In this document: positions 1-64,000 of the stretch, in pieces
Layout of the letters: every line of letters begins with the position of its first letter
How positions within the stretch are numbered: position 1 is the stretch's first letter
Assembly (NCBI GenBank): GCA_043797125.1
Contig: JAZDPX010000033.1
Span: 98,527-162,526, forward strand
Origin: Candidatus Omnitrophota bacterium
GTDB lineage: Bacteria > Omnitrophota > Gorgyraeia > JABMRG01 > JAFGKX01
Reading direction: 5' to 3'
DNA length: 64,000 bases
Notes under the pieces: generated by a model
Seen by the model: the letters and a program-made list of their open reading frames with translations, nothing else
What the model was told of the DNA's origin: nothing
Databases searched by the model: none
Translations under genes and position numbers: made by a program

Positions 1-92
1 CGAAAATCTCCAGTATTGGTTAATTGGTTAATTGGTTAATTGGTTAATTGGTTAATTAACCACTCACCACTCACCACTCACCAATTGACTAC
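1..92. repeat. Composite palindromic short-tandem-repeat unit: (ttaattgg)x5 then core 'ggttaattaacc' then (cactcac)x3; window starts inside it
   Basis: Direct reading: ttggttaattgg... x5, then ccactcaccactcaccactcaccaattg; the left and right halves are approximate reverse complements (ggttaattgg vs ccaattaacc). Confidence 0.9.
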
Positions 93-365
93 TTTTCTAA
101 AATAACGTGTAAATAAACGGCGCGACTGCCGAGGACTCGGTAAATATTATTAAAAGCCCAAGTAACAACAACATAACAACAATCGGCGCAAGCCACCAGC
201 GTTTGCGCACCTTCAAAAAATCCCACAGCTCTTTTAAAATTGATAACTTACTCATGCTTTGTCCCCTTCCCGTAGGAGCCGCCTCTCCCTCGGCAGGCTC
301 GGGACACCTCGGAAGAGGGACACCGAGCGAAGTCGAGGTGCCGGCGGCGAATGTTCGCTACGCAA

Positions 366-785
366 TTAAAACTGCTTCTCGTAACGCTCTATGTTTTCTT
401 GCGGAGTTTCTTTGGCAATCCAATATGTATTTGCCTTTTTGTTCCAATCTATATCCAAAAAACCTTTGCCGAATAATTTAGCTATCAAGCTTATGAGTGT
501 TAAAACCAAATAAAATAATGCGGTAAGAACCAGAAGCGTGGTAACCGCCATGATAACTTCTAAGGTTTTCTTGAGAACAATTTGAAGCGGCTTCAACGCA
601 ACCGGAGCAAAAATACCCAGAATAAAAATAACAGCGCTCACCGCGTAAAACCATGGATAGACATTCACGCGCCCCTTAAATAAATGCAGCGTGCCTATAA
701 TAGCCAATGCCGCTCCAAAAATAACTCCGAATTTTCGCAGTTCTTTCTTATTTGTTTCCATATTTCTCTCTATGCTATCGACCAT
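366..785 (-). CDS. Small polytopic membrane protein (3-4 TM helices) immediately downstream of a carbamoyltransferase; first codons lie in the heptamer array, so the true start is probably the internal Met (~761)
   Basis: 139-aa ORF with hydrophobic segments (GVIFGAALAIIGTLHLF, YAVSAVIFILGIFAPVAL, AVTTLLVLTALFYLVLTLISLIA). The small-membrane-protein-next-to-carbamoyltransferase arrangement recalls the saxitoxin sxtJ/sxtI pairing (analogy only). Confidence 0.45.
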   Translation of the reverse strand: MVDSIERNMETNKKELRKFGVIFGAALAIIGTLHLFKGRVNVYPWFYAVSAVIFILGIFAPVALKPLQIVLKKTLEVIMAVTTLLVLTALFYLVLTLISLIAKLFGKGFLDIDWNKKANTYWIAKETPQENIERYEKQF

Positions 786-813
786 CGACTATAGACCATA
801 GACTATAGACTAT
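776..813. repeat. Heptamer tandem array (gaccatc/gactata family), intergenic
   Basis: atcgaccatcgactatagaccatagactatagactatc. Confidence 0.9.
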
Positions 814-2709
814 CTAATCCGGTGCGATTTCACTTAAATCCCCTACTTTAATTTCTTCGGCGTTTTGTTCTTTCTTATTCAATAAATACGAACCCATTAT
901 AAGATAATCCATATTTGTGCGCATAAAACATTTATAAGCGTCCTCGGGAGTGCAACAAATAGGCTCTCCCCTTACATTAAAGGATGTGTTTATTACCAAA
1001 GGGCACCCTGTCAATTTATAAAAGGCGTTTATCATATCATAATATAAAGGGTTATCCTGCCGCTTTACAGTCTGCAGCCTAGCTGTATAATCGACATGTG
1101 TTATTGCCGGGACATTTGACCGTTTTACCTTAAGTTTATCAAGGCCCTTGAGCTTTTTGTCCTCTTCCTTACTCGGCAGCCGCTTCTCGTTTTTCACATC
1201 CGCTATTAAAAGCATGTACGGGCTTTCACATTCTAAATTAAAATACTCCTGCGCGTGGTCCAGCAAAACGCTCGGAGCAAACGGCCTGAATGATTCTCTG
1301 AATTTTATTTTAACATTCATTATGGTCTGCATGTCCTTGGAACGCGGATCGCCGAGTATGCTTCTTGAACCTAAGGCGCGCGGCCCGAATTCCATGCGCC
1401 CTTGAAACCAGCCAAGGACATTTTGAGCCGCTATAATCTCTGCGGCCTTTTGCGGTACAGCGGCGTTGGGCAATTTCACATGAGGTATATTTTTCCCTTT
1501 TAGGAATTCTTCGATCTGCTTATCTGAAAAGGACGGGCCTAAAAGCGTTGCCTTTTGCGAATCATTAGAGCCGTCGGCGTTTCTCTCCTTTGCGAGATAT
1601 ATATGCCATATTGCCAGCGCGGCACCTAAGGCTCCCCCCGCATCCGAGGCAGCGGGCTGTATCCATATCCTTTTAAAAGGGCTCTGGCGCAACAATTTTC
1701 CATTGGCAACACAATTTAGCGCAACGCCTCCGGCAAGACAAAGGTTTGTTTCTTTGGTCTGTTTATATACGTGGTTTGCCATTTTTAAGACCGCAGCTTC
1801 AGTCACGACTTGCACGGAACTGGCTAGATCCATATGTCTTTGTTCTATTTTTGCGTCAGGCTTTCTGGGAGGGCCGCCAAATAGCTCGTCAAATTTTCTG
1901 TTTGTCATAGTAAGGCCGGTGCAGTAATTAAAATATTTTAAATTAAGCTTCAGCGACCCGTCTTCTTTTAAATCTACGAGTTCTTTTAAAATCAAATCAA
2001 CATATTTTGGCTCTCCGTATGGCGCAAGGCCCATAAGCTTATATTCGCCTGAGTTGACTTTAAATCCGGTATAATAAGTAAATGCTGAATACAATAGCCC
2101 CAGCGAGTGCGGAAACCTTAATTCAGCGTGTATCTTTATTGTGTTTGCTTGTCCATTTCCATAACTAGCAGTAGCCCATTCGCCGACCCCGTCTATGGTC
2201 AAAATAGCTGCTCTTTTAAACGGTGACGGAAAAAACGCGCTTGACGCGTGAGACTCGTGATGCTCCGGAAACAAGATCTTGCCGTTAAATTGAAGCTGGC
2301 TTTCAATGTAATCTTTCAAGAAAAGTTTTTGTTTAATCCATGGGGGCATGGCCGTAAGAAAGGACCTTATGCCAAGCGGGGCAAAGGCAAGATACGTTTC
2401 AAGCAAGCGTTCAAATTTCACAAAAGGCTTATCGTAAAAGGCAACGTAGTCCATGCCGCGAGAATTTATCCCGGCCTGCTGCAGACAAAAATTGATTGAA
2501 TTAATAGGAAAGCTATAGTCGTGCTTGATCCTTGTAAAGCGTTCTTCCTGCGCAGCGGCTATTATTTCGCCATCTTTTAGGATAACGGCCGCCGCGTCAT
2601 GATAAAACGCTGATATGCCTAAAATATAGGTGGGTTTTTGTAGGCTCATGCTTAGTATTTCTATATGTGTAGTAGTTAAAATATTACTATATTTCGGTTG
2701 ATAGGTCAA
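814..2709 (-). CDS. Carbamoyltransferase, NodU/CmcH family
   Basis: 631 aa; N-terminal Kae1/HypF-like fold motif 'ILGISAFYHDAAAVILKDGEIIAAAQEERFTRIKHD' and C-terminal carbamoyltransferase domain. Confidence 0.85.
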   Translation of the reverse strand: MTYQPKYSNILTTTHIEILSMSLQKPTYILGISAFYHDAAAVILKDGEIIAAAQEERFTRIKHDYSFPINSINFCLQQAGINSRGMDYVAFYDKPFVKFERLLETYLAFAPLGIRSFLTAMPPWIKQKLFLKDYIESQLQFNGKILFPEHHESHASSAFFPSPFKRAAILTIDGVGEWATASYGNGQANTIKIHAELRFPHSLGLLYSAFTYYTGFKVNSGEYKLMGLAPYGEPKYVDLILKELVDLKEDGSLKLNLKYFNYCTGLTMTNRKFDELFGGPPRKPDAKIEQRHMDLASSVQVVTEAAVLKMANHVYKQTKETNLCLAGGVALNCVANGKLLRQSPFKRIWIQPAASDAGGALGAALAIWHIYLAKERNADGSNDSQKATLLGPSFSDKQIEEFLKGKNIPHVKLPNAAVPQKAAEIIAAQNVLGWFQGRMEFGPRALGSRSILGDPRSKDMQTIMNVKIKFRESFRPFAPSVLLDHAQEYFNLECESPYMLLIADVKNEKRLPSKEEDKKLKGLDKLKVKRSNVPAITHVDYTARLQTVKRQDNPLYYDMINAFYKLTGCPLVINTSFNVRGEPICCTPEDAYKCFMRTNMDYLIMGSYLLNKKEQNAEEIKVGDLSEIAPD

Positions 2710-2734
2710 GTTAAATACGCTTCACTTTTCTCCT

Positions 2735-2761
2735 TGCAATACAGGTTTTATATGATATAAT
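2735..2761 (+). promoter_or_regulatory. Putative sigma-70 promoter with extended -10 (ttgcaa ... TGaTATAAT); predicts a leaderless transcript for the 2771 ORF
   Basis: ttgcaa at 2735-2740; tgatataat at 2753-2761; ATG at 2771, about 9 nt after the -10 element. Confidence 0.4.
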
Positions 2762-2770
2762 TTCTGTGAA

Positions 2771-4024
2771 ATGAAACGGACAATTATTTTAATTATATAT
2801 ATTATACTCTGTTATTCTGTCATGTGCTATGCGTCTTCTGGCGGTTCTGTTGAGTTATATTTTGCTACGGGTGAAAAATCGCAGACAGATGAAATCGAGG
2901 ACCGCGACCTTTCCGGGGATTTCGATTATTATAAATGCGGCTTTTCTTCCAATCTTAATTTAGAAAAAAATATATCCTTAAAAATGGGGTTCGACCAATA
3001 TCATAAGGATTTTTCAAGTCTTAATCAATCAAACGCGGACACCGATGTCTACAAGATAGGCGCTGATTTTCTTATCCTGGATAATAAGGAAAGCAGTTTA
3101 AATAGCGGGCTTGATTTTAGCCTGCGCAACAAACATTACAAAAGCGCGCCTCTTTCAAGTTATGACCAGCAAAGGGTAGACGGCGCAATAAAATATAAAC
3201 TCAAGGATATTTATTCGCTTGATTTAAATGCGGGAATAAATAATTACGAATATATTAACGATTATGATAATGATACGATGAAGGCTTTTTTAAAGATATC
3301 TCCTGGCGTCTACCTTTTTGATAAGGCTCTGGAATTGTCGGGGTTTTTTAGGGTACAGCGCTTAGACGCATACGGTAACAATAAAGACACAACGGAAACC
3401 ATGCAGGGCGCAACAACAACCCTAAATCTAGATACGCCATGCCTAAATAAAATAAGGGCTCAATTTGAAAACGGCAAAGAAAACACGCAGGATACGGAGG
3501 ACAGGGAAGATTCTCTAAGGTATAAATATCAGAAATGGAACGCCACAACATATCATAAATTTTTCGAAAAATTAAAAAACCAGGTCGAATACGGGCAAAA
3601 ACGCAGAGTATATCTTGCTAACGATAACGATTATGAAAACTGGTACATAAAAAACAAGAACACGCTCCTGGTTATAGAGAAAGATCCTTTTGACATGGAA
3701 CTTAGCGCGGACTACGAGCATAAGGAAACGACCTTTGACAGCCAGCACACCAAAAGCTATATTTCAAACAAGTTGGGCGGCGGGCTTTCCTTCTCCAGAA
3801 GAGCCGACTGGTCCTTTGACCCTGAATTCAGCTTCACAGGCTATGATTACACGCCAGGCTCAACATCAACACAGAAATCATACAAGGCGCAGATCGGCGC
3901 TAAAAAATACATTAGCGAGGATCTTATTCTTGAGGGCTACTACTGGCACAAATGGAAGGATTATAAAAATAAGGCAGACGCCGAGCAGTGGACCTTGAAC
4001 CTATCCTGCGCTGTCAGATTCTAA
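2771..4024 (+). CDS. Secreted protein, probable outer-membrane beta-barrel; the only substantial plus-strand gene in the first 50 kb
   Basis: N-terminal signal-peptide-like segment MKRTIILIIYIILCYSVMCYASS; alternating amphipathic pattern; C-terminal ...SCAVRF ends in Phe, typical of OMPs. Confidence 0.45.
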   Translation: MKRTIILIIYIILCYSVMCYASSGGSVELYFATGEKSQTDEIEDRDLSGDFDYYKCGFSSNLNLEKNISLKMGFDQYHKDFSSLNQSNADTDVYKIGADFLILDNKESSLNSGLDFSLRNKHYKSAPLSSYDQQRVDGAIKYKLKDIYSLDLNAGINNYEYINDYDNDTMKAFLKISPGVYLFDKALELSGFFRVQRLDAYGNNKDTTETMQGATTTLNLDTPCLNKIRAQFENGKENTQDTEDREDSLRYKYQKWNATTYHKFFEKLKNQVEYGQKRRVYLANDNDYENWYIKNKNTLLVIEKDPFDMELSADYEHKETTFDSQHTKSYISNKLGGGLSFSRRADWSFDPEFSFTGYDYTPGSTSTQKSYKAQIGAKKYISEDLILEGYYWHKWKDYKNKADAEQWTLNLSCAVRF

Positions 4025-5254
4025 CTCTTCTTCAGAAATATTACACACAGCAACTAAAATACCGGCAGTTATCCAGAAAATCGTTACTATTTTCAACGCA
4101 TATAACGAAGTATCAAAAAATGCGTTAACTAAATACGCGATAATCCCCGATACCAGGCTTAACAGAATGATCTTATAAAATTCGTCTTTTGTCTTCTTAA
4201 AACTCGACCTGGCCTTGGCAAATATCCTGAATAAAAAAAGTAAAAAAGTCCCAAGCCCAATCACGCCTATCTCCGCTGCCATCTGCAGGTATGAATTATG
4301 CGAATATATGCCGCCCCTGGGGTGCACTTTAAAGTTAGGGGCGACCAACGTGTATGTATTTATGCCCCAGCCTAAAAATGGCCTTTCCTTAATCATCTTA
4401 ATAGCTTCCTGCCAAAGGCCTATTCTGTATTCACTATACAATGTCTCCATGCTGTTTATTTCCTTTACCCTGCTTTCGACCTTCTGCGGCATAAAAAATG
4501 AAGTTATAAGCAATATGGCTAAAAAGCAGGCAAATATTTTTTTATTAAGCGCAAAAGTAAAAAATGACATGGAGATTAAAAACGCGATCCACGACGCGCG
4601 CACATAACTAAAAATAAGGGCAATAAACGCCGCTAAAAATAAGATAAAAAACATAAAGCGGTATTTAAAAAAATATTTCTTGCCAGCCGCCAGCCCAAAC
4701 AAAAGCGGGATATATGTAATCAAGTAGTTTCCAAAATCATTATGATGTAAAAAAGATGCAGTAATCATATAATCAAGATGCAGCGGGTATTTTCGGATTA
4801 AATCAAAGCCCGCGTAATACTGTATTGCGGCATCCAGGCACATTAAAGAAAAAGAAGCCAATAAAACAGAAATTAATATCTTAAGCCTTTTCTGCTCGGA
4901 AAACATATCCACTACGATTAGAAAAAATAGCGCGTATTCTATTGTTTTTGTGAACAATGCCTTTATGCTGTGGGAAAAGGAGAAGCTAAAAAGGCATGAT
5001 AAAAAATTAATAAAAATAAAAACTCCGAGCGCAAAAAAAATAAAATTGTATTTGTAAGCATACTTTTGAAAGGTTTTGTCTTTAAGCCAGAGTAAGACTT
5101 TTTTCACAACCCACGCTACAATTCCAATAGAACCAAATATTTCAATCCCAGCATTTGAAAAAGGTATTATAAATACCAAGGCATACATCGAGTACGTGGT
5201 AATGATATTTAGGCTTCTAATAATTTTTGACAAGCTTATTTCCTTTTTAAGCAA
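4001..5254 (-). CDS. O-antigen ligase/polymerase family (Wzy_C-like) polytopic membrane protein
   Basis: About 10 TM segments and the periplasmic loop motif 'YSHNSYLQMAAEIGVIGLG' (H-N-x-Y-L-...-E-x-G). Confidence 0.6.
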   Translation of the reverse strand: MLKKEISLSKIIRSLNIITTYSMYALVFIIPFSNAGIEIFGSIGIVAWVVKKVLLWLKDKTFQKYAYKYNFIFFALGVFIFINFLSCLFSFSFSHSIKALFTKTIEYALFFLIVVDMFSEQKRLKILISVLLASFSLMCLDAAIQYYAGFDLIRKYPLHLDYMITASFLHHNDFGNYLITYIPLLFGLAAGKKYFFKYRFMFFILFLAAFIALIFSYVRASWIAFLISMSFFTFALNKKIFACFLAILLITSFFMPQKVESRVKEINSMETLYSEYRIGLWQEAIKMIKERPFLGWGINTYTLVAPNFKVHPRGGIYSHNSYLQMAAEIGVIGLGTFLLFLFRIFAKARSSFKKTKDEFYKIILLSLVSGIIAYLVNAFFDTSLYALKIVTIFWITAGILVAVCNISEEELESDSAG

Positions 5255-5258
5255 GCAT

Positions 5259-6896
5259 TTATATTTTATTACGAATAATAATCTGGACTGTCTTTAAAAT
5301 AATCCATAAATCCAGCTTGAAACTTTGTTTTTGCTTGTATATCGCATTTAATCTCATTTTATGCACTAAAAGCCTATTATAATCATCTTCACGGTTGTTG
5401 CCGTTTAATTTGATTATTTCGTTGGCAAACACCAACTGGGACAAGCCTGTGACGCCTGGCTTAATATCTAGCAGGTGTTTTTTTGCAAATTGCTCATTTT
5501 TCAACCATTTTAAAGACAATGGCCTCGGCCCCACAACGCTCATATCGCCCTTTAAAACATTTATAAAATTTGGTATTTCGTCTATTTTAAAGCGCCTTAA
5601 AAATTTACCTATGTCCGTTACCCTCTTGTCGCCTTGATATGCAAACGGTAAATCTGTATCGATCGCCTTTTCAAACATAGATCTTATTTTATACATCGAA
5701 AACTCTCTGCCATTTAGGCCAAACCTTTTTGCCCTATAAAACACCGAACCTTTTGAAGTAATTTTTACAAGTAATGCACAGACAAGTAAAGGCAAGGCGC
5801 TTGATATCAAAGCTGCTGCTGAAAAAATTATATCAAAGAGCCGCTTTATCATAGCGTCATAGCTTATTTTGTTGTTGTCGACTAATACGTTTGCCCTGTT
5901 GATTAACAGACGCCTGAGGCCGGCAAAAAAACCTAAACCGTAAGAGACGTGGATTATTAAAAAAACTATAGGTAAAATAATAAAATATTCCAAACCATTA
6001 GCCATGGCCACTTTTGCTGTAAAATAGAACATAAGAATCGAATAAGCCCCGACGATTACGAAAAGCGGCAATTTTAAGCCGAATGATACGGCTACGGCTG
6101 CAATAATGGCTGATAAAACAAATAAAAACGGGATAAATTGCCTGTATTGCATGCTTTTGGGATGGCGTTTTGCAATCTCGACCTTCCAGTATCCATTACG
6201 GAAATTTTGGATCCACAGGCTGGCCAAATTGGTTTTAATATAATAATATATTTTTATCGACGGATTAAAAAATATCTTTCCTCCTCTATGCCGCAGCCTA
6301 TAATTAAACTCCGCATCCATGCCCCTTGATAGCGTTTCGTCAAAAAAACCTATTTTGTCAAAAACTTCCCTACGGTACGCGCCAAAAGCAACAGTATCCG
6401 CATATCCTTCCTTGCCCTGGCAGCGAAATTTAGGGCTGCCAAGCCCGAAATAACAGCCCGTTGCCAAAGAAACTGCTTTAGTAATATAGGTTTTGCCATT
6501 AGCCTCAATCTTGCCGCCAACGCAATCTGCTTTAACCTGGTCTAATAATGCCACATTCAAAGTTATAAAGTTCGGCAAGGCCCAGCTATGCGCCCCGAAA
6601 ATTATAATTATGTCGGCATCGCTGTGTATTATACCAATATTCAAGCCGGCAGAAGCAATCCTGGCTTTGTTGTACAGCAGCATAACCTTATGGTTGTTCG
6701 TAAGACCTTGCACTATATCTACCGAATTGTCGGTTGAGCCGCCGTCAACTACAATAATATCGCATTTATCATAATCCTGCGCAATTAACGATTCCAGGCA
6801 TTTTCGGATATACTGCTGCTCATTATACATGGGCACAATGACGCTGACTTTTGGCAGGTTAGCGTTTTTTGTACCCGTTGCAAAGTGCGTTTTCAT
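5259..6896 (-). CDS. Bifunctional fusion: N-terminal GT2 glycosyltransferase + C-terminal polyprenyl-phosphate phosphoglycosyltransferase (WbaP/PglC-type sugar transferase)
   Basis: N-term 'VSVIVPMYNEQQYIRKCLESL...VVDGGSTDNS'; C-term 'RLFDIIFSAAAL...YRAKRFGLNGREFSMYKIRSM...DEIPNFINVLKGDMSVVGPRPL'. Confidence 0.8.
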   Translation of the reverse strand: MKTHFATGTKNANLPKVSVIVPMYNEQQYIRKCLESLIAQDYDKCDIIVVDGGSTDNSVDIVQGLTNNHKVMLLYNKARIASAGLNIGIIHSDADIIIIFGAHSWALPNFITLNVALLDQVKADCVGGKIEANGKTYITKAVSLATGCYFGLGSPKFRCQGKEGYADTVAFGAYRREVFDKIGFFDETLSRGMDAEFNYRLRHRGGKIFFNPSIKIYYYIKTNLASLWIQNFRNGYWKVEIAKRHPKSMQYRQFIPFLFVLSAIIAAVAVSFGLKLPLFVIVGAYSILMFYFTAKVAMANGLEYFIILPIVFLIIHVSYGLGFFAGLRRLLINRANVLVDNNKISYDAMIKRLFDIIFSAAALISSALPLLVCALLVKITSKGSVFYRAKRFGLNGREFSMYKIRSMFEKAIDTDLPFAYQGDKRVTDIGKFLRRFKIDEIPNFINVLKGDMSVVGPRPLSLKWLKNEQFAKKHLLDIKPGVTGLSQLVFANEIIKLNGNNREDDYNRLLVHKMRLNAIYKQKQSFKLDLWIILKTVQIIIRNKI

Positions 6897-7944
6897 AATC
6901 TTTAATAACTTTTTTTGCGATTTCTAAGGGATTATGCCATCTCTCGACATACGCGCGGCTTTTTTGCCCCAGACCCGATAAAGTTTCTCTGTTTTTTACG
7001 ATTTCCTTAAGAACGCCGTATATGGTATCGGGCTGCGCGTTGATAACAGGCAAATCATTTCTCATCTGCTGAGGAATAAACTGTAAATCCTCACGCTTAA
7101 TATAACAAACCACGGGTTTGCCGCACGCCATTGCCTCAACTGAAACCGCCCCGTACCAGCCTATTAAAAGCTGATCCACCACAAGGTCAGCCTTTTTATA
7201 AATATCCTTTAGGCAATTATGGGGTGTTTTCTCGACGACCAACAGGTCCAGGCGATGGCCTTCCTGCTTTAATCTGTTCACCGCGTTGATAATATATTTT
7301 GTCCCCTTTATCTTTCTCTTGCTCGGCAAATGAATAATGTGAAATGTATTTTCAAAACCGTTGCCTTGGGATGGCGTCCATTCCCTTATATCTACGCTTG
7401 CGTAAGGCAAGAATTCGGCTTCAGGGCAGCTGCGGATAAGGTCGGGGTTTAAGGCGTATATTTTATCCGCATAGCGCCTTATGCTGTTAATTCTTCTTTT
7501 CTTAATAAAATCCGGCACCATGCTGTATCTAAGGGCGCTGGTTTTCATTAAGCGGGCGTCTGTTCCCTGCAAAGTAAAAAATATCTTCTTGCCTTTTCTC
7601 TTCAGCAGCGGCAGGTCAAGATGGTTCAGTAAAAAATACGGATAATCAAGGATGGATTTGCCGAAGTTAAAATGAAATACGTTATATTTTTCAATGGCAG
7701 AGCAAAGGAACCAATAGCGTTTCAGTTCCCTGCCGGGCGAAAATATCTTTTTTGCGCCGAGGTTTATATCCGCCGGATAACCGTAAGATGAGCTTCTGAA
7801 AACCATAACATCACTATTAACGCTATGCGTTCTCTCGGCTCTGGATAAACCCCATGGGTTTCCTCCTGTATCTGTCGGGCTGTGCAAAACATTTATTGTG
7901 TTTATTAGCATTTCTAGTTCCTTTTGACGCCGCTTGCCCGCCAA
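6859..7944 (-). CDS. GT-B fold glycosyltransferase (GT1/GT4-like)
   Basis: C-terminal Rossmann half with 'KADLVVDQLLIGWYGAVSVEAMACGKPVVC' resembling the GT4 E-x7-E region. Confidence 0.5.
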   Translation of the reverse strand: MAGKRRQKELEMLINTINVLHSPTDTGGNPWGLSRAERTHSVNSDVMVFRSSSYGYPADINLGAKKIFSPGRELKRYWFLCSAIEKYNVFHFNFGKSILDYPYFLLNHLDLPLLKRKGKKIFFTLQGTDARLMKTSALRYSMVPDFIKKRRINSIRRYADKIYALNPDLIRSCPEAEFLPYASVDIREWTPSQGNGFENTFHIIHLPSKRKIKGTKYIINAVNRLKQEGHRLDLLVVEKTPHNCLKDIYKKADLVVDQLLIGWYGAVSVEAMACGKPVVCYIKREDLQFIPQQMRNDLPVINAQPDTIYGVLKEIVKNRETLSGLGQKSRAYVERWHNPLEIAKKVIKDYENALCNGYKKR

Positions 7945-8708
7945 CTGATACCTTTATACAAGCTTATGCGGATATCGTTGAATTCGTTTGCGTTAAACCA
8001 GCTGCACACTTGCTTGTAGCTGATAAAATCAACCTGCGGAGCGTTGAGCTTGTCAAAAACATTAAGAAGGTTGCGCTGAAATGAAAATCTGCGAAAATTT
8101 CCAAAATACTCATAATAGGGCATCCTTTTTACGGGCAACCTATACAAGGAATACACAACCGGGTATAGCAACGCGGTAATAAATCCGGAGATTAGCAGCA
8201 GCGCTGTTCTTGATATTTTTTTCAGCAAGAGTTTCCTGGCCGGCTCAACTATCTTTTGCATTAAAAGATTGCCTTCCTTAGAATAAACCCATACAATCAA
8301 TTTGCCTCCGGGCTTAACATGCTTCTTAAGATTAGAAAAAGTCTTATCCGGGTTATCGGTATGATGAATTACACCTATGGCTATAACAACGTCAAATAGT
8401 CCGGGCAGGTTCATAGCGGCGATGTCATCTTCAATAAATGCTATATTGCTCAAGGAACCGCACCTGTTTCTAGCTATATCAATTGTATTTAAATCTACGG
8501 CTGTTACAGCTTTTGCGTGCTGGGCTATAAGAAATGTGTGGTGTCCCCCGCCGCAACCGCATTCTAAAACTGACTTGGATCTAATATCGTCAAGCGTATT
8601 GGGATATATCCATTCTGAAAAAAGAGATGATTCCTCATCCCTAAGCATCTGCCACTGTTTGCGCCACTGGTCTTGCTTGCTTTGCTTTGAGGCTTGCGCG
8701 CTTTTCAT
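7914..8708 (-). CDS. Class I SAM-dependent methyltransferase (start set at the internal Met forming an ATGA overlap with the upstream GT2 stop)
   Basis: 'VLECGCGGGHHTFLIA...DLN' motif I; 'KPGGKLIVWVY'. Confidence 0.8.
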   Translation of the reverse strand: MKSAQASKQSKQDQWRKQWQMLRDEESSLFSEWIYPNTLDDIRSKSVLECGCGGGHHTFLIAQHAKAVTAVDLNTIDIARNRCGSLSNIAFIEDDIAAMNLPGLFDVVIAIGVIHHTDNPDKTFSNLKKHVKPGGKLIVWVYSKEGNLLMQKIVEPARKLLLKKISRTALLLISGFITALLYPVVYSLYRLPVKRMPYYEYFGNFRRFSFQRNLLNVFDKLNAPQVDFISYKQVCSWFNANEFNDIRISLYKGISWRASGVKRN

Positions 8709-9580
8709 GCGTTCGACCTTCTGTAGAGTTTGGTTAAAAGAAAGGCCAAGAGCCCGACACAAAAAATAGGCATAAAACTTGCGATGCATATCGAGGCTAT
8801 TATACTGAGAAGCTTTACTCTGAATATAAAATAATTTCCAACCGCAAGAGCGATCCCGAAAAGTATATTAAGAGTACCCAGCAAAAGAAATAATTTTATC
8901 GGGTTATAAAAAAGTATCGCCTCAACTATTATCTGCGCTGTGCGCAAGGTATCGTAAAAATGCCTTACCTTGGAGGTGCCTTCTCTTTTATTCATCTGCA
9001 CTGGAACAAACTTGATATAATATTTGTTCAGCGAAAAGATAAGCGTTAACGTCGTGGTAAAAGAAAAGCCTCCGCACAAAAAAGGCTTAAACTGCAGCAC
9101 CAGGTCTTTCTTAAAAATACGCATTCCCGAATTTACGTCAGGAATTTTTCTGCCGCAGGCATATTCCACTAAAAACTGAAAGACGCTTCGCGCCGGCCTT
9201 TTTATCACGCCTTTTCTGAATTCCTTGCCAAAACGGGCGCCGACAACCATATCGTAGCCTGGATAGTACGAAAACAGCTTTGGCAAGTCATCCACCGGAT
9301 AAGTTGCATCCGCGTCAATAATGCCTATGCAGTTATAACGCGCAGCCTCGATACCGTCAAGCAATGACTTGCCATAGCCCATATTCTCGGGATGGGTTAA
9401 TAGAGTCATTTTTTTGGTCTGACACGCCTTTATCATCTGCTGCGTGTTGTCTGTTGAGCCATCATCGACAACCACAATCTCATAATCTTTAAAGGCTGCG
9501 TCCGCCACAGAGACTAGGCGAAGGAGAACGTTTTTAATGGCTTTTTCTTCATTATACGCCGGAACGATAATGCTAATCAT
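8705..9580 (-). CDS. GT2 glycosyltransferase (Dpm1/GtrB-like, C-terminal TM helices)
   Basis: 'ISIIVPAYNEEKAIKNVL...VVVDDGSTDNT', DxD region, C-terminal hydrophobic helices. Confidence 0.85.
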   Translation of the reverse strand: MISIIVPAYNEEKAIKNVLLRLVSVADAAFKDYEIVVVDDGSTDNTQQMIKACQTKKMTLLTHPENMGYGKSLLDGIEAARYNCIGIIDADATYPVDDLPKLFSYYPGYDMVVGARFGKEFRKGVIKRPARSVFQFLVEYACGRKIPDVNSGMRIFKKDLVLQFKPFLCGGFSFTTTLTLIFSLNKYYIKFVPVQMNKREGTSKVRHFYDTLRTAQIIVEAILFYNPIKLFLLLGTLNILFGIALAVGNYFIFRVKLLSIIASICIASFMPIFCVGLLAFLLTKLYRRSNA

Positions 9581-9583
9581 ATT

Positions 9584-10987
9584 TCACCACCTTGTTTTTA
9601 TGAAGGCCTTTGCGTGGCCCGCAAAAGTCCCTCTATATATTGTTTTCAGCGCCATGGACAGAATATAATTAAGCCTAAAATAATATTTTTTGTGCGAAAA
9701 TATATAAAATTGATCAATAGTGTCCCAGCTAAGAACATCGTGCTCATAGATATGTTTGGGCGAAACAGCAAAATTGTACTTACTCCAATCTTTAGTCTTT
9801 ATCCTTTTCTGGCTGTTAAGAGTATCGAACAACGCAGTGCCGGGATACGGAATTAGGATAGCAAACTTCACGTAATCCGGATTCAGTTTCAATGCAAAGT
9901 CTATGGACTTTTTAATATCATCCTCGGTCTCTGTCGGGCTGCCTAAAACAAAATAGCACTCGGTCTCAAGGCCCGCCTTTTTTGCCAGAGACACTGCGCG
10001 CTGGGCATGATCAAGCGTAATGCCTTTATGCAAAACATCCAGAATTCTCTGAGAACCTGATTCTATACCAAACGGGACACGATAGCAACCGGCCTTTTTC
10101 ATTGCCTTAAATAAATCCAGGCTTACCGTGTCAACTCGCAGCCCGCCGCGGGTATACCAGCATAATTTTAAATCTCTTTTGATAATCAGCTCGCAAATCT
10201 CACAGGCCCTTTTTATGTTCGCGTTAAATACATCATCTATTATCTGCATCTCCATATAGCCTAACCTGCGCATCCTATCCATCTCATCAACTACCCTTTC
10301 AGGCGACTTATATCTGATGCGGGAGCCGTGTATATTTTTATTGCAGAAAATACATTTTCCGTAACAGCCGCGCGATGTTTCAAAATACCCGACAGGCCCT
10401 TTTCTGCTTGAAATATTCGGAAGATTATATTTTTTAATATCAAGCAGCTGATACGCCGGAAAAGGCAACTGGTCTAAATCGTTAATAATCTCGCAATCTG
10501 CGTGCGACGCTATTATGCTGCCGTTTTGTTTAAAATAAATATTAGCGATTGTGGGGACAAGCCCTTCCTCCGCTATCCTCTTAACCGTAAAATCCCCTTC
10601 CCCCGCGGCCACGCAATCTATACTGCTTTCATTAAGAACCTCGGCGGGCATAGCCGAGGCATGAGCTCCTCCAACTATAACAATCGTTTTATCATTATTC
10701 TGTTTAACCATGTCGGCGATATCGTACGCCTTTTTTATGGTAGCGGTCGTAGCTGTTATACCGACGATATCCGGCTTAAAATCTCTAAGTTTTTTTGCCA
10801 AAGTCTCGGCGCCTTTATTATCAGAGTTAAGGTCAAGAAGTTCAACAGCGTGCCCGCTTGCCACGGATGGGGTGGCAGCGCAGATTAAACCTAAAGGCGT
10901 TATGTTACGCGAAAGCGCGGCTCTGGCTTTTGATTTATCAAAAACATCGTCAAAATAATTCGGGTTAACAAATAATATCTTTTTCAT
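9584..10987 (-). CDS. B12-binding domain radical SAM protein
   Basis: N-terminal cobalamin-binding Rossmann region plus radical-SAM CxxxCxxC 'SRGCYGKCIFCNK'. Confidence 0.85.
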   Translation of the reverse strand: MKKILFVNPNYFDDVFDKSKARAALSRNITPLGLICAATPSVASGHAVELLDLNSDNKGAETLAKKLRDFKPDIVGITATTATIKKAYDIADMVKQNNDKTIVIVGGAHASAMPAEVLNESSIDCVAAGEGDFTVKRIAEEGLVPTIANIYFKQNGSIIASHADCEIINDLDQLPFPAYQLLDIKKYNLPNISSRKGPVGYFETSRGCYGKCIFCNKNIHGSRIRYKSPERVVDEMDRMRRLGYMEMQIIDDVFNANIKRACEICELIIKRDLKLCWYTRGGLRVDTVSLDLFKAMKKAGCYRVPFGIESGSQRILDVLHKGITLDHAQRAVSLAKKAGLETECYFVLGSPTETEDDIKKSIDFALKLNPDYVKFAILIPYPGTALFDTLNSQKRIKTKDWSKYNFAVSPKHIYEHDVLSWDTIDQFYIFSHKKYYFRLNYILSMALKTIYRGTFAGHAKAFIKTRW

Positions 10988-12539
10988 GTGTCTGCTTTTC
11001 TTGGCCTTTCATCATCAGCATCGGCAAAAGCGCAAGCGAAAGATAGTTAACAAATTCAAGCGTATAACTGTAGCGTATAAGCGTAAAATTACTAAGCGAC
11101 GTAATAAGCCCTGAAAGTACCGCCGCAGAAACCATAACAAAAAGAATAAAAGCCCCCGTATGCGTAAACTTTGATGATAAAAGCACAAAAAAACTCAATA
11201 AAAATACCGCAAACATTATTACAGACCAAAAGGATTTTCTAAAAATAGGTTGCTGAATTTTCAGCCTAAAGTTGTCGTGTATTTCCTTAAGCAGGGTCTG
11301 CTTGCAGGCAACGCTTACTTGTCCGTTATCCGCTGTTTTGACTTCAAAAAATTTAAGAGGCCTCGGGTCATAATACTCCCTAAGCATGCCTCTTTTAAGC
11401 TCATCTGTAGGAGCTGACATATATCCTTTATCTATATACAGAAATTTATATCTCTGAGCCACTTCATCATAAAAGTCGGTATCATATTTCATATATAACC
11501 AGTGATAACGCGCCATATTGACAAGAAATAACTTAGTATAAACAGCCGGGTATTTCGCTATTGCGTCCTTGCTTATTCTTCTATACCAGTAACGTTGCTG
11601 TTTATCAGGCAGATCCTTTAATGCTTCGTGCAACGGGCCGAATACGAGGCTGTTGTCCCAATATTTCAATGTGCTGAATGCCCTATCAAGCTTAACAAGG
11701 TCCCATGAATTTAACAGAATGTCGCGGTCTTCGTAACTTACGCGGGATTTTACCTTTTCGATGGCGTAATTTAATTTCTGCGGGTATGCCCTGTCCGTGT
11801 CCAAAAATGTCGATGTTGTCAGCGTCATGGTTATCTCGCCAAAATTATTCAAGGCAAATGAATTAATAGTAAAATAATTATTAGCCATCAAAGCTACAAC
11901 AAGAACAGGCATAGGGATCATAAAGCCTATTATGCATTTAATATTAAACTTGTTTCTCAGCAGAAATAAAAAAGTGATTAAGCATATAGGAAGAAAAAGA
12001 ACTGCTGTCGGCCTTACGTATATGGATAATCCTATAAACACCGAACATAAAATAAAGTAAATTGGTTTTTTTAACCTGACCGCTAAAATAAAAAACGCAA
12101 AAGTCAGCAAGAGCAGATTTACGTATAAGCTTTCTGTTAGAGGTGTAGTGTCCATACTAATATGCAAAGAGCTTGATATAAAAGCGGCCAGCGCGACAGA
12201 TGTAAAAAATGTTAATTTCCGATACGTCCTAAACACCGAATAAACAAAGAAAAGCGCGGCAACAAGAGTAAGTATATTCTGCGCGGCTACAACAGCAAAT
12301 ATTTGATATGTGAACAAAAAAATAACATATAAAAAAAACGGAAATCCAGGCGTTCTGACATCAAAATGCGGGATTTGGTGGTGCGTCATCTGGTCTACTA
12401 AAACATAATACGAGCTGTAATCAGGCGTAATATCAGGCACGGGATAATAAAGAAAAAACGGTAAACGCGTAATTAAAAAAACGACAAAAATTATTAAAGA
12501 TGAAATTAAAAGAAGTGTTAATTGGTTTTTGTTAGACAT
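10965..12539 (-). CDS. Polytopic membrane protein (about 11 TM plus C-terminal soluble domain), paralog of 14316..15878; possible GT-C-type glycosyltransferase
   Basis: Shared N-terminal motif 'ITRLPFFLYYPVP..TPDY..YY.LVD....P.FD.RTPG(F/Y)P'. Confidence 0.4.
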   Translation of the reverse strand: MSNKNQLTLLLISSLIIFVVFLITRLPFFLYYPVPDITPDYSSYYVLVDQMTHHQIPHFDVRTPGFPFFLYVIFLFTYQIFAVVAAQNILTLVAALFFVYSVFRTYRKLTFFTSVALAAFISSSLHISMDTTPLTESLYVNLLLLTFAFFILAVRLKKPIYFILCSVFIGLSIYVRPTAVLFLPICLITFLFLLRNKFNIKCIIGFMIPMPVLVVALMANNYFTINSFALNNFGEITMTLTTSTFLDTDRAYPQKLNYAIEKVKSRVSYEDRDILLNSWDLVKLDRAFSTLKYWDNSLVFGPLHEALKDLPDKQQRYWYRRISKDAIAKYPAVYTKLFLVNMARYHWLYMKYDTDFYDEVAQRYKFLYIDKGYMSAPTDELKRGMLREYYDPRPLKFFEVKTADNGQVSVACKQTLLKEIHDNFRLKIQQPIFRKSFWSVIMFAVFLLSFFVLLSSKFTHTGAFILFVMVSAAVLSGLITSLSNFTLIRYSYTLEFVNYLSLALLPMLMMKGQEKQTHEKDIIC

Positions 12540-12588
12540 AAACTAACTCCTGGCTAATCAGCTACCCGCCGCAATTTCCTTACACTTG

Positions 12589-14319
12589 CTATCTGTGCTG
12601 TCCTTGTGATACGAATAGCCTCTTATCCAATAGTAAATAATCCAATTTACTTTTTAAAAAAGTCCTGATCGCATCCTCATAAGTATTAACGATTGGCTCT
12701 CCATGCAAATTAAAACTCGTGTTAATCAGCACCGAACAGCCTGTCAATTCCTTAAAATGCGTTAAAACGTTGTAGATGCTGCCGGTTTCAGGAAAAACGA
12801 TCTGGGGGCGTGTTGTATTGTCGACGTGGTTTGCCGCAGCCGCATGCTGCTGGAATAGCTTGTTGGTTCGACAAGTAATCGTCATGAATTCCATCGCAAA
12901 TTTTTTATTGCTAACATCATCAAAATATGCATCGACATCCTTATCTAAAATAATCGGGGCAAACGGCATAAATTCAGTCCGCATCAGCATCCGGTTTAAA
13001 GTAGTGTTTATCGCCCGGTTAAAAGGATTGCATATTATGGAACGATGGCACAATGCGCGCGGGCCGTATTCCATCCTTCCTTCGACAATGCCAACTATGC
13101 CGCCATTTTTAAGTATTTTCGCGGTATAATAAAAAATGTCGGCTCCTTCAAAAGATTTAATTTCGCAAAGTTTGTACGCACCAATGAGTTTGTCGATATC
13201 GCCGGATGGTTGCGGCCCAAGAAAGACATCCCGTATCTTAATATTTTTGTATTCCTTTCTAAGCATTGCCTTTTCTAGTGATGCACCGAACGCCAGGCCT
13301 CCGTCACCCATATTCGGATGAATATGCATTCCATCTATGAAACTAAGCTCTGAAATCTTCTGATTCAACAACACATTAGCAAAAATACCACCGGAAAGCA
13401 CAATATTAAACTTTGGCATATTAATCAGATTGCGCAAATAACTTATATAATCAATGATATTTACCTCCAAATGCTTCTGTACGCCAGCAGCAATGTCTTT
13501 TTTGCTGTAACCCGCTAAACACTTCCTAAGATAACGTATTTCTGGCTTGCTGTAATATCCTTTGTGCTGGAATAGCCCTTTTGTGTCGCTGAAAGAAAGG
13601 CGTTGATAAAATATAGGAAAAGTCTTTGTTGGGTCTCCAAAAGCCGCCAGACCAGTAACCTTGCCTTCATGCTCCATAGGCCTGAAATTAAGTAATTTAG
13701 TGGCATACCCATAGTAGTGGGCCGGGGATTTAAAAAAAACATTATCATAAATAATATCTTTACATCTGCCATAATTTTTAAAAAAGTATGCTTTTGAAGA
13801 AAAGCCGTCGCCCTGGGCGTCAAAACTTAACGCCAGTCCGTTTTCAAATCCAGAGGTATGAATAGCTGAATTAACATGACAGACATGATGATCAACGAAA
13901 TCAATTTTGCAATTAATGTCAAGCTTATTGATCTGCCTAAACACCATCCTTCTAAACATCATATTTGCCAGCCTGTTAATAACGCAGCGCATAAAAAATT
14001 TATTTTCAAACAGTTTCTTGCCTGCGTGACTGCGCAAAATAAAAGAAACTATTTCTCGCTTTAAACTGAATTTATCCCAATCCCAATCACGGCTACGAAT
14101 ATGTGTATGCGAAGCTACAGCTATTTCACCGATATCTGCAGGCTTTATACCCGCCTCCTTGATGACATATAAAATAGATGCCTTAGGAAATCCTGTATAT
14201 AGTTTTTGTCTGTTAAAGCGTTCCTCATTGGCAGCTGCGACGATTTCCCCTTTATCAGTCAGCAGCGCCGCTCCTGAATCGTGTTCACAGCTAATGCCAA
14301 GTATCATTTTTTTATTCAT
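12589..14319 (-). CDS. Carbamoyltransferase, NodU/CmcH family (second copy)
   Basis: 'MILGISCEHDSGAALLTDKGEIVAAANEERFNRQK' and C-terminal carbamoyltransferase domain. Confidence 0.85.
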   Translation of the reverse strand: MNKKMILGISCEHDSGAALLTDKGEIVAAANEERFNRQKLYTGFPKASILYVIKEAGIKPADIGEIAVASHTHIRSRDWDWDKFSLKREIVSFILRSHAGKKLFENKFFMRCVINRLANMMFRRMVFRQINKLDINCKIDFVDHHVCHVNSAIHTSGFENGLALSFDAQGDGFSSKAYFFKNYGRCKDIIYDNVFFKSPAHYYGYATKLLNFRPMEHEGKVTGLAAFGDPTKTFPIFYQRLSFSDTKGLFQHKGYYSKPEIRYLRKCLAGYSKKDIAAGVQKHLEVNIIDYISYLRNLINMPKFNIVLSGGIFANVLLNQKISELSFIDGMHIHPNMGDGGLAFGASLEKAMLRKEYKNIKIRDVFLGPQPSGDIDKLIGAYKLCEIKSFEGADIFYYTAKILKNGGIVGIVEGRMEYGPRALCHRSIICNPFNRAINTTLNRMLMRTEFMPFAPIILDKDVDAYFDDVSNKKFAMEFMTITCRTNKLFQQHAAAANHVDNTTRPQIVFPETGSIYNVLTHFKELTGCSVLINTSFNLHGEPIVNTYEDAIRTFLKSKLDYLLLDKRLFVSQGQHR

Positions 14320-15878
14320 TGGTATTTTTTTGTGTTAATAAAAAGCGTTGGAAATAACGCTATTGTTATATAATAGATAAATTCCGTTGTGTAACTATAT
14401 CTTACTAGGGTAAAATTAGCAATGCTCGTCAGCAAACCTGCGCAAAACAGGCTGAATGTAAAACAGAACAAGATAAATGCGTTTAAGTCTCTAAAGCGGG
14501 AGTAAAGACATAAACACGTGCTGATTATAAACACAATACCTGTAAGCAGCGGCCAGAAAGCTTTTCTAAATAACGGATATTGTATATGGCTAACATACCA
14601 AAGGTGCGCTTGCTGCATTGGCAGCGATTTGCACTTAACGCTTGCGCCGCCGTCTTCTGTGTGCATAACTTCCATAGTGCTCAGCAAGGATGGGTTAAAA
14701 TATTCTCTAAGCAAACCCCGCCTCAAATGTTCGGGTGATTTTGATTGATAATTTTTATCAATATACAGCAACTTATAGCGGTTGCTTATCTCGGTGTAGA
14801 GATTGTAATCGAATGTGCTATAGGTGTAAAAATATCGCATTAAATTTGTTAATACCAATTTTATATATACATCAAAGTTTTTTCTGATAGCGTCGCGGTA
14901 AATCCTGCGGTAAATAAGCTTTGCCTCATCCTCAGGCATATCTTCCGTCGCCTCAGCCAGCGGCTTGAAAACAGACGAGTTATCCCAATATTTCAGCGTA
15001 TTTATCCTCATATTAAAATCAATTAAATCCCACGAATGTTTCATTGCGTATCTGTCTTGGGCTGCAACCCGGTCGCGTATTTTGTTTATAGCCTCGTTCA
15101 TTGGTTTAGGATATTGTGAATCGGTTTCCAAAAACGTTGAGGTTGTCAGAACCATCGCGGATTCTCCGAAAAGATTTACCGCAAAAACCTTCGTTGTAAA
15201 GAAATTGTACGCCGACAGCGATAAAACCATGATTAAAACCGGCATGACAAAACACAGAATGGACTTTGTACAATAGCTATTCCATATAATATAAAGGATC
15301 ATGATAAGAAAAACCGGGATTAAAAATAACCCCGATGGGCGTATATATATAATGCATCCTGCAAATAATGAACTGAATAAAAAAAATATTTTTTTCCTTG
15401 AATGCAGCGCTAAAACAATAAAAGCGAAAAATAATATAAGGCAGTTAACATAAAGACTCTCACTTAAAAGCGTGGTATCGGAATCCACGTGCAGGCCGCT
15501 TGAGATAAAAGCGGCAAGAGCGATTGACACGGCTAAAGAAATATATTTATAAGTCTTCCAGATTGCATATATAAAAACGGCTAATGATACAAACGTAATA
15601 ACATTCTGAATAAATATAACGGCAATAAGGTTTGGAATAAAAAATAAAATAAGCGATAGAAATAGCGGATAACCCGGCGTGCGTGCGTCAAAAACGGGTA
15701 ATGACCCGTTAAGAATCTTATCTACAAGCGCATAATAACCTGCATAGTCCGGCGTAAAGCTCGGTACCGGATAATACAGAAAAAACGGTAAACGCGTAAT
15801 TAAAAAAGCCGCCAGTATAACAATACAGGAAATTACAAAAAATAGCACCTCTGTTGCTGTATATTGCGCCTTATTCAT
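14316..15878 (-). CDS. Polytopic membrane protein, paralog of 10965..12539
   Basis: Near-identical N-terminal motif; same module position next to a carbamoyltransferase. Confidence 0.4.
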   Translation of the reverse strand: MNKAQYTATEVLFFVISCIVILAAFLITRLPFFLYYPVPSFTPDYAGYYALVDKILNGSLPVFDARTPGYPLFLSLILFFIPNLIAVIFIQNVITFVSLAVFIYAIWKTYKYISLAVSIALAAFISSGLHVDSDTTLLSESLYVNCLILFFAFIVLALHSRKKIFFLFSSLFAGCIIYIRPSGLFLIPVFLIMILYIIWNSYCTKSILCFVMPVLIMVLSLSAYNFFTTKVFAVNLFGESAMVLTTSTFLETDSQYPKPMNEAINKIRDRVAAQDRYAMKHSWDLIDFNMRINTLKYWDNSSVFKPLAEATEDMPEDEAKLIYRRIYRDAIRKNFDVYIKLVLTNLMRYFYTYSTFDYNLYTEISNRYKLLYIDKNYQSKSPEHLRRGLLREYFNPSLLSTMEVMHTEDGGASVKCKSLPMQQAHLWYVSHIQYPLFRKAFWPLLTGIVFIISTCLCLYSRFRDLNAFILFCFTFSLFCAGLLTSIANFTLVRYSYTTEFIYYITIALFPTLFINTKKYQ

Positions 15879-15909
15879 TTTGCGTATCCATCATTTGTTA
15901 AGCGTGAAA

Positions 15910-17982
15910 TTATTTTCTTTCATAAACCTCAAAATAAAACGGTGACCAAACCCCGGCTGTCGCGGCTGTAGACATAAGCCTATTGATATAAAAATGATAT
16001 ATTTTTTCTACAAAATCTATATTTTGAAAAGGCGCTGATTCGAAACGCCGTATTTTTACATACCCGCGATTCACCAAAACCTTTCTTAAGCGCTCTATAT
16101 CAACGTCTTTTTCTTGCGCGAAATAAGCGTCATGGCTCGAAATTATCCAGTAATCAGCGTTATCACCCGTTACCAGGCTTGTCGTTTTCTCGTCGTCAGT
16201 AAGCATGCTGTATCTTTCTCCTGCCTTATTGCAATCAACGTCGCTCTGGGCTCTGTCCATGATCTGCGGATAAAACGGATACCACCAGTAGATAGGATGG
16301 CGAATAACCGATATCTTTTTATCTTTAGGTATGCTTTGACTTATAAACTGCTGGGTCATATATTTTGGGGAATAATGTGTCGTAAAAATCACAAACGAAA
16401 CCCCTGCTAAGGTAATTTCTACACACCAAACACAGACCAGCAATACTTTTATGACTTTACCTACCCTGTATTTTACAAATTTATCAACAAAATTAATAAT
16501 GCCCCAAAGGGCATATACAGAACAACATATAAGAACACCTATAAGAAGCGTGTTTCTTGTCATTGCCCCGTGGTCATTAAGCATCACCTGCGTCGAAAAA
16601 GTTTGCGCTACGACAAGCAACAGCCATAACGCACCGGCAATCTGCTCTAAGGATCTGTTCTTAATCGCCAAAAATAGAAATATAATCAAGCCAAGTGTTC
16701 CGAAAACTGCGTTAACATAGCCTATGTTCGGGATTAAAATAATGTTGTATAGCATATCGAACCGGCGCATTATACCAAAAGATAAAGAAAACTGAGGGAA
16801 ATTGCCCTTTACTACGGAATTAAAAATACCTATAAATCCAGCTGCATCAAAACAAAAACTTCTATAAATAAAAGCGACATAAAGCGCTACTGCCAAAGCA
16901 AGTATGCAGACAGCTTGAAAAATAAAGGTCAAATGCCAGAAGAATTTGCGCTTCCATATAAAAACCCTGTATTTGAAAACTAACGCCACAACAACAAACG
17001 CCAGCAAGGCAATAACGCTATGAAATATCCACTTTGTGGCCAATAAAAGTCCTAAAAGCAGCCCGCACAGCGCCGTAGCCGCAATAAACTTCCGCGCAGC
17101 TTCTGCGGAAAAGCTCTCGTAGTTGCGCATATTATAATTATCCGCGAAAAGCGAGGCCTTCTTTGCAAAATCAATAACACCTAGAACGCAGCCGACAAGC
17201 AAAGCATCAGCCAAAAAATTATAAGTTACAGCGCTTCCCATAAAAATATGGGCTGGCGTCATGGCCAGCAAAAACAAAATCACAAAATACGGCCAGTGTT
17301 TTTTGTCACGGAAAATATAATATCTGGCAAGCGTTATAAGCAAAACTGCGAAAAGAATATTAAAGACAGGGCTCGCAAACCTGGCAAATTCCAGAAACGT
17401 ATTAACCGAAGGCTGCGGGCTGTAACCTGTATGCGAGACAAGCCAATACATACAAAGGCCCGAGATACCCAGAAGAACGCTGGGAAAAGGGTAAAATCCG
17501 GATACCCCTGTCGCGCAAGAGCCGGCCCACATTTCTCTTAGCCAGTCCGTTATTAATTTAAAGGAAATTCTTGGATTTGACGCAAAATAATTATAACAGA
17601 CTGTTGAGAAGCGGTAAAAATGATTGATAAAAGACCCCCAGTCCGGATGATCGTTATTATACATTCCGTGCTGAAAACTAAGAACGCGCAATAAGACAAA
17701 GAAAATAACCAGGCAGAAAAATATTATCCGCATTAGCGCAGAGCCCTGCAGAAAACTAGGGCGCCGGTAAATAAATATCAAGATGCCCGCAACAGCAGTG
17801 TAAATAAACAGGCTGTATAGTTGAAAATTTATGGCTTTCGAATACGCAAACACACAAAATACCTTGCCTGCATCTTGCGGAATAAACTTAAGCAGGCAAT
17901 GCGCAGTTATCATAAACAACGCGAAAAAAACAGCGGCTAACGCAAATCTATGCTTCACTAACCTTTTAATGAAAATAATCAT
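15910..17982 (-). CDS. Large polytopic membrane protein (690 aa, >12 TM) with C-terminal soluble domain; function unknown
   Basis: Hydropathy read from the translation. Confidence 0.4.
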   Translation of the reverse strand: MIIFIKRLVKHRFALAAVFFALFMITAHCLLKFIPQDAGKVFCVFAYSKAINFQLYSLFIYTAVAGILIFIYRRPSFLQGSALMRIIFFCLVIFFVLLRVLSFQHGMYNNDHPDWGSFINHFYRFSTVCYNYFASNPRISFKLITDWLREMWAGSCATGVSGFYPFPSVLLGISGLCMYWLVSHTGYSPQPSVNTFLEFARFASPVFNILFAVLLITLARYYIFRDKKHWPYFVILFLLAMTPAHIFMGSAVTYNFLADALLVGCVLGVIDFAKKASLFADNYNMRNYESFSAEAARKFIAATALCGLLLGLLLATKWIFHSVIALLAFVVVALVFKYRVFIWKRKFFWHLTFIFQAVCILALAVALYVAFIYRSFCFDAAGFIGIFNSVVKGNFPQFSLSFGIMRRFDMLYNIILIPNIGYVNAVFGTLGLIIFLFLAIKNRSLEQIAGALWLLLVVAQTFSTQVMLNDHGAMTRNTLLIGVLICCSVYALWGIINFVDKFVKYRVGKVIKVLLVCVWCVEITLAGVSFVIFTTHYSPKYMTQQFISQSIPKDKKISVIRHPIYWWYPFYPQIMDRAQSDVDCNKAGERYSMLTDDEKTTSLVTGDNADYWIISSHDAYFAQEKDVDIERLRKVLVNRGYVKIRRFESAPFQNIDFVEKIYHFYINRLMSTAATAGVWSPFYFEVYERK

Positions 17983-17994
17983 ATTGCCGTATCC

Positions 17995-20064
17995 TTACTT
18001 TTTTAGCACAAAAAGACTATTTAAGCCATATACAAACTTTTTATGGCTTTCAAGCGTAAAACCGGCGTCTTCTGCCAGTTTGCGCATCATCTTTTTTGAA
18101 ATACCCCACACTTCCTTATCCTCAATATTTCTGCCTGTAGTATGCTGATCGGGATCACCCCAGAACCTCCATAGCACGCGGTGGCCAAACCAGCCTATAA
18201 AAGGTGAAAGCATCGTAATAAGCACAATGCCTTCGTCTTTAAGAAGCCTCTTTGCCTCCTGCAACGCGACAGCGCGATCTGTTATGTGATTAAGGCTTCC
18301 CACAAAAGAAATTGAATCAAAAGAACTTTTCTTTAACGGTAATTCTTTAGAGGCATCCGCTATAATATCGGCCTCGCTGGCTAATATCTTATCCAGGCCA
18401 TAGCCTTCTTGATTTTCAAGCCGGTACATTTTGATAACGGAATTATCGCCGCAGCCTATATCAAGCGCCAAGCCCCTTAAGCGATCTACGACAATGGCGT
18501 ATCTCTCCTTTGAAAGCGCGGTAAGGCCAAGATAGCTCTGAAACGCAAGCTCATTATTAGGAAAAAGCGCGCGAACCGGGAAAAATAGAAAATCCATGAG
18601 GCCCTGCATAAATGTTTTGCCGCGTTTCGGCGCAACACCGGCTTTGGTAAAAACAAGCAACAGAAAACCAAGTACGCAGCGTTTTAAAGACGCGAAGGAA
18701 TTAATGCTTTTAATAAACCTAAATATCACCCGCAAACGCATGTAAAAACTTCTTATTGCATAGCGCTGCAAACGCTTCAGCTCTTCTTGGGTTCTGCCTT
18801 TTTCAACAAACGGCAGCGTACCTTGCGTCCAGCCTCCCTGAGTCTTGTAATCGCTCCAGGAAAATGAGCGTATCTTGCCTTCATTTTTTAATTCCTCAAA
18901 CAGCGGCGTGCCTGGATATGGTATGGTAATGGTAAACTGCGCCCAGTCAGAATCAAGTTTCTTAGCAAAATCTATAGTCTGCAACGAATCACTCGCGTCT
19001 TCCGAAGGCAAGCCCAACATATAAAAAGCCCTTATGGAGATACCGGCTTTTTTTATTAGTTTTGCCTTTTCCATAATAAGCGCCGTAGTCTCTTTTTTTT
19101 GTATTCTGTTAAGCAGCCTATCTACGCCGCTTTCAACGCCTAATGATATCTGCCAGCATCCGGCCTGCTTCATCGCTGCGAGGATTTCTTCATCCAGAGT
19201 ATCTGCCCTGCTCTCACATGTCCAGCGGACTTTTTTGTTAAGGCCGCTGTCTTTTAAGGCTGCGCACAAGGCAATCACAAAATTTTTGTCTATTGTTAAA
19301 GTATCTGCCTCAAGATTTATCTGAGTCGCATTATATCTGCTGACAAGTAAATTTATTTCGGATATTATCCTTTCCGGTGAATGATGGCGGAATGTCCTGC
19401 CCAACGGATGCGAACAGTAAGAACAGCTAAAGGGGCATCCACGCGCAACAATGACTGTTCCGCAATATCCTGATTTTTTTAAGCGGGTGGCGGTCAAAAA
19501 ATATTTACTCATAGGCAGAAGATCCCTGGCAGGCATGGGGATGTTATCAAGATTTCTTTCGAATTCGCGCGGCGGCGCAGCATACAGTGTTTTGCTGTCT
19601 TTAAAAAATATGCCGTTTACCGTCTTTGGGTCATTACCTAACTCAAGCGTATTAGCAAGTTCTCTTAAAGTTATCTCCGCTTCGCCCTTAACGACAAAAT
19701 CGCATTTTATATCGGTAAGCGTTTCAAAGGGGAGCGCGCTGGCATGGGCTCCGCCTATTATTATCCGTGTGCCTGGGGAATATTGCCTTATGGCGCCCGC
19801 CGTCGCTTTGACTTTATCATACGCAGGCGTAAGCATTGTTATGCCGGCAATGTCAAAAGAGTCGTTTTTAAGTTTTTGCGCGATTAACTGCGGCGTAAAG
19901 TTTTCCACAACAGCATCTATTATCTCAACCTTATGGCCGTCTGCTCTGACAGAGGACGCAAGATAAGCAAGGGCTAACGGTTCGGCATTGCCGCCAAAAT
20001 ACTTAAGTTTGCTGCCGTAACGCTCTTCAAGCGTATATGGGGGATTAATGAGCGCTATTTTCAT
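17995..20064 (-). CDS. B12-binding radical SAM protein fused to a C-terminal class I methyltransferase-like domain
   Basis: 'ARGCPFSCSYCSH' radical-SAM motif; N-terminal B12-binding region; C-term 'LALDIGCGDNSV...GYGLD'. Confidence 0.8.
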   Translation of the reverse strand: MKIALINPPYTLEERYGSKLKYFGGNAEPLALAYLASSVRADGHKVEIIDAVVENFTPQLIAQKLKNDSFDIAGITMLTPAYDKVKATAGAIRQYSPGTRIIIGGAHASALPFETLTDIKCDFVVKGEAEITLRELANTLELGNDPKTVNGIFFKDSKTLYAAPPREFERNLDNIPMPARDLLPMSKYFLTATRLKKSGYCGTVIVARGCPFSCSYCSHPLGRTFRHHSPERIISEINLLVSRYNATQINLEADTLTIDKNFVIALCAALKDSGLNKKVRWTCESRADTLDEEILAAMKQAGCWQISLGVESGVDRLLNRIQKKETTALIMEKAKLIKKAGISIRAFYMLGLPSEDASDSLQTIDFAKKLDSDWAQFTITIPYPGTPLFEELKNEGKIRSFSWSDYKTQGGWTQGTLPFVEKGRTQEELKRLQRYAIRSFYMRLRVIFRFIKSINSFASLKRCVLGFLLLVFTKAGVAPKRGKTFMQGLMDFLFFPVRALFPNNELAFQSYLGLTALSKERYAIVVDRLRGLALDIGCGDNSVIKMYRLENQEGYGLDKILASEADIIADASKELPLKKSSFDSISFVGSLNHITDRAVALQEAKRLLKDEGIVLITMLSPFIGWFGHRVLWRFWGDPDQHTTGRNIEDKEVWGISKKMMRKLAEDAGFTLESHKKFVYGLNSLFVLKK

Positions 20065-21953
20065 GAAAAACTTTTGCTTTTTTTGTAATATTCAGACCAC
20101 CAGACCGCAAAAACAAGCAATGTCCATATCTTCCTGTTGTTATCCTTTTTCCTTGAAAAATGTTCGTCAAGGATACTTTTCACATAGGAAATGTTAAATA
20201 ACCCTATGTTTCTTAGGTTTCTGTCGGATAAAACATCCATAACATAATCTTTAAGCTCCGAATAAATCCAGTTAGCTGCCGGCGGTGAGAAACCTTTCTT
20301 TTTAATTGTCGATATCCTGGCCGGAAGATAACGCCTGGCAAGTTTTCTGAATAAAATCTTTGTTGTCATCTTTCCTACTTTAAGGCGGGCAGGCACAGTT
20401 GCCGCAAATTCAATTATATCCCTGTCGCATAGAGGAACCCTCACCTCAAGTGAATGCGCCATGCTCATTCTGTCGGATTTTGTCAGTATGTCATCGAAAA
20501 GAAGCGTAGAATAATCGATAAACATCAGTTTATGCTCGGGCTCGCCAACGCCTGAAGCGTAAAAAAGCTTTTTGCAAAGATTAACTGCGCTCTGTTTCAA
20601 AACAACATCCTTAAGCTCGCCTCTAAGTAAATTCAGCTGCTCTTTTACGTCAAAAGGCGCCCTCCAGTATAGATGACTCTCATAGTCGCTAAGTTCAGCG
20701 CCCTGCACAAAACGCTTGGCCATAAAATCCAGCGTAATGCGGCCGAAAGATGTAGGCAGTTTTTCAATACCTGTCTTTAAATATTTTCTTAAAAAAGACG
20801 GCATTTTCATATAAATATTTTTAAGCGAAGGAGCGAAATAAGTAGGGTAACCGCCAAACAACTCGTCGCCGCCGTCTCCTGTAAGCGCGACCGTTACTTT
20901 TTGACGGGCAAGTTTTGACACAAAATAAAAAGGTATGGATGAATAGTCGGCAAAAGGCTCGTCGTAATGAACGCTGAGTTGCTTTAAAATCCCGCAATTT
21001 GGCTCAACTATCAGCTCGGCATGGTCGGTACCTATATGTTTAGCTATAAGGCGCGCTTCCTTTGTTTCGTCAAATGAGCGTTCCTTAAACCCTATAGAAA
21101 AAGTTTTCACGGGCTCACTCATATGTTTTGTCATAAAATAGACAACAAGCGACGAATCCAGGCCCCCTGATAAAAAAGCGCCCAAAGGCACATCGCTCAT
21201 AAGGTGGCTTTTTACTGTCCGCGAAATAATGTCCTCAAGCTTGTCTAAGGCATCTTCCTCGGTCATATCCCGCTTAATATCGTAACTTACATTCCAGTAT
21301 TGCTTTGTTGTTGCGCCATCGGGCGTTATTTTAATATAGCTGCCGGGCCTAAGTTTTTTTATATCCGTAAAAATGGAGTTATCTCCGGCAATATACATAA
21401 ATGACAAATAATTTGTCAGCGCTTCCAAGTCTATATCTGACTTAGGATGGCAAGCATGTATTGCCTTGATTTCAGAACCAAAAATTATCCTGTCGCTGTT
21501 CAGGCAGTAATAAAGCGGTTTTATACCGACATGGTCACGCCCAAGCAAAAGTATTTTTTTGCCGGCATCATATAAAGCAATGGCAAACATACCTCTTAAT
21601 TTTTCCATAAAACCTTCGCCGTATTGCTCGTAAAGATGCACTATGACTTCAGTATCAGAATGTGTATAAAAATTATGGCCCTGGCTTTTAAGCGTTTGGC
21701 GAAGCTCTCTAAAATTATATATTTCTCCGTTGCATATTGTTACTACGCTTTTGTCCTCATTATATATAGGCTGATGCCCGCCTTTAATATCAATTATGGA
21801 TAACCTGCGCATTCCGAGGCCCACGTTGCCGCGGCAGAAAAAGCCTTCGTCGTCAGGCCCGCGATGCGTAAGCGTTCTGGTCATCTGCTCTAAAACGCGG
21901 GAATTGACCGCTTCGTTTTTATTGTATGAATAAATACCGCATACTCCGCACAT
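20061..21953 (-). CDS. Asparagine synthase (glutamine-hydrolysing)-family amidotransferase
   Basis: N-terminal 'MCGVCGI' with nucleophile Cys2; 'FLSGGLDSS' PP-loop. Confidence 0.9.
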   Translation of the reverse strand: MCGVCGIYSYNKNEAVNSRVLEQMTRTLTHRGPDDEGFFCRGNVGLGMRRLSIIDIKGGHQPIYNEDKSVVTICNGEIYNFRELRQTLKSQGHNFYTHSDTEVIVHLYEQYGEGFMEKLRGMFAIALYDAGKKILLLGRDHVGIKPLYYCLNSDRIIFGSEIKAIHACHPKSDIDLEALTNYLSFMYIAGDNSIFTDIKKLRPGSYIKITPDGATTKQYWNVSYDIKRDMTEEDALDKLEDIISRTVKSHLMSDVPLGAFLSGGLDSSLVVYFMTKHMSEPVKTFSIGFKERSFDETKEARLIAKHIGTDHAELIVEPNCGILKQLSVHYDEPFADYSSIPFYFVSKLARQKVTVALTGDGGDELFGGYPTYFAPSLKNIYMKMPSFLRKYLKTGIEKLPTSFGRITLDFMAKRFVQGAELSDYESHLYWRAPFDVKEQLNLLRGELKDVVLKQSAVNLCKKLFYASGVGEPEHKLMFIDYSTLLFDDILTKSDRMSMAHSLEVRVPLCDRDIIEFAATVPARLKVGKMTTKILFRKLARRYLPARISTIKKKGFSPPAANWIYSELKDYVMDVLSDRNLRNIGLFNISYVKSILDEHFSRKKDNNRKIWTLLVFAVWWSEYYKKSKSFS

Positions 21954-21959
21954 GCTAAA

Positions 21960-22820
21960 TTACCTCACCTGTATTATATCCTTGCGCAACGCCATTATCT
22001 GGTCGAACATAAAACCAAAAAATATCAAATTTAAACCTGTAACCAGTAATAATAGCCCTCCGGAAGAAAATCCGGATGTTAATAAAATTGTTTTAATCGA
22101 CCACAGGACTCCCGACAAAAATAATAACAGCCCTATGGGCAAAAAAACCTTTAAGGGTGAAAACATAACTATCCTAAAGATTAACACTATAAATTTCATA
22201 CCATCTCCGAGCGGGCGTATCTTGCTTATCCCGCCTGCCCGTTTAAAGCATTTTACAGGAATAAACAAAACATTTAAGCCCGACATTAAAAAACACATTG
22301 TTGAGGTGGTGGGAAACGAAAAGCCGTCCGGATAAAGATTCAGAAATTTAAGCGCGTAGCTGCGTTTTAATGCGCGAAAACCCGATGTCATATCCTTAAT
22401 GCGAAAATTTGTTATAAAGCTGCCTAGCCTGCTGAATATCCAATTTGCCATATTTCTGTTCATTTTTGTTTCAGATTCTTTTGTGCGAGCCCCAACAACA
22501 AGATCATATTGCCCAAGCCCTGTTAGGAGATTAGGGATATCCTCCGGTTGATACTGGCCGTCTGCATCAAAAACTACAATGAATTCCGTAGCAGCATTAA
22601 GCAGGCCTGTTTTTACAGCTGCGCCGTTTCCTTTGTTGTAGGGATGCGAAATAACCCTGACCGAGGCAAAGGCCTTGGCCTTTTTTTCAGTTTGGTCCGT
22701 AGAGCCGTCGTTTATTACAATTATCTCTTTCGGAAATCCGAGCCGTTGTATCCCGTCAATTAGCTTAGGTAGATTTGCCTCTTCATTATAAGCAGGTATA
22801 ATAATAGTAACTTTTTCCAT
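21960..22820 (-). CDS. GT2 glycosyltransferase
   Basis: 'VTIIIPAYNEEANL...VINDGSTDQT...FDADGQY'. Confidence 0.85.
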   Translation of the reverse strand: MEKVTIIIPAYNEEANLPKLIDGIQRLGFPKEIIVINDGSTDQTEKKAKAFASVRVISHPYNKGNGAAVKTGLLNAATEFIVVFDADGQYQPEDIPNLLTGLGQYDLVVGARTKESETKMNRNMANWIFSRLGSFITNFRIKDMTSGFRALKRSYALKFLNLYPDGFSFPTTSTMCFLMSGLNVLFIPVKCFKRAGGISKIRPLGDGMKFIVLIFRIVMFSPLKVFLPIGLLLFLSGVLWSIKTILLTSGFSSGGLLLLVTGLNLIFFGFMFDQIMALRKDIIQVR

Positions 22821-23693
22821 CTATTTTCTCCCCCTTATCGTAATTCCGTAAAAATCCACGTGCTCATGGACAGTTCTTAAGCCAGCCTTTTTAAACCAGC
22901 TTCTCACCTCTTCAACGGTATGCCGCGACGCGTCCTGCGGATGATACCAGTCGTAATTTATAGCAACGTTTTCCTTGAATGAAAGCTTTGGGTTCCAGAA
23001 ACACTTCATAAAAAAATGATACACAAACCGCTGTAGCGTATACTCTCCTTTTATAATCTGTAATACATCAACATTCGGTATCTTTATTTTAACATTACTT
23101 TCCGAAAGCTGTTTTCCGAGCCTGGTGATCTGCTCACATTCTTTCATAGCCTTTTTATAGCCGAGACACGAAACCTTGCTTCTTATGTAATCGTCCGCAT
23201 ATTCACGCGTTGGGGATTTCTTCCTGTACACGTATATCGCTATTTCGCCCCCCCTTTCAAGGCAGGAACATAAATTCTTAAAAGCCTTCAGAGGATTACC
23301 TGTATGGTGCAGAACTTCCTGGCAATATATAAAATCAAGCTTCCCGAGGCTGGAAAGATCTTTTAGCAGATCCTTGCTGAAAATGCTCACATTTTTACAG
23401 CTTAGAAGATTCTCTCTTGCCACCCGCGCAGATACCTTATCTATTCCAATGATCTGTGTATCGCGAGGGTCGGTATATTTGCGCATTAACGCCGTAACCC
23501 TGCCGTTTCCGCAGCCTGCGTCAAGAATTCTTTTCTTTTCGGACAAATATCGTTTAAAAGCGCCTGCGCTTTTAAACCCGTTACGGCGCAATATCCATAA
23601 AAAGATATCCGAATTTTCTCTTAGCGTCTCAGCAAACGCCAACTTTTTGTTGCGGAACCATTTGTTCCTGAAACTTTTGGTTGTATTGGTCAT
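22821..23693 (-). CDS. Class I SAM-dependent methyltransferase (start moved to internal Met)
   Basis: 'ILDAGCGNGRVT' motif I; 'ERGGEIAIYVY'. Confidence 0.8.
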   Translation of the reverse strand: MTNTTKSFRNKWFRNKKLAFAETLRENSDIFLWILRRNGFKSAGAFKRYLSEKKRILDAGCGNGRVTALMRKYTDPRDTQIIGIDKVSARVARENLLSCKNVSIFSKDLLKDLSSLGKLDFIYCQEVLHHTGNPLKAFKNLCSCLERGGEIAIYVYRKKSPTREYADDYIRSKVSCLGYKKAMKECEQITRLGKQLSESNVKIKIPNVDVLQIIKGEYTLQRFVYHFFMKCFWNPKLSFKENVAINYDWYHPQDASRHTVEEVRSWFKKAGLRTVHEHVDFYGITIRGRK

Positions 23694-26600
23694 GCGTACC
23701 TTTTTTAGCGAGTATACCCTTATAAACAGCGAGCATTCGCTCAAGGGTCTGTTTAGAGCTATGATATTTTTCAATCCAGAACCGGGCCTTTTCCCTGTGG
23801 TCTGAAACAAAACCGGGCCTTAGCGCTACAAATAACTGCTCTATAATTTCATCTTCTGTTTGGGCAGAGAGCACCGGAGGCGGTTCGGGGAATGTTATGT
23901 CCATGTCGCCGGGTTTATAATTTACTATAACCGCAGCGCCGCAGGCAAGCGCGCGCGGCGTGACTCCGCTAAACGACGGATAAACAAGCTGGTCAAGCAC
24001 GACATCAGCCGCAGACAGCCATTGTGCGAGCTTTACTCTGCCAAATGGGCCTACCCACTCAACAAGATCATTGCATCCGAGTTCATTTATAAGGTGTTTG
24101 CTTTTTTGTATTTCCTTTCCCCATGGTATGAAAAAAACACGAAATTTTCCTTTTATAAGCTCTCTAAGCCTTGGCAAAATCTTTATATACCTGTTAACCC
24201 CTTTTTCCTGCCAATCATGTCTTATCGGGCAAAAAAATATGTAGTCCAGATTTCTGGTGCGGTTTATAAGATTTCGCGCTTCTTTTTGATAAGAAAAATT
24301 TTCTTCATCAAGGGGATGCGGAAGCAGTTCAAAATTCTCGATACCTAAGCGATACGCGCTCTGGATGCAGTCTGTGTTTGTAACAAATACATAATCCGCC
24401 ATTCTATAGCTTAAAGCCGTAAGCCGGCTAAGGGGTGAATCATAAAACGGCCCCTTATACGCCCAGTCTATCTCCGGAGAATCACGCAAGGTACCGTGTT
24501 CAAAAGCTACATAGGGATGAAAAACATTCAAAATTGGAAATATGGGATCTGTCGCATACCCTTGGATAATATCATAATGCTGAAATAAACCTTGCAATAA
24601 ACTGACTCTATGCTCATATGGCAGCAAGTCATCCATAGTAAGCCTATCGGGCCTATCGGGAAAACATTTGCTAAATTTATCTATCAACCAACTACAATGC
24701 GCCAGGTATTTTTCATGAAAAGGTTTACCATTGAATGTATAAACGTCATGTCGCGCCTTTAAACCCGCTGATAGTTTTATTAACGTTTTATCATGCAAAA
24801 TGCGTATTATCCGGTTTATAACGCTTGGCACTTGCAGAATTTTCTTTACAGCCTTGCCTTTTTGCAGTAATTGAGTGTATGAGGTCTTGCATACTATCTT
24901 ACGGGCATTTTCAAGAGACAGCCATAATCCCTCTGATTCTTTTGACATATTTAAATTTTTTGCCGCTAAATATCTCACACATAAATCAAACGGCCCCTGG
25001 GCAAACCAGCGTGGCCTTTCGTAACCGCGCAGATTAAGCCGCCACCAGTCAGGGTGTTGTTGGTCATTTATTGTGCCCTCAAAGTCAGCTTCTTCCCACT
25101 CAGGAGAAGACATAACCCAGTAATTATCATAACAAAGGACATCTGCTTCTACGCCTTCGCGACGAAGGAACTTAGCATTGTAATACGCATTATTTGCGAT
25201 GTTGCCTATATGAAGCACTCTAAACGGGCGTTTAATGTTGTTTGTTTCGTTTTGAGTAACGGCTACCTTCATTCCGTATATATCTAAAAGCTGCTTGCTG
25301 AGTTTATCGTTATCATGTAACTTTAAAATGCTCTGACGCGCTTTAAGTTTCTTTTTTTCGTATTCATCCGGATTTGTGATATAAAATTCAAGAGTTTTTT
25401 CAAGGTCTTTAAGGCTTGTGAAAATAAAACCTGAGTCTCTAAGCTCTTGTGTCATGAATTCAGGGCGGGCATATGTAATTGACGGCACATCAAGAAACAT
25501 GCTTTCAATCTGGGCATTGGCATAGTAACCCATTTTAAGTTTACCTACGCTAAAATCAGCGTCACGGTATTCGGCAAGAGCCTGCTCGGGAGTTACCCCT
25601 TTTAAAAATACAAAATCAATGTCATGCCCCTTATCGCGAAGGTTGTCAATAGCCTTTCTAATCATGCTTGTCCCTTCAATGCCCGGATGATTGGTAACAT
25701 GGACTATTTTTACCTTTTCGCCTGCCTTAAACGCTGCTTTGCGGTTTCTGAATTTTTCATAATCAATACAAGGAGTGAAAAACGGGAAATGTATCGCATC
25801 CGGAATAAATTCTTTCATATCGGGCGTGGTTACAAGCGATATATCTACATATTTTTTTATTCTTTGTATTCTTTTTTTACCTTTGCGGCATACCCAGCCC
25901 TCATAATCGCAATGCTGGCAAATATTAACATCGGGGTGTAATTTTTTATTTTTTTCAGGATCGCGCGCTTCGCAGCCGCGATAGTGCAAAACTATTTTTC
26001 TGCCCATTAGCTTTAAAAAGGGAAGCTCCCACCCTGTCTGGGAAAGAATGATGCCGAAATGCGAATGTATAACCTCATATCTTGCTACAACTTTCCAAAA
26101 AAACAAAAACTCCTGCCATGGCCCGACAGGGTAAAAGTTGTAATCGTATTTATCCCACCATGGGCTTTTGCCACCCACAGCTAGATAGTCGGCTTTTATC
26201 CCGTGCCGGCGCAATATACGCGTAGTATAATAAGGTATGTGCACCATATATGAAATATGCAAAACAGAATCTTTATACTTTTTATTTCTTAAGGCAACAG
26301 CCAAAAGGCTATTTACAGGATACATAAGCATAAAAAAGTTGTGTGATGCGAATCTGTAAAGCGGCTTTAGCATAAAACGTTTGCAAAGTGTAAGCATAGA
26401 AGACTTTAATCTATAACTAAATTTAATAATAGCATTACGAATACGCCACCATATAGCTATTATCAGTATTTTAAAAAAATTAGCGGCAGTATAAAACGGC
26501 CTGTGGTATAAATTTCCGGATTTTTTAATTATGGTTTTTATGCCAAGAGCAACTACTCCCATCAGCTTTTGCAATTTATACAGGGGTATAATCCTATAGG

Positions 26601-26745
26601 CGAGGTTTACAAGTCTCCATCTTAATCCGATACAAATTATAGACAAAAGACAACCCGCACGCCTGGTAAAGGGCATGCCCTTTGTTTTGGCTGTGAAAGC
26701 TGTAAGCCTTTCTGCCAGCGTTGCCTTTTTATCCTTGGTGGACAT
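23629..26745 (-). CDS. Large multidomain glycosyltransferase (N-terminal TM region plus two GT-B-like modules); start uncertain
   Basis: GT4-like 'KVKIVHVTNHPGIEGTSMIRKAIDNLRDKGHDIDFVFLKGV' and a second Rossmann half near the C-terminus. Confidence 0.5.
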   Translation of the reverse strand: MSTKDKKATLAERLTAFTAKTKGMPFTRRAGCLLSIICIGLRWRLVNLAYRIIPLYKLQKLMGVVALGIKTIIKKSGNLYHRPFYTAANFFKILIIAIWWRIRNAIIKFSYRLKSSMLTLCKRFMLKPLYRFASHNFFMLMYPVNSLLAVALRNKKYKDSVLHISYMVHIPYYTTRILRRHGIKADYLAVGGKSPWWDKYDYNFYPVGPWQEFLFFWKVVARYEVIHSHFGIILSQTGWELPFLKLMGRKIVLHYRGCEARDPEKNKKLHPDVNICQHCDYEGWVCRKGKKRIQRIKKYVDISLVTTPDMKEFIPDAIHFPFFTPCIDYEKFRNRKAAFKAGEKVKIVHVTNHPGIEGTSMIRKAIDNLRDKGHDIDFVFLKGVTPEQALAEYRDADFSVGKLKMGYYANAQIESMFLDVPSITYARPEFMTQELRDSGFIFTSLKDLEKTLEFYITNPDEYEKKKLKARQSILKLHDNDKLSKQLLDIYGMKVAVTQNETNNIKRPFRVLHIGNIANNAYYNAKFLRREGVEADVLCYDNYWVMSSPEWEEADFEGTINDQQHPDWWRLNLRGYERPRWFAQGPFDLCVRYLAAKNLNMSKESEGLWLSLENARKIVCKTSYTQLLQKGKAVKKILQVPSVINRIIRILHDKTLIKLSAGLKARHDVYTFNGKPFHEKYLAHCSWLIDKFSKCFPDRPDRLTMDDLLPYEHRVSLLQGLFQHYDIIQGYATDPIFPILNVFHPYVAFEHGTLRDSPEIDWAYKGPFYDSPLSRLTALSYRMADYVFVTNTDCIQSAYRLGIENFELLPHPLDEENFSYQKEARNLINRTRNLDYIFFCPIRHDWQEKGVNRYIKILPRLRELIKGKFRVFFIPWGKEIQKSKHLINELGCNDLVEWVGPFGRVKLAQWLSAADVVLDQLVYPSFSGVTPRALACGAAVIVNYKPGDMDITFPEPPPVLSAQTEDEIIEQLFVALRPGFVSDHREKARFWIEKYHSSKQTLERMLAVYKGILAKKGTHDQYNQKFQEQMVPQQKVGVC

Positions 26746-28495
26746 ATTTTCTCCAAAGGCTAAACACAAATACATACCAGATGCGCGCAGCGTGCCCCGA
26801 GGCGCCGCGCGTAAAATCATCGAGCATAGCTTTTACATAATCAAAATTAAGCCATTCATAAATAGGGTTTCTTGCGTCCATTAGGTGCGATTCTATTATC
26901 GGTTGCAAGGGCCCGCGTAACCATTCAACAATGGGTATGCCAAAGCCCTGTTTCGGCCTTTCTATAAATGATGACGGGTAAAAACGCTCCGCGCTTTTTT
27001 TTAAAAGATATTTTGTCTTTATTCTTCCTAAGAAATTATTCCTTATGCGCAATGACAAAGGCAGTGTAAATGCCTGTTCGACGATTTTATGATCCAAAAG
27101 CGGCACCCGAACCTCAAGAGAATGCGCCATGCTCATTCTGTCAACTTTTGTAAGAACATCGCCCGGTAGATAGGTCTTAAAATCCTGCGCCTGAAAAAAT
27201 AACACCGGGTCGATATCAGTCTTTGTCTTAAGTGAAAAACTTATCCCCTCCGCAACAGGGAGATCGTTTGCAAAAAGCTCTTTAAGCATTGTTGTGTCGA
27301 AACCCTGCCGCTGCGCATTGTACAGCTGTCTGTGGCGCTCTTGCGGTTCGTCTATATTTTTATACGTATCCTGATAACTGTTATAGCCGCAGAAAAGCTC
27401 ATCTCCGCCATCACCTGAAAGGACCATCTTAACCGACTCGGCCGCTTCCTTTGAAACATAATACGTGGGTATGGCTGATGAATCCCCGAAAGGCTCTCCA
27501 AAATGCTGGGCTATTTTAGCGAACATCTCTTCTGCCAGTGTGGGGGTCACTATCTTTTCGTAATGGTCTGAGCCTATAAATACGCTCGCCTTTCGCGCGT
27601 AAGGGGTTTCCGAATGTTTCTGTTCACTAAACCCTATCGTAAATGTCCTTACGGGCTCCTTCATCTGTTTTGCCATAAGCGCGCTTACAAGGCTTGAATC
27701 AACACCACCGCTTAAAAAAGCCCCAAAGACAACGTCGCTTCTGACATACATCCGCATAGTTTCATCAAGAATGCCGTTTAAGTCATCAAGCCATTTTTCT
27801 TCTGTCTTCTCAGCAATGCCAGCTTCAATATCCCAATATTTAATATTTTCCCTCCTGCCGGTGATAGTATCTATCTCCAGATAATGACCGGGTTCAAGTT
27901 TATATATGTCTTCATAGATGGTAAGTGGTGCTGGTATATATTGATAGCGGAAATACTGGCACAAGCCACTGTGCGAAATCTTACGTTTAATATATGGCAA
28001 ACTAATAATAGGCAAAAGCTCAGAACAAAACACTGCGCATACAGGACTATAATAATAATACAACGGCTTGATTCCTACCCTGTCTCTGACAAGGTAGAGC
28101 TTACTCTTTGTGCTATTGTAAAGAGCAAAAGCAAACATCCCCCTAAAACGTCTGAGGCAATCAATGCCCCATTTTTCATATGAACGTAAAACAACTTCAG
28201 TATCCGATTCTGTTTTAAAATCAAATTCTGCCTTCAATTCTTCTCGCAGCTCAATATAATTATAGACCTCGCCATTATATGAAATAATTACGGTTTCACT
28301 ATCATTACATAAAGGTTGAGCGCCAAATTCAGGATCAATAATAGCAAGCCGGCTATGTGCAAGCCCAACACACTTATCTTGCCATATACCATTACCGTCC
28401 GGCCCGCGATGCACCAGCATACAATTCATTTTATCTAATTCATTGCGCTTAACTACCTTACCGTCAAAATTTACTATTCCAGCGATTCCGCACAT
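26729..28495 (-). CDS. Asparagine synthase-family amidotransferase (second copy)
   Basis: 'MCGIAGIVNFDG'; 'FLSGGVDSS'. Confidence 0.9.
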   Translation of the reverse strand: MCGIAGIVNFDGKVVKRNELDKMNCMLVHRGPDGNGIWQDKCVGLAHSRLAIIDPEFGAQPLCNDSETVIISYNGEVYNYIELREELKAEFDFKTESDTEVVLRSYEKWGIDCLRRFRGMFAFALYNSTKSKLYLVRDRVGIKPLYYYYSPVCAVFCSELLPIISLPYIKRKISHSGLCQYFRYQYIPAPLTIYEDIYKLEPGHYLEIDTITGRRENIKYWDIEAGIAEKTEEKWLDDLNGILDETMRMYVRSDVVFGAFLSGGVDSSLVSALMAKQMKEPVRTFTIGFSEQKHSETPYARKASVFIGSDHYEKIVTPTLAEEMFAKIAQHFGEPFGDSSAIPTYYVSKEAAESVKMVLSGDGGDELFCGYNSYQDTYKNIDEPQERHRQLYNAQRQGFDTTMLKELFANDLPVAEGISFSLKTKTDIDPVLFFQAQDFKTYLPGDVLTKVDRMSMAHSLEVRVPLLDHKIVEQAFTLPLSLRIRNNFLGRIKTKYLLKKSAERFYPSSFIERPKQGFGIPIVEWLRGPLQPIIESHLMDARNPIYEWLNFDYVKAMLDDFTRGASGHAARIWYVFVFSLWRKYVHQG

Positions 28496-29192
28496 TGTTT
28501 TTTATAAATTCCCAATAACTACGTGGTTTTAGGCAATAAAAATAATGATCTATTTCAAAATTAGTAATAACGACTTTTTCGATAGTAAAGTACTTTTTAA
28601 AGCTTTCCTCAAACCATGGTTTATCAAAATGAAAAAGGTGGTATTCATCAGCAGGTTTTATTTTCTCCCCGTGGGGATTATAATATTCAGCGCCTTTTAC
28701 AAATGCCAACCATGCAAGAAAAAAACCGTTTTTTTTGACAACCCTATATATTTCACTGTAAGCTTTATCAAGCAAAAAGACATGATCAAGCGAGGTTGCG
28801 GCTATAACAACATCAAAAAAATCTCTCCTCAACGGTAAGAATTCTGCAACACCTTTTTTAAAACAAAAAGGATGGTCCCGCGGCTCAGATATGGGATCAA
28901 TGCCCCATATTTTGTTTAAAGAATATCCTTCTAAATAAAGCGGCAACGGTTGCGGCCCACATCCGACATCCAAAATACGCCCTTTAAGAAATGGGGTTAT
29001 AAAATCCTTAAAGTGCGTTGCTATTTTGTGGCCTTCCACGCTGCAACTGTGCGCAGGAAACCCCGTATACTCCTTACTATTGACTGTCAGCAGCTCACGC
29101 CAAAGCCTGAAGGCGCAAGGGGCTGTCTTTTCTAAACGATGAAAGCTGCGATATAGATTTTTGTAATTCTGATTGCAATTAATGCTTCGCAT
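28464..29192 (-). CDS. SAM-dependent methyltransferase
   Basis: 'ILDVGCGPQPLPL' motif I; 'KKNGFFLAW'. Confidence 0.65.
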   Translation of the reverse strand: MRSINCNQNYKNLYRSFHRLEKTAPCAFRLWRELLTVNSKEYTGFPAHSCSVEGHKIATHFKDFITPFLKGRILDVGCGPQPLPLYLEGYSLNKIWGIDPISEPRDHPFCFKKGVAEFLPLRRDFFDVVIAATSLDHVFLLDKAYSEIYRVVKKNGFFLAWLAFVKGAEYYNPHGEKIKPADEYHLFHFDKPWFEESFKKYFTIEKVVITNFEIDHYFYCLKPRSYWEFIKNNVRNRWNSKF

Positions 29193-30429
29193 GCTGACTA
29201 TTTTCTTTTACTTTTGCTATACCTTTCATATCAAAATCGCCCTGGAATAGGCCTGTCGATTCGACATTAAAAACATAGGCATCGCCAGCATGATGTAAAA
29301 CTGTAAAGTTGCCATCGTCAGGCATATGCGCTATGCCACAGCACAGAAAATATTGGCCGCTTGCGAGGTTGCACACCAACTCAAATTCCACTTCCTGTTC
29401 CTGGCCTGCTTTTATAGAAACAAAGACATTTTGCACATAACTTGCCAGGCCGTATAAAACGCCGCCGCCGGGCTTCTGTATCCTGAATCCAACGCTTAAT
29501 CTTTCATAATCAGTATCGGCAAATACGGTGGCGCGAATATAATATTTTTTATCGTAAGTAAGCGTATTGACTTTGTTATACGCCTCATCAAAAATTAAGA
29601 TGTTTTTTACATATACGGGGGATGGCATTGCGCTTGCTACGCCTGACAGATCGCCAATAGTTGTTATTACATTTTCCTGTTTTTGTACTAACGCCCTCTC
29701 CTCATTTAAAATCTGCTCATAGCGATATCCGACATGGCGCGGTTCGTCGCGGCATATGAGCCGGCCCTGATGCAACAGAATGGCTGTATTGCATAATTCA
29801 TAAATAGAATTAAGACTATGGGTAACAAAAAAGACTGTAGCGCCATTTTGGGTTATCTTGCGGATACGGTTGAAGCATTTTTCAGCAAATAGGGTATCGC
29901 CCACTGAAAGTGCTTCATCAATAATAAAAATATCGGGCTCAACGCTTACTGCTACTGAAAATGTTAAACGTGCCTGCATTCCGCTTGAGTAAGTCTTAAA
30001 TGGCTGGTCAATTACAGAACCCAGCTCGCTAAATTCGATTATACCGCCTATTTTGCGGTTTATCTCTTCCCTGCTCATACCCATGCATAAGCCGCCCATA
30101 TGTATATTTTCGCGGCCTGTATATTCGCCGCTAAAACCTGTGCCGAGTTCAAGTATTGCCGAAATCTTACCGTTGACCTTTACGCTTCCGCATGTTCTAT
30201 CAAGCGTTCCTGTCAGTATTTTTAAAAGGGTGCTTTTTCCAGCGCCGTTTCTTCCCACAACACCAACTACCTCGCCGCGCTTGACCTCAAAGGATACGTC
30301 TTTTAGCGCCCAGAATTCGCGGTGCTTGGGTTTAGCGGTCAGAACTTCCCAAAACATATCAGCCGGCTTAGCGTAAATCTTAAACGCCTTGGAAAGATTC
30401 TTAACATCTATTGCGATATTATTGTTCAT
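29179..30429 (-). CDS. wzt: ABC transporter ATP-binding protein, Wzt-like (polysaccharide export) with C-terminal extra domain
   Basis: Walker A 'GVVGRNGAGKSTLL', signature 'YSSGMQARL', Walker B 'IFIIDEAL'; about 170-aa C-terminal extension; ATGA overlap with the permease gene. Confidence 0.85.
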   Translation of the reverse strand: MNNNIAIDVKNLSKAFKIYAKPADMFWEVLTAKPKHREFWALKDVSFEVKRGEVVGVVGRNGAGKSTLLKILTGTLDRTCGSVKVNGKISAILELGTGFSGEYTGRENIHMGGLCMGMSREEINRKIGGIIEFSELGSVIDQPFKTYSSGMQARLTFSVAVSVEPDIFIIDEALSVGDTLFAEKCFNRIRKITQNGATVFFVTHSLNSIYELCNTAILLHQGRLICRDEPRHVGYRYEQILNEERALVQKQENVITTIGDLSGVASAMPSPVYVKNILIFDEAYNKVNTLTYDKKYYIRATVFADTDYERLSVGFRIQKPGGGVLYGLASYVQNVFVSIKAGQEQEVEFELVCNLASGQYFLCCGIAHMPDDGNFTVLHHAGDAYVFNVESTGLFQGDFDMKGIAKVKENSQHAKH

Positions 30430-31262
30430 AGTAAATCGCCGAACATTATTTTGAAGCGCGCAAATAACGCGTAACCCGCGCAGAAAACAAAAAGCGAGCC
30501 CGCGGGGAATATAAACCATGCCCAGGGGTGCTGGAACCCGCAAAAATAAAATATATCCTGATAGCACCAACTCATATAGCTAAAAGGATTAAGATACAAT
30601 ACGCCTTTAAATATTTTAGGCACCATATCAGGAAGATAAAAAACCGGCATAATATATAAGCCCGCAACGCAGAAAACCTGGACAAAGTCTTTGGTGTCGC
30701 GCAAATAAACGCCTAAAACCGAAAGAATATATGAAACCCCTGCCATGGCCATCAGCTGAAAAATAAAAACAACGGGTATTAAAATATGCATCCACGTCAG
30801 GCTGCCGGCCTTTGTAAAAACATACATCAGGAGTAAAAATGTAGCTACAAACTGCGTTATAGACGAGGCTATTACCCCTTTTACAGGAAGAACCTCTATG
30901 GGAAAAACTGTCTGCTTGACCAGGTTCGCGTTATTAATAATAACAGTACTGCTTTTTGCCATGGATTCCTGAAAACTCATCCACGGTATCAGGCCGCTTA
31001 AAAGATATGTTGTGTAATCAACCGGGAATGCGCCGCGCGAGGCTATCTTCACCTTAAAAACATAAACAAATATAAAAACATATATTGCCATCAATATCAA
31101 CGGATGGCCTATGACCCATAACCTTCCGAATACCTGGCCTGCATATCTGTCCGATATTTCGCGGCGGGTCATCTCCCAGGTAAGCTGCCTGTATTTTGTA
31201 AGCAGGCTCACTATTTCCCTGAAGGCCTGAAAATGTTTCTTGAGATCAAACAACCTTTTCAT
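30426..31262 (-). CDS. wzm: ABC-2 type transporter permease, Wzm-like
   Basis: 6 TM helices, ABC-2 family architecture, translationally coupled to wzt. Confidence 0.8.
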   Translation of the reverse strand: MKRLFDLKKHFQAFREIVSLLTKYRQLTWEMTRREISDRYAGQVFGRLWVIGHPLILMAIYVFIFVYVFKVKIASRGAFPVDYTTYLLSGLIPWMSFQESMAKSSTVIINNANLVKQTVFPIEVLPVKGVIASSITQFVATFLLLMYVFTKAGSLTWMHILIPVVFIFQLMAMAGVSYILSVLGVYLRDTKDFVQVFCVAGLYIMPVFYLPDMVPKIFKGVLYLNPFSYMSWCYQDIFYFCGFQHPWAWFIFPAGSLFVFCAGYALFARFKIMFGDLL

Positions 31263-33042
31263 CTTCTAAAAATATCCTGTTCCACCATTCAAAACAAAGC
31301 AGGCTCCATATAAGAAGCCTGTGGTTTACTTTGCCTGAAATGTGTTCTGTTATTATTTTATTTATATACGCAGGTTTAAAATAGCCGCGATTCAGCGTCC
31401 TTTTATCTAAAATGATCTTTTTCACGTAATCAATAGATTCTCCCCTATACCAGGAAGCGTCAGGCGGGCTGAAACCCTGTTTTCTTTTTTCAATGATTCT
31501 TTTTGGAAGATATTTACTCATAGCCTTTCTTAAAATAAATTTTCCGGAGCCGCTGTTATGTTTGTATTCAGGCGGTATCTTCACGCTAAGCTGTAGCAGC
31601 TCTTTGTCTAAAAATGGCAGCCTTGCCTCCAGCGAGTTAGCCATGCTTATCTTGTCTTCTATAACAAGCAGGCCATGCAAAAAAGTCTTCAAGTCAAAAT
31701 AAAAAGCCCTGTTAAATGAGGCCTCGTTGTTTGAATTTTTTACTATATCTTTATAAATGTCATACGTCGCCAACCCCTTTATTTTTGACCAGGCCTGACC
31801 GCTAAAAAACTTCTTCTTATCCTCATCCGGCATAAGCCTGAGCCAATAACGATAATATTTATCGTCAAATTTATCAATATTTTTGCAGTCTTTGATTAAT
31901 TCGTAGCGCCAAGGGTAACCTCCGAAAATCTCGTCTCCCCCGCCGCCTGTTAACACCACTTTGACAAACCTGCTGGCAAGCTGCGCAACATAGAAATTCT
32001 GATAGCACATACCCACCCTTAAGTCCTCGAGATGCCACACAAGTTTTGGCATTATATGCTGCATATCGCCCGAATGTATCACCATCTCATAATGAGTTGT
32101 ATGAAAACGCCTTGCTATTGCTTCTGCGTCCTTTCTTTCGTCAAAGACCATCTCCATGCCGGATGCCGACGTAAGGTCAAATCCTCCGGTAAAGGTCATC
32201 AAGCGCGGTATCTTAGCGGATGCCACGGCAACTATTGATGCCGAATCCATCCCGCCGCTTAGATAACTGCCTATCGGGACATCGCTTATTAAGTGACGGA
32301 TAACACTTTTCTCAAACACATCTAACACCTTTTTGGTATATGCTTTTTCGCTTAATCTTTCTTCATCAAAGACGATATCCCGATATTGTTTTTGCTCTAA
32401 GCCTTCCTTTGTAACAACCAGCATATGTCCCGGAGAAAGAAGCTTAACGCCCTCAAAAAGAGTTCTGTCCGTAAATATATTCTGAAAGGTAAAATATTCG
32501 CCGAGCGCTTCCAGGCATATCTTTTTTGTGAAATCATTAAGCTTAAAGAACGCTTTTATTTCCGATGCAAAAGAAAATTGCCTGTTCTTGTAGTAGTAAT
32601 ACAGCGGCTTTGTGCCGAATATGTCTCTTGCTAAAAAAAGTCTTTCTTTTTTCTTGTCTCATATCGCAAATGCGAATTCGCCGTTAAATTTCTGAAGACA
32701 TTCTTCGCCCCATTCTTCGTAGGAATGGATAATAACCTCTATGTCTGTCTTGGAACTGAACCTGTGGCCTTTTGATTCCAGTACAGATACCAATTCAAGG
32801 TAATTATATATCTCTCCGTTAGCGATAAGAAAAATATTTTTATCTTCATTGGGCATGGGTTGCCTGCCCAAAGAAGAAAGGTCTATTATTGAAAGCCTCC
32901 TGTGGGCCAGGCCGATATTTTTGTCAATATACTCGCCTTTGTCGTCGGGGCCGCGGTGTTGTAAGGCCTCGGACATACCGTTTATCTGAGCACAGGATAT
33001 GCTTTTATTATCCAGATTATAAATGCCTGCTATACCGCACAT
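31246..33042 (-). pseudogene. Asparagine synthase-family gene (third copy) interrupted by a single in-frame TGA at 32659-32661; otherwise full length and collinear
   Basis: N-terminal fragment ends '...GEFAFAI*' and the same frame continues 'DKKKERLFLARDIFGTKPLYYYY...' into the 392-aa ORF; the stop sits where paralogs have Y/W (FAFALYD / FAIALYD). Confidence 0.75.
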
Positions 33043-33043
33043 T

Positions 33044-33988
33044 TTAGTTATTTGGGGCTTTGCGCAACCAGTTTACGTAGTTTTGAATTCCCTGGCTTGC
33101 AGAATATTTTGGCTGAAAATCAAAACAGTCTTTGGCTTTTTTGTATGAGAGTTTCATTCTCTCTATGTCGCCTTTGGCCTTTGGCCCGCTTTTTGGCTTT
33201 ATATATACGTTTAAGACCTTACAGACAATTTCATAGATTTCATTTATAGATGTTTCTGTGTCGGTCCCCAGGATAAAAATCTCATCTTCTGTGTGCGCCT
33301 GCGAGGCCTTGATAAGGCCCTGAACAACATCTTTTACGTATATAAGATCTCTTGTTTGCTTTCCATCCCAGTATATCGTCGGCTGTTCTTTGCTTAAAAG
33401 CTTCTGAGTGAATTCTGCGATTACGGGTTTCCAGTCGGGTTTCGCCCTCTGCCTTTCCCCGTACACGGTTGCCAGCCTGCATATTGCGACAGGCAGGCTG
33501 TAAATATTGTGGTAAACTTTCAAGTAATACTCAGCCGCTAATTTGTTTACATCGTAAGGCGTGGTTGGATTATCCCTGTGCTTTTCGTCCATAGGTAAAT
33601 ATGTAGGATCTCCATAAATACCGCTATTGCTGGTAAAAATAATTTTGCAATTATGTATTTTTGCGATTTCAAGAATATTCAGCGTTCCTACCGCGTTTAC
33701 CTGGGTATCTCTAAAGGGGTTGCTTAAGCTTAAGGAGCGGGGATGGCACGCTAAATGGAATATTTTTTCAAAATCATAATTAACTAATAAGGATTTAAGG
33801 CTATCTAAAGAATTGGTTATATCAGCTCTTATTAAATCTATCTGGCCCTTGACGTTTTCCAAGTTTTCAATACGCCCGTTGCTAAAATCATCGATTATTA
33901 CAACCTTGTTCTTTTGACTTATAAGCTCCTCTGCCAAATGGGAGCCTATGAAACCCGCGCCGCCTGTTATTAATACTGCTTTTGTCAT
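33044..33988 (-). CDS. NAD-dependent epimerase/dehydratase (UDP-sugar 4-epimerase-like SDR)
   Basis: '[21 protein letters not shown]' glycine-rich NAD motif; YxxxK region. Confidence 0.8.
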
Positions 33989-35622
33989 TGCTTATCCTCG
34001 ATTAAAGCCTCTATGCTGATATCGCTTTTATCCGGCCTTTGGCCTGTCTGAATCAATTTGTTGTTTTCAACTACATACGTATTAGAACAACCCTTGCACT
34101 GCATTATATCTAAGCCGCCCTTTTGTTTTAAGGTTACTCCGCATTCGCACACCCATCCTATTTGCCTTGCAGGGACCCCGACTACCAGCGCGTAATCAGG
34201 GACATCTTTCTTAACCACTGCCCCGGCGCCCACCATCGCGTACCTGCCTATCGTTACCCCGCATATTATAGTAGCGTTAGCGCCTATGGTCGCGCCTCTT
34301 TTTACGAGCGTAGGCAAAAAGGCGTTTTTCCTTTCTATGAACGCTCTCGGCGTATAGACATTCGTAAATACGCAAGACGGTCCGCAGAAGACCTCATCCT
34401 GGATAGTTACGCCTTTGTAGACCGAAACGTTATTCTGTATTTTACACATACTGCCCACGCTGACATCCGGGCCTATCATAACATTCTGCCCGATGACGCA
34501 ATTTTTGCCTATCTTTGTGCCTTTTAAAATATGCGAATAATGCCATATTTTAGTGCCGTCGCCTATGTCTGTGTTTTCATCGACAAAACAAGTAGGATGC
34601 GTAAAATAATTCACAGTTACGGTGCTTTCAGGAATCGTATTTACAATCAGATCGTCAGACCTTTTGCACCTTATGGATTTTTCTGAGCGCTCCAACACCC
34701 TTAAAACCTTTATTGCTTCATCAGCGTCCGTCTTCGGGGTTTGCCTGTTTTTGACGCATTCTAAAAAATGCTTAAGCTCTACTTTTAAGGGTTCTTCATC
34801 TGAAATTTTTACGCAATAATGGTCGGCTTTGCGCGCTATCGGGATTTTACCGTTAGTCCATTCTATTTCGTGCGGATAGATAAAAAGTTTTTCTTTGGTC
34901 AAGTCATCAAAAACAGCCATTGCCTTTGAGCCCACCACTATCAGCTTTTGCTCCTTATACGGATGCAGCCAGCTCACAAAAATATGGGCCTTTATTCTGT
35001 TTTTAAATTCCAGGTTAGTCATGGTGATATCATATATCTGCTCGCTTAGATAATATTCGCCGAAGCAGTTTATCTTTTCCGGCTCATCGCCTACCAGCAT
35101 TAAAATAACCGATATATCATGAGGCGCAAAGCTCCATAAAATATTTTCTTCAACTTTTAATTTTCCAATGTTGAGCCTGTTGGAATATATGTACTGGACT
35201 TTGCCCAATTCCATATTATCTATTAATTCTTTTAGCTTTATCACCGCAGGATGGTAATGCAGAATATGGCCTGTCATTAAAATTTTATTTTTTTCTTTGG
35301 CTATATTACCTAATTCCTGCGCATGCCTAAGGGTCAAAGTCAGAGGCTTTTCAACAAAAATATCTTTTCCGGCTTCAAGCGCCTTTTTCCCCAGGTTATA
35401 GTGGGTAGCCGGGGGAGTAGCAATAACCACCGCGTCTATTTTGGGGTCTTTTAATATGTCTTCGAAATAAAGTGTATACTTTATATCAGGGAATTCTTTT
35501 TCTCTCTCTTTTATGGTCTGAGCGTTGATATCACACGCAATGCGCACAGCTCCCAGCTCATAAAGGTTTCGTAAAATATTCTTGCCCCACCCGCCTAAGC
35601 CTATAACTCCTGCGTTAATCAT
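33985..35622 (-). CDS. Fusion of Gfo/Idh/MocA-type oxidoreductase (WbpB-like) and left-handed beta-helix hexapeptide acetyltransferase (WbpD-like)
   Basis: N-term '[20 protein letters not shown]'; C-term hexapeptide repeats '[38 protein letters not shown]'. Confidence 0.8.
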
Positions 35623-35634
35623 TTTTAGGCTCCT

Positions 35635-36576
35635 CTAATTTTTAAATTTAAACCATTCTATGGTCTTGGCCAAGCCTTCCTGCAGATTTACTACAGGCTG
35701 CCAGTTAAGCTTTTCTTTTGCTTTGCTTATATCAGGCCTTCTGATTTTCGGGTCATTTACCGGAAGCGTTTCGTATACTATTTTGCTTTTCGAGCCGGTT
35801 AGTTTAATAATTTTATCCGCCAGCTGCAATATAGTCATCTCCGCGGGGTTTCCTATGTTTACTGGCTCATTAAGTCCGGAATTCATTAGTTTATATATGC
35901 CTGCCACCATATCCGATATATAACAAAAACTTCTGGTTTGAGAACCGTCGCCGTAGACGGTAATAGCCGCGCCTTTTAAAGCCTGGTCGATGAAATTTGG
36001 TATGGCCCTTCCGTCGCTTTTTCGCATTCTCTCGCCGTAAGTGTTAAATATCCGGATTATCTTGGTATCTATTTTATGGACACGGTGATAAGCCAGGGTT
36101 ATCGCTTCCGCGAACCGCTTTGCTTCGTCATATACGCCGCGCGGGCCTGTCGGGTTTACGTTACCCCAATAGCTCTCCGGCTGGGGGCTAACTAATGGGT
36201 CGCCGTATACCTCGGATGTGGATGCCAGCAAAAATTTGGCTCTGTATTTCTTGGCAACCCCGAGGGCGTTATGCGTGCCTAAAGAACCGACCTTTAACGT
36301 CTTTATTGGATATTTTAAATAATCTACCGGCGACGCGGGCGAAGCGAAATGAAGGACATAATCAACTTTTTCTTTTAACCTTATTTCTTTGGTGACATCA
36401 TGCTTTATGAATTTAAAGTTTTTATCTCCCAAAAGGTGCTTTATGTTTTTTTTGCTGCCGGTTACCAGGCTGTCCATGCACATTATTTTGTGGCCTTTTT
36501 TAATTAAAAAATCGCATAAGTGCGAGCCGATGAAACCGGCGCCTCCGGTAATGAGTATTTTCATGAAAAACTCCAT
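35635..36576 (-). CDS. UDP-glucuronate decarboxylase (UDP-xylose synthase)-like SDR
   Basis: '[20 protein letters not shown]...[19 protein letters not shown]...IFNTYGERM', typical of the UXS/ArnA-decarboxylase family. Confidence 0.75.
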
Positions 36577-36578
36577 CT

Positions 36579-36618
36579 TGGTTAATTGGTTAATTGGTTA
36601 ATTTGTTAATTGGTAACT
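36579..36618. repeat. Left arm of composite repeat (ttaattgg tandem array) flanking the four-helix-bundle gene
   Basis: ttggttaattggttaattggttaatttgttaattggtaact. Confidence 0.9.
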
Positions 36619-36989
36619 GATTCCAGCTTTTTGCCTTTAATATATTTAATGTAACCATTTAATTTTTTTAAAACCATATACCCTTCATGTTTAAGTTTTT
36701 CTATACAATCCGTATCTATATAACTTTCATCCACACAAATATTCAAATCATCAATTAGTTCTTCAAGAGATCCTCTAGACTGCCTTAAGAACTGTATATT
36801 TTCTTGATAATGATACCTTCCGTGTCCTTCAGCTATATTATTTGTTAACGATACTGCTGCTCTGCGCATTTGTCTAATTAGATTATACTCTTCTTCCTTG
36901 GGTAATTTATTTGTCAGCTTATAGATTTTCTTCCTATATTCTCGTGCTAGATTATAAGCATCCAATCTTTCAAAACTATATTCGTTCAT
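36606..36989 (-). CDS. Four-helix-bundle protein (23S rRNA intervening-sequence protein family; homologous to DGR Avd proteins)
   Basis: 'ERLDAYNLAREYRKKIYKLTNKLPKEEEYNLIRQMRRAAVSLTNNIAEGHGRYHYQENIQFLRQSRGSLEELIDDL'; the ORF caller used a TTG at 37010 inside the repeat, the ATG at 36989 is more likely. Confidence 0.85.
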   Translation of the reverse strand: MNEYSFERLDAYNLAREYRKKIYKLTNKLPKEEEYNLIRQMRRAAVSLTNNIAEGHGRYHYQENIQFLRQSRGSLEELIDDLNICVDESYIDTDCIEKLKHEGYMVLKKLNGYIKYIKGKKLESVTN

Positions 36990-36995
36990 TTTCTG

Positions 36996-37041
36996 CTCAC
37001 CACTCACCAATTAACCAATTAACCACTCACCAATTAACCAG
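36996..37041. repeat. Right arm of composite repeat (cactcac / ccaattaa arrays), reverse-complement-like to the left arm
   Basis: ctcaccactcaccaattaaccaattaaccactcaccaattaacca. Confidence 0.9.
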
Positions 37042-37043
37042 AC

Positions 37044-38114
37044 TCAATTTTTTATCTTTAAACTCGTGAACACCCCGAAATCCGGCGCTGCGCCGTTTGT
37101 ATTCTCATCAATGGCAATCTGCCAGGAAATTTTATCATTAAAATTATGATTAAAACCCAATGTCAAAACGCCGGGATCATGGTCTGTGGCCGGAACTCCT
37201 CCGTCATATACTGTCGTATTAGCCGTAAACTGAAAAAGCATTGAAGTCTTATCCGTCAAAAAATATTCAAGGCCCAAAGCACCGTGCAGCATTTCTTTCT
37301 TAAATACATCTAAATTACTTAATATGTCAGGCTTATCAACAAAAATATAATTCATGTTTAAGAATACAAAGAACCTTTTAAATAAACTTTTATCGAGTAA
37401 TATTCCTGCGGCATAATCAAATTTTTTACTTCCCAATAATTCATCTTTGGCAGTAGGAAATTTCACAGCTGCCCGTAAAGAAGCTGTGGGAACCCACTTA
37501 TTTTCATCTAATATTTTATATTTTAGGTATGCGGAAACCTCGCCAAAATCATTCGCCTCTGAAGTGCTAAAAATATAAGGGTTTCCCTTGTTTCTTATTT
37601 CGTATTCATAATTGTATTTTTCTGTTTCTTCTCTCGCGTTGGGAGTTTTTATAAATGAAAAAGAACGTTCAAAATTTTCAATAAAGCTGTCAAGGTAGCC
37701 TCCCGAAAAAATATAGTATGGCATATCGAGACTGATTTCCATATCATCCAAAATTCCGTATGAAAGGTTTGCGTCTACTCTATTTACCTCGGTGTCTACA
37801 TAAACCCACCATTCCCTATCCTTTTCGGTAACGCCACCAAACTGCTGCCCGGGCCAGGGCCTCTGATGTACTACGATATTGGAAACATGGTAAGAAGCGT
37901 CGACTCTTATCTTGCCCTTTTTTAGGGTTTGCGCCTTATCTAGTGTTGGCGACATATAAAATAAATATAGAGGCATCTGGTTGCGCACGTTCAGGGGGCC
38001 TACGGCTTGGTATTTGTTTTCTTCAGCAAAAATAGCTGTGGGCTGTGAGCTGTGGGCTGTGAGCAAAAATACAAAAAAGGCAACTATGGTTGAAATTTTA
38101 TTTTTCATATGCAT
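37044..38114 (-). CDS. Secreted hypothetical protein, possible outer-membrane beta-barrel; N-terminus carries a 14-nt tandem duplication
   Basis: Signal peptide 'KISTIVAFFVFLLTAHS'; alternating hydrophobic pattern; duplication agctgtgggctgtg x2 at 38034-38061. Confidence 0.4.
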   Translation of the reverse strand: MHMKNKISTIVAFFVFLLTAHSSQPTAIFAEENKYQAVGPLNVRNQMPLYLFYMSPTLDKAQTLKKGKIRVDASYHVSNIVVHQRPWPGQQFGGVTEKDREWWVYVDTEVNRVDANLSYGILDDMEISLDMPYYIFSGGYLDSFIENFERSFSFIKTPNAREETEKYNYEYEIRNKGNPYIFSTSEANDFGEVSAYLKYKILDENKWVPTASLRAAVKFPTAKDELLGSKKFDYAAGILLDKSLFKRFFVFLNMNYIFVDKPDILSNLDVFKKEMLHGALGLEYFLTDKTSMLFQFTANTTVYDGGVPATDHDPGVLTLGFNHNFNDKISWQIAIDENTNGAAPDFGVFTSLKIKN

Positions 38115-38119
38115 GTTTT

Positions 38120-39433
38120 TTATAATTTAATAATATTTTTCCCGCGAATATTTCTTACACCAAAGGCGTTACGCGTATCTAAAATCAGTTTCGCGTTTTT
38201 AGCAATCATCCTGTAATTAAATCCGTTATGATCTGTTGTTAAAATGGCCAAGTCGCTTTTTTTAATGTTGTTTGCGTTTTGCTCTGTATTCTTTAAATGA
38301 ATACCTGTAATCTCAAGATATGGTATATAAGGGTCGCAATAAGAAACAGCCACGCCTTTAGCCTGCAAAAGCTCTATAACATCCAATGCCGGCGATTCGC
38401 GCAGATCCTTCACGTCTTTCTTGTACGTAACGCCCAGCACCAATATCTTTGCCTTGGAAATATCTTTACCGTTTTTAGCGAGCATGCTTTCCGCCCTATG
38501 CGCCACATAATGCGGCATAAAAAGGTTGGTTTTTGCCGCGATATCAATCATTTTTGTCTTAAAACCGACTTTGCGCGCCTTCCATGAAAGATAAATTGGG
38601 TCTGCAGGGATGCAATGACCACCAATTCCCGGGCCCGGGTAAAACGGCATGAAACCGAATGGTTTGGTCTTCGCAGCCTCTACTACTTCCCAAACATCTA
38701 TTTTCAACCTGTCACACACCATGGCAAATTCGTTTATAAGGCCTATATTGACTATCCTGAATGTGTTTTCAAGAAGCTTGACCACCTCTGCGGATTCAGC
38801 AGAAGAAACAGGCACAACCTGCTTTATTATTTTAGAATAGAGCTTCTTTGTCAGCTCCCCGGCTTCTTTGCTTATTCCGCCGACAACTTTGGGAATTTTG
38901 GCAAAGGGGTATTTTTTATTGCCCGGGTCTATTCTTTCCGGAGAAAATGATAAAAAGAAATCTTTGCCTTCCCTTAAGCCGCCTTTCTGAAATATAGGCA
39001 TTACCACATCTCTCGTTGTGCCCGGGTATGTGGTGCTTTCCAGAATAACTAATTGAGAGGGGCGTAAATGTTTGTACATGGTGCGGCTTGCCTGGATAAT
39101 ATACGACATATCGGGAGTTTTTCTTTTACGCAAAGGCGTCGGCACGCATATTATTATCGCATCAGAATCTTCTAAAACAGACCTGTTTAGAGTCGGTGAA
39201 AATTTCTTCCCTCTTATGGCGGCTTTTATTTGCGATGACGGAATATCCGTTATATAGGATTTTCCCTTTAGCAGGCTGTCGATTCTATTCTTGTTGTTAT
39301 CCAATCCGTAGACAAAATAACCTTTTTTTACAAATTCAATTGCAATGGGCAGGCCCACATACCCCAAACCAAGCACGCATATTTTGGCATGTTTTGAATC
39401 TATAAGCCTGTTTAATTTAGCGGCGTTATTCAT
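38120..39433 (-). CDS. Nucleotide-sugar dehydrogenase (UDP-GlcNAc/ManNAc 6-dehydrogenase; WbpA/WecC-like)
   Basis: 'KICVLGLGYVGLPIAIEF' N-terminal NAD motif; UDPG/GMD dehydrogenase family architecture. Confidence 0.8.
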   Translation of the reverse strand: MNNAAKLNRLIDSKHAKICVLGLGYVGLPIAIEFVKKGYFVYGLDNNKNRIDSLLKGKSYITDIPSSQIKAAIRGKKFSPTLNRSVLEDSDAIIICVPTPLRKRKTPDMSYIIQASRTMYKHLRPSQLVILESTTYPGTTRDVVMPIFQKGGLREGKDFFLSFSPERIDPGNKKYPFAKIPKVVGGISKEAGELTKKLYSKIIKQVVPVSSAESAEVVKLLENTFRIVNIGLINEFAMVCDRLKIDVWEVVEAAKTKPFGFMPFYPGPGIGGHCIPADPIYLSWKARKVGFKTKMIDIAAKTNLFMPHYVAHRAESMLAKNGKDISKAKILVLGVTYKKDVKDLRESPALDVIELLQAKGVAVSYCDPYIPYLEITGIHLKNTEQNANNIKKSDLAILTTDHNGFNYRMIAKNAKLILDTRNAFGVRNIRGKNIIKL

Positions 39434-40389
39434 CTTATTTTTTCTCTCCAGTAATTAAGCAGGTCTTCCATGGTTTTCTTAAACGGTATTTCAGGTTTCC
39501 ATCCGGTCAGCTTCCTCATTTTAGAACAATTCCCTAAAAGAATAGCGACATCGCTGGGACGCATTCTTGCAGGATCCTGCTTTATTTTTATGGGGACTTT
39601 AGCAAATGACAAAAGCGTGTCAAGGACCTCTCGCATAGAGCGGGCTTTTCCCGAACAAATATTATACACGTCTCCGGGCTTTCCCTTCTGCATAATGAGC
39701 CAGTAGGCTTTAACCATGTCCCTTACATCTGTAAAATCCCTTTTTGCGTTTAAGTTTCCTACATGCATAACCGGCTTTTGTTTGCCTTTCTCTATCATGG
39801 CAATCTGTTTTGCAAAATTAGAAGAAGCAAAACTTTCTCCTCTTCTGGGCCCTGTGTGGTTGAATGCACGCGTCCTTATTACCCTTAAACCGTAACTTTT
39901 GTAATATTGATATCCTAAAAGATCCTGCCCTACCTTAGATACCCCATAGGGGCTAAGCGGCCTTAATGGATTTGTTTCTTTTATCGGTAGTTCATTTTTG
40001 TTTACAAAACCGTACTCTTCAGAAGAACCGGCCACAATAACCCTTGGGTTTTGCTTCAGGCTAAGCAGCGCTTCAAATAAGTTAACCTCACCTATCATAT
40101 TGGTCTTGATTGTTTCTGCCGGGGCTGTCCATGAGGTTGGAACAAAAGACTGGGCTGCCAGGTGTATGATAAAATGCGGTTTAATTTTATTAAGGATATC
40201 GCGCATTGAGACAATATCGTTTATGTCGCATTCGTCGTAAAGTTTTATTTTATCTTTAAGATGCTCTATGTTTTCAGTACTTGCCTTCCAGCGCTCTATT
40301 CCATAAACTTCAATATCTTTCTTGTTTAGAAAAAATTCCGTAAAATGGCTTCCAACAAACCCTGCTATTCCGGTAATAAGGACTCTCAT
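39430..40389 (-). CDS. NAD-dependent epimerase/dehydratase (GDP-sugar 4,6-dehydratase/reductase-like SDR)
   Basis: 'MRVLITGIAGFVGSHFTEFFL'; 'YGVSKVGQDLL' YxxxK. Confidence 0.7.
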   Translation of the reverse strand: MRVLITGIAGFVGSHFTEFFLNKKDIEVYGIERWKASTENIEHLKDKIKLYDECDINDIVSMRDILNKIKPHFIIHLAAQSFVPTSWTAPAETIKTNMIGEVNLFEALLSLKQNPRVIVAGSSEEYGFVNKNELPIKETNPLRPLSPYGVSKVGQDLLGYQYYKSYGLRVIRTRAFNHTGPRRGESFASSNFAKQIAMIEKGKQKPVMHVGNLNAKRDFTDVRDMVKAYWLIMQKGKPGDVYNICSGKARSMREVLDTLLSFAKVPIKIKQDPARMRPSDVAILLGNCSKMRKLTGWKPEIPFKKTMEDLLNYWREKIR

Positions 40390-41336
40390 AGATTCTTTTT
40401 CCTTTCTCTTAAATACCTTGTTAAAGCATCTTTCCAGTCTGCTAAACTGCTGCCATGTATTTTGAAAAAAAGTGTATTATCCAATATTGACATCTTCGGC
40501 CTTTTTGCCGGCCTGTCTAGTTGGTCCGATGATATAGGAATAACTTTTATATCCTCTTTACCTGCCTGGTTAACAATCTCTTTTGCGAACTCATACCACG
40601 AGCATGAGCCGGAGTTGGTAACATTTAGAATGCGGCTATTGGTTAATTGGTTAGTAGTTAATTGGTAACTGTCTACAATATCCGCTATCGCCTTTGCTAA
40701 ATCAACTGCATACGTCGGCGAACCAACCTGGTCATTCACAACTTTTATCCGCTTCTGCGTTTTAGCTTTCTCCAATATCGCTTCTACAAAATTCCTGCCT
40801 CCGGCCCCAAACAGCCAGCTTGTCCTTATGATTAAATAATTATCCAATTCACCCCTGACGGCATTTTCGCCTGCGAGTTTGGTTTTTCCATAAATGCTTA
40901 TCGGGTTTGGCATATCCTGTTCGCTGTAGGGCGAGGCCTTCTCTCCGTCGAAAACAAAATCAGTGCTTATGTATATCATGGACGAAGAGGCGAGTTTGCA
41001 CCCTTCTGCTATTATGGCTGTAGCTTGCGTATTTAGGTTGTGAGCTTTTTCAGGATTTAGCTCGCAGCCGTCAACATCGGTATATGCGGCGCAGTGGATT
41101 GTGATGTCGGGGCTTATCTGTTTGATTTTTTGCAGCGCCAAAACTCTGTCAGTTAGGTCAAGTTTGTGAAAAGCTGTTGGCTTTGGGCTACCTGCCCCGC
41201 ACCTGAACGAAGTGAATGGTGCGGGGTGGGCTATGGGCTCCCTAACATCAATCCCGACAACTTCATGCTCAGGCGCTAATTTTCTGCACAACGCCTGACC
41301 CAACATGCCGCTTGAACCAGTAATAAGTACTCTCAT
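40386..41336 (-). CDS. rfbD: dTDP-4-dehydrorhamnose reductase (RfbD/RmlD) carrying two in-frame insertions
   Basis: 'MRVLITGSSGMLGQAL...' N-term; 'RPAKRPKMSILDN' C-term. Insert 1 is a GC-rich hairpin ccccgcacc/ggtgcgggg at 41195-41226; insert 2 is the ttaattgg-family repeat at 40639-40671. Confidence 0.75.
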   Translation of the reverse strand: MRVLITGSSGMLGQALCRKLAPEHEVVGIDVREPIAHPAPFTSFRCGAGSPKPTAFHKLDLTDRVLALQKIKQISPDITIHCAAYTDVDGCELNPEKAHNLNTQATAIIAEGCKLASSSMIYISTDFVFDGEKASPYSEQDMPNPISIYGKTKLAGENAVRGELDNYLIIRTSWLFGAGGRNFVEAILEKAKTQKRIKVVNDQVGSPTYAVDLAKAIADIVDSYQLTTNQLTNSRILNVTNSGSCSWYEFAKEIVNQAGKEDIKVIPISSDQLDRPAKRPKMSILDNTLFFKIHGSSLADWKDALTRYLRERKKNL

Positions 41337-41350
41337 AGAATCGTTATGAT

Positions 41351-41432
41351 TTGGTTAATTAGTTAATTGGTTAATTAGTTAATTAACCACTCACCAATTA
41401 ACCACTCACTAACTTCACCACTCAATTATCCT
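41351..41432. repeat. Composite palindromic repeat unit (ttaattgg/ttaattag array, core gttaattaacc, cactcac array); 'empty' copy
   Basis: ttggttaattagttaattggttaattagttaattaaccactcaccaattaaccactcactaacttcaccactc. Confidence 0.9.
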
Positions 41433-42407
41433 CGCTCTTTGCTTCAACGGCTTCCACCACCGGCTGTTATTCTTATACCAGCCTATTGTCAAATCCAGGC
41501 CCTCATTAAACGAATACTTCGGCCTCCAGCCCAACTTTTTAATTTTACCGGAATCAAGCGCGTAACGCCTGTCATGCCCAGGCCTATCGGTTACAAATTT
41601 TATATAGCTATCCCTAAGGCGCAGTTTCTTTAAAAGGGCCCCTGCCATATCAATATTGCGTATTTGGGTCCTGGTGCCTATATTGTAAATTTCGCCAATT
41701 TTCCCATTTTTTAAAATACATTCTATGCCGCGGCAGTTATCCTCAACAAATAGCCAGTCGCGTATATTTTTGCCGTCGCCGTACAAAGGCAGTTTTTTGC
41801 CCCCAAGAAGATTGGTGATAAACAACGGCATCACCTTTTCCGGATACTGATAGGGGCCGAAGTTGTTTGAGCTTCTTGCTATTACAACCGGTAATCCAAA
41901 TGTATGATAATAACTAAGGCATAATAAATCAGCTGCTGCTTTTGACGCTGCATACGGAGAATTAGGCAAAAGCGCGTCTGTCTCTTTTGAAAAACCTGAT
42001 TTTATGTCTCCGTACACTTCATCTGTCGAGATCTGCATGAATTTTTTTATTTTGTATTTTCTGGCTGCCTCAAGAAGAACCCTTGCGCCTTCGATATTTG
42101 TTTTTATAAAAGCCCCGGCGTCTTTAATCGAGCGGTCCACATGCGTCTCTGCCGCGAAATTAATTATGGTCGATGGTCGATGGCCAATGGTCGATAGTAA
42201 ATTATTCACTAATTTTGAATCGCAAATATCGCCTTTTACGAATTTATAGCGTTTATCACTTTTGGTATCTCTTAAATTGTTTAGGTTGCCAGCATAAGTG
42301 AGCTTATCAAGATTTATGATTTTAATATCCCTATATTTTTTAAGCATGTATCGAATGAAATTGGACCCGATAAACCCGCATCCTCCGGTTACTAATATAT
42401 TTTTCAT
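41415..42407 (-). CDS. rfbB: dTDP-glucose 4,6-dehydratase (RfbB/RmlB) with an in-frame heptamer-array insertion
   Basis: 'ILVTGGCGFIGSNFIRYML...FAAETHVDRSI...YAASKAAADLL'; array ggtcgatggtcgatggccaatggtcgat at 42168-42195 encodes 'STIGHRPSTI'. Confidence 0.9.
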   Translation of the reverse strand: MKNILVTGGCGFIGSNFIRYMLKKYRDIKIINLDKLTYAGNLNNLRDTKSDKRYKFVKGDICDSKLVNNLLSTIGHRPSTIINFAAETHVDRSIKDAGAFIKTNIEGARVLLEAARKYKIKKFMQISTDEVYGDIKSGFSKETDALLPNSPYAASKAAADLLCLSYYHTFGLPVVIARSSNNFGPYQYPEKVMPLFITNLLGGKKLPLYGDGKNIRDWLFVEDNCRGIECILKNGKIGEIYNIGTRTQIRNIDMAGALLKKLRLRDSYIKFVTDRPGHDRRYALDSGKIKKLGWRPKYSFNEGLDLTIGWYKNNSRWWKPLKQRARIIEW

Positions 42408-42417
42408 CTTTTTACCA

Positions 42418-42445
42418 CAGACTATAGACTATTGACTATAGACCC
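42418..42445. repeat. Heptamer tandem array (gactata family), intergenic between rfbB and degT
   Basis: cagactatagactattgactatagaccc. Confidence 0.9.
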
Positions 42446-43570
42446 TGCGGCCTCCTTTATTACTTTAATCACATGCCCCATCTGCTTCCTGCCAAGCTCC
42501 GGATACACGGGTATAACAAAAGTTCCTTTAGAACAATTCTCCGCTTCCGGAAAATCTCTCTTCTTATATCCTAAATACTTAAAACAAGGCTGAAGATGCA
42601 AGGGCACAGGATAAAATGTCCTTGAATCTATGCCCTTGCCAATAAGATATGCTCTTATCTTTTCTTTGTTTTCCGTTGCCCTTAAGACATACTGGTGATA
42701 TATGTGGGTATTGCCCTTGGCAACATATGGCGTAATAAGACTTAAATCTCTTAAAGCGCTATTATAATAAGCTGCGTTTTGCGCGCGCTTTTTATTCCAT
42801 TTATCTATGTGTTTTAATTTCACCCTTAAGACAGCTGCTTGAATGGAATCCATCCTGTGATTATGTCCTATGCGCAAGTGCACATATTTATCTTGCGGCG
42901 AAGCGCCCTGATTTCTTAGTAATTGTAATTCTTCTGCAATGGCCTTATTATTAGTAACTATACAACCCGCGTCGCCAAACGCGCCTAAGTTTTTACCGGG
43001 ATAAAAACTTACAGTCCCGCAATCGCCTATTGTGCCTGCCTTTTTACCTTTCTGGCTTGCGCCGAAACTCTGAGCAGTATCTTCTATAACTTTCAAATTA
43101 TTCTTTTTTGCAATCTTCATTATCGCATCCATATCAGCGCACTGGCCGTATAGGTGGACTGGGATTATGGCCTTTATAGTATTGAGTATTGAGTATTGAG
43201 TATTGAGTAAAATCTTTTCGATGGAATCGATAGAAATGTTATAGGTTTTAGCGTCGATGTCCGCAAAAACAGGCACAGCCCCGATAGCCGCCACTGCGCC
43301 TGCGGTCGCGTAATATGTAAAAACCGGGCAAATAACTCCGTCGCCCTCTTTTATGCCTAATGCCTTAAGCGCAAGAAAAATAGCGTCTGTGCCGTTTGAG
43401 ACTGCGACTGCATATTTTACCTTGCAATAGGCGGCTATTTCTTTCTCAAGAAGCCTGACTTCTTCTCCAAGTATAAAACTGCCTGAATCAATAACTCTCT
43501 TTACAGCAGAGTCTATTTTCTCTCTAATAGGCTTTGTCTGCGTTTCCATATCCAACAATGGTATCTTCAT
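42422..43570 (-). CDS. DegT/DnrJ/EryC1/StrS-family PLP-dependent sugar aminotransferase (WbpE-like) with in-frame (gtattga)x4 repeat
   Basis: '...AIIPVHLYGQCADMD...' and an active-site Lys region; repeat at 43179-43206 encodes 'NTQYSILNT'. Confidence 0.9.
   Translation of the reverse strand: MKIPLLDMETQTKPIREKIDSAVKRVIDSGSFILGEEVRLLEKEIAAYCKVKYAVAVSNGTDAIFLALKALGIKEGDGVICPVFTYYATAGAVAAIGAVPVFADIDAKTYNISIDSIEKILLNTQYSILNTIKAIIPVHLYGQCADMDAIMKIAKKNNLKVIEDTAQSFGASQKGKKAGTIGDCGTVSFYPGKNLGAFGDAGCIVTNNKAIAEELQLLRNQGASPQDKYVHLRIGHNHRMDSIQAAVLRVKLKHIDKWNKKRAQNAAYYNSALRDLSLITPYVAKGNTHIYHQYVLRATENKEKIRAYLIGKGIDSRTFYPVPLHLQPCFKYLGYKKRDFPEAENCSKGTFVIPVYPELGRKQMGHVIKVIKEAAGSIVNSL
43179..43206. repeat. 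Perfect heptanucleotide tandem repeat (gtattga)x4 inside the degT-like CDS
   Basis: tagtattgagtattgagtattgagtattgagtaa. Confidence 0.9.
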
Positions 43571-44305
43571 TCTGTTGCCTTTCTTGCCACAAGATTATTT
43601 GCTCTAAGAAGGGAATCAAAAGTCCCTGAATCGGTCCAAAAACCATTCAGCTTATCATAGCTCATCTGGCCCAGGTTTATATATTTGTTATTTACATCCG
43701 TAATTTCCAGTTCGCCTCTTTTAGAGGGTTTGAGTGTTTTTATGATATCGAATACCTTCTTATCATACATATAAATCCCCGTAACGATAAAATTGGTGAG
43801 CGGCCTTTTGGGCTTTTCCGTGATATTCAATATTTTACCGTTTTTAAACTCAACCACGCCGAAACGCCCGGGATCAGGCACTTCCTTTATCAATATCCTG
43901 GCGCCATTTTTTTGACTTCGAAATTTATTCACCGAAGCCTTTATAGACTCCTCGACTATGTTATCGCCGAGGATTACCACTATCTTGCCGCCGTCGGCAA
44001 AGTCCTGCGCCAGGCGAAGCGCGTCCGCTATGCCGCCTTCCCCTTTCTGATAAGTATATTCGATGTGCTTTAATCCGAATTCTTTGCCGCTTCCTAAAAG
44101 CCGCAGGAAATCCCCGGCATTATTTCCGCCCGTAACAATTAATATTTCCGTTATTCCAGCATCAACTAAGGTTTGAATAGGATAGTATATCATCGGCTTG
44201 TTGTAAACTTAGCTAATGCAAAAGGTGTTTGTTACAAACCGTAGTTAAAGGATAAAGTCTCGAACCTAATCCTCCACATAAAATAACACCTTTTGTCATT
44301 GGCAT
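43567..44305 (-). pseudogene. rfbA: Glucose-1-phosphate thymidylyltransferase (RfbA/RmlA) disrupted near codon 30 by a 7-nt insertion giving TAG/TAA stops and a frameshift
   Basis: Upstream frame 'MPMTKGVILCGGLGSRLYPLTTVCNKHLLH*' (GGGGGTG SD before ATG at 44305); frame +1 continues '*VYNKPMIYYPIQTL...'; an intact gene would read HLLP-VYNKPM, and 'cattagctaa' replaces a single codon. Confidence 0.7.
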
Positions 44306-44314
44306 CACCCCCTT

Positions 44315-45340
44315 TTATTTTGAAACTTGCTTTTTAAACCTTTTAGTATCCGCAAGTTTCTTTATTTTTTGAAATAGAATAAATTTACGCGGTAAATAAA
44401 CGTCTGTCGATCTTAGGCCTCCATAAATAAAATTCCCTAATTTCACTGTATCCTCAAATCCATATCTTAATTCAAAACAGTTTGGCGTTCGTTTATAGAT
44501 AGTCCCCCGCCGTGTAGGCATTATATTGTGCATCCATTTTAGCACTTCATAGTTAGAGCTGGTAACCATAGATTTATAAATATCATTGCTGACATGATAT
44601 GCAAAGCAACCATCTCCATCAAAATATCCTCTTACAAAATCATGATAAATATTTTTTGGCATATTTAATGGATATAACCTTAAAGGCTTCTTTGGGATTA
44701 CCCCCAATTTTAATAAATCATTGTTTATCTCGTTAGAGCTGAATTCCAATCTAAAATATTTGCCATTTTCGTAACTTCTTATAGGTTTATTGCTTTGAAA
44801 AACTAAATTTATCTTTTCTAACAAAACTTTGTCCTTTGTGGCAAACATCAATTTTCCTTCCCTGCTTACACAACCATCAGCACAAATGTACCCAAGTAAA
44901 TATGCGGTTTTGCTATTAAGGGATTTAAATATATCTCTGCTATAGTTATAAATACGATTATAGCTGCGGCCTTTCATCTTTCTGCTGTGCTCCCTTTTGC
45001 CCCTTTCTGCCTGCATGTAAAATTTACCTTTTTGTGCCGCTATAATAGCCGCCTGCTTTCTGCTTCTCAATTTTATATTCCGTTGCCTTAAGCATCTTTT
45101 GATTCTATTAACGCTATAACCTGACGTTCTTGAAATTTCAGATAATGAAAATTTCCTTTTCACATACAAGTAGACTATTTTATTAATATTGCTGCTTTTT
45201 CTTCTGTTGTGGCCAATAATATACTTTTTACTTAGTCCAACATCTTTATTGCAACCACATGCGCAACTATGGACGCTATAACTCTTTTCCTGTTTTTTAA
45301 TTTTTCCTCCAGTCATAATCAATATCGTTATCAAACGCAT
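44315..45340 (-). mobile_element. Free-standing double-motif LAGLIDADG homing-endonuclease gene between rfbC and rfbA
   Basis: Two dodecapeptide motifs 'AYLLGYICADGCVS' and 'FVRGYFDGDGCFAY'; Cys cluster 'HSCACGCNKD' and basic HTH-like N-terminal region; overlaps the rfbC start by 44 nt. Confidence 0.75.
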
Positions 45341-45746
45341 CCAGCCTATATTCGTCCGGATTTTTTCGATTGTAGGCCCGGGTTGGCGTATTTATCGCTA
45401 CTGCCTCTGTTTTGCCTACGCACTTAAATCCATGATAAACATTAGGCGGAATTTGCACAAGCAAAGGATTGTCCAGGCTTATTTCGAATTCATTTATTTG
45501 TTTGTATGTGGCAGAGTTTTTTCTTGCATCGAAAAGCACAAGGAGCATTTTCCCTGATACGCAGGTGAAATTATCCGTTTGCGAGCGATGCCAATGCCAG
45601 GCCTTTACAACTGCGGGTTTTGCGGTAGTTATATATACCTGGCCGAATTTTTTGAATATTTTATCGTCGCTGCGCAATATCTCCATGAGCCTGCCCCGTT
45701 CATCAGGAATCACTTTAAGCTTTTTTACCTTCACCCCTTTTATCAA
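45297..45746 (-). CDS. rfbC: dTDP-4-dehydrorhamnose 3,5-epimerase (RfbC/RmlC, short cupin form)
   Basis: '...VYITTAKPAVVKAWHWHRSQTDNFTCVSGKMLLVLFDARKNS...' cupin core. Confidence 0.85.
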   Translation of the reverse strand: MIKGVKVKKLKVIPDERGRLMEILRSDDKIFKKFGQVYITTAKPAVVKAWHWHRSQTDNFTCVSGKMLLVLFDARKNSATYKQINEFEISLDNPLLVQIPPNVYHGFKCVGKTEAVAINTPTRAYNRKNPDEYRLDAFDNDIDYDWRKN

Positions 45747-45759
45747 TTTATAACCTCCT

Positions 45760-45794
45760 CAACTATCGACCATCGACTATTGACTATCAACTAT
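45760..45794. repeat. Heptamer tandem array, intergenic rfbC/ugd
   Basis: caactatcgaccatcgactattgactatcaactat. Confidence 0.9.
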
Positions 45795-45795
45795 A

Positions 45796-47091
45796 TTATC
45801 TCCTCCCTATACACACGTATTGAAAACCTAAATCTCTCATTCGCTCGGGTTCAAACATATTTCTGCCGTCTATGATAACCGGCTGGTTAAGCAACCTTTT
45901 TATTTTTTTGAAATCAAGATTCTCAAATTCTTTCCACTCCGTAATGATAACCAGGCAATCACACCCTTTTGCAAGGGAATACGGGTCTTTGGAAAACTCA
46001 ACCATAGAAAGCTCGATTTTGGCCCTTCCCATAGCCTTTGGATCATAGGCCTTTATGCGCGCGCCTTCTTTTTGCAGCATCCTTATTATATCCAGGCAGG
46101 GGGCTTGTCTTATGTCATCTGTATTTGGCTTAAACGCTATGCCCAATATTCCTATGGTCTTATTGTTTAAATTCCAGAGCGCAGATTTTATCTTCTCTAC
46201 AAAAAAGGCTCTTTGCGCCTGGTTTACCTTTGCGATTATCTTTAATATTTCAGGGTTGTAGCCTAAGTTTTCCGCTATGTGTATAAAGGCGGCCAGGTCC
46301 TTTGGAAAGCAAGAGCCGCCGTAACCTATTCCCGCATTCAAAAATTCTTTATTTATTCTTGTGTCCAGGCCCATGCCTTGCGCAACCTTTTTTACATCAG
46401 CCCCGCATAAATCGCATATCCTCGATACAGCGTTGATAAACGATATCTTCAAAGAGAGAAATGAATTAGAGGCGTGTTTTATTATTTCGGCGCTCTCTAT
46501 GTCGGTTACAACTATTTGTGCCTTAAGCGGCTTGTATAATTGCCTTAGAATCTTTTCTGCCTTTTTGCTCTGCACGCCTATAACAATCCTGTCCGGGCGC
46601 ATGAAATCCTTGATAGCCGAACCTTCCCTTAAAAATTCAGGGTTTGAGGCTATGTCAAATTTTACTTTTTTGTTTTTACAGGCGTTAAGCGTATGTGCGA
46701 CCCACCTGCCGGTTTCAACAGGCACTGTGGACTTTTCAACGATAAGCTTATACGACTTCATGTGCCTGGCAATAACAGCGGAAACATTTTCCACTGCCGA
46801 TAGGTCTGCCGCGCCTTTTTCTTTCGGCGGCGTGCCTACTGCAATAAATATAATCCTGGCAAATTTAACGCCGTCTTCTATTTTAGATGAAAAAAAGAGC
46901 CTTTTCCTGCTCACGCTTTTCTTAATAAGAGACGCTAATCCAGGTTCGTATATCGGTATCTCTCCGTTTTGTAGGGCTTTTATCTTTTCAATGTTTTTAT
47001 CAACGCACATCACCCTGTTTCCCAGCTCGGCGAAACACGTACCCGTTACCAATCCCACGTATCCGGTTCCTATAACAGCAATTCTTTCCAT
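45796..47091 (-). CDS. ugd: UDP-glucose 6-dehydrogenase
   Basis: 'MERIAVIGTGYVGLVTGTCFAELGNRVMCVD' and catalytic Cys region 'GYGGSCFPKD'. Confidence 0.9.
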   Translation of the reverse strand: MERIAVIGTGYVGLVTGTCFAELGNRVMCVDKNIEKIKALQNGEIPIYEPGLASLIKKSVSRKRLFFSSKIEDGVKFARIIFIAVGTPPKEKGAADLSAVENVSAVIARHMKSYKLIVEKSTVPVETGRWVAHTLNACKNKKVKFDIASNPEFLREGSAIKDFMRPDRIVIGVQSKKAEKILRQLYKPLKAQIVVTDIESAEIIKHASNSFLSLKISFINAVSRICDLCGADVKKVAQGMGLDTRINKEFLNAGIGYGGSCFPKDLAAFIHIAENLGYNPEILKIIAKVNQAQRAFFVEKIKSALWNLNNKTIGILGIAFKPNTDDIRQAPCLDIIRMLQKEGARIKAYDPKAMGRAKIELSMVEFSKDPYSLAKGCDCLVIITEWKEFENLDFKKIKRLLNQPVIIDGRNMFEPERMRDLGFQYVCIGRR

Positions 47092-47109
47092 TTTAGACCT
47101 TTTCCCTCT

Positions 47110-49317
47110 CTATTGCTTATTTGTTTGAGAGCCTATCTTAGGCTCGTGGTAGCTTCTTCCGAATCTAAACGGCAAATTAGGAAACTCCTTTAATCTGAAA
47201 ACAACTAAGATCTCCTCGCCTCTTTCCCTGAACACATTATAATGTATATCGACTTCCCAGCAGTGCAGGTCGCGGGTAATAACGTATCTTTGCTCCCTTA
47301 AATCATATACATATTTATTGTCGTTTACAATTCTCTTAAAATCGAAATTTTCATATGCCTTTATCTTCCATTGGGGATTTATGCGCCATTCGACCTGCCC
47401 TATTATATCATTTGACTCGACAACGTAGCTATGCGACAAACCGAAAGAAAAATCTTTAACCGTTGCCACAAAATCCGTATTTATATACTTAAGCCATTCA
47501 TGATCGCGCCTTTTGTGAGGATCCATCGCGGCCTCGGATGTTATTGTCAGCCAATTGTAAGGCCTCATTTCAAGCTCTGCTAAATAATCCAAGAGCTGAC
47601 CTCCCGGAGTTTGCTTAAAGTCATATTGCGTGTCAAGGCCAAGCCTCACAAAATCAATCGACTCCTGATTTTGCCCTCTTTTGGTCTGTAGTTTGTTTTC
47701 CAAGGAAAACCCAATCGTGTTATTTCTGTCTATACTGTCGATCGAATCAAATCCAAATAGACTTTCCTTTCTTAATGTCGGCAATGGATTGTAATTATAG
47801 CTTACCCCAGGGGTAATTATGTGCCTTAGGCTGTTTATTTCTATACCGAGCGGAGAGCATTCGGCGTTAAACATCTTATAGAATTTGGTGTTTACATCCA
47901 CGCCTGTATAAAATATCCCCCTTGTATGCGAGGCGCTGCCAAAATCAGTTCCTGAAAGCCCCTGGTCATAGTAAGTTTCTCTAACAGCAGTATAAGGCGT
48001 AACATTAAGAAACGAAACCTTGCTGGCATAAGATAATTTATTGTATACATCAACGCGATTATTCTTATGCACGAGGGTATTAGCTACAGGATCTTCTATT
48101 GTGCTACTGGGATATTTCTTATTTAAATTTACAGCGCTGTATTCTCCGCTATAATAAAGCCTGCTGTCTCCTATGCGGTTATTATAAAGGTCTAATTTAA
48201 CCTCGGGCAGCCTCTCAACAGTTTCCTCGAACCTGTTCGCCCTTTTTTCAGTAAGAACGCTTAAATTATACAAGGGCTGCGTCTTGGTAATTAACAGATA
48301 AGATCTCGGGTGTTCTTCCTTTTCATATTCTTCGTAGAAGTAATCTTTTCTAAAATCCTTGTCTTTATATTTATACAATTCCGTAGTGGCAAGCGTATCA
48401 TTAAAGATCTGCCATTGGTGCCTCCACTGCGCAAGCACCTTTTCCTGCTCTTTTGTAGATTTGCTATCGCTTTGGGCAGAGTAAAGATGATCCCTGCCTA
48501 TGGCTCTTTCATGAGTATAGTATGTCTTTAGCGTTCCTTTGCCTATGAATTTGGTGTCATATATGTGGTCAAATCCGTAAGCAAAGTCCTTTTTTTCCCT
48601 GTGATCCAAATGCACGTAGCCTTTGTGATTAGGGTCAAGATTATAGCGCCATGCAGTCAACAGGTAAGCGCCCCATTCGCTGCTTTTTCCCGGTATTATC
48701 GTAACTCTCGGGCGGTTTTCATCCAAAGGATGCGCATAAACCGGCAGCCACAATACCGGAACAGACCCAACCCAGAACGTTGCGTCCTTTATAACTATCT
48801 TTACGTTTGGATATATCAATACCTTTTTGGCTGAAATTCTATAATGCGGATACTGGCGGTCGCATGTAGTAACATAGGCCTTGTTGACAATAAATTCATC
48901 CGGTTTTGTTTTTTGGGCGCACTCGCCTTTTGTGTGCCATGGTTTTGTATAACCGGTAAACCCTACCACGCTGCCTGTCTCCTTTTCAAAATTATATGTT
49001 ATCGTATCTCCGGTAAAAAAGTTCTCGCCCTGAACAAGCCTCACGTTGCCTTCGGCAATTGCTTCTTTGGTATCTGATTGAACCCTTACCTTATCGCAGG
49101 TAAGGGTGGCGTCTTTGTATTTTATAACTATATTGCCTGTGCCGACTACTTTGCCGTCTTTTTCAAAATACTCAACCTGGTCGCCGTTAACCTCAATAGG
49201 CCCTTCCATTTCTTCTGCCTGTGCAACCGCAGCAAAAAATAAAAAGAGCGCGGCAAAAGACAAAATAAATCTTTTACTTGTGACTTTGTGACCTGGTGAC
49301 CTGGTGACCTCTCTCAT
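47110..49317 (-). CDS. lptD: LPS-assembly protein LptD (OstA) homologue; N-terminal codons lie in an octamer repeat
   Basis: OstA-like N-terminal domain 'IEVNGDQVEYFEKDGKVVGTGNIVIKYKDATLTCDKVRVQSDTKEAIAEGNVRL...' plus a large C-terminal beta-barrel region; repeat gtgacctggtgacctggtgacct at 49279-49310. Confidence 0.7.
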   Translation of the reverse strand: MREVTRSPGHKVTSKRFILSFAALFLFFAAVAQAEEMEGPIEVNGDQVEYFEKDGKVVGTGNIVIKYKDATLTCDKVRVQSDTKEAIAEGNVRLVQGENFFTGDTITYNFEKETGSVVGFTGYTKPWHTKGECAQKTKPDEFIVNKAYVTTCDRQYPHYRISAKKVLIYPNVKIVIKDATFWVGSVPVLWLPVYAHPLDENRPRVTIIPGKSSEWGAYLLTAWRYNLDPNHKGYVHLDHREKKDFAYGFDHIYDTKFIGKGTLKTYYTHERAIGRDHLYSAQSDSKSTKEQEKVLAQWRHQWQIFNDTLATTELYKYKDKDFRKDYFYEEYEKEEHPRSYLLITKTQPLYNLSVLTEKRANRFEETVERLPEVKLDLYNNRIGDSRLYYSGEYSAVNLNKKYPSSTIEDPVANTLVHKNNRVDVYNKLSYASKVSFLNVTPYTAVRETYYDQGLSGTDFGSASHTRGIFYTGVDVNTKFYKMFNAECSPLGIEINSLRHIITPGVSYNYNPLPTLRKESLFGFDSIDSIDRNNTIGFSLENKLQTKRGQNQESIDFVRLGLDTQYDFKQTPGGQLLDYLAELEMRPYNWLTITSEAAMDPHKRRDHEWLKYINTDFVATVKDFSFGLSHSYVVESNDIIGQVEWRINPQWKIKAYENFDFKRIVNDNKYVYDLREQRYVITRDLHCWEVDIHYNVFRERGEEILVVFRLKEFPNLPFRFGRSYHEPKIGSQTNKQ

Positions 49318-50273
49318 AATACCAACGCCGCTGCTCCTATTATCCCGGCCTCATCCGGAAAACTTGCCCTTATTATCTTCAATCCCTTTAAATGCGGCTT
49401 CATGGCTGTTATATTAAGCTGCTTTATTAAACTTGTAAAAATAAATTCGCCTGCCTTTGACACGCCCCCGCCGATGATGAGCATTTTCGGGTTTAAAACA
49501 TTAACTATACCTGCTAAACCAACCCCCAAATAACTGCCTGTTTCCTTTAAAACTTCTATTGCAAGTAAATCTTTTTTCTTCGCTGCCTTTGTTATAAGCT
49601 CGGGCGTTATTCTTGAAAGCTTACCACCTGCCATATTTATTAAGATAGTGCGCTTTTTGCTTTTAATATACTTTTTTGCTCTTTTGACTATGTACTTATT
49701 GCCCACAAAAGCCTCCAGGCAGCCACGCCTTCCGCAGCCGCATTTTGGCCCGTTTGCATCTATGCAGATATGGCCTATTTCTCCTGCGCAGGAAGCGCTT
49801 CCCCTGTAAATTTTTCCGTTTATAATAATGCCGCCGCCGACTCCGGACCCAAGCGTAACGCATATTGCGTCTTTAACGCCAAGCGCAGCGCCCCAGGCAA
49901 GCTGGCCCATGGCAAATGCATTTGCATCATTATCCACAATTACAGGCACCTGAAAATACGAGCGCAGTATCCTGCCAAGTGTTATTTCTTTCCAGCCCTT
50001 TATGTTTGTCAACTCATAAACAATGCCGTTTTTATAATCTACAATGCCCGGCACCCCTATGCCAATGCCGGCCAAATCACTGTTATGTAAATTATTTTCT
50101 TTTATAAGCAGCTTTGCGGTTTCAATTATTTTTGCTATAAAGGCTCTCTTTTTTATAAACAGTTTTGTAGAAAAAGAGGTTTTAGAAAAAATCCTGCCGT
50201 TTCGCTTTACCAAACCCAGCTTTACGGTTGTTGCGCCTACGTCAATACCCAAAACACATTTATTCTTCTTCAT
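49314..50273 (-). CDS. ROK-family sugar kinase (glucokinase-like)
   Basis: 'VLGIDVGATTVKLGLV'; zinc motif 'CGCGRRGCLE'. Confidence 0.85.
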   Translation of the reverse strand: MKKNKCVLGIDVGATTVKLGLVKRNGRIFSKTSFSTKLFIKKRAFIAKIIETAKLLIKENNLHNSDLAGIGIGVPGIVDYKNGIVYELTNIKGWKEITLGRILRSYFQVPVIVDNDANAFAMGQLAWGAALGVKDAICVTLGSGVGGGIIINGKIYRGSASCAGEIGHICIDANGPKCGCGRRGCLEAFVGNKYIVKRAKKYIKSKKRTILINMAGGKLSRITPELITKAAKKKDLLAIEVLKETGSYLGVGLAGIVNVLNPKMLIIGGGVSKAGEFIFTSLIKQLNITAMKPHLKGLKIIRASFPDEAGIIGAAALVL

Positions 50274-51615
50274 GCCTGCATACCCTGTTTTTACCCGCGC
50301 TCTTTGCCCTGTATAACATCTTGTCCGCCTTTTCTATCAAATTAAAGCCCGCCTTTGCATCATCGGGATAAGTGGATAATCCTATGCTGATTGTCGTATC
50401 AAGGGTCTCTATTGTTTTCCTTAACCTGTTTGCAACAAGCTCTGCGCCGTTTAAATCCGTGTCAGGAAGCACTATGCAAAATTCCTCACCGCCGTATCTG
50501 CCGATAATATCTATTTCTCTTATTCCGTTTTTAAGCATTAATGCTATTCTTTCCAGCAAGAGGTCTCCTTTTAGGTGGCCGTATCTGTCATTATATTCTT
50601 TAAAATCATCTATATCTATCATCAGAAGCGAAACCCTGGCGTTAAACAACTCAGCCCTGGTTAATTCTTCGTTTAAACGCTGCATGAGATGCCTCCTGAC
50701 AAACACCTTTGTCAAATCGTCAGTAATGGCCATCTCCTGCACCAGTTCATACAGCCTTACGCGCTCAAGCGCCATAGAAAGCTGGTTTGTAGCTACGACA
50801 AAATGGTCGACCTGCTCAAGATCAATGTCCTCTGCCGCCAAAATCGCGTTTATCTTTTCAGCTGATATAATAGGGGCTGCTATAAACGTGTTAAGATGCT
50901 CGGGGAATATAAACTCTTCGGCATCGATCTTTCCTACCTTGCTGTCTATTACAAGCAACTGTTTCTTGCGCAGCATGAATTTGAGCAATCTATCTTCATA
51001 ACCTGAGCCTTCTACCTGCTCAACCTTTTCGCTTCCTATCTGGAATATCTTATCGATCTTTGTTTCCTTTTCCGAATCATATAAAGTAATAAATTCGCAC
51101 CTTGAAAACTTGAAAGATTCTGCCAGGATATCGCGCAATGCTGTCAATAAATCATCGCTCGTAGCGCAGGAACCCAGTTTTTTTGCAGTATGGTAGAGAT
51201 TGCTTATCTCGGATACCTTATTATCTAAATAAAACTTGCGTTCGCTTATTTGGTTAGCCGGCAATTCACTTTCCTTGAATTTTTCTTCCAATAAACTAAT
51301 GGTGTCTTGTTTTTGGGTTGCGTTTTTAACGAAGGTTGCCCTGGCAAGAGCGGTTAATAAGCCGCACGCGATAAACAGCAAAACACTCTGCAAAAAATTA
51401 GCGCCTGATACGCCTGCCTGAATCAGGGTCAGGCCCAGCAAAGAACAAAATGACACAATAAAAACTGCGGTAAAGTTCCCGTAAAAATAACCGCCAAAGG
51501 CAATGGGTATAACACAGAGGCTAAAAGCAAAATAATAATCCTTTGTGCCGGATGCAAGCAGCAAAGATATCGTGTATATAAAAGCAGCGCACACCAGTAA
51601 TATCAACTTATGCAT
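50260..51615 (-). CDS. Membrane-anchored GAF-GGDEF diguanylate cyclase
   Basis: N-terminal TM helices; 'RYGGEEFCIVLPDTD' active-site motif. Confidence 0.85.
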   Translation of the reverse strand: MHKLILLVCAAFIYTISLLLASGTKDYYFAFSLCVIPIAFGGYFYGNFTAVFIVSFCSLLGLTLIQAGVSGANFLQSVLLFIACGLLTALARATFVKNATQKQDTISLLEEKFKESELPANQISERKFYLDNKVSEISNLYHTAKKLGSCATSDDLLTALRDILAESFKFSRCEFITLYDSEKETKIDKIFQIGSEKVEQVEGSGYEDRLLKFMLRKKQLLVIDSKVGKIDAEEFIFPEHLNTFIAAPIISAEKINAILAAEDIDLEQVDHFVVATNQLSMALERVRLYELVQEMAITDDLTKVFVRRHLMQRLNEELTRAELFNARVSLLMIDIDDFKEYNDRYGHLKGDLLLERIALMLKNGIREIDIIGRYGGEEFCIVLPDTDLNGAELVANRLRKTIETLDTTISIGLSTYPDDAKAGFNLIEKADKMLYRAKSAGKNRVCRHEEE

Positions 51616-53039
51616 ACCTTATTACGCCCCTCTTTTTTTGCCTTGTATAATAAAAAATCCACCCTCTCAAGCAGTTCTTTCTCGCTAGAGGCCTCGTCGG
51701 GAAATGACGCGACTCCGGCAGATACGGTAATCTTTGTCTCCTGCCGTCTTAAAATAAAAGATGTGGCCTCTATGTCTTTTCTTACGCTTTCAGCTGCCTT
51801 AGCGGCATTTTTCTTTTCAATGCCCGGAAATAAAACCACAAATTCCTCGCCGCCGTAGCGCGAGAGTATATTTGTCTGATTGACATTCTTTCGCATAATA
51901 CCTGCTATGCCTTTTAAGACCTTGTCTCCGGCGGCATGCCCGTATTTATCGTTATAATCTTTGAAGTGGTCTATATCAACCATGACAATTGACAGCGGGG
52001 CATTGGCCTTCCTGCAGCGGATAAACTCTTCGGTGAGCCTCTCTTTAAAATAACGGTATAGATATAGGCCTGTAAGGCTGTCCTTTATAGCCAACTCCTG
52101 GGTCCTGATATAAAGGTGCGCGTTATTAATTGCCGCGCTGGATAAGTCTGATATGAAATCCAACAATCTTAGATCATCCGCTGTGTATGCCTCGGGAGCC
52201 TTGCTGCCTAAGCGCAGGATGCCTATTCTGCGCTTCTGCATAATCAACGGCACTATAATAAGCGAGACTGCGGGGGGAGAGCTTTTTTCATATTTGTGAA
52301 AATCAAACCTGAAATCCTTGGTTGCGTCTGTTATGTGCAAAGGCTGCCTTTTATTAATAACCCAGCTATCAAAGACATCCGCGCTTTGATAATCAGGAAT
52401 AAGTTCATGCTGGGCCGGCTTGGAAAAACACAGCGACAGACCCTGGGTGTCTTTTGCAACAAGAAACAGTTTTCCCTCATCTGTCTTTCCGATTATTTCC
52501 CATGCCCTCTGGACCGTGAGCTGATAGATCTCATCTAAAGAAAGCTTTGCGTTAAATGCCTCTCCGAGATCCTTGAGCTTGCCGTATCTATCTAATTTTT
52601 TGGAAAGCGCGTCTATTAGTTCTGTATTTTTGCTGGTGCGGCTGTCTAAAAGATTCTGCTCTTCCTGGATCTTTTCTATTTTGGTGTTTTTCTCTAGTAA
52701 AAAAACTCTTTCTTTTTTATAAAATATGTATGCGGGGATACTCAGGCCTATCATCATGATTATCTGAAAATTAAATACGAGAGAATTCAAGGTCAAAGAT
52801 GCCAGCATAATTAACGGCACTGAAAGCGCTATGAAAGCCATGGCGCCTGAGATTCCTACGCCGTGCCAGATAAACAAAAGCCCCAGGCTAAGCAACATAA
52901 AACAATAGGGTGTTATGTGTTTTGGAAAGTCGGAACCGATATATTTTTGGGAAAATCCGAAGATAAAAAAAGACACAGCGCCGATGAATAAGGCTACAGA
53001 TATAAATGTACAGGCAATTCTGTATTTTTGGGAATACAT
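51603..53039 (-). CDS. Membrane-anchored GAF-GGDEF diguanylate cyclase (paralogous architecture)
   Basis: 'RYGGEEFVVLFPG'; N-terminal TM region; coiled-coil linker. Confidence 0.85.
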   Translation of the reverse strand: MYSQKYRIACTFISVALFIGAVSFFIFGFSQKYIGSDFPKHITPYCFMLLSLGLLFIWHGVGISGAMAFIALSVPLIMLASLTLNSLVFNFQIIMMIGLSIPAYIFYKKERVFLLEKNTKIEKIQEEQNLLDSRTSKNTELIDALSKKLDRYGKLKDLGEAFNAKLSLDEIYQLTVQRAWEIIGKTDEGKLFLVAKDTQGLSLCFSKPAQHELIPDYQSADVFDSWVINKRQPLHITDATKDFRFDFHKYEKSSPPAVSLIIVPLIMQKRRIGILRLGSKAPEAYTADDLRLLDFISDLSSAAINNAHLYIRTQELAIKDSLTGLYLYRYFKERLTEEFIRCRKANAPLSIVMVDIDHFKDYNDKYGHAAGDKVLKGIAGIMRKNVNQTNILSRYGGEEFVVLFPGIEKKNAAKAAESVRKDIEATSFILRRQETKITVSAGVASFPDEASSEKELLERVDFLLYKAKKEGRNKVCIS

Positions 53040-53045
53040 AGAGAG

Positions 53046-53090
53046 TATAAAGTTTAAAGTGTTAAGTGTAAAGTCAAAAGCGTAAAGTTA
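53046..53090. repeat. Heptamer-periodic array (NNaaagt)x6, intergenic
   Basis: gtataaagtttaaagtgttaagtgtaaagtcaaaagcgtaaagtt. Confidence 0.8.
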
Positions 53091-54191
53091 TATTATGGTT
53101 TTTTCGGTTTTGACGTCGAATAAATGCGCTTTTGTCATATCAAATACCAGCTCAAGGTCCTGATTGACCGCGGGCTTGCTATGTCCGCCAACGCGCGCTA
53201 TAAAAGTGTGCTTTCCGCTGTTAAGATACAGAAACGCTTCCGCTCCCATCGGTTCATAGACCTCGCAGGTGGCGCTGACTACATTTTCGCTCGAGGCATC
53301 TTGAGCAAACAGCCTGTCATAAATATCTTCCGGCCTTATGCCGAAAACTATTTCCTTATTAATGTATGGGGCTAATTTATCGCGCATCTCATCAACAAGT
53401 TTGACAGAAAAATTGCCTTCATAAAAATAGAATTTAGTATCCTTTTTTATTATCTGGCCGGTCATGAAATTCATGGAAGGCGAACCTATGAAGCCTGCCA
53501 CAAACTTATTAATAGGCTTGTCATAAAGCGTGATAGGGTCGTCTATCTGTTGTATCACACCGTCTTTCATAACAGCTATTCTGGTTCCCATTGTCATGGC
53601 CTCTGTCTGGTCATGAGTTACATATATCATTGTGGTCTGAAGCCTGGTATGAAGTTTGTTAATTTCGGTTCTCATCTGCACGCGCAATTTGGCATCCAGG
53701 TTGCTCAATGGTTCATCGAACAGAAAGACAATCGGCTTTCTGACTATGGCCCTGCCTACAGCCACTCTCTGGCGCTCGCCGCCTGATAATTCTTTTGGGC
53801 GCTTATTTAGATGTTTGGTGATATTTAGTATCTGCGCGGCTTCCCTTACGCGCTGGTCTATCTCAAGTCTAGGGATCCTACGCAGCTTAAGCCCGAAAGC
53901 CATGTTCTCGTACACTGTCATGTGAGGGTAAAGCGCGTAATTCTGAAACACCATGGCGATGTTTCTATCCTTGGCAGGGATATCGTTGACCATCTTATCG
54001 CCGATATAAATCTCGCCGCTTGTAATCTCTTCCAAGCCCGCTATCATTCTTAACGTGGTGGATTTTCCGCATCCCGAAGGCCCGACAAGGACTAGAAATT
54101 CCTTGTTTTCTATTCCCATGTTTATATCCTTCACCGCATAAACATTGGGCGGGAATTTCTTGGTAACATTCCTTAAACTAACCTGCGCCAT
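53088..54191 (-). CDS. ABC transporter ATP-binding protein, MalK/UgpC-type sugar importer ATPase with C-terminal TOBE domain
   Basis: 'LVGPSGCGKSTTLRMIAGLEEITSGEIYIGDKMVNDIPAKDRNIAMVFQNYALYPHMTVYENMAFGLKL'; 'LSGGERQRVAVGRAI'. Confidence 0.9.
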   Translation of the reverse strand: MAQVSLRNVTKKFPPNVYAVKDINMGIENKEFLVLVGPSGCGKSTTLRMIAGLEEITSGEIYIGDKMVNDIPAKDRNIAMVFQNYALYPHMTVYENMAFGLKLRRIPRLEIDQRVREAAQILNITKHLNKRPKELSGGERQRVAVGRAIVRKPIVFLFDEPLSNLDAKLRVQMRTEINKLHTRLQTTMIYVTHDQTEAMTMGTRIAVMKDGVIQQIDDPITLYDKPINKFVAGFIGSPSMNFMTGQIIKKDTKFYFYEGNFSVKLVDEMRDKLAPYINKEIVFGIRPEDIYDRLFAQDASSENVVSATCEVYEPMGAEAFLYLNSGKHTFIARVGGHSKPAVNQDLELVFDMTKAHLFDVKTEKTII

Positions 54192-54210
54192 TTTGTTTTA
54201 CTCTTTAGCA

Positions 54211-55068
54211 TTATGATAAATAACCCAATAATTTCGTTATCTCTTCCTTCATCTGCGGCCTTGCGACTATCATATCGATAAGCCCATGCTCAAGCAGAAA
54301 CTCTGATCTCTGGAATCCTTCGGGAAGTTTCTGCTTTATGGTCTGCTCGATGACCCTTGGCCCTGTAAAGCCGATTAACGCCTTGGGCTCCGCTATTATA
54401 ATATCGCCTAAAGACGCGAAACTTGCCATTATCCCTGCCATGGTCGGGTGAGTAAGCACAGAAATAAACAGCTTTCCTTTTTTATGTAATTCTGATAACG
54501 CTGCCGAGGTCTTGGCCATCTGCATCAGGGAAAACATGCCCTCGTGCATCCTGGCGCCGCCGCCTGAACCTGATATAATAATAACTGGCAAACCCTTTTC
54601 TATTGCCAGCTCAACAGCCCTTGTTATTTTCTCACCGACAACAGAACCCATAGAGCCCATAATAAACCTTGAATCTGTAACCGCTAAAACTGTGTTTATA
54701 GCGTTTATTTTACCGGTGCCGCATATTACAGCCTCTTTCATTCCGGTAGCAGCCTGGTCTTCCTTAACCTTCTCTTTATATGTCTTTGTGCCTTTGAATC
54801 CAAGAGGGTCTGCCGAAGTCATGTCCGCATCAATTTCCCTGAAAGTGCCTTTATCAATAAGTATGTTTATTCTCTCCTGCGCGCTGATTACAAAATGGTA
54901 ATTGCATTTGGGGCAAACTTTAAGGTTTTCCTCCAGGGCCTTGTTATAAATTATTTCCCCGCAATCCTCGCATTTGGTCCAGAGCCCGTCAGGAATATCC
55001 TTTTTCTTCTGCTGCTTGAATTTTTTCAAGTTTACTATTGTGTATTTTGGCTTTCCGAATATTGGCAT
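54211..55068 (-). CDS. accD: Acetyl-CoA carboxylase carboxyltransferase subunit beta
   Basis: Zinc ribbon 'CEDCGEIIYNKALEENLKVCPKCNYHF' plus carboxyltransferase domain. Confidence 0.9.
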   Translation of the reverse strand: MPIFGKPKYTIVNLKKFKQQKKKDIPDGLWTKCEDCGEIIYNKALEENLKVCPKCNYHFVISAQERINILIDKGTFREIDADMTSADPLGFKGTKTYKEKVKEDQAATGMKEAVICGTGKINAINTVLAVTDSRFIMGSMGSVVGEKITRAVELAIEKGLPVIIISGSGGGARMHEGMFSLMQMAKTSAALSELHKKGKLFISVLTHPTMAGIMASFASLGDIIIAEPKALIGFTGPRVIEQTIKQKLPEGFQRSEFLLEHGLIDMIVARPQMKEEITKLLGYLS

Positions 55069-55077
55069 GTTTGCGTG

Positions 55078-55710
55078 CTATAACCCTAATAGCTCCTTTA
55101 TCTTGTCCGCTGCGGAGGAGGCGTTATCCGCATATCCATCCGCGTCTATTTCATCCGCGTACTTTTGAGTAACCGGCGCCCCGCCTATAACTGTCTTTAT
55201 CTTTCCTTTTAAGCCTTTGTTTTTGAGTAAATCTACCGTAGCTTTCATAGACGGCATGGATGTGGTAAGAAGCGAAGACATAGCTATAACCTTTGCCTGA
55301 TTTTTAACTGCTTCATCGATAAAACGTTTTGGGTCAACATCTATGCCAAGGTCAATGACCATAAAGCCTGCGCCTTTCAGCATCATGGAAACTAAATTTT
55401 TGCCGATATCGTGCAAATCGCCTCTTACTGTGCCGACGATTACCTTACCTTTAGGTTTTACGCCTGCTTTAGCCAAAAGCGGCTCCAGGATATCAAGCCC
55501 TGCGTGCATTGCCTTTGCGGAGATGAGAACTTCGGGCACGTATATTTCATTGGCCTTGAACTTCTCGCCTACTACGGACATGCCTGCGATAAGCCCTTTA
55601 TTCAGCACATCTTCTGAAGAAGCTCCTGCAGATATTGCCTTATTTACAAGAGTTGGAACAGCAGAAATATCGCCATTGAGGATGGCGTTTTTGATTGGGT
55701 CGTAATTCAT
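55078..55710 (-). CDS. Cobalamin (corrinoid)-binding protein, MtbC/MtmC-like (B12-binding cap + Rossmann)
   Basis: 'GTVRGDLHDIGKNLV' DxHxxG motif; start placed at 'MNYDPIKNAIL'. Confidence 0.7.
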   Translation of the reverse strand: MNYDPIKNAILNGDISAVPTLVNKAISAGASSEDVLNKGLIAGMSVVGEKFKANEIYVPEVLISAKAMHAGLDILEPLLAKAGVKPKGKVIVGTVRGDLHDIGKNLVSMMLKGAGFMVIDLGIDVDPKRFIDEAVKNQAKVIAMSSLLTTSMPSMKATVDLLKNKGLKGKIKTVIGGAPVTQKYADEIDADGYADNASSAADKIKELLGL

Positions 55711-55809
55711 ATAATAATAGATACATTTAGTATAGGAGGTATAGTAGCATATCGGGGATAAAAGGCAAGGAAATTCTCTCAAATCCTATGTTAATTCTCA
55801 CTGTATCTA

Positions 55810-55964
55810 AAGCCTTTGCATGCCTTGCCTTCGCTTGTCACTCGCTCAGAGAATTTTTCGCCTTCGGCGAAAGGCGCTCTTCGCTCGTTGTGGCAAAAAT
55901 CGCTCACTAATCGCCGGGTTTTCGCGATTTTTGACAGTCGCTTCGGCAAAGCATGCAAAGGCTT
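55810..55964. repeat. GC-enriched element with nested inverted repeats (outer 14-bp perfect IR aagcctttgcatgc / gcatgcaaaggctt)
   Basis: Outer IR at 55810-55823 and 55951-55964; inner hairpins cgccttcggcgaaaggcg and caaaaatcgc...gcgatttttg. Confidence 0.7.
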
Positions 55965-56080
55965 CTTCTGCGCCTGTAAATTACCATAGGGATTCTCGTT
56001 CATGGCGGGAAAATATTTGTTTAACGGTGGGCAACAGCTAAATCTTCCGCTATTGTTTTTTCGGCAATGCCCAAAGGCTT

Positions 56081-56114
56081 ACCATAGACTATCGACTATT
56101 GACTATAGACTATT
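56081..56114. repeat. Heptamer tandem array downstream of the 1007-aa gene
   Basis: accatagactatcgactattgactatagactatt. Confidence 0.9.
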
Positions 56115-59114
56115 TTACGCTGCTGCGTCAACGGCTACGGTTAAATATCTGCCCCATTCCGGTATGTGTGGGGTAATATCAGCGGGGTTTTGGGTTATAT
56201 CTATGACTGTAACTTTACCTATTTTAAGCATGAACATCTGCCTAAGAGTTTGTTCTATCTCTTTAACATCTTTTGCTCTTTCGCTGCCTTTCTGACTTTC
56301 TAACAGAATCTTCATTTCAACTTTAATATTCTTTATCTCCTTTAACCCGTCAACCTCCATATCTCTGGTTGCTCGAATGACACCGGCAGGGCATTTAATA
56401 GTATAACTTTTTTCCGAAACGGTGATTTCTACTGATATCATTCTGTCTTCCCACCCCCTGATTGTATCTGTTAGTTTTGCCGTCATTAAAGAATACAGCG
56501 ACTCCCAATCTTCTGCTGTAAAATTTGCAATTACTTCTATGCCTTCGGGCTCCGATTCTTTGCTAATATCAGATATGCCTTTTATTTCCAGCGCATAGGA
56601 CTTCATGTATATTCTGAAAGCGTTGCGAAGATCTGTTTGAAATTGTTTCATGGATTTAATATCTTTTGCGAAATTTAAGCGGCCTGTTTCATTAAGTAAA
56701 ATTTTAAGTTCATGTTTAAATTTTTTCATGTCGTGCAAAGACAACATGGCATCACAAATTGCGCTATAGCTGTAGTCATCATCATCAATATCGAAAGATA
56801 TCCCACTGTTAAGAATAATTTTCATATCCATCCAATTTGACCATTTTTTGTATATTTCAATAAGGCTCCTTATCAAAACAGGCATTGTAAGCCCATCTGC
56901 CTTAAAATGTACAGTTGCCCCTTTCTCAAGGAACCTTTGCACATCCTGCTCGCCGACTGTCGCCGCCGCTGGCGGGCGAAGGGCGCTGGAGGCGATGGAT
57001 TGCTCTGCGGATTCCTCAAATTTTTTAAAAAGTTTTCTTAACCGGCGTAGAGAAGGGGCGTTTTCGTCATTATTTTTAGCGCCTTCTATTCTTGCATATT
57101 CTAAAGGCTTCACTATATTCCAGACTTTATAAATAGTAAGATCGTTATAGCTTTCACTTTTAAGAAGAGAGAGAATTTCATTTATATATTTTTCATTAAA
57201 CTCCAAGCTAAAAGGCAGGCGCATAATCCTATAAAGTAAATCGAGATTACCTTTTTCTTTAGAAGCAGGGATAATAAAATCTTGCAAGAATATTTTAGCT
57301 TTTTTAGCGCCGAATTTATCCTTTATGTCTGGCAGCTTTTCTAAAATAGCGTTAATTATGTTAACCCTGCATTTTTTATCAGAGCCGCGCTCTTTAAACG
57401 TAAATTGGTTACCTTTCCACATTAGCCTGTGAATCAGCTCATATGCCTCTGTTCTTCTGAGCTGCCTGGTGAGGATTTTAAAACCTTCCAGTTCTTTCCC
57501 AGCCAGTTTTTTCCCAGCTGGTTTTTTCCCAGCCGGTTTTTTCCCAGTGATAGTCTCACGATAAATTAGCTCATTTTTTGAAAGTAATGTTAAAAATTCA
57601 TTAAAATAATCTCTTCTACTTTCAAGTTTTTTTAACTTGCCTATCTCCACAAAAATGGAATCATCAACTATTGTCTCGCCCAAGTATTTGATTTCTACCT
57701 TCTTGCCGTCAATTTTCACCCATTGATACTCATCATCTATAATCGGCACACCCAGATACTTAAAGGCCTCTTTGAGAGTGGAATATCTTTCGACAGAAAC
57801 AACGCCGGCAACACCGTCAAGTTTTAAGCCATTCAACGTAATATGTATATCCACTGTGGGCATATGTTCTCTTAATTCATCAACAGGGCCTTCCTTTATT
57901 AAAAAGCTGTCAAAAATAACCGGTTTTTTGCCTTCCTCGGATTTTCTTATGGCGCGGGCAATATTCACTATAATGTGGCCGAGTATTCGCCTTTTCTTCT
58001 TATTCTCTATCTTATTGATAATATCATCCGTTATGTCTTTCATTATACCGGACAATATATTTTTGATTTCTTCGTCTTTTACCTTGCTAATCGCGACAGG
58101 CAATACAGCCTTAAGCTTATTCTCATTTGCCTGCTTGATTAATACCGGCAAAAATCGCTTGATAAAGATTGAAGGTGTTTTTTTAACTAATTGCAGTATT
58201 TTTTTTCCTAATTCTGTTTTGGATATTTCTATCGGCTCGTTTGGCAGGCTTCTTATGTCTAACCCAGAATCTGATTCAAGCAGCATTTTGCTAATTGAAG
58301 TGCCTCTTATCCACTTTTTAAACCTGCCTGCAGGCATTTTCTCGATTGCAGCCAGCAATATTTCTTTAACGCTGTCGGGAGGAAGTTTATTGATACTACT
58401 AATTGCAATCTTCTTAATTTCAGCAGGGGGGAGTTCATTAATAATATCCGGCAATATTTTTTTTGTCATATCCGCGGGAATATTTTTAAACACGCTGGGA
58501 AATAAGTTTGTTATCATATCGGACGGTATACTTTTGCCAACATCAGAGGCCTTGCCTTGCATAACGTTATCTGCATACTTAAGCAATTCAATGCATTCGA
58601 TGAGGATATATTCAACCTCTTCTTTTTTCGCTAATTTTTGTATTTCAAGAAGAGGCATTAATATGTACGCGACTTCTACAGGCCGCTGGTCTGCTAAAAC
58701 ACGAATGATTCCCAACGCATAATCATGAAAGATTTCCTGCTTATCGTCTTTTAGTATCAATATTATGGATTTCAGGAGTTTGCTTAATTTTTCCGGCGTA
58801 TCAAGTTTAGTGTTTGTAATCTCTTTTAATATATAGACTTTTTCATTAAAAGTATTTACATCTATGATATCTTCAGCGCCACGTGGTTTTTTAGCAAGTG
58901 TTTCAATATAATCGTTTAATTTTGCAGGAGAAATCTGATCTCTTTTCTCATATGGAATTTTCTCAAAATTATATTTGGCATAAAACTCCTGCCAAGTCAT
59001 CGTCTTTTCAAGTTCCATCTCCAGTTGCGTCTTATTCGCCATCGGGCGCAGGCAAAAGGCATTCGGGGGTACCGCTAATATTATCGCTATCGTTATCGCT
59101 GTTATTTTTCTCAT
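56115..59114 (-). CDS. Giant secreted/anchored hypothetical protein (about 1000 aa) with internal 'LPP...IKK' helical repeats and a (PAGKK)n tract; co-oriented 22 nt downstream of the sigma-fusion gene
   Basis: Start moved to Met9 (ATG 59114, AGGAAA SD); N-term 'MRKITAITIAIILAVPPNAFCLRPMA'; 'KKPAGKKPAGKKLAGKELEG' encoded by ttttttcccagcc(a/g)g x4 at 57493-57548. Confidence 0.5.
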   Translation of the reverse strand: MRKITAITIAIILAVPPNAFCLRPMANKTQLEMELEKTMTWQEFYAKYNFEKIPYEKRDQISPAKLNDYIETLAKKPRGAEDIIDVNTFNEKVYILKEITNTKLDTPEKLSKLLKSIILILKDDKQEIFHDYALGIIRVLADQRPVEVAYILMPLLEIQKLAKKEEVEYILIECIELLKYADNVMQGKASDVGKSIPSDMITNLFPSVFKNIPADMTKKILPDIINELPPAEIKKIAISSINKLPPDSVKEILLAAIEKMPAGRFKKWIRGTSISKMLLESDSGLDIRSLPNEPIEISKTELGKKILQLVKKTPSIFIKRFLPVLIKQANENKLKAVLPVAISKVKDEEIKNILSGIMKDITDDIINKIENKKKRRILGHIIVNIARAIRKSEEGKKPVIFDSFLIKEGPVDELREHMPTVDIHITLNGLKLDGVAGVVSVERYSTLKEAFKYLGVPIIDDEYQWVKIDGKKVEIKYLGETIVDDSIFVEIGKLKKLESRRDYFNEFLTLLSKNELIYRETITGKKPAGKKPAGKKLAGKELEGFKILTRQLRRTEAYELIHRLMWKGNQFTFKERGSDKKCRVNIINAILEKLPDIKDKFGAKKAKIFLQDFIIPASKEKGNLDLLYRIMRLPFSLEFNEKYINEILSLLKSESYNDLTIYKVWNIVKPLEYARIEGAKNNDENAPSLRRLRKLFKKFEESAEQSIASSALRPPAAATVGEQDVQRFLEKGATVHFKADGLTMPVLIRSLIEIYKKWSNWMDMKIILNSGISFDIDDDDYSYSAICDAMLSLHDMKKFKHELKILLNETGRLNFAKDIKSMKQFQTDLRNAFRIYMKSYALEIKGISDISKESEPEGIEVIANFTAEDWESLYSLMTAKLTDTIRGWEDRMISVEITVSEKSYTIKCPAGVIRATRDMEVDGLKEIKNIKVEMKILLESQKGSERAKDVKEIEQTLRQMFMLKIGKVTVIDITQNPADITPHIPEWGRYLTVAVDAAA

Positions 59115-59124
59115 ATTTTCCTGC

Positions 59125-59160
59125 CGACTATAGACCATCGACTATCGACCATAGACCACT
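59125..59160. repeat. Heptamer tandem array between the two giant genes
   Basis: cgactatagaccatcgactatcgaccatagaccact. Confidence 0.9.
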
Positions 59161-62100
59161 CTACGCCGCCTGCGCTATCGCGGCGGCTTTCTTGTTGCCG
59201 TTTACAAGGTCATATACATTTATAACATAGCTATTTTTGTTTTTGCCGTTGCTTTTACCGTTATATGCGCCTACAAGTTCCTGTATAAACACGCATAACT
59301 CACTTTCAATATCAACGTTTTTAACAAACACCTCAAAGTCATCTTCACTTAAGGCTGTCTTTTTTAGTTCTTCTGCCAGAAGTTCTTCCATTGTATTTTC
59401 ACCTAAGCGAATGGTTTCCCTTGTAACATCGTAATCCTCGCCAATCTCTTGTAAGGTTTCGGTCTCGCCTACTCCAAGCATTGGCAGGATTCTTTTTATA
59501 AAGGTTGTCACCATTCTGTTAAATTTATGCACATTATATTCTCTCCACTTTTTGAATAATTTTTCTGCAACTATTCCTATGGCTTCAAATATTTTATCTT
59601 GAATTAGGGCGAGGTCTTCTATTTTATCATCCGCAATAGTGCTCTCAATTGTGTAGCCTTCATCTTCATTGCCTAAAGGCGTGCTCAGTAAAACGGTTGA
59701 GTATTTCATATAATTTATTACATTAGTTACTTTTGTTTCACTCATATCAATCGCGCTGGCTATTTCCGGAATAGTCAGTTTCCCGGATATAGGGTTAATA
59801 TCTTTCACCTGGCATCTTCTTTTAAATTCCTTAATCTGATTATATATATATGAGGATATTTTTGTATCGTTAAGATAGAATCCTATCTGGCTATCAATAA
59901 TTTGTTTAATTATCTTAACAGCAAATGTGGAAAATCTATAACCTTTTTGCGGTTTAAACTCTTTGGCTGCTTTCATAAGGCCGTCGTGAGCAGGGCCCAA
60001 TAATTCTTCCAAAGGTAAGTTATATGACCAAGCATAGCTTTTTGCAATGCTATATTCAAGCCTTAGGTTTGACTCAACAAGCTTATTTCTTGCTGCGGTA
60101 TCGCCGATCTGCGCAAGCACTCCATATTTAATTTCACCCAAGGGGGTTAACATAGAAAAATCGTACATCCTAGCAAGGTGCTGGGCAACAGGATCTGGTA
60201 TTTCTTTTGATTGTTTTTTTGGCAAGCTTTTGCCATTAGGAATAAACGCGTGCTTTTCGGGTATGGATTCAAAGAATTTTTTACCCTCTTTTCTAAGTTT
60301 ATCCTGATACCTGCCTTCATAGCTTACAAATTTGCAGACGGCTTTAGCCAAAGTTAGCACTTTATCTTCTTCTTCTTTATATTCTTCTGGTAATTCGTTA
60401 ATGATACATAAAATAGCTGTATTTAAATATATTTGGCTTTCATGCTCACTATTAAAATCCAGAATATCTATAAGCTGTTCAATTAACGCCGTCGTCTGTT
60501 CAGGAGACAATTGCATTAATTGCCTAAAATTAGTTAATACCTTATTTTTATCTTCATCAGCTTTTTTGCCTCTATATATTGCATCCGCCAAAAGCACTAA
60601 ATAGAAATCGACTCCGCGATCTTTGAATGGCAAAGTTTTATTTTCTAAAAACTGCAATCTATCTTTTTTGAGCCTATCTGCCGTATTTAGAAGTGTCGTT
60701 ACTGTAATTTTTTCCTGCTTATGCGCGGGGCGAGATCTTTTCTTGTGTCTTTGCGCTGTATGTTGCAAAATATCAATTGCTGGCTCCAGAATGCCTCTCT
60801 CCAAAAGTTCTTGCGCAAACTTAACGGTAAACTGGCTTATGGGTATTAATTTTTTAAAATAGGCATTTCTTATTAAAGTAATTTTCGGCCTTGACTTTTT
60901 ATTTTTTGAATATTTCCCGGCATCATAAACATAAACTTTCCAGCCGTGTTTAACATCTTCTACGGGAACAAATGCCGGTTTTTTGCCTGCTAATGATTTT
61001 AGGCCTCGCACTTCCAGCCATCTATTTCTATATGCCAGTTTTATAATGCCGTTTTTGGGAACAACATAAGGATGATAATATTCCCTGGGGGCCACTGGGC
61101 CACCATAAATATCTTTATTGCATAAAACATAATCTAAAAATGCTATTTTTGAAAAATCAATAGGCATATGCATTGGAAAATTATCGAGGTAATAATGCCT
61201 TGCAACCACGACTTTCTCTTTCCCTGTTTTATACCATATCTCTTCATAAGGCCCATAGGATGGGTCGTTTTCAACTGTTCCTAAGGCTTTTTGCGGCATC
61301 TTTTTGTCTTTGAATATTCCCTTGGCAATAGGGTACAAAGCAAAATCAAAACTATCTTTTCTTCTCATATCCGACATAGTCTTGGAAGCCTCATACCGGA
61401 CGGTGCCGTCTTTTTCTGTTACGCGCCTTACAGTTAATTCTAATATTCTATCCTTCACTGGTTTAATATCGTACCTGCCGTTGTAGCAATCGATGGCATC
61501 TAAAAAAGCCAGGTCAACCTGCCTGCATTTTGTTAGTTTGATGCCAGGGCCGCAATGTCTGATTTTTCTTAACATGCTTTTATAAGTTGCTAAGGGTTTC
61601 GGTGAAGTGGATTTTTCATATTCTGATTCAAGATAAATATTAATAACCTGCCTTTGGTTTATATCTTTCTCGACTTTTATGATAGCGGGTTCATTAAGCA
61701 GCGCGCCTTCCCCCATGCGGTCTTTCTTTATAAAAAATGATATTGCGTCATCGCGCCGGTATTCGTTTATAAAAGGAACGACACAAACGCCGCATCCCTC
61801 TCCGCCGTCTTTAATTGTCGTTTTATAAATTCTACCGCACTCTTGCAACTCTATTCCCTTGTGCGCTTTTAAAATATCGTGTTTTGCAAGATTAATCTGC
61901 ATAGTTTTCGAGCGCAATGTTTTCCATTTATCTTTTCCCTCAATAGGGCTAATATCTTTAAAATGCTTATATGTTACTAATGGCTTGGGATTTTTCTTAG
62001 CATAATAATCGTCTTTAAGATAAATATTTATTACCTGGCCGTGGTTTTTATCGTTCTCAACCACGACAGCCACATCTTTATATAAAAGATTTGCATTTTT

Positions 62101-62748
62101 AAATTTCTTTGGAGGTATATTGAAGGTGGTGGGTGGGTATGGATTATAGCCGTGCCTGTGGCAACTAACCTGTATAATGCCTCCTTTTAATATTTTTGTT
62201 ATATATGGCCTTGCTAATGTTTCTATTTCCCGCAGACCGTAGGTTGCGGCTAAAACATCCATAGACGGCAAATTAACCTGTACGGCTTTTCCCTTTTCAG
62301 CGTAAAATTTATATGTACAAAACGGCTGCTCGATATATTCTTTATTATAATCATCTAAATAATAAAAATTTAGTAACAGGCCATTATTTACCTCATCTGG
62401 CAAGCTGTGGTTTGGATCGTATTCCCCCAAAAAAACTATATTCGCATTCTTTGCTTTTTCGCCTTCTGAAGTAAAGGAAAAATATGCTATCACACCATTG
62501 CTTGTAAGCGTTTTTTGTGCTTGGCTATCAGAGGCAGTAATTAATTTATCACCCTCTCTTAAGCTTAAGCCTGTATTCTTGTAATCCACAATCCTAGCTT
62601 TTACCTCATCGTAAGAGCTTCCGCTTATACACACGAGCGGTGTTTCTTTAGAGTTAACACTTGCTATTGGCCGTAAGGCATAACTCTGGCATGGATTTGC
62701 CGTGGCAGCAATACTAAATACTAATATAATCGAAATTATTCTCTTCAT
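59161..62748 (-). CDS. 1195-aa protein: N-terminal signal-peptide-like leader, about 850 aa of repeat-containing and Cys-containing domains, and a C-terminal complete sigma-70-like domain (regions 1.2, 2, 3, 4) at about 59400-60200
   Basis: 'DPVAQHLARMY...NLRLEYSIAKSY...GLMKAAKEFKPQKGYRFSTFAVKIIKQII...' (region 1.2/2; canonical TWWIRQ is VKIIKQ here), region 3 'LTIPEIASAIDMSETKV...', region 4.2 'TLQEIGEDYDVTRETIRL'; N-term 'MKRIISIILVFSIAATANPCQSYALRPIAS'. Confidence 0.6.
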   Translation of the reverse strand: MKRIISIILVFSIAATANPCQSYALRPIASVNSKETPLVCISGSSYDEVKARIVDYKNTGLSLREGDKLITASDSQAQKTLTSNGVIAYFSFTSEGEKAKNANIVFLGEYDPNHSLPDEVNNGLLLNFYYLDDYNKEYIEQPFCTYKFYAEKGKAVQVNLPSMDVLAATYGLREIETLARPYITKILKGGIIQVSCHRHGYNPYPPTTFNIPPKKFKNANLLYKDVAVVVENDKNHGQVINIYLKDDYYAKKNPKPLVTYKHFKDISPIEGKDKWKTLRSKTMQINLAKHDILKAHKGIELQECGRIYKTTIKDGGEGCGVCVVPFINEYRRDDAISFFIKKDRMGEGALLNEPAIIKVEKDINQRQVINIYLESEYEKSTSPKPLATYKSMLRKIRHCGPGIKLTKCRQVDLAFLDAIDCYNGRYDIKPVKDRILELTVRRVTEKDGTVRYEASKTMSDMRRKDSFDFALYPIAKGIFKDKKMPQKALGTVENDPSYGPYEEIWYKTGKEKVVVARHYYLDNFPMHMPIDFSKIAFLDYVLCNKDIYGGPVAPREYYHPYVVPKNGIIKLAYRNRWLEVRGLKSLAGKKPAFVPVEDVKHGWKVYVYDAGKYSKNKKSRPKITLIRNAYFKKLIPISQFTVKFAQELLERGILEPAIDILQHTAQRHKKRSRPAHKQEKITVTTLLNTADRLKKDRLQFLENKTLPFKDRGVDFYLVLLADAIYRGKKADEDKNKVLTNFRQLMQLSPEQTTALIEQLIDILDFNSEHESQIYLNTAILCIINELPEEYKEEEDKVLTLAKAVCKFVSYEGRYQDKLRKEGKKFFESIPEKHAFIPNGKSLPKKQSKEIPDPVAQHLARMYDFSMLTPLGEIKYGVLAQIGDTAARNKLVESNLRLEYSIAKSYAWSYNLPLEELLGPAHDGLMKAAKEFKPQKGYRFSTFAVKIIKQIIDSQIGFYLNDTKISSYIYNQIKEFKRRCQVKDINPISGKLTIPEIASAIDMSETKVTNVINYMKYSTVLLSTPLGNEDEGYTIESTIADDKIEDLALIQDKIFEAIGIVAEKLFKKWREYNVHKFNRMVTTFIKRILPMLGVGETETLQEIGEDYDVTRETIRLGENTMEELLAEELKKTALSEDDFEVFVKNVDIESELCVFIQELVGAYNGKSNGKNKNSYVINVYDLVNGNKKAAAIAQAA

Positions 62749-62807
62749 TATTTTAATAAAATATTCTAATTTTATCTACTTTATATGATAGTTATAAAAG
62801 GTATTAT

Positions 62808-62836
62808 ATTATAGCAGGTGTTTTCACTTAAGTCAA
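62808..62836 (-). promoter_or_regulatory. Canonical sigma-70 promoter TTGACT-17nt-TATAAT driving the sigma-fusion gene
   Basis: Minus strand: ccTTGACTtaagtgaaaacacctgcTATAATataatacc; -35 at 62831-62836, -10 at 62808-62813, ATG at 62748. Confidence 0.55.
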
Positions 62837-62868
62837 GGGATAATATTAGAGATTGCTGAAATACTGCT

Positions 62869-63047
62869 GTAGGGGTTCGATTTATCGAACCCTTTATAAG
62901 GCGCCATAAATGGCGCCCCTACATTAGATAAACCTGTGCCCCTGAAAAGGGGCATTAAGCCCCTGCATTTTGGCGCAAAATACGAATATCGTAGTTGCCC
63001 AATTTATTGGGCCACCGGGGTTTTAGCCCGATGAATCGGGCAACTAC
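62869..63047 (+). ncRNA. Candidate structured RNA with two consecutive Y-shaped three-way junctions plus a GAAA-capped hairpin; class unknown, strand uncertain
   Basis: Junction 1: gtagg[gggttcg-atttat-cgaaccc]tttataa[ggcgcca-taaa-tggcgcc]cctac. Hairpin tgcccct-gaaa-aggggca. Junction 2: gtagtt[gcccaa-ttta-ttgggc]...[cccga-tgaa-tcggg]c-aactac. Confidence 0.3.
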
Positions 63048-63063
63048 ATGTTCGAGTAAAGCT

Positions 63064-64000
63064 TTAGAATTTATGGAATACTACGCCCGTAAAGGGCTTG
63101 GGGAAAAAATAGGTGGACTTGTGCGGCATGTTATTGCCTGATGTGGCAACTTTTTCAACTTCTTTTATCCTGGTGGGATTCAGGAATATCGCCATTTTAA
63201 ATTCATCGCTTTTTACGACTCTTATGGCCTCTGTCTTTCCCCTGTAATAATATATGTTGCGCATTCCGCGCACTTTCTCTTTTATATTAAGCAGTTGCGG
63301 AAGGATAAAATGGTGCAATATGCTGACATCTAATTTCTTCCAGCTTATGCTGTTATCGGCAGAGCCGATATTTTTAATAATATTTTCATCTTTTAGCAAT
63401 GCGAATACGAAACTATCGTCGTAAAAAAAGCCAAACGCGTGCCTTTTTTGCCTGTCCGCTGTCTCTAATTTTTTAATCAGGTCTTCTTTACTATTTACCA
63501 TGCTTACATAAAAATGCCTTGACAGCTTTTTTAGCATAGAATCTTTAGAATAATTAGCTGGCAGAAACTTGATTGCCCTGTGCGTAGGAAGTATCGCAAG
63601 ACCCTTATCTTTCATGCTTAAAAAATAAACCATAGCGTAGTCGTAAGGCATTTTGCATGTTGTATTTTTTTGTCTTCTGGACAGATGATCCCTTAATGCA
63701 ACGCACGCGTTAAAACGATGATGCCCGTCAGCTATGAATATTTTTTCATTCTGCATAATATTCTGCAGCTTATTTATAATCTCAACATCGGAAATCTTCC
63801 AAAGCTCCTTTTTCACCCCATCCGCGCTAAACTCAACATCAGGCTTTTGTTTTCTCATAACAGATATGAGCATATCTTCAACTTTTGCGGCGTCGTCTTT
63901 AAAAACAGTAAATATGGGGCTTAAATGCGCCTGTGTTGTAAGCATGAGATTAAATCTTTCAACTTTGAACTTTTTAAATATTTTTTCGTGAGGCAGGGCT
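63064..64000 (-). CDS. DUF1015-family protein, N-terminally truncated by the window edge
   Basis: 'SPIFTVFKD...KIFIADGHHRFNACVAL' (the ADGHHR motif typical of DUF1015); the reading frame stays open to position 64000. Confidence 0.75.
   Translation of the reverse strand, partial: ALPHEKIFKKFKVERFNLMLTTQAHLSPIFTVFKDDAAKVEDMLISVMRKQKPDVEFSADGVKKELWKISDVEIINKLQNIMQNEKIFIADGHHRFNACVALRDHLSRRQKNTTCKMPYDYAMVYFLSMKDKGLAILPTHRAIKFLPANYSKDSMLKKLSRHFYVSMVNSKEDLIKKLETADRQKRHAFGFFYDDSFVFALLKDENIIKNIGSADNSISWKKLDVSILHHFILPQLLNIKEKVRGMRNIYYYRGKTEAIRVVKSDEFKMAIFLNPTRIKEVEKVATSGNNMPHKSTYFFPKPFTGVVFHKF

Follow-up and report, generated by a model that had tools for sequence, protein, structure and literature searches.

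Short tandemly repeated repetitive (STRR) sequences are best known from cyanobacteria, and the unit of one of them, STRR2, is TT(G/T)GTCA. REP/BIME elements are intercistronic hairpins of enterobacteria, and open reading frames (ORFs) of the PF05635 family are known inside the intervening sequences of 23S rRNA. In Nostoc, heptamer repeats such as GAC(C/T)AAT stand upstream of recO (bioRxiv 10.1101/2022.06.06.494920). Marine Beggiatoaceae carry 2-6 copies of TAACTGA directly upstream of start codons, and this repeat has a patchy occurrence in cyanobacteria and Bacteroidetes (MacGregor 2015, PMC4679880). In the forward orientation, TAACTGA repeats close all three frames with stops and run over the stop codon of the preceding gene; those found within ORFs are reversed (PMC4679880). 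According to the summary given in that paper, the survey of long simple sequence repeats with units of 5-11 nt (Mrazek et al. 2007) found heptanucleotides to dominate, proposed slippage as their origin and noted their sporadic phylogeny; as summarized there, the survey does not include Omnitrophota. Heptanucleotide tracts are reported to drive the phase variation of the Haemophilus HMW adhesins (HMW1A tract, PMC8262952; PMC12721329). In the literature searched, no paper was found that links Omnitrophota with repeats of this kind.

The window, a stretch of 64,000 nucleotides from a metagenome-assembled genome (MAG) of Candidatus Omnitrophota, contains tandem repeats with units of 7-9 bases, which occupy the gaps between operon genes and tolerated protein loops. 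TRF detects 19 arrays (period 7, 8, 14, 15, 16 or 21, at least 24 nt long), compared to a mean of 1.1 and a maximum of 3 in 30 dinucleotide-preserving shuffles of the window. At a TRF score of at least 40, the window has 20 arrays and the shuffles 2.1. Intergenic bases make up 2.9% of the window, and 9 of the 16 curated arrays are mostly intergenic (binomial P=1.5e-10); 8 of the 15 spacers of at least 20 nt contain an array. The recurring unit families are T[A/G]GTCNA (family A, 6 sites), TTAACCAA with GGTGAGT (family B, 5 sites), CTTTANN (family D) and CTCAATA. The arrays measure about 25-45 nt, or about 3.6-5.6 units, and most are imperfect. All those listed in an earlier, sequence-only reading of the window are present at the coordinates it gave, although its list of intergenic arrays holds six entries rather than the seven that it counted. 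Family B, the octamer TTGGTTAA with the heptamer ACCACTC, had been overlooked at 15-83, 36578-36614, 37006-37040 and 41351-41424.

It is reasonably likely that these arrays are short-unit tandem repeats of the STRR or long-simple-sequence-repeat type, born by slippage and filtered in their placement by selection, and that they are not switches on the time scale examined. The units stand head to tail, exceed what composition predicts, form dispersed families, lie mainly between genes and are present in heterocystous cyanobacteria. An exact scan of other genomes for four units of family A, the main heptamer family, found arrays in more than 120 genome stretches. Among the matches listed, about 25 are from Nostocales and other cyanobacteria, about 69 from Bacteroidota and 4 from other Omnitrophota MAGs, with about ten further phyla represented. 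The earlier suggestion of a likeness to cyanobacterial STRR is correct. In both, the repeats are tandem heptamers that lie for the most part between genes and are scattered as many arrays over each genome, and exact four-unit arrays of T[A/G]GTCNA occur in Nostoc, Anabaena, Calothrix, Fischerella, Aliinostoc and Westiellopsis, often beside TAGTCAT units. The cyanobacterial arrays, however, have 9-13 units or more, and the window differs in its host phylum, in having several unrelated unit families within 64 kb and in carrying arrays inside conserved enzyme genes.

The arrays would arise and stay homogeneous by slipped-strand mispairing or intra-array conversion, and selection would merely filter where they persist. 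Reverse or stop-free arrays survive in genes only if the frame is kept and the peptide they encode belongs to a loop, to a signal peptide or to a tail at the N-terminus. In operon mRNA, direct arrays would serve as structure-free spacers from the stop codon to the next ribosome-binding site. Inverted arrays would form stable stem-loops, and one pair of arms surrounds a four-helix-bundle gene, an arrangement like that of a 23S rRNA intervening sequence. Such filtering would explain both why whole intercistronic spacers are made of arrays and why the orthologous junctions of relatives are array-less or hold other families.

Ten junction arrays lie between a stop codon and a ribosome-binding site. 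They and all other features described here are on the minus strand. The 5' edge of a junction array lies at or overlaps the upstream stop codon, and its 3' edge falls short of the next ribosome-binding site or start. The junction units carry TAG, TAA or TGA on the mRNA strand, and the sense units TAGTCNA, TTAACCAA and GGTGAGT give stop codons in all three frames. As a unit of 7 or 8 is not a multiple of 3, a junction array closes every frame and can persist only behind a gene or as its last part. The placement rules are those of the TAACTGA repeats of marine Beggiatoaceae, with forward arrays at gene ends closing three frames at upstream stops and reverse arrays in ORFs, as in rfbB, which contains family A reversed. 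The window differs from that system in its unit sequences, in having several families instead of one, in the recognizable Shine-Dalgarno sequence that usually follows the array, and in its in-ORF arrays, which lie in the core of housekeeping nucleotide-sugar enzymes and not at protein ends. STRR-type heptamers, discussed earlier for cyanobacteria, Beggiatoaceae and some Bacteroidota, are extended to an uncultured phylum in which the same rules hold: forward arrays rich in stops stand at the ends of genes, and those in protein loops contain none.

The family A array at 775-813 (T[A/G]GTC[T/G]A, 5.6 units) begins one base past the TAG stop of a carbamoyltransferase gene (814-2709); the cistron that follows the array probably starts with the ATG at 763, and the RNA of the array is unstructured (z 0.0). 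At 45759-45794, a family A array is preceded by the TAA stop of a UDP-glucose-dehydrogenase-like gene and followed by the GGAGG ribosome-binding site of a dTDP-sugar isomerase gene. At 59125-59158, 4.7 family A units separate the TAG stop of the gene for a 1195-aa sigma-domain protein from the AGGA ribosome-binding site of a 1007-aa ORF, and 4.3 units of this family (56084-56113) begin 2 nt past the TAA stop of the same 1007-aa ORF. The family A array at 42419-42443, previously described as intergenic, is real, but most of it is the 3' end of the DegT gene: it encodes the C-terminal tail (GSIVNSL) and supplies the TAG stop, and rfbB starts 14 nt downstream. The minimum-energy fold pairs this array with the reversed array inside rfbB, yet the pairing was rejected with a z of 0.25 against shuffles. 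The family D array at 53044-53088 (CTTTANN, 6.4 units) occupies the spacer between ABC-ATPase and GGDEF genes, and its RNA has zero structure (0 kcal/mol).

The solo family B arrays, both found by TRF, are composite hairpins. The one at 15-83, which reads (GGTGAGT)x3.6 and then (TTAACCAA)x5.4 on the mRNA strand, is located past a small membrane-protein ORF (91-255) and its stop, ahead of a GGAG ribosome-binding site at the window edge. Its fold has an energy of -27.1 kcal/mol (z -3.8 for 5-100), and 0 of 200 shuffles are equally stable. The second, at 41351-41424, occupies the whole rfbB-to-rmlD spacer and folds with -28.1 kcal/mol (z -6.0 for 41340-41425). These imperfect palindromes between cistrons, with their stable hairpins, resemble REP/BIME elements; the window encodes no RAYT (IS200/IS605-like) transposase.

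All five family A junction arrays share the sense orientation relative to transcription, whereas both orientations would be expected if the repeats were purely neutral. As all genes of the window are on one strand, the direction of transcription is inseparable there from that of replication. It is possible, if rather unlikely, that the repeats form a regulon controlled after transcription. A ribosomal or RNA-binding protein that recognizes UAG-N4 repeats (S1-, Csp-, CsrA- or HutP-like) would then use the direct arrays of polycistronic mRNA as binding or standby sites and set downstream translation, and the hairpins would set mRNA processing or stability. The uniform orientation is consistent with this, as are the position of the arrays directly upstream of ribosome-binding sites, the unstructured RNA of families A and D, and the significantly stable stems of family B, where the cassette arms described below co-vary between lineages with their complementarity kept. 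The same role was proposed for the TAACTGA repeats (PMC4679880), and heptamers upstream of Nostoc recO and recF have effects on reporters (bioRxiv 10.1101/2022.06.06.494920). However, the genes downstream of the arrays have no common function, and orthologous junctions in relatives are either array-less, as in L001, or hold unrelated units: CGTTATAG in L004, and AACTTAC and GTAACCTTAT in L207. Across phyla, family A has no orientation preference relative to genes among the matches listed (33 sense, 42 antisense; 109 intergenic and 22 inside crude ORFs). No candidate binding protein was identified, and Rfam gave no match in the window.

One pair of family B arrays encloses a gene. The four-helix-bundle gene at 36606-36989 belongs to the 23S rRNA intervening-sequence protein family (PF05635, Pfam 3.1e-30; TIGR02436, NCBIfam 3.9e-29). 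Its 5' arm (37006-37040; GGTTAATT and GGTGAGT units) separates its start from the TGA stop of a DUF3187 gene. The 3' arm (36578-36614; ACCAATTA/ACAAATTA units) overlaps the TAA stop of the four-helix-bundle gene and ends before the ribosome-binding site of an epimerase gene. The arms pair with a duplex energy of -58.4 kcal/mol (z -6.7), and they are also paired in the fold of the whole cassette (z -6.7). The stem probably acts as an RNase III-type element for processing or stability. The gene is flanked by inverted tandem arms in six lineages (the window, L207, L217, L134, L139 and L152), with different arm units, and in the first three of these it occupies different junctions of one conserved operon. 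An apparent difference between the arms of L139 and L140 was discarded as poly-G noise where a contig ends. The long stem with a PF05635/TIGR02436 gene inside it is reminiscent of the 23S rRNA intervening sequence, but the cassette is situated between protein-coding cistrons of a nucleotide-sugar operon and not in a 23S rRNA helix (Rfam finds no rRNA in the window), and its stem consists of tandem 7-9-nt units that vary between lineages. The recurrence of such a cassette, a four-helix-bundle gene between inverted tandem arms, deserves attention in its own right.

The cassette raises the possibility, to which little probability can be given, that the arrays in general are footprints of a mobile element. 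They would be arms, empty sites or half-sites of a small cassette of the four-helix-bundle gene type, or products of a repeat-writing enzyme at insertion sites, and mobility would explain why the unit families are found at many loci and in several phyla. The varying junctions of the gene, always between inverted arrays, point in this direction, and the two solo hairpins of the window share units and polarity with the cassette arms. Identical units are found in different genes of different lineages: CTCAATA in DegT of the window recurs as ACTCAAT in an epimerase of L001. Such sharing agrees better with insertion of a ready-made array than with local birth. Arrays are also present on viral contigs (family A in 42, family B in 11). 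On the other hand, none of the 120 family A arrays listed from other genomes has a four-helix-bundle gene within 8 kb, and no such gene linked to arrays was found at 53 viral loci. There is no transposase or reverse transcriptase beside the arrays of the window, and the in-ORF units follow native boundary codons, which argues for a local origin. A narrower proposal, which is just as doubtful, is that the four-helix-bundle (Avd/23S-IVS-protein-like) gene and its arms constitute a small mobile element, an "intervening sequence" of operon mRNAs. This element would move between cistron junctions and be cut from the transcript at the stem, with the solo hairpins, and perhaps the direct arrays, as its empty sites or half-sites. 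If this were true, the repeats would be footprints of an undescribed element and not plain microsatellites.

The five in-ORF arrays, whose units are not divisible by 3, are free of stops, preserve the reading frame and code for loops, for a tail at the N-terminus or for part of a signal peptide. Their presence in rfbB, DegT, rmlD, the LptD-like N-terminus and the DUF3187 gene, proposed in the sequence-only reading, is confirmed by the encoded peptides and the position of the signal peptide. In rfbB (42166-42195), stop-free reversed family A units, (CGACCAT)x4.3, encode STIGHRPSTI at a helix-loop-strand boundary immediately before the INFAAETHVDR motif, and add 2 aa in an alignment with PDB 6bi4. 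The DegT array (43178-43209) reads as a perfect (CTCAATA)x4.6 in the coding orientation, and its peptide, LNTQYSILNT, falls in the loop ahead of the KAIIPVH strand. In rmlD (40638-40666; Pfam RmlD_sub_bind), degenerate family B units encode YQLTTNQLTNS, and the loop is 2-4 aa longer than in orthologs. It had been suggested that such in-gene arrays are related to the gactata heptamer; this holds for rfbB, in the opposite orientation, but the rmlD array belongs to the TTGGTTAA/ACCACTC family. In the LptD-like gene, whose ATG overlaps the stop of a ROK gene as ATGA, 3.9 octamers (GGTCACCA/AGTCACAA) directly 3' of the ATG (49280-49310) encode MREVTRSPGHKVTS and add about 13 N-terminal residues that the orthologs do not have. 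The DUF3187 outer-membrane protein gene contains 2.2 copies of a 14-mer (CTCACAGCCCACAG) in its signal peptide (38034-38064), which encode LTAHSSQPTA; the 14-mer coding for HSSQPT is also found in rfbB of L004.

The arrays in DegT and rfbB are kept at equivalent codons in several lineages, with units that are lineage-specific and homogenized inside each array. These units are CTCAATA, CGCAATA, CGAGATA or CGCAGTA in DegT and CGACCAT, CGACAGT, CGAACTA or GCAGGTT in rfbB. That perfect arrays occupy the same codons with units peculiar to each lineage implies ongoing homogenization. If it proceeds by single-unit slippage, homogenization passes through frameshifted (OFF) intermediates, as at a contingency locus. 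Between L220, with 4.6 units in its DegT array, and L218, with 1.6, the length differs by exactly 3 units (21 nt or 7 aa). These alleles, together with the homogenized units, indicate slippage over evolutionary time. With their in-frame arrays at fixed codons, these two conserved enzymes offer a natural series that could serve to measure rates of slippage and homogenization.

Slippage of this kind could also drive slipped-strand phase variation of surface-glycan genes, which is how the repeats were first interpreted. The perfect in-ORF arrays of DegT, rfbB and the LptD-like gene would toggle surface-glycan and envelope genes by one 7- or 8-nt unit, and selection would keep the tracts repetitive. 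The non-triplet units, the perfect 4.6-unit DegT tract, the retention of homogenized arrays at the same codons, the 1.6- and 4.6-unit alleles and the interruption of rmlA in the same operon by exactly 7 bases all agree with such an interpretation, as does the Haemophilus heptanucleotide precedent (PMC8262952, PMC12721329). The likeness to the Haemophilus and Neisseria loci lies in non-triplet units within envelope and glycan ORFs and in slippage over evolutionary time. Nevertheless, strain constancy, short arrays, junction placement and the lack of class specificity leave this interpretation unsupported by the tests applied, and it is very improbable.

Among 10 strain-level contigs of a related lineage, 98.7-100% identical and with up to 58-69 substitutions, the 5 arrays show neither a length change nor a substitution, whereas contingency tracts would be expected to vary in length among strains. 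Two smaller strain sets, assembled like the first by exact look-ups of homologs, show no change in array length, but their sequences are 100% identical and hence uninformative. Every DegT allele found is in frame: no frameshifted allele is present among the best 120 full-length homologs, or among 25 short homologs from a search with the N-terminal 121 aa, all of which are contig-end fragments or come from array-less lineages. A metagenome scan with DegT found only relatives at 39-50% identity. A 113-aa rfbB of L218 was considered as an OFF allele and rejected, as its sequence changes to unrelated DNA precisely where the array is located, and the contig has a coverage of 2.3x. It is probably due to misassembly or rearrangement, a contig breakpoint and not a unit change.

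The arrays have only 3.6-5.6 units, and characterized contingency tracts are usually much longer. Most are intercistronic, where, contrary to the earlier claim, gain or loss of a unit cannot frameshift a gene, as the array comes after one gene's stop codon and ahead of the next Shine-Dalgarno sequence or start. The supposed concentration in surface polysaccharide and LPS genes does not hold either: about 27 glycan genes at 4-35.6 kb are array-free, the array density is similar in the non-glycan region at 47-64 kb, and the neighbors of arrays include genes for GGDEF, ABC-ATPase and B12-binding proteins and for two giant proteins. The 7-base insertion in rmlA is one unit and not a tract. There is thus no sign that the arrays are on/off switches on the time scale examined, and perfect in-ORF arrays may at most be low-rate switches. 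A non-triplet repeat in a glycan locus is not necessarily a phase-variation switch.

Roles as terminators or promoter spacers can be dismissed, as the window has 25 terminator-like sites (18.8 +/- 4.1 expected), 0 of them at arrays, and its 60 promoter-like sites are at chance level (50.4 +/- 6.5 in shuffles). The asnB gene contains an in-frame TGA, for which recoding of UGA was rejected, as TGA terminates 16 of 46 genes.

All the short tandem repeats listed in the sequence-only reading are recovered by TRF. With a period of 7, 8, 14-16 or 21 and a length of at least 24 nt as criteria, the window contains 19 arrays, whereas 30 dinucleotide shuffles average 1.1 and never exceed 3. Of the 16 curated arrays, nine lie mostly between genes, while the intergenic share of the window, computed with corrected gene starts, is only 2.9% (P=1.5e-10), and an array is present in 8 of the 15 spacers of at least 20 nt. 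Besides the heptamer families A (T[A/G]GTCNA) and D (CTTTANN), a family absent from the earlier list, family B, is made up of octamer TTGGTTAA and heptamer ACCACTC units (15-83, 36578-36614, 37006-37040 and 41351-41424).

On the mRNA strand, the 5' edge of each of the ten junction arrays lies at the stop codon of the upstream gene or a few bases from it. In two cases the array itself supplies this stop, namely the TAG that follows the DegT tail GSIVNSL and the TAA of a four-helix-bundle gene. The 3' edge is 8-20 nt from the next start, and the GGAG-, AGGA- or GGAGG-type site is usually spared. The sense units contain stops (TAG in TAGTCNA, TAA in TTAACCAA and TGA in GGTGAGT), and three units of period 7 or 8 suffice to put a stop in every frame. 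Within ORFs, the arrays run in reverse or are stop-free for other reasons, and each has an overall length that preserves the frame. The DegT array, (CTCAATA)x4.6, encodes LNTQYSILNT in a variable loop. The rfbB array at 42166-42195, (CGACCAT)x4.3, encodes STIGHRPSTI directly ahead of INFAAETHVDR, in a region merely 2 amino acids longer than in the solved enzyme 6bi4. A degenerate octamer array of family B in rmlD (40638-40666) encodes YQLTTNQLTNS, an octamer array in the LptD-like gene (49280-49310) adds about 13 N-terminal residues, and a 14-mer lies within the DUF3187 signal peptide. A 15-nt unit repeated four times (57488-57547) inside a 1007-aa ORF encodes GKKPA repeats; as its length is a multiple of three, it forms a class apart from the 7/8-nt arrays. 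Other repeats are found in two long spacers (55783-56080 and 62749-63063), one of which holds an imperfect palindrome of about 150 nt flanked by GCCTTTGCATGC...GCATGCAAAGGC, and the other several GC-rich hairpins, e.g. GTAGGGGTTCGATTTATCGAACCC and GGGGCATTAAGCCCC.

The turnover of the arrays can be followed on syntenic contigs, which were obtained by exact-protein look-ups of DegT homologs; in a protein homolog search, the window DegT matches at 100% identity an NCBI protein encoded on a 174-kb contig of a Candidatus Omnitrophota MAG, and its next relatives (60-74% identity) are also Omnitrophota. The junction arrays are not conserved between lineages. The orthologous junctions of contig L001 (68% DegT identity) are without arrays, in L004 the DegT/rfbB junction carries a CGTTATAG array, and L207 has AACTTAC and GTAACCTTAT junction arrays. 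The in-ORF arrays, unlike the junction arrays, occupy the same codons across lineages with different units. In DegT these units are CTCAATA in the window, CGCAATA in L005, CGAGATA in L220, CGCAGTA in L004 and a CGCAATA/CTCAATA mix in L207 and L217; even in the L152 DegT, with only 44% identity, the corresponding loop carries a GCCTCCA array. In rfbB they are CGACCAT in the window, CGACAGT in L001, CGAACTA in L005, GCAGGTT in L220 and a degenerate 14-mer in L004, and there is no array at this site in L207 and L217. Array length within ORFs changes among relatives: the DegT proteins P0007 (L218) and P0005 (L220) are 76% identical and have 1.6 and 4.6 units, respectively. The step is exactly 21 nt, or 7 amino acids, and keeps the frame. 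Judged from these comparisons, the arrays are homogenised within lineages and change in length by steps that keep the frame, a signature of slippage or conversion over evolutionary time.

The positions of the arrays are accounted for by the sites that tolerate them. The most likely explanation, which we favor with some reservation, is a largely non-adaptive origin by slippage followed by selective filtering. Secondarily, the arrays might then serve as structure-free intercistronic spacers and as stem-forming elements. A regulatory role of the arrays at the RNA level is conceivable but rather unlikely.

Some units recur in other genes of other lineages. An ACTCAAT unit (peptide NTQYSI) is found in an L001 epimerase gene (15480-15509) and the window DegT (43178-43209), and a 14-mer coding for HSSQPT in L004 rfbB (1938-1964) and the window DUF3187 signal peptide (38034-38064). 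On the low-coverage contig L218 (2108-2790), rfbB turns into unrelated DNA exactly at the codon of the relatives' heptamer array, either through misassembly or because the DNA was rearranged at this repeat.

The arrays of families A and D show no RNA structure (z 0.7 to -1.7), and the family B composites form hairpins (z -3.8 and -6.0). Base pairing between the family B arrays 37006-37040 and 36578-36614 encloses a gene for a 127-aa PF05635/TIGR02436 four-helix-bundle protein; the fold of this whole cassette (36570-37050) has a z of -6.7, and the duplex of its arms has an energy of -58.4 kcal/mol, as against -30.4 in shuffles. Homologs of the gene occupy other junctions of the same nucleotide-sugar operon, rmlA/DegT in L207 (9540-9995) and rmlD/epimerase in L217 (4760-5240), and lie near DegT in L134 (6219-6706), L139 (2621-3360) and L152 (2800-3278). 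The gene always lies between inverted arms of tandem repeats, with units that vary from lineage to lineage (outside the window the 9-mer AAAAGTTTA, the 7-mer GGTAAAG/CTTTACC, CAGATTA, GGGGTGCG and a 14-mer). In all six lineages the 5' arm is rich in purines or in G. As the stem is conserved while the sequence of its arms changes, a role of the stem itself is supported, possibly comparable to that in rRNA intervening sequences, which are processed by RNase III. It is improbable that the arrays are footprints of such a cassette as a mobile element; no four-helix-bundle gene lies near the family A arrays of other genomes among the matches listed.

The repeats had been read as a possible means of slipped-strand phase variation of surface glycan and envelope genes. 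Ten contigs from ten samples encode an identical DegT (P0038); pairwise, they are 98.7-100% identical, with up to 58-69 substitutions. All five of their arrays, comprising two junction arrays, both cassette arms and the array within DegT, are constant in length and sequence in all ten of these assembled contigs of a related lineage. Two smaller contig sets are 100% identical throughout and hence uninformative on array length. No frameshifted DegT allele is found among the best 120 full-length or 25 short homologs. The position of the junction arrays makes it impossible for them to frameshift a gene, and their overlap with promoter-like or terminator-like sites does not exceed chance. Nor are the arrays specific to surface genes, since about 27 glycan genes (4-35.6 kb) are array-free and the array density in the non-glycan third of the window is similar. 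These results, based on assemblies of a related lineage, argue against classical contingency loci. Phase variation at a low rate, acting through the perfect in-ORF arrays, is improbable.

The placement rules of the TAACTGA repeats of Beggiatoaceae have been set out by MacGregor (PMC4679880), and the window arrays obey exactly the same rules. A scan for exact runs of four family A units (RGTCNAT x4), with one genome per species, yields at least 120 genome stretches, where roughly 0.3 hits are expected by chance from the pattern and the database size. The matches listed include at least about 69 Bacteroidota (Chitinophagaceae, Saprospiraceae, Mucilaginibacter, Bacteroidales, Flavobacteriaceae), at least about 25 cyanobacteria (Nostoc, Anabaena, Calothrix, Fischerella, Aliinostoc, Westiellopsis), at least four stretches from three other Omnitrophota MAGs, and at least about 22 others or unclassified. 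The cyanobacterial arrays continue into TAGTCAT units, which resemble STRR2. Among the matches listed, 109 arrays are intergenic and 22 within ORFs (by crude ORF calls). Where the flanking genes are co-directional, the arrays show no orientation bias (33 sense, 42 antisense). Other Omnitrophota contigs resemble the window in style, with several different 7-10-nt units of about 4-5 copies each, often in inverted pairs. No paper tying Omnitrophota to such short tandem repeats was found in a literature search. The window arrays are best classified with the short tandem repeats of the STRR/LSSR type, here newly observed in Omnitrophota. On IMG/VR viral contigs (L221-L273), giant-virus bins included, T[A/G]GTCNA x4 is found in 42 stretches and (TTGGTTAA)x3 in 11, so these unit types are not limited to cellular genomes.

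Nearly all genes of the window are on the minus strand. Pfam and NCBIfam annotation outlines one very large glycan locus (about 0.8-47 kb) with carbamoyltransferases, glycosyltransferases, methyltransferases, radical-SAM enzymes, three asparagine-synthase-like genes, Wzm/Wzt, an O-antigen-ligase-like gene and a nucleotide-sugar block (epimerases, UDP-glucose dehydrogenases, rmlD, rfbB, DegT, rmlA and a dTDP-sugar isomerase). Past it lie an LptD-like protein, a ROK kinase, two GGDEF proteins, an ABC ATPase, AccD, a B12-binding protein and two giant proteins of unknown function. A 1195-aa protein (59161-62748) has a sigma-70-like domain confined to its C-terminal 300 residues, with weak matches to RpoS/RpoD and the MzaA anti-phage sigma factor, all far under the curated cut-offs.

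The rmlA gene is split (44194-44314 and 43567-44193): its first 28 codons (44299-44216) close with a TAG, and the remainder follows in a different frame. Compared with five aligned orthologs, the gene has exactly 7 extra bases, TAGCTAA (44213-44219), between a His and a Val codon, which are part of the palindrome TTAGCTAA and involve no duplication of flanking sequence; possible readings are a pseudogene, an OFF allele and a repair scar. Between it and the dTDP-sugar isomerase gene is a stand-alone ORF of 341 aa (44315-45340) that encodes a LAGLIDADG_3 homing-endonuclease domain and is missing from the syntenic loci of L001, L207, L217 and L220. One asparagine-synthase-like gene (31246-33042) is a single frame broken by one TGA (32659-32661) at the conserved Trp of the FAFA[IL]WD motif. 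As TGA is an ordinary stop in 16 of the 46 window genes, this one is a nonsense mutation or a sequencing error.

Follow-up and report, generated by a model that had tools for sequence, protein, structure and literature searches.

What kind of glycan is made where sugar-assembly genes are interspersed with carbamoyltransferases, AsnB-type amidotransferases, methyltransferases and B12-radical-SAM enzymes, and which of these genes set the locus apart? In the 64-kb stretch of DNA analysed here (the window), which comes from an uncultured bacterium, gene content indicates that the Omnitrophota locus is a surface-polysaccharide gene cluster of ~47 kb whose overall type is familiar. Its unusual part, as far as can be read from the genes, is two copies of a GT2 plus B12-radical-SAM (rSAM) pair, adjoining three unannotated, predicted membrane glycosyltransferases, and this pairing of a lipid-sugar synthase gene with a B12-radical-SAM gene is widely conserved and unstudied.

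Profile searches with Pfam and NCBIfam (ORFs of at least 100 aa scanned) confirmed, at their positions, all enzyme classes listed in the first-pass annotation. The proposed single train of co-oriented, coupled genes was borne out in its tight minus-strand packing: spacing at all 19 junctions from 33042 down to 4001 ranges from −65 to +49 nt, 11 of them being overlaps (4 nt long in five cases), and the packed train continues to 47091, past the earlier limit of 33042. However, a plus-strand gene at 2771–4024 interrupts it, which makes carbamoyltransferase 1 a separate transcription unit, and since all long ORFs with family matches in the window apart from that gene lie on the minus strand, a shared orientation does not set the cluster apart. 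AsnB3 is interrupted by a TGA and RmlA by a frameshift; the locus may have lost part of its function, or the assembly may contain errors. Homology searches with three of the cluster proteins found nearest homologues of 39–62 % identity.

Polymer assembly, methylation, export and precursor supply are represented by the following features:

4001–5254, minus strand: Wzy_C-family polytopic membrane protein of the O-antigen ligase or polymerase type (about 10 hydrophobic segments; Pfam Wzy_C 72.9 bits, cutoff 31.7)
5259–6896, minus strand: GT2 (Glycos_transf_2, residues 18–182) fused to a polyprenyl-phosphate phosphoglycosyltransferase (Bac_transf, 176 bits, residues 351–541; EPS_sugtrans 1e-58), predicted initiating enzyme
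6859–7911 (wider span to 7944), minus strand: GT-B (GT4-like) glycosyltransferase (Glycos_transf_1 26.5 bits, cutoff 26.4; neighbour GT4 cluster HMM 1e-14)
7914–8708 (wider span to 8789), minus strand: class I SAM methyltransferase MT1 (Methyltransf_11, E 1.8e-16), its start overlapping the GT2a stop codon by 4 nt
22821–23693 (wider span to 23810), minus strand: class I SAM methyltransferase MT2 (Methyltransf_23, E 2.7e-15)
23629–26745 (wider span to 26820), minus strand: two-module protein of about 1040 aa, each half GT-B-like, candidate for chain extension (GT1-family matches at residues 867–1031 and, weakly, at about 439–488; both halves match the GT4 cluster HMM)
28464–29192, minus strand: class I SAM methyltransferase MT3, immediately following Wzt (Methyltransf_11, E 3.7e-11)
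29179–30429 (wider span to 30570), minus strand: Wzt ABC ATPase with C-terminal carbohydrate-binding domain (ABC_tran 77 bits; Wzt_C 66.7 bits, cutoff 30.4), overlapping the Wzm stop codon by 4 nt
30426–31262, minus strand: Wzm ABC-2 permease (ABC2_membrane 43.5 bits; six hydrophobic segments)
33044–47091, minus strand: contiguous sugar-precursor block (Pfam and NCBIfam)

By its gene position, MT3 is a candidate chain-end methylase. The precursor block (junction gaps of at most 121 nt) holds epimerases/dehydratases, a WbpB-like 3-dehydrogenase fused to an acetyltransferase, two NDP-sugar 6-dehydrogenases, RmlB (455 bits, above the cutoff of 365), RmlD (313 bits, above 224), a DegT aminotransferase, the frameshifted RmlA and an RmlC-like cupin, with a 23S-IVP protein, a DUF3187 protein and a LAGLIDADG ORF scattered among them. 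Its domain content shows it to be a predicted source of uronic acids, 3-amino/acetamido sugars and 6-deoxyhexoses. A gene for LptD (Pfam) also lies nearby.

Three amidotransferase genes are distributed over the train:

20061–21953, minus strand: AsnB1, WbpS-like glutamine amidotransferase (Asn_synthase 330 bits plus GATase_7, Pfam)
26729–28495, minus strand: AsnB2 (Asn_synthase 304 bits, Pfam)
31246–33042, minus strand: AsnB3, a continuous frame interrupted by one in-frame TGA

AsnB1 and AsnB2 pass the generic TIGR01536 model, and their best specific NCBIfam family is eps_aminotran_1 (TIGR03108), for which they remain below the cutoff (586 and 543 bits versus 817); this family includes the uronamide-forming AsnB-type enzymes WbpS and WbqG (PMC7468200). 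The third copy had been taken to be decaying, but it is rather one intact frame of 598 codons with a single TGA (32659–32661, context ...gcg ata TGA gac...) at a position where its paralogues carry Tyr, with Cys2 and the SGGxDS motif intact.

The duplicated pair consists of:

8705–9580, minus strand: GT2a, polyprenyl-phosphate-sugar-synthase-like (best NCBIfam matches AglJ, Dol-P-hexose transferase, ArnC and PpgS; hydrophobic C-terminus at residues 216–286)
9584–10987, minus strand: rSAM1, B12-binding radical-SAM enzyme (B12-binding 79.8 bits, Radical_SAM 78.1 bits, Pfam)
17995–20064, minus strand: rSAM2, B12-binding and Radical_SAM domains (Pfam) fused to a C-terminal class I methyltransferase domain (residues 534–673)
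21960–22820, minus strand: GT2b, polyprenyl-phosphate-sugar-synthase-like (NCBIfam AglJ 3e-39, PpgS, ArnC)

With C-terminal membrane helices in both, and with matches to an HMM of the GT2 cluster that neighbours rSAM genes elsewhere (GT2a 6e-68 over its full length, GT2b 6.4e-89), the two small GT2s resemble polyprenyl-phosphate-sugar synthases. The radical-SAM enzymes are 34 % identical to each other; in rSAM2 the CxxxCxxC motif is invariant (C210, C214, C217), and Deltaproteobacteria MAGs encode the same methyltransferase fusion at about 41 % identity. Among NCBIfam models rSAM1 matches HpnJ best, yet 203 bits against a cutoff of 578 mean that rSAM1 is not an HpnJ equivalog. All specific NCBIfam matches of the radical-SAM, GT2 and carbamoyltransferase genes lie far below their cutoffs, those of the radical-SAM genes including several C-/P-methyltransferase families at 100–150 bits.

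A neighbourhood survey of 51 loci with radical-SAM relatives from uncultured bacteria and archaea found a GT2b-type homologue within 10 kb of the rSAM relative in 38 (GT2 genes being common in any glycan locus, and this count having no matched control) and within 1.5 kb in 24. Unsupervised clustering of neighbours recovered the polyprenyl-P-sugar-synthase-type GT2 in 35 of the 51, along with class I methyltransferases (16 loci), flippase-like LPG_synthase_TM proteins (10 + 6 loci), which we take to resemble HpnL, and PMT/PMT_2 GT-C proteins (several loci). Saccharibacteria show the order GT2, rSAM, rSAM and a 315-aa ORF, with 4-nt overlaps at the first two junctions and a 14-nt gap at the third, while another locus (L002) contains GT2, two PMT_2, GT2, rSAM-methyltransferase, LPG_synthase_TM and AsnB genes. 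The module is also present in CPR bacteria and DPANN archaea, which are not known to have LPS, and the acceptor is thus not always an O-antigen. No flippase (LPG_synthase_TM, GtrA or Wzx) is recognisable in the cluster itself.

Between the two pairs lie the second carbamoyltransferase and three large membrane proteins:

10965–12539, minus strand: 524-aa GT-C-fold membrane protein of a rare family (AF2 model and Foldseek)
12589–14319, minus strand: carbamoyltransferase 2, CarbT2 (Carbam_trans_C 181 bits, Carbam_trans_N 122 bits, Pfam)
14316–15878, minus strand: 520-aa paralogue of the 524-aa protein (46 % identity, E 6e-171)
15910–17982, minus strand: 690-aa GT-C-fold membrane protein of a second rare family (AF2 model and Foldseek)

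The AF2 models of the 524- and 690-aa proteins (pLDDT 85.9 and 82.3) match almost solely GT-C enzymes. For the former, the top 23 Foldseek matches in the PDB are GT-C enzymes or GT-C-like folds, the best being ArnT with weak scores (E 8e-4, TM about 0.33), and Pfam PMT_2 gives a weak, sub-threshold 22.6 bits; the latter matches ALG12 (8e-6), ArnT (8.6e-5) and Pmt4. The 520-aa protein has no Pfam match, and no profile similarity links the 690-aa protein to the 524-aa family. With 16 homologues found for the 524-aa protein and 12 representatives of the 690-aa family among 1.84 billion, all three are predicted GT-C-fold glycosyltransferases of very rare families. CarbT2 is 27 % identical to CarbT1 and 53–56 % to its nearest homologues. 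The earlier pairing of CarbT2 with the 520/524-aa proteins was not supported, because the few homologues of these elsewhere occur without a carbamoyltransferase, the closest CarbT2 relatives occur without them, and the structure model matches GT-C glycosyltransferases.

The corresponding claim of a membrane partner for the first carbamoyltransferase, at 366–785, stood, as its surroundings form a known SxtI/SxtJ/SxtK-type trio (PMC2679770):

97–255, minus strand: DUF5989 (SxtK-like) single-helix protein of 52 aa, last gene of the trio (Pfam, E 7.1e-26, 90.5 bits), missed in the first-pass annotation
366–785, minus strand: SxtJ-like small membrane protein (3–4 hydrophobic segments by hydropathy; weak full-length match to Pfam SxtJ, E 0.021, 16 bits, cutoff 24.4)
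814–2649 (wider span to 2709), minus strand: carbamoyltransferase 1, CarbT1, NodU/CmcH type (Carbam_trans_N 1.5e-103, 347 bits; Carbam_trans_C 6e-74, 248 bits), likely start ATG 2649
2771–4024, plus strand: secreted protein (signal peptide; last residue Phe), probably a beta-barrel of the outer membrane

CarbT1 has more than 563 metagenomic relatives, the best 80 of which are 60–78 % identical. An SxtJ-like homologue lies directly 3' of such relatives in 49 of 68 loci and a DUF5989 gene lies 3' of them in 51, and the trio is found away from glycan clusters in other genomes; by these counts it is a widespread autonomous three-gene module. The plus-strand product has no match in Pfam or NCBIfam, is preceded by a promoter-like TTGCAA-16-TATAAT with TG (2734–2761) and has a 57 %-identical homologue in the same position of another locus (L152).

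Taken together, the reading that we put forward, with confidence divided about evenly for and against, is an ABC-exported O-antigen-type polymer that is amidated and methylated in the cytoplasm and, as we infer, decorated in the periplasm with tailored lipid-linked sugars. The polymer would be built on undecaprenyl phosphate, its uronic acids converted into uronamides by the WbpS-like AsnB enzymes and methylated by class I methyltransferases, one of which (perhaps that encoded right after wzt) may make the chain-end mark read by the Wzt domain. The GtrB/ArnC-like GT2a and GT2b would make polyprenyl-phosphate monosaccharides that the adjacent B12-radical-SAM enzymes tailor while still lipid-linked; a role in this tailoring is probable also for the rSAM-adjoining methyltransferase domain, CarbT2 and AsnB1. 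Once flipped across the membrane, these sugars would be added to the exported glycan by the three GT-C-fold proteins, by the same principle as in the ArnC/ArnD/ArnT and hopanoid HpnI/HpnK/HpnJ pathways. CarbT1 and its partners, as a separate generic module, may serve to carbamoylate this polymer or some other glycan of the envelope.

Alternatively, all tailoring could be cytoplasmic, the radical-SAM enzymes C-methylating nucleotide sugars or the nascent polymer like class B radical-SAM methylases of aminoglycoside pathways, with ordinary GT2s and unrelated GT-C roles. Characterised cobalamin-dependent radical-SAM enzymes are mostly methylases, and the methyltransferase-family matches, the adjoining nucleotide-sugar block and the missing flippase gene point the same way. 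We nevertheless consider this rather unlikely: each rSAM-adjoining GT2 is of the membrane-anchored polyprenyl-phosphate-sugar-synthase type, in 35–38 of 51 loci the pairing recurs, accompanied by genes for flippase-like and GT-C proteins, and the presence of three GT-C-fold genes amid the tailoring genes would be left unexplained. These genes could instead belong to a second glycoconjugate system (about 8.7–22.8 kb) that acts on proteins or lipid A/core, as PMT or ArnT do, and not on the O-chain, next to an ABC O-polysaccharide system (about 22.8–33 kb plus 4–8 kb). Such a composite of at least two systems would suit both the module's occurrence in CPR/DPANN and the structural neighbours of the 524/690-aa proteins, among them ArnT (lipid A modifier), PMTs and STT3 (protein glycosylation); it is unlikely, however, given that the genes of the two would be interleaved within a single uninterrupted, overlapping run in which no gap exceeds 49 nt, and that both halves contain AsnB and methyltransferase genes. 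A small-molecule product (an aminoglycoside- or saxitoxin-like carbamoylated compound) in place of a cell-surface polymer appears very improbable. While antibiotic and toxin clusters often contain SxtJ/SxtK-partnered carbamoyltransferases (PMC2679770), AsnB homologues, B12-radical-SAM enzymes and methyltransferases, the Wzm/Wzt pair with Wzt_C, the phosphoglycosyltransferase, Wzy_C, multiple GT-B/GT2/GT-C enzymes and the nearby LptD indicate envelope glycan assembly, and the scanned ORFs of at least 100 aa include no PKS, NRPS or cyclase.

Among known systems, the O-polysaccharides of E. coli O9a/O8 and Klebsiella O-types depend on ABC transporters whose Wzt carries a carbohydrate-binding domain. 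The Omnitrophota cluster shares with them Wzm, Wzt with Wzt_C, a multi-domain GT-B candidate polymerase, methyltransferases that could cap the chain and a ligase-type Wzy_C protein, but differs in initiation (a Bac_transf-type phosphoglycosyltransferase fused to GT2), in the absence of a recognised WbdD-like kinase/methyltransferase ruler protein, and in carrying numerous additional tailoring genes as well as the three GT-C-fold genes. Arn (ArnC/ArnD/ArnT) and Gtr-type systems perform periplasmic glycosylation. Our reading shares with them a GT2 polyprenyl-phosphate-sugar synthase, a GT-C transferase and a step that alters the sugar on its lipid carrier prior to transfer (ArnD in Arn), whereas we propose B12-radical-SAM, methyltransferase, carbamoyltransferase and amidotransferase enzymes as the modifiers, and no ArnE/F- or GtrA-type flippase is recognisable; related work on periplasmic glycosylation concerns GacI/GacL (bioRxiv 10.1101/180810).

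The first-pass annotation's reading as a glycan locus with an ABC exporter and the capacity for amidation, O-carbamoylation, methylation and cobalamin-radical-SAM chemistry holds, apart from the CarbT2 partners. Its view that no cultured organism has anything of the kind was overstated, as amidation, carbamoylation and methylation of surface glycans are known. The wbm O-antigen of Bordetella bronchiseptica contains di-N-acetylated uronic acids, partly as uronamide, and its locus has three glutamine-dependent amidotransferase genes (wbmC, wbmI, wbmZ; PMC2615507); the likeness in gene content extends to three AsnB, WbpB/WbpD-like, DegT and NDP-sugar dehydrogenase genes here, but radical-SAM, carbamoyltransferase or GT-C genes are not reported for wbm (PMC2615507). 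AsnB1/AsnB2 share the two-domain architecture of WbpS/WbqG (PMC7468200), and Wbp-pathway-like genes adjoin here, although both score below the family cutoff. In Pseudomonas, carbamoylation of the core heptose has been attributed to WapO, a putative carbamoyltransferase (PMC8005017). The Carbam_trans_N plus Carbam_trans_C architecture is common to SxtI, NodU/NolO/WapO and both enzymes here (PMC2679770, PMC8005017), which score 137 and 84 bits against the NodU equivalog cutoff of 1000 and hence are not NodU equivalogs; SxtJ-like and SxtK-like genes come after CarbT1, the arrangement seen in the sxt cluster, whereas CarbT2 lacks such partners.

It is the radical-SAM part that is without described precedent: no description of radical-SAM action on lipid-linked sugars was found in the literature that could be searched. 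Closest to it are the hopanoid HpnI/HpnK/HpnJ pathway and calditol synthase, where a GT2 puts an amino sugar on a lipid and a B12-radical-SAM enzyme is proposed to rearrange it; genetic evidence links HpnJ to the rearrangement of a lipid-linked glucosamine, a reaction that it is hypothesised to catalyse (PMC13459092). No hopanoid genes were seen in the 64-kb window, and the lipid here is presumably polyprenyl phosphate, yet it is HpnJ of this pathway that rSAM1 matches best among NCBIfam models.

Domain annotation with Pfam bore out the enzyme classes listed by the first-pass annotation, namely two carbamoyltransferases, two B12-binding radical-SAM proteins (the second with a C-terminal class I methyltransferase domain), four methyltransferases (three stand-alone proteins plus the fused domain), two small GT2 enzymes, a GT2-phosphoglycosyltransferase fusion, two GT-B proteins, as well as an O-antigen-ligase-like Wzy_C protein and a Wzm/Wzt exporter with a Wzt_C domain. 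The features discussed below are:

814-2709, minus strand, first carbamoyltransferase (CarbT1)
2771-4024, plus strand, gene for a protein with a signal peptide, no other hydrophobic helices, and a C-terminal Phe
8705-9580, minus strand, small GT2 enzyme (GT2a)
9584-10987, minus strand, B12-binding radical-SAM protein (rSAM1)
10965-12539, minus strand, 524-aa membrane protein
12589-14319, minus strand, second carbamoyltransferase (CarbT2)
14316-15878, minus strand, 520-aa membrane protein
15910-17982, minus strand, 690-aa membrane protein
17995-20064, minus strand, B12-binding radical-SAM protein with fused methyltransferase domain (rSAM2)
20061-21953, minus strand, AsnB-type amidotransferase (AsnB1)
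21960-22820, minus strand, small GT2 enzyme (GT2b)
26729-28495, minus strand, AsnB-type amidotransferase (AsnB2)
28464-29192, minus strand, stand-alone class I methyltransferase (MT3)
31246-33042, minus strand, AsnB-type amidotransferase (AsnB3)

The genes had been described as a single co-oriented train, of which the tight packing stands: with start codons refined on sequence evidence, the spacing stays between -65 and +49 nt at each of the 19 junctions that lie between 33042 and 4001, 11 of these junctions are overlaps (five of exactly 4 nt), and the same packing extends upstream as far as 47091. Co-orientation, however, is a trait of the whole region rather than of the cluster, since the minus strand carries all long ORFs with family matches in the 64-kb window except the gene at 2771-4024; GC skew is below zero in every 2-kb bin of the window but one. 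This plus-strand gene, the sequence of which suggests an outer-membrane barrel as product, runs toward the Wzy_C gene and away from CarbT1, which is thus transcribed separately, ruling out a transcript shared with the main train. In scans for promoters and terminators, counts were near or modestly above the shuffled expectation and mostly intragenic, so that operon ends are not definable; the sole exception is a promoter-like site before the plus-strand gene. Judged by their identities (46% between the 520- and 524-aa proteins, 34% between rSAM1 and rSAM2, 33-40% among the AsnB copies, and only 27% between the carbamoyltransferases), none of the paralogues is a recent duplication. Homologue searches matched three proteins of the window at 100% identity to a metagenome-assembled genome of Candidatus Omnitrophota (locus tags V2A72_06255 and V2A72_06265). 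Beyond that genome, identity is no more than 39-62% for the nearest homologues found with three cluster proteins as queries. In Omnitrophota, polysaccharide cassettes are reported to be hypervariable (bioRxiv 10.64898/2026.06.07.730766).

The cluster also has a capacity for cobalamin/radical-SAM chemistry. Both proteins combine an N-terminal B12-binding domain with a radical SAM domain (Pfam) and the CxxxCxxC motif, as in class B enzymes, and the motif cysteines (C210, C214, and C217 in rSAM2) are invariant across 23 sequences. Among named NCBIfam families, the non-methylases BchE and HpnJ rank best (about 200 bits) and methylases lower (95-150 bits), all below their cutoffs; for the HpnJ equivalog TIGR03471, the scores are 203 and 174 bits against 577.6. 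As the best named matches are HpnJ and BchE, though far below cutoff, methylation is not assumed for rSAM1 and rSAM2. No hopanoid genes were found among the window proteins scanned. A small corrinoid-binding protein (B12-binding plus B12-binding_2, 55078-55782) is encoded some 35 kb away from rSAM1 and rSAM2, and together these genes suggest that the organism uses cobalamin.

GT2a and GT2b have the architecture of polyprenyl-phosphate glycosyltransferases, that is, a GT2 domain with C-terminal membrane helices in about 290-320 aa. Their best NCBIfam matches, all below the equivalog cutoffs, are AglJ, ArnC, PpgS, and dolichyl-phosphate hexose transferase, enzymes that load sugars onto polyprenyl phosphate. 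GT2a lies directly after rSAM1, while GT2b is parted from rSAM2 by AsnB1 alone. Scanning with the radical-SAM alignment, one genome per species, gave 80 loci, nearly all from metagenome-assembled or single-cell genomes (Hydrogenedentes, Saccharibacteria, Desulfobacterales, Altiarchaeota, Woese- and Nanoarchaeota, and two Omnitrophota), and neighborhoods were counted in those that span 12 kb or more (51 loci). A GT2b homologue is located within 10 kb of the radical-SAM gene in 38 of these 51 and within 1.5 kb in 24, counts that come from radical-SAM-anchored loci only. Unsupervised clustering of the neighbors recovered a GT2 of about 295 aa (35/51 loci), a class I methyltransferase of about 215 aa (16/51), which is the same kind of domain as that fused in rSAM2 and in Deltaproteobacteria, LPG_synthase_TM proteins (10 and 6 loci), and also GT4 and PMT/PMT_2 GT-C proteins; the neighbor-cluster HMMs match GT2a and GT2b over their full length (6e-68 and 6e-89). 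At least two radical-SAM paralogues occur in 14 of 49 loci and four in some, for example, around one GT2 gene in some Saccharibacteria and Woesearchaeota (loci L012, 6059-12855, and L071). The order in Saccharibacteria is GT2, radical SAM, radical SAM, and a 315-aa ORF, the first two junctions being 4-nt overlaps. Since the metagenomic contexts of individual homologues hold the same toolbox along with AsnB, DegT, and acetyltransferase genes, the combination recurs in uncultured organisms and is not confined to this window. A literature search for cobalamin or radical SAM together with O-antigen, polysaccharide, or polyprenyl returned nothing relevant in open-access papers, which is not proof of absence, and a review of how radical-SAM enzymes modify lipids, published in 2026, leaves polyprenyl, undecaprenyl, and dolichol substrates unmentioned. 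A role of cobalamin-dependent radical-SAM enzymes in envelope glycan assembly is undescribed in the literature searched, yet a lipid-sugar synthase adjoins them in most of the loci examined, which come from bacteria and archaea of which nearly all are uncultured.

Candidates for the transfer of such sugars are the three membrane proteins. The AlphaFold model of the 524-aa protein (15-sequence alignment; pLDDT 85.9, pTM 0.87) has GT-C enzymes or GT-C-like folds as its top 23 PDB matches, albeit weak ones (best E 8e-4, TM about 0.33), including ArnT, STT3/PglB/AglB, ALG3/9/12, PMTs, the GPI-transamidase subunit PIG-U, and GPI mannosyltransferase I. A sub-threshold PMT_2 match (22.6 bits, cutoff 26.1) and a weak match to a Leptospira putative-glycosyltransferase family are hints that support this call. 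For the 690-aa protein (pLDDT 82.3), the GT-C matches are stronger (ALG12 8e-6, ArnT 8.6e-5, TM-score up to 0.54). A further hint is Asp40, invariant in the first loop of the 524-aa family; D114 is invariant in the 690-aa family, and as each residue follows early helices in a loop, both are candidates for the conserved acidic residue that GT-C enzymes carry in the first extracytoplasmic loop. Pfam gives no match for the 520- or the 690-aa protein, nor for any member of the 690-aa family; searching PDB sequences with profiles of the 524- and 690-aa families gave nothing meaningful, and profile-profile comparison revealed no relationship between the two. A GT-C fold is predicted for the 690-aa protein and, weakly, for the 524-aa protein, the call being soft for the 524/520-aa family. 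On these models, the cluster holds three consecutive or near-consecutive predicted GT-C-fold genes from two orphan families, both of which are rare (16 proteins found for the 524/520-aa family; just 12 representatives of the 690-aa family among 1.84 billion cluster representatives), and the locus supplies functional context for membrane-protein families that now lack annotation.

Each carbamoyltransferase had been thought to be paired with membrane partners, which holds for CarbT1 and the small membrane protein encoded at 366-785, the order being conserved, but not for CarbT2 and the 520/524-aa proteins. Two outside contexts of the latter family were examined, a Nitrospirae MAG (L007) with three paralogues in tandem next to a GGDEF gene and a second one beside a SPASM radical-SAM gene, neither with an adjacent carbamoyltransferase; conversely, the closest relatives of CarbT2 (53-56% identical) have no 520/524-aa-type neighbor. 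On these contexts, dedicated partnership is rejected. In the window itself, two adjacent GGDEF diguanylate cyclase genes (50260-53039, one with GAF) are found just past LptD, reminiscent of the GGDEF gene in L007. A metagenomic relative of the CarbT2 neighborhood (L006) encodes an 813-aa sulfotransferase-domain protein (6107-8548) between GT2 and LPG_synthase_TM genes, which hints at sulfation as part of the same tailoring toolbox.

Both carbamoyltransferases contain Carbam_trans_N and Carbam_trans_C above the Pfam cutoffs (347/248 bits for CarbT1, 122/181 bits for CarbT2), and both stay under the curated cutoff of 1000 for the NodU equivalog NF041651 (137 and 84 bits). CarbT1 is followed by an SxtJ-like gene (366-785; the match spans the full profile but stays sub-threshold at 16 bits, cutoff 24.4) and, downstream of it, by a previously missed 52-aa gene (97-255) of the DUF5989 family (E 7e-26, 90.5 bits), an SxtI/SxtJ/SxtK-type trio. 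In saxitoxin clusters, the carbamoyltransferase SxtI is accompanied by the small companions SxtJ and SxtK, and joint action has been proposed (PMC2679770). In metagenomes, CarbT1 has more than 563 relatives, of which the best 80 loci (60-78% identical) were kept; among the 68 with room downstream, an SxtJ-like gene directly follows in 49, a DUF5989 gene lies downstream in 51, and both are present in 48. As other cluster families are nearly absent around these relatives (AsnB in 2/34, GT2 of the cluster type in 1/34), the trio is a widespread, self-contained module that here abuts the glycan cluster. Their adjacency may not be accidental, since the metagenomic locus L152 shares the local gene order (phosphoglycosyltransferase ... 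Wzy_C, 42%; opposite-strand barrel protein, 57%; carbamoyltransferase, 64%).

All three AsnB copies possess an N-terminal Cys nucleophile, a GATase domain, and an Asn_synthase domain with the SGGxDS loop. Two are complete, as had been proposed, and the third is in two pieces; it is not decaying, however, because its continuous 598-codon frame contains one stop codon only, which rules out heavy decay. This in-frame TGA (32659-32661; ...FAFAI*DKK...) stands where both paralogues have Tyr, leaves Cys2 and the SGGxDS loop intact, and could be a recent nonsense mutation, an assembly or strain/population variant, or a site of read-through. The best specific family of AsnB1 and AsnB2 is eps_aminotran_1/WbpS (TIGR03108; 585.7 and 542.7 bits, below the curated cutoff of 816.9). 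As it contains the uronamide-forming WbpS and WbqG (PMC7468200), the AsnB enzymes would presumably form uronamides.

Judged by its domain content, the locus provides for polyprenyl-phosphate initiation (Bac_transf), GT-B extension (one of the proteins, about 1040 aa long, has two GT-B-like halves), ABC export, and a ligase-type Wzy_C protein (72.9 bits, in a Pfam family that spans both ligases and Wzy polymerases). The genes of Wzm (ABC2_membrane, 43.5 bits) and Wzt (ABC_tran, 77.4 bits) overlap by 4 nt, and Wzt has the C-terminal carbohydrate-binding domain (Wzt_C, 66.7 bits, cutoff 30.4) of the chain-end recognition subtype. In ABC-dependent systems, Wzt reads methylated chain ends; one methyltransferase may provide this signal here, and MT3, immediately after wzt, is a positional candidate only for the chain terminator. 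An LptD gene lies a few genes from the cluster. Precursors come from an adjacent block, which encodes RmlB and RmlD (each scoring above its NCBIfam cutoff), a DegT aminotransferase, two nucleotide-sugar 6-dehydrogenases, and a fusion of a WbpB-like 3-dehydrogenase with an acetyltransferase.

Several further observations concern this region and its surroundings. The gene of RmlA (glucose-1-phosphate thymidylyltransferase) is broken at 44193-44299: 28 N-terminal codons (MTKGVILCGGLGSRLYPLT...) run from 44299 to a TAG, and the remainder (VYNKPMIYYP...) continues in a different frame from 44208, with about 7 surplus bases at the junction. Between it and the gene of an RmlC-like cupin, within the sugar-nucleotide operon, lies a free-standing LAGLIDADG_3 homing-endonuclease ORF (341 aa, 44315-45340, E 5e-10). 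The cupin ORF (45297-45746, 149 aa) also matches Polysacc_synt_C (E 5.7e-16), a membrane-flippase C-terminal domain, so that the match is more likely an artefact of the model than a biological signal. Amid the nucleotide-sugar train, 36606-38114 encodes a 23S rRNA-intervening-sequence protein (134 aa, E 3e-30) and a DUF3187 protein (356 aa). Farther away, the only recognizable part of a 1195-aa protein (59161-62748) is sigma-70 regions 2 and 3 near its C-terminus (residues 890-1045), and the 1007-aa protein that comes after it (56115-59138) has no Pfam match.

Taken as a whole, the system is a variable O-antigen-type cassette, ordinary in kind; of most interest in it are the orphan GT-C families and the GT2/radical-SAM module, and its potential importance lies in this module rather than in the overall system. 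The two GT2/radical-SAM pairs, with the fused methyltransferase, CarbT2, and AsnB1 among them, would tailor lipid-linked monosaccharides, and the three GT-C-fold proteins would transfer the tailored sugars outside the cytoplasm; no flippase gene was recognized in the cluster. It is conceivable, though rather doubtful, that the GT2 and B12-radical-SAM pair (often with a methyltransferase, a flippase-like, and a GT-C protein) represents a new route, widespread in uncultured Omnitrophota, Desulfobacterota, Saccharibacteria, and Woese- and Nanoarchaeota and present here in two copies with three orphan GT-C proteins, by which radical chemistry (C-methylation or ring rearrangement) acts on a lipid-linked monosaccharide prior to GT-C-mediated surface installation. 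If polyprenyl-linked sugars are indeed modified, this would be a new reaction class for glycan tailoring, and the cells of CPR, DPANN, and Omnitrophota, many of them described as episymbionts, would be predicted to carry unusual (branched or ring-contracted) surface sugars.

The proposed tailoring of a lipid-linked sugar followed by its transfer finds an analogy in ArnC/ArnD/ArnT. A second one is HpnI/HpnK/HpnJ, where the B12-binding radical-SAM enzyme, matched by rSAM1 and rSAM2 only far below cutoff, is likewise proposed to act on a lipid-linked sugar, contracting the ring of glucosamine (PMC13459092). The earlier view that such a polysaccharide is of a kind not described for any cultured organism is overstated, as carbamoylation, uronamide formation, and multiple amidotransferases are all known from cultured bacteria: core heptose carbamoylation in Pseudomonas is assigned to the putative carbamoyltransferase WapO (PMC8005017), and the Bordetella wbm O-antigen locus holds three amidotransferase genes (PMC2615507). 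Every decoration other than the radical-SAM chemistry thus has a precedent in cultured bacteria.

Follow-up and report, generated by a model that had tools for sequence, protein, structure and literature searches.

A four-helix-bundle gene with complementary tandem-repeat arms, inserted as a cassette in an operon spacer of a Candidatus Omnitrophota bacterium, with likeness to rRNA intervening sequences

Intervening sequences (IVSs) of 23S rRNA that bear an ORF feature a 28-bp terminal stem and an S23p reading frame, are excised by RNase III and are suspected of mobility (PMC4990558). ORF-less IVSs consisting of a hairpin only exist as well, IVS distribution is sporadic and horizontal transfer is suspected; for Coxiella, the S23p ORF is reported to be in decay, with no synthesis of the protein in vivo (PMC4990558). 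CDD groups the IVS-encoded proteins with Avd, the accessory protein of diversity-generating retroelements (DGR), in a single family, cd16375 (PMC10053308). Short tandem direct repeats of the TAACTGA type have been described from intergenic spacers of Beggiatoaceae, Cyanobacteria and Bacteroidetes (MacGregor 2015, PMC4679880). The solved structures closest to the protein studied here, XCC0516 (PDB 2GSC) and BT_0352 (PDB 2RLD) of the “S23 ribosomal protein” family, are structural-genomics entries that carry no functional assignment. In REPIN-RAYT systems, a gene is flanked by inverted short repeats, and many gene-less intergenic palindromic doublets occur as well; Nunvar in 2010 and Bertels and Rainey in 2011 reportedly dealt with REP palindromes and the RAYT tyrosine transposase.

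The window, i.e., the whole stretch of DNA analysed, covers 64 kb of a 174-kb contig of a Candidatus Omnitrophota bacterium. A gene for a four-helix-bundle (4HB) protein is located there in a sugar operon, between two arrays of short repeats. The features discussed below are as follows.

37044–38114, minus strand: upstream host gene, DUF3187 (domain search, ortholog comparison)
36996–37041, minus strand: 5′ arm of the cassette (repeat analysis; predicted to pair with the 3′ arm)
36606–36989, minus strand: 4HB gene, PF05635/TIGR02436, 127 aa and stop, identical to P0001
36579–36614, minus strand: 3′ arm of the cassette (repeat analysis, arm complementarity, predicted fold)
36562–36574, minus strand: retained Shine-Dalgarno sequence and likely true epimerase start (comparison with orthologous junctions)
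35635–36564, minus strand: downstream host gene, NAD-dependent epimerase/dehydratase (domain search, ortholog comparison)
41351–41432, minus strand: composite hairpin lacking an ORF (“empty”), located between rmlB and rmlD, with unit types as in the cassette arms
15–92, minus strand: another composite hairpin lacking an ORF, on the edge of the window (repeat analysis and sense-strand fold)
40639–40671, minus strand: diverged CCAATTAA-type array, in frame within rmlD (YQLTTNQLTN)

The 5′ arm starts 3 nt past the stop codon of DUF3187, and its end is 6 nt ahead of the 4HB ATG. Its coding-strand (minus) sequence is GGTTAATTGG TGAGTGG TTAATTGG TTAATTGG TGAGTGG TGAG, which on the plus strand appears as a mixture of CACTCAC/CCAATTAA units. 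The coding strand of the 3′ arm is CCAATTAA CAAATTAA CCAATTAA CCAATTAA CCAAG, or (TTAATTGG)n in the plus-strand reading, and contains a perfect 20-nt complement of the 5′ arm. In short, (TGAGTGG/GGTTAATTGG)n units make up one flank of the gene, and (CCAATTAA)n units complementary to them make up the other. The last three codons (VTN) and the stop of the 4HB gene are coded inside the CCAATTAA arm, so the 3′ arm overlaps the gene. The cassette lies exactly between the DUF3187 stop and the epimerase ribosome-binding site and stops just upstream of the Shine-Dalgarno (GGAG, 36571–36574) and start signals. Judging by the orthologous junctions, the true start of the epimerase is likely the ATG at 36564 (MKILITGG) and not the called start at 36576.

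In both contiguous composites, an array is followed by GGTTAATTAACC and an ACTCACC/CCAATTAA array, the arms being fused with no gene between them; the coding strand of 15–92 is (TGAGTGG)3 GGTTAATTAACC (AATTAACC)n. The 16-mer TTAATTGGTTAATTGG, with two mismatches or fewer allowed, has 10 matches, all located at the cassette and the two empty composites, compared with 0.21 expected from shuffles. TRF and repeat searches place the cassette and both empty sites in common families at 64–91% identity. The arms, the composites, the 16-mer matches and the repeat families bear out the preliminary description of the gene as lying inside a composite repeat that occurs empty twice elsewhere.

The 4HB protein matches PF05635 over the full profile (1–106 of 106, E 2.7e-30, 105.2 bits vs. 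a cut-off of 33.8), as had been predicted, and TIGR02436 (E 4e-29, 101 bits vs. a cut-off of 24). It is 127 aa long, with the ATG at 36989, and not 128 aa as described before. The AF2 model (pLDDT 90.6) has four helices, and Foldseek points to an up-down four-helix bundle like 2GSC and 2RLD: the best matches are 2gsc (TM 0.85/0.92, 36% identity) and 2rld (TM 0.76/0.89, 21% identity), followed by DGR Avd 4dwl (TM 0.74/0.87, rmsd 1.6 Å, 9% identity) and the Avd chains of the DGR RNP 8ub7. A query with this protein returns 6026 homologues at E ≤ 1e-10. The dN/dS of the 4HB ORFs is 0.03–0.14, and the protein is therefore under purifying selection, the strength of which is not predicted for a purely parasitic ORF unless the protein serves the element.

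Orthologous DUF3187-to-epimerase junctions demonstrate, by comparison of sequences, that the cassette is an insertion. In two related lineages (L211/L212 and L215/L216), the junction has no insert, and the DUF3187 stop is followed by 8 nt holding the Shine-Dalgarno sequence and then by the epimerase ATG. At L213/L214, the junction holds a palindrome of 80 nt that contains no ORF, (AAGTTAAA)n/(TTTAACTT)n. A different 4HB gene (36% identity) with its own arms, GGTAAAGGTAGAGG.../...CTTTACCTTTACC, is found at L220/L221, and a third one with AGGTTACA/GTAACCT arms at L219, which brings the unrelated 4HB cassettes at orthologous junctions to three, all with arms of their own. At L217, the junction holds an MNT-HEPN toxin-antitoxin pair without arrays. 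Filled, empty and uninserted junctions were also compared for a target-site duplication; so short a spacer and such repetitive arms do not allow one to be read.

Close homologues (75–82% aa identity) occur with the same arm design in unrelated operons: between proA and nadD (L011), between rnfC and rnfD, and downstream of glyA. The rnf operon contains a second 4HB gene with different arms between rnfA and rnfB. The signature of insertion or mobilisation claimed earlier is supported both by these homologues and by the orthologous junctions, whether free of an insert, occupied by an ORF-less hairpin or filled by other 4HB cassettes. A wider sample comprised 80 metagenome loci picked by protein similarity alone, 61 of them non-redundant. 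The arms were scored as the ungapped complement of each locus's own 5′ and 3′ flanks (inverted match score of at least 14), with cross-locus pairs as the control. Strongly complementary arms were found in 39 of the 61 non-redundant loci and in 15 of 120 (12.5%) cross-locus pairs. The unit sequence varies among cassettes and the 5′/3′ complementarity is kept. The neighbours are co-oriented with the 4HB gene in 52 of 60 cases upstream and 45 of 53 downstream. ORFs 90.7–92.6% identical at the nucleotide level were found in unrelated flanks, the homology between these loci being limited to the 5′ arm and the ORF. About one fifth of the loci (L126, L006, L059, L075, L143) depart from a simple enclosing stem: the arrays to the left and right of the ORF share one orientation, or the order is A-A′-ORF-A′. 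RNA duplex energies on 100-nt flanks had been tried as an arm score, giving z < −3 in only 32 of 61 loci; the fixed window misses distant arms and direct arrays confound it, and the ungapped complement score was used in its place. Stop codons in all frames are not a general property of the arms: they are present in TTAATTGG, TGAGTGG and GGTAAAGG-type units and absent from AGGTTACAA units.

In the MFE and centroid folds computed for the sense transcript, the arms pair around the ORF (−118.5 kcal/mol, z −6.2), so that an S23p-family ORF is enclosed by a terminal complementary stem, as in rRNA IVSs. For the empty hairpins, the predicted structures are more stable on the sense strand (−32.0 and −29.3 kcal/mol) than on the antisense strand (−21.0 and −24.4 kcal/mol), and the fold of 41351–41432 at −32 kcal/mol has a z of −6.1. 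The best explanation, to which we assign a probability of about 0.6, is a discrete inserted, promoterless, stem-bounded cassette akin to rRNA IVSs, which colonises operon spacers and has the ORF-less hairpins as its cargo-free form. Its insertion and repeat-unit structure, the joint travel of arms and ORF into unrelated operons, the possession by each 4HB lineage of its own arm sequence with 5′/3′ complementarity kept, and the occupation of equivalent sites by ORF-less versions of the arm hairpin are all established at the level of sequence. The promoter of the host operon would drive transcription of the cassette, and the arms of the transcript would pair into a stem of at least 20 bp isolating the ORF from the flanking cistrons. 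By analogy with rRNA IVSs, RNase III would be likely to cut this stem. Because filled and empty hairpins have arms in common, either form may give rise to the other, be it by recombination, by gene conversion or by microhomology deletion. The conserved 4HB protein, by analogy with Avd, presumably acts on nucleic acid and may bind its own arms.

The cassette shares with the rRNA IVSs of Coxiella burnetii (S23p) and Leptospira the protein family, an ORF enclosed by terminal complementary sequences, sense orientation within the host transcript, sporadic distribution with horizontal transfer suspected, and ORF-less hairpin forms. It differs in residing in a protein-gene spacer instead of helix 9, 25 or 45 of 23S rRNA, where an IVS replaces a tetraloop, and in having arms made of tandem arrays of 7–9-nt units. 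The strong purifying selection on its ORF also contrasts with the decaying S23p of Coxiella, and post-transcriptional excision by RNase III without religation, a feature of IVSs, extends to the cassette by analogy only. An Rfam scan of the window found no family, LSU rRNA included. REPIN-RAYT systems are similar in that a gene with inverted repeat flanks coexists with gene-less copies of these flanks in intergenic spacers. However, the cargo of the cassette is a 127-aa helical bundle, the bracketed gene matching PF05635 only and not RAYT (an IS200/IS605-like Y1 transposase); several 4HB paralogues with different arms occur per genome, and the arms are tandem arrays instead of single REP hairpins. 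No recombinase, transposase or reverse transcriptase that might account for movement is associated with the cassette. The window contained no family of the PADLOC defence-system models at E ≤ 0.01. The TAACTGA-type repeats resemble the arms in being arrays of 7–8-nt units in spacers, usually a few nucleotides from a start codon, with a patchy distribution across phyla, but they are direct arrays without a linked gene, whereas the cassette is a palindromic pair of arrays able to enclose a 4HB ORF.

The gene-in-hairpin design, which is found again in dozens of unrelated operons of other microbes, points to a widespread and apparently undescribed relative of rRNA IVSs; no prior description of such arms around PF05635, S23p or Avd genes was found in the open-access literature. 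PF05635/TIGR02436, a very large family of small proteins with an assigned function only as the DGR Avd, thereby acquires a reproducible genomic signature and a testable biology: an ORF within complementary short-tandem-repeat arms, a stop-to-RBS site in housekeeping operons and cargo-free hairpins at equivalent sites. The 30-year-old puzzle of the nature and origin of ORF-bearing rRNA IVSs would be reframed, as these may be one habitat of broader transcript-embedded cassettes, and a class of cross-phylum intergenic octamer arrays would be explained. Operon spacers in these genomes are hot spots for small selfish genes, including 4HB cassettes, MNT-HEPN pairs and LAGLIDADG genes. Annotation is affected systematically by arm-encoded C-terminal tails such as PINQLTN and by mis-called starts of neighbouring genes (36576 vs. 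36564 here).

A bolder extension, offered tentatively and with more doubt than belief, is that PF05635 genes and their tandem-repeat arms together constitute autonomous hairpin cassettes, a large family spread over several phyla, with the classical ORF-bearing 23S rRNA IVSs as a special case resident in rRNA. Each 4HB protein would recognise its own arm stem (as RNA or ssDNA) and aid the upkeep or spread of the cassette, and the ORF-less hairpins of operon spacers, which are far more numerous, would be non-autonomous derivatives acted on in trans. The protein might then rely on a reverse transcriptase or a recombination function of the host, much as Avd works with the DGR reverse transcriptase (RT).

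An unlikely alternative sees the 4HB protein as a regulator that binds RNA or DNA in trans, with the arms as putative autoregulatory sites and the ORF-less arrays as targets controlling translation or coupling. The empty arrays lie directly upstream of Shine-Dalgarno sequences and start codons, the protein is strongly conserved by selection, and each cassette has an arm sequence of its own that follows the protein lineage, even when a single locus is considered, although this correlation is confounded with phylogeny. In addition, Avd, the nearest characterised structural relative, is an accessory of the DGR RT ribonucleoprotein (PDB 8ub7; PMC10053308), and a similar post-transcriptional idea has been put forward for the TAACTGA repeats (PMC4679880). 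Regulation leaves unexplained, however, the repeated insertion of the gene into unrelated housekeeping operons, with several unrelated versions at one and the same junction. The TTAATTGG arrays extend over many phyla, and most lack a nearby 4HB gene: of 120 loci holding the exact TTAATTGG 18-mer, only 11 carry such a gene at a distance of up to 8 kb, hence these arrays also exist on their own. Among the same 120 loci, other ORFs between inverted TTAATTGG arms include a 115-aa ORF without a Pfam match (L060), FixH (L118) and DUF2461 (L015), the latter two being probably ordinary genes between two separate arrays and not cassette cargo.

Less probable still is a palindrome at the DNA level only, with no role in RNA, its arms having arisen during insertion or replication (fold-back, template switching, slippage or gene conversion of inverted arrays). 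A strand-specific wobble test on the arm alignments counted 64 G.U and 69 A.C non-Watson-Crick positions, i.e., no excess of G.U on the sense strand and no support for pairing of the sense RNA, so the complementarity could be of DNA-level origin or a by-product of the making or homogenising of the arms. The units are homogenised within arrays, and at L213 the unit of the array is similar to the 3′ terminus of the gene that precedes it, which hints at a local duplication origin. Such a palindrome does not account for the regularities at the transcript level, namely the strict stop-to-Shine-Dalgarno placement, the co-orientation with the host operon and the ORF stop inside an arm, nor for the better folding of the sense strand of the empty hairpins.

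The chance placement of a 4HB gene between two ordinary repeat-bearing spacers, in a genome rich in intergenic short tandem repeats, would suit the other arrays in the operon spacers of the window, at least five of them heptameric. These heptamer arrays are of one orientation and unrelated, whereas the arms are complementary to each other and match both empty composites. The recurrence of the arm-ORF-arm order in 39 of 61 independent loci, the 8-nt spacer at the DUF3187-epimerase junction of relatives and the array-less MNT-HEPN insertion at an orthologous junction contradict coincidence, and it is considered very improbable.

About equally remote is an orphan Avd working with an RT encoded elsewhere. 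The Avd-like fold and the common CDD family, with PF05635 read as Avd-like (PMC10053308), speak for it, and the preliminary description of an Avd-like fold without an RT in the window is corroborated by Foldseek and the domain searches. The identity to Avd is, however, only 9–11% compared with 36% to 2gsc, Avd being the third-best structural family match; no RT domain was found in any ORF of at least 110 aa in the 64-kb window of the 174-kb contig. The repeat search of the window gave only short arrays and paralogous asnB segments, with no template/variable repeat pair, and the homologues are single genes inside housekeeping operons.

The core of an integron attC site is GTTRRRY, and the least credible option, a gene cassette of the integron type whose arms would fold into attC-like sites of recombination, would fit a small promoterless co-oriented ORF with imperfect palindromes and some core-like units (GTTAAAT, GTTGAAT, GTTGAAC), but no integrase domain was found in the window ORFs and no attI in the window, the cassettes are single and scattered over unrelated operons instead of arrayed, one half of the palindrome lies on each side of the ORF and not both 3′ of it, and many units (GGTTAATT, GGTGAGT, GGTAAAG) misfit the core.

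The operon spacers of the window contain at least five further heptamer arrays of the GACTATA/GACCATC type, plus other arrays. The heptamer arrays have a single orientation, are unrelated to the cassette arms and fit the description of the TAACTGA-type repeats. The in-frame array within rmlD (rfbD), pointed out in the preliminary description, is real; as one short array, it lends little weight to the accompanying idea that arms move into coding DNA. It coincides with a loop insertion of about 8 residues relative to the RmlD structure 1vl0.

Almost all genes of the window lie on the minus strand, and approximately positions 800–47,000 form a single long polysaccharide-synthesis cluster encoding carbamoyltransferases, glycosyltransferases, radical-SAM proteins, methyltransferases, asparagine-synthase paralogues, Wzm/Wzt, RmlABCD, UDP-sugar dehydrogenases and epimerases. 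A gene for a four-helix-bundle (4HB) protein stands between two arms made of short repeats, in the following arrangement:

38114 to 37044, minus strand: DUF3187 gene, with its TGA stop 3 nt from the 5′ arm
37041 to 36996, minus strand: 5′ arm, on the coding strand GGTTAATTGG TGAGTGG TTAATTGG TTAATTGG TGAGTGG TGAG
36989 to 36606, minus strand: 4HB ORF of 127 aa, with its ATG at 36989, 6 nt past the 5′ arm
36614 to 36579, minus strand: 3′ arm, on the coding strand CCAATTAA CAAATTAA CCAATTAA CCAATTAA CCAAG
36564, minus strand: ATG of the epimerase gene, preceded by GGAG (Shine-Dalgarno, SD), after the 3′ arm

The two arm types are also joined head to head, with no gene between them, about the perfect palindrome GGTTAATTAACC at 15–92 and at 41351–41432, the latter within the rmlB-rmlD spacer. 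The array motif is confined to these three sites of the window (10 matches versus 0.21 expected by chance), and a repeat search of the window gave 64–91% identity between composites and arms. The preliminary description of a repeat-bracketed gene with two empty composites is thus correct. It had placed the gene exactly inside the repeat and given the protein 128 aa. The arms do bracket the gene, but the 3′ arm overlaps its end: the final three codons with the TAA stop (GTT ACC AAT TAA) come from the arm, and the product has 127 aa. At the C-terminus, homologues carry tails (PINQLTN, INQLTT, VNHLTN and similar) that are likewise translated from the CCAATTAA array.

The feature belongs to PF05635, which matches over the full ORF (E = 2.7e-30), and TIGR02436 is also matched (E = 4e-29). 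The AlphaFold2 model, built from 25 homologues, has four long helices and high confidence (pLDDT 90.6). A Foldseek search of the PDB with this model matched XCC0516 (2GSC; 36% identity, TM 0.85/0.92), BT_0352 (2RLD, “S23 ribosomal protein family”), the Avd accessory protein of a diversity-generating retroelement (DGR) (4DWL; TM 0.74/0.87, 9% identity) and the Avd chains of the DGR ribonucleoprotein (8UB7 and related entries). The CDD family cd16375 unites Avd with the proteins encoded by 23S rRNA intervening sequences (IVS), and PF05635 has been read as Avd-like (PMC10053308); the Avd-like fold suggested earlier therefore holds. The window copy of the 4HB gene is not a DGR component. No reverse-transcriptase domain was found in any ORF of at least 110 aa across the 64-kb window, which confirms at this length the earlier statement that the window has none, and the repeat search revealed no template/variable-like repeats in the window. 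PADLOC gave no defence-system match to the window 4HB protein. The dN/dS between cassettes is 0.03–0.14, and 34 positions of the 4HB alignment are invariant, including the EGHG and RGS..E..DD motifs. Purifying selection thus acts on the protein, and it is functional, whereas the S23p ORF of the Coxiella IVS is decaying (PMC4990558).

The analysis retrieved orthologues of the DUF3187 gene that lies upstream of the cassette (57–68% identity), along with their genomic contexts. All keep the gene order UDP-sugar dehydrogenase, epimerase, DUF3187, epimerase; together with the window they show at least five states of the DUF3187-to-epimerase junction:

L211/L212 and L215/L216: no insert; stop, 8 nt containing AGGAGA, ATG
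L213/L214: 80-nt ORF-less palindrome, (AAGTTAAA)n facing (TTTAACTT)n, from stop to SD
window: 4HB cassette
L220/L221: another 4HB gene, 36% identical, with arms GGTAAAGGTAGAGGCAAAGGTGAAG and CTTTACCTTTACCTTCACCTTTACC
L219: a third type of 4HB gene, with AGGTTACA/GTAACCT arms, and in addition an MNT-HEPN pair
L217: an MNT-HEPN pair alone, without arrays

The downstream SD and start are kept in every inserted state. The arms of L220/L221 are wholly unlike those of the window, yet complementary to each other, and L219 carries a further 4HB gene upstream of DUF3187. This series shows that the cassette has been inserted between stop and SD, that arms accompany 4HB cassettes and not any inserted gene, and that ORF-less hairpins occupy an equivalent kind of site.

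The pairs of MNT (nucleotidyltransferase) and HEPN-type (NTase_sub_bind/HepT-like) genes were located at 1118–1805 in L217 and 4172–4835 in L219, at the same junction as the window cassette, and at 6670–7715 in L215, further downstream, past the epimerase. No repeat arms accompany the pair in L217, where the flanks were inspected. The DUF3187-to-epimerase spacer is a hot spot for small selfish genes. The epimerase gene of L219 contains an intein with LAGLIDADG.

A protein scan blind to flanks yielded 80 metagenome loci with relatives 54–82% identical (61 non-redundant). These loci represent one broad subfamily; the case for generality in PF05635 as a whole depends on extra examples from Bacteroidota and Omnitrophota. 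In nearly all of the scanned loci, a short-unit array lies just 5′ of the ATG and its reverse complement starts from or just past the stop. The arm unit varies by lineage (GGTTAATT with TGAGTGG, GGTTAAAT, GGTTGATT, GTAACTG, AGTTAACT, CGTTGAAT, CGTGAATC, AGCGTTGA, GTTACAA and others), and complementarity within a locus is kept despite the differing units. The best ungapped complement score reached the cut-off of ≥14 for the own flanks of 39 of the 61 loci versus 15 of 120 control pairs of flanks taken across loci, with medians of 15 and 9, respectively. Paralogues in the same locus differ in their arms (TGAGTGG/TTAATTGG versus CTAAAGTGA in L121, GGTTGGAGG versus AGTTAACT in L153, TTAATTAATGAA versus GTGAAAT in L162, GGAGAAGAGGAGAC versus CCAATTAA in L006); the arms are cassette-specific. 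In about one fifth of loci, direct arrays flank the ORF on either side, or the layout is A-A′-ORF-A′, in place of a simple enclosing stem. In the rnfC-rnfD cassette of L121 (1634–1850), a stretch of about 160 nt containing GC-rich hairpins (cacccctgcaaaagcaggggt, ggattcccgcttccgcgggaat) separates the 4HB stop from the 3′ arm; this stretch looks like a further small element nested in the cassette.

The exact 18-mer GGTTAATTGGTTAATTGG was searched in a species-representative genome collection and found at no fewer than 120 loci of many phyla, always within tandem 8-mer arrays. Among the matches listed, Bacteroidota form the majority, accompanied by Ignavibacteria, Phycisphaerae, Omnitrophota, Verrucomicrobiota, Kiritimatiellae, Moraxella, a cyanobacterium and one archaeal (Nitrososphaerales) contig. 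The arrays comprise up to dozens of units with the variants TTGATTGG, TTAACTGG and TTAAATGG intermixed, and some are palindromic composites with short spacers. A 4HB gene lies within 8 kb in 11 of the 120 loci listed, mostly directly abutting the array, so that among these loci TTAATTGG arrays are about 10 times commoner than adjacent 4HB genes. In a Phycisphaerae MAG (L060, 6355–6910), 13 TTAATTGG-type and 10 complementary units surround a 344-nt spacer; its 115-aa ORF matched neither Pfam nor the 4HB profile and may represent another cargo or a very divergent one.

The host operons are unrelated: proA-nadD, rnfC-rnfD, rnfA-rnfB, a site downstream of glyA, and operons with the downstream products SucD, SdhB and PyrG (identified by eye from N-termini, not by HMM). 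The order gmk-[four helix bundle protein]-nadD is annotated in Flavobacterium columnare (PMC5524665). The cassette is co-oriented with its host operon, by crude ORF calls with the upstream neighbour at 52 of 60 loci and the downstream one at 45 of 53. Between L134/L136 and L121/L137/L138, and between L153 and L159, the ORFs are 90.7–92.6% identical in nucleotides and both flanks lack detectable similarity. The L134-L121 alignment runs from about 40 nt 5′ of the ATG, inside the 5′ arm, across the ORF to near the 3′ tail. These alignments are evidence for joint movement of ORF and arms. Together with the junction series, the ORFs of ~91–93% identity in unrelated flanks support the earlier reading of insertion or mobilisation. 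No recombinase or reverse transcriptase is associated with the cassette; in the comparison of filled, empty and uninserted junctions, the short spacer and the repetitive arms mask any target-site duplication.

The most fitting description of the window feature is an IVS-like 4HB cassette that is bracketed by a hairpin and placed in an operon spacer, with the ORF-less hairpins as the form without cargo. Not being in rRNA, the feature falls outside the strict rRNA IVS class. The ORF-bearing rRNA IVS has an S23p ORF, a 28-bp terminal stem and RNase III excision, and its mobility has long been suspected (PMC4990558); the cassette would have the same architecture of an S23p-family ORF and a terminal stem. 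The window arms share a 20-bp perfect complementary core, and in the predicted fold they pair around the ORF (−118.5 kcal/mol, z = −6.2). The cassette would lack a promoter of its own and be read within the operon transcript, where the arms would pair; processing of the arms by RNase III is the obvious prediction. The empty composites are also predicted to fold well, with the sense strand outdoing the antisense strand (sense −32.0 and −29.3 versus antisense −21.0 and −24.4 kcal/mol). The sense-strand wobble test for RNA pairing was negative (64 G·U versus 69 A·C); arm complementarity may have an explanation at the DNA level. Filled and empty forms of the cassette have both arms in common (about 35–45 nt each), so that recombination or gene conversion could turn either form into the other; a TTAA/AATT microhomology deletion between arms would be expected to leave the GGTTAATTAACC that stands at the centre of the empties. 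No published account of a hairpin-bracketed 4HB architecture was found in the open-access literature, the nearest work describing gene-less intergenic TAACTGA direct repeats (PMC4679880).

Similar to those TAACTGA-type repeats of Beggiatoaceae, cyanobacteria and Bacteroidetes is a second, unrelated family of the window, with tandem heptamers at 774–824, 42407–42443, 45747–45798, 56081–56117 and 59127–59163 (GACTATA/GACCATC on the plus strand, TAGTC/TGGTC-type on the coding strand). These arrays keep one orientation throughout and occupy operon spacers, each directly 5′ of a start codon or SD. The repeat search also revealed an inverted heptamer array at 42165–42198, in the rmlB coding region about 210 nt past the start; it is complementary to the 42407–42443 array in the rmlB 5′ spacer, with which it could base-pair around the start of rmlB.

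The rmlA gene is frameshifted or mis-assembled: its N-terminus (MPMTKGVILCGGLGSRLYPLTT) and its remaining part (43567–44193) are read in different frames. Within 44194–45340, a free-standing LAGLIDADG-domain ORF of 341 aa (44315–45340) lies between rmlC and rmlA. An asparagine-synthase-like gene at 31246–33042 is split into GATase (32659–33042) and Asn_synthase (31246–32424) parts with a 234-nt gap and is a possible pseudogene; intact paralogues lie at 20061–21953 and 26729–28495. The long non-coding spacers 250–365, 55783–56080 and 62749–63063 matched no Rfam family and contain dense GC-rich short hairpins (e.g., gggttcgatttatcgaaccc, ggcgccataaatggcgcc, gcccaatttattgggc) that differ from the AT-rich arrays. 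The 1007-aa ORF at 56115–59138, with no Pfam match, includes four copies of the 15-nt unit CCAGTTTTTTCCCAG (57488–57547), and an AGTGTAA/AGTATAAAG-type array is located in the spacer at 53040–53087.
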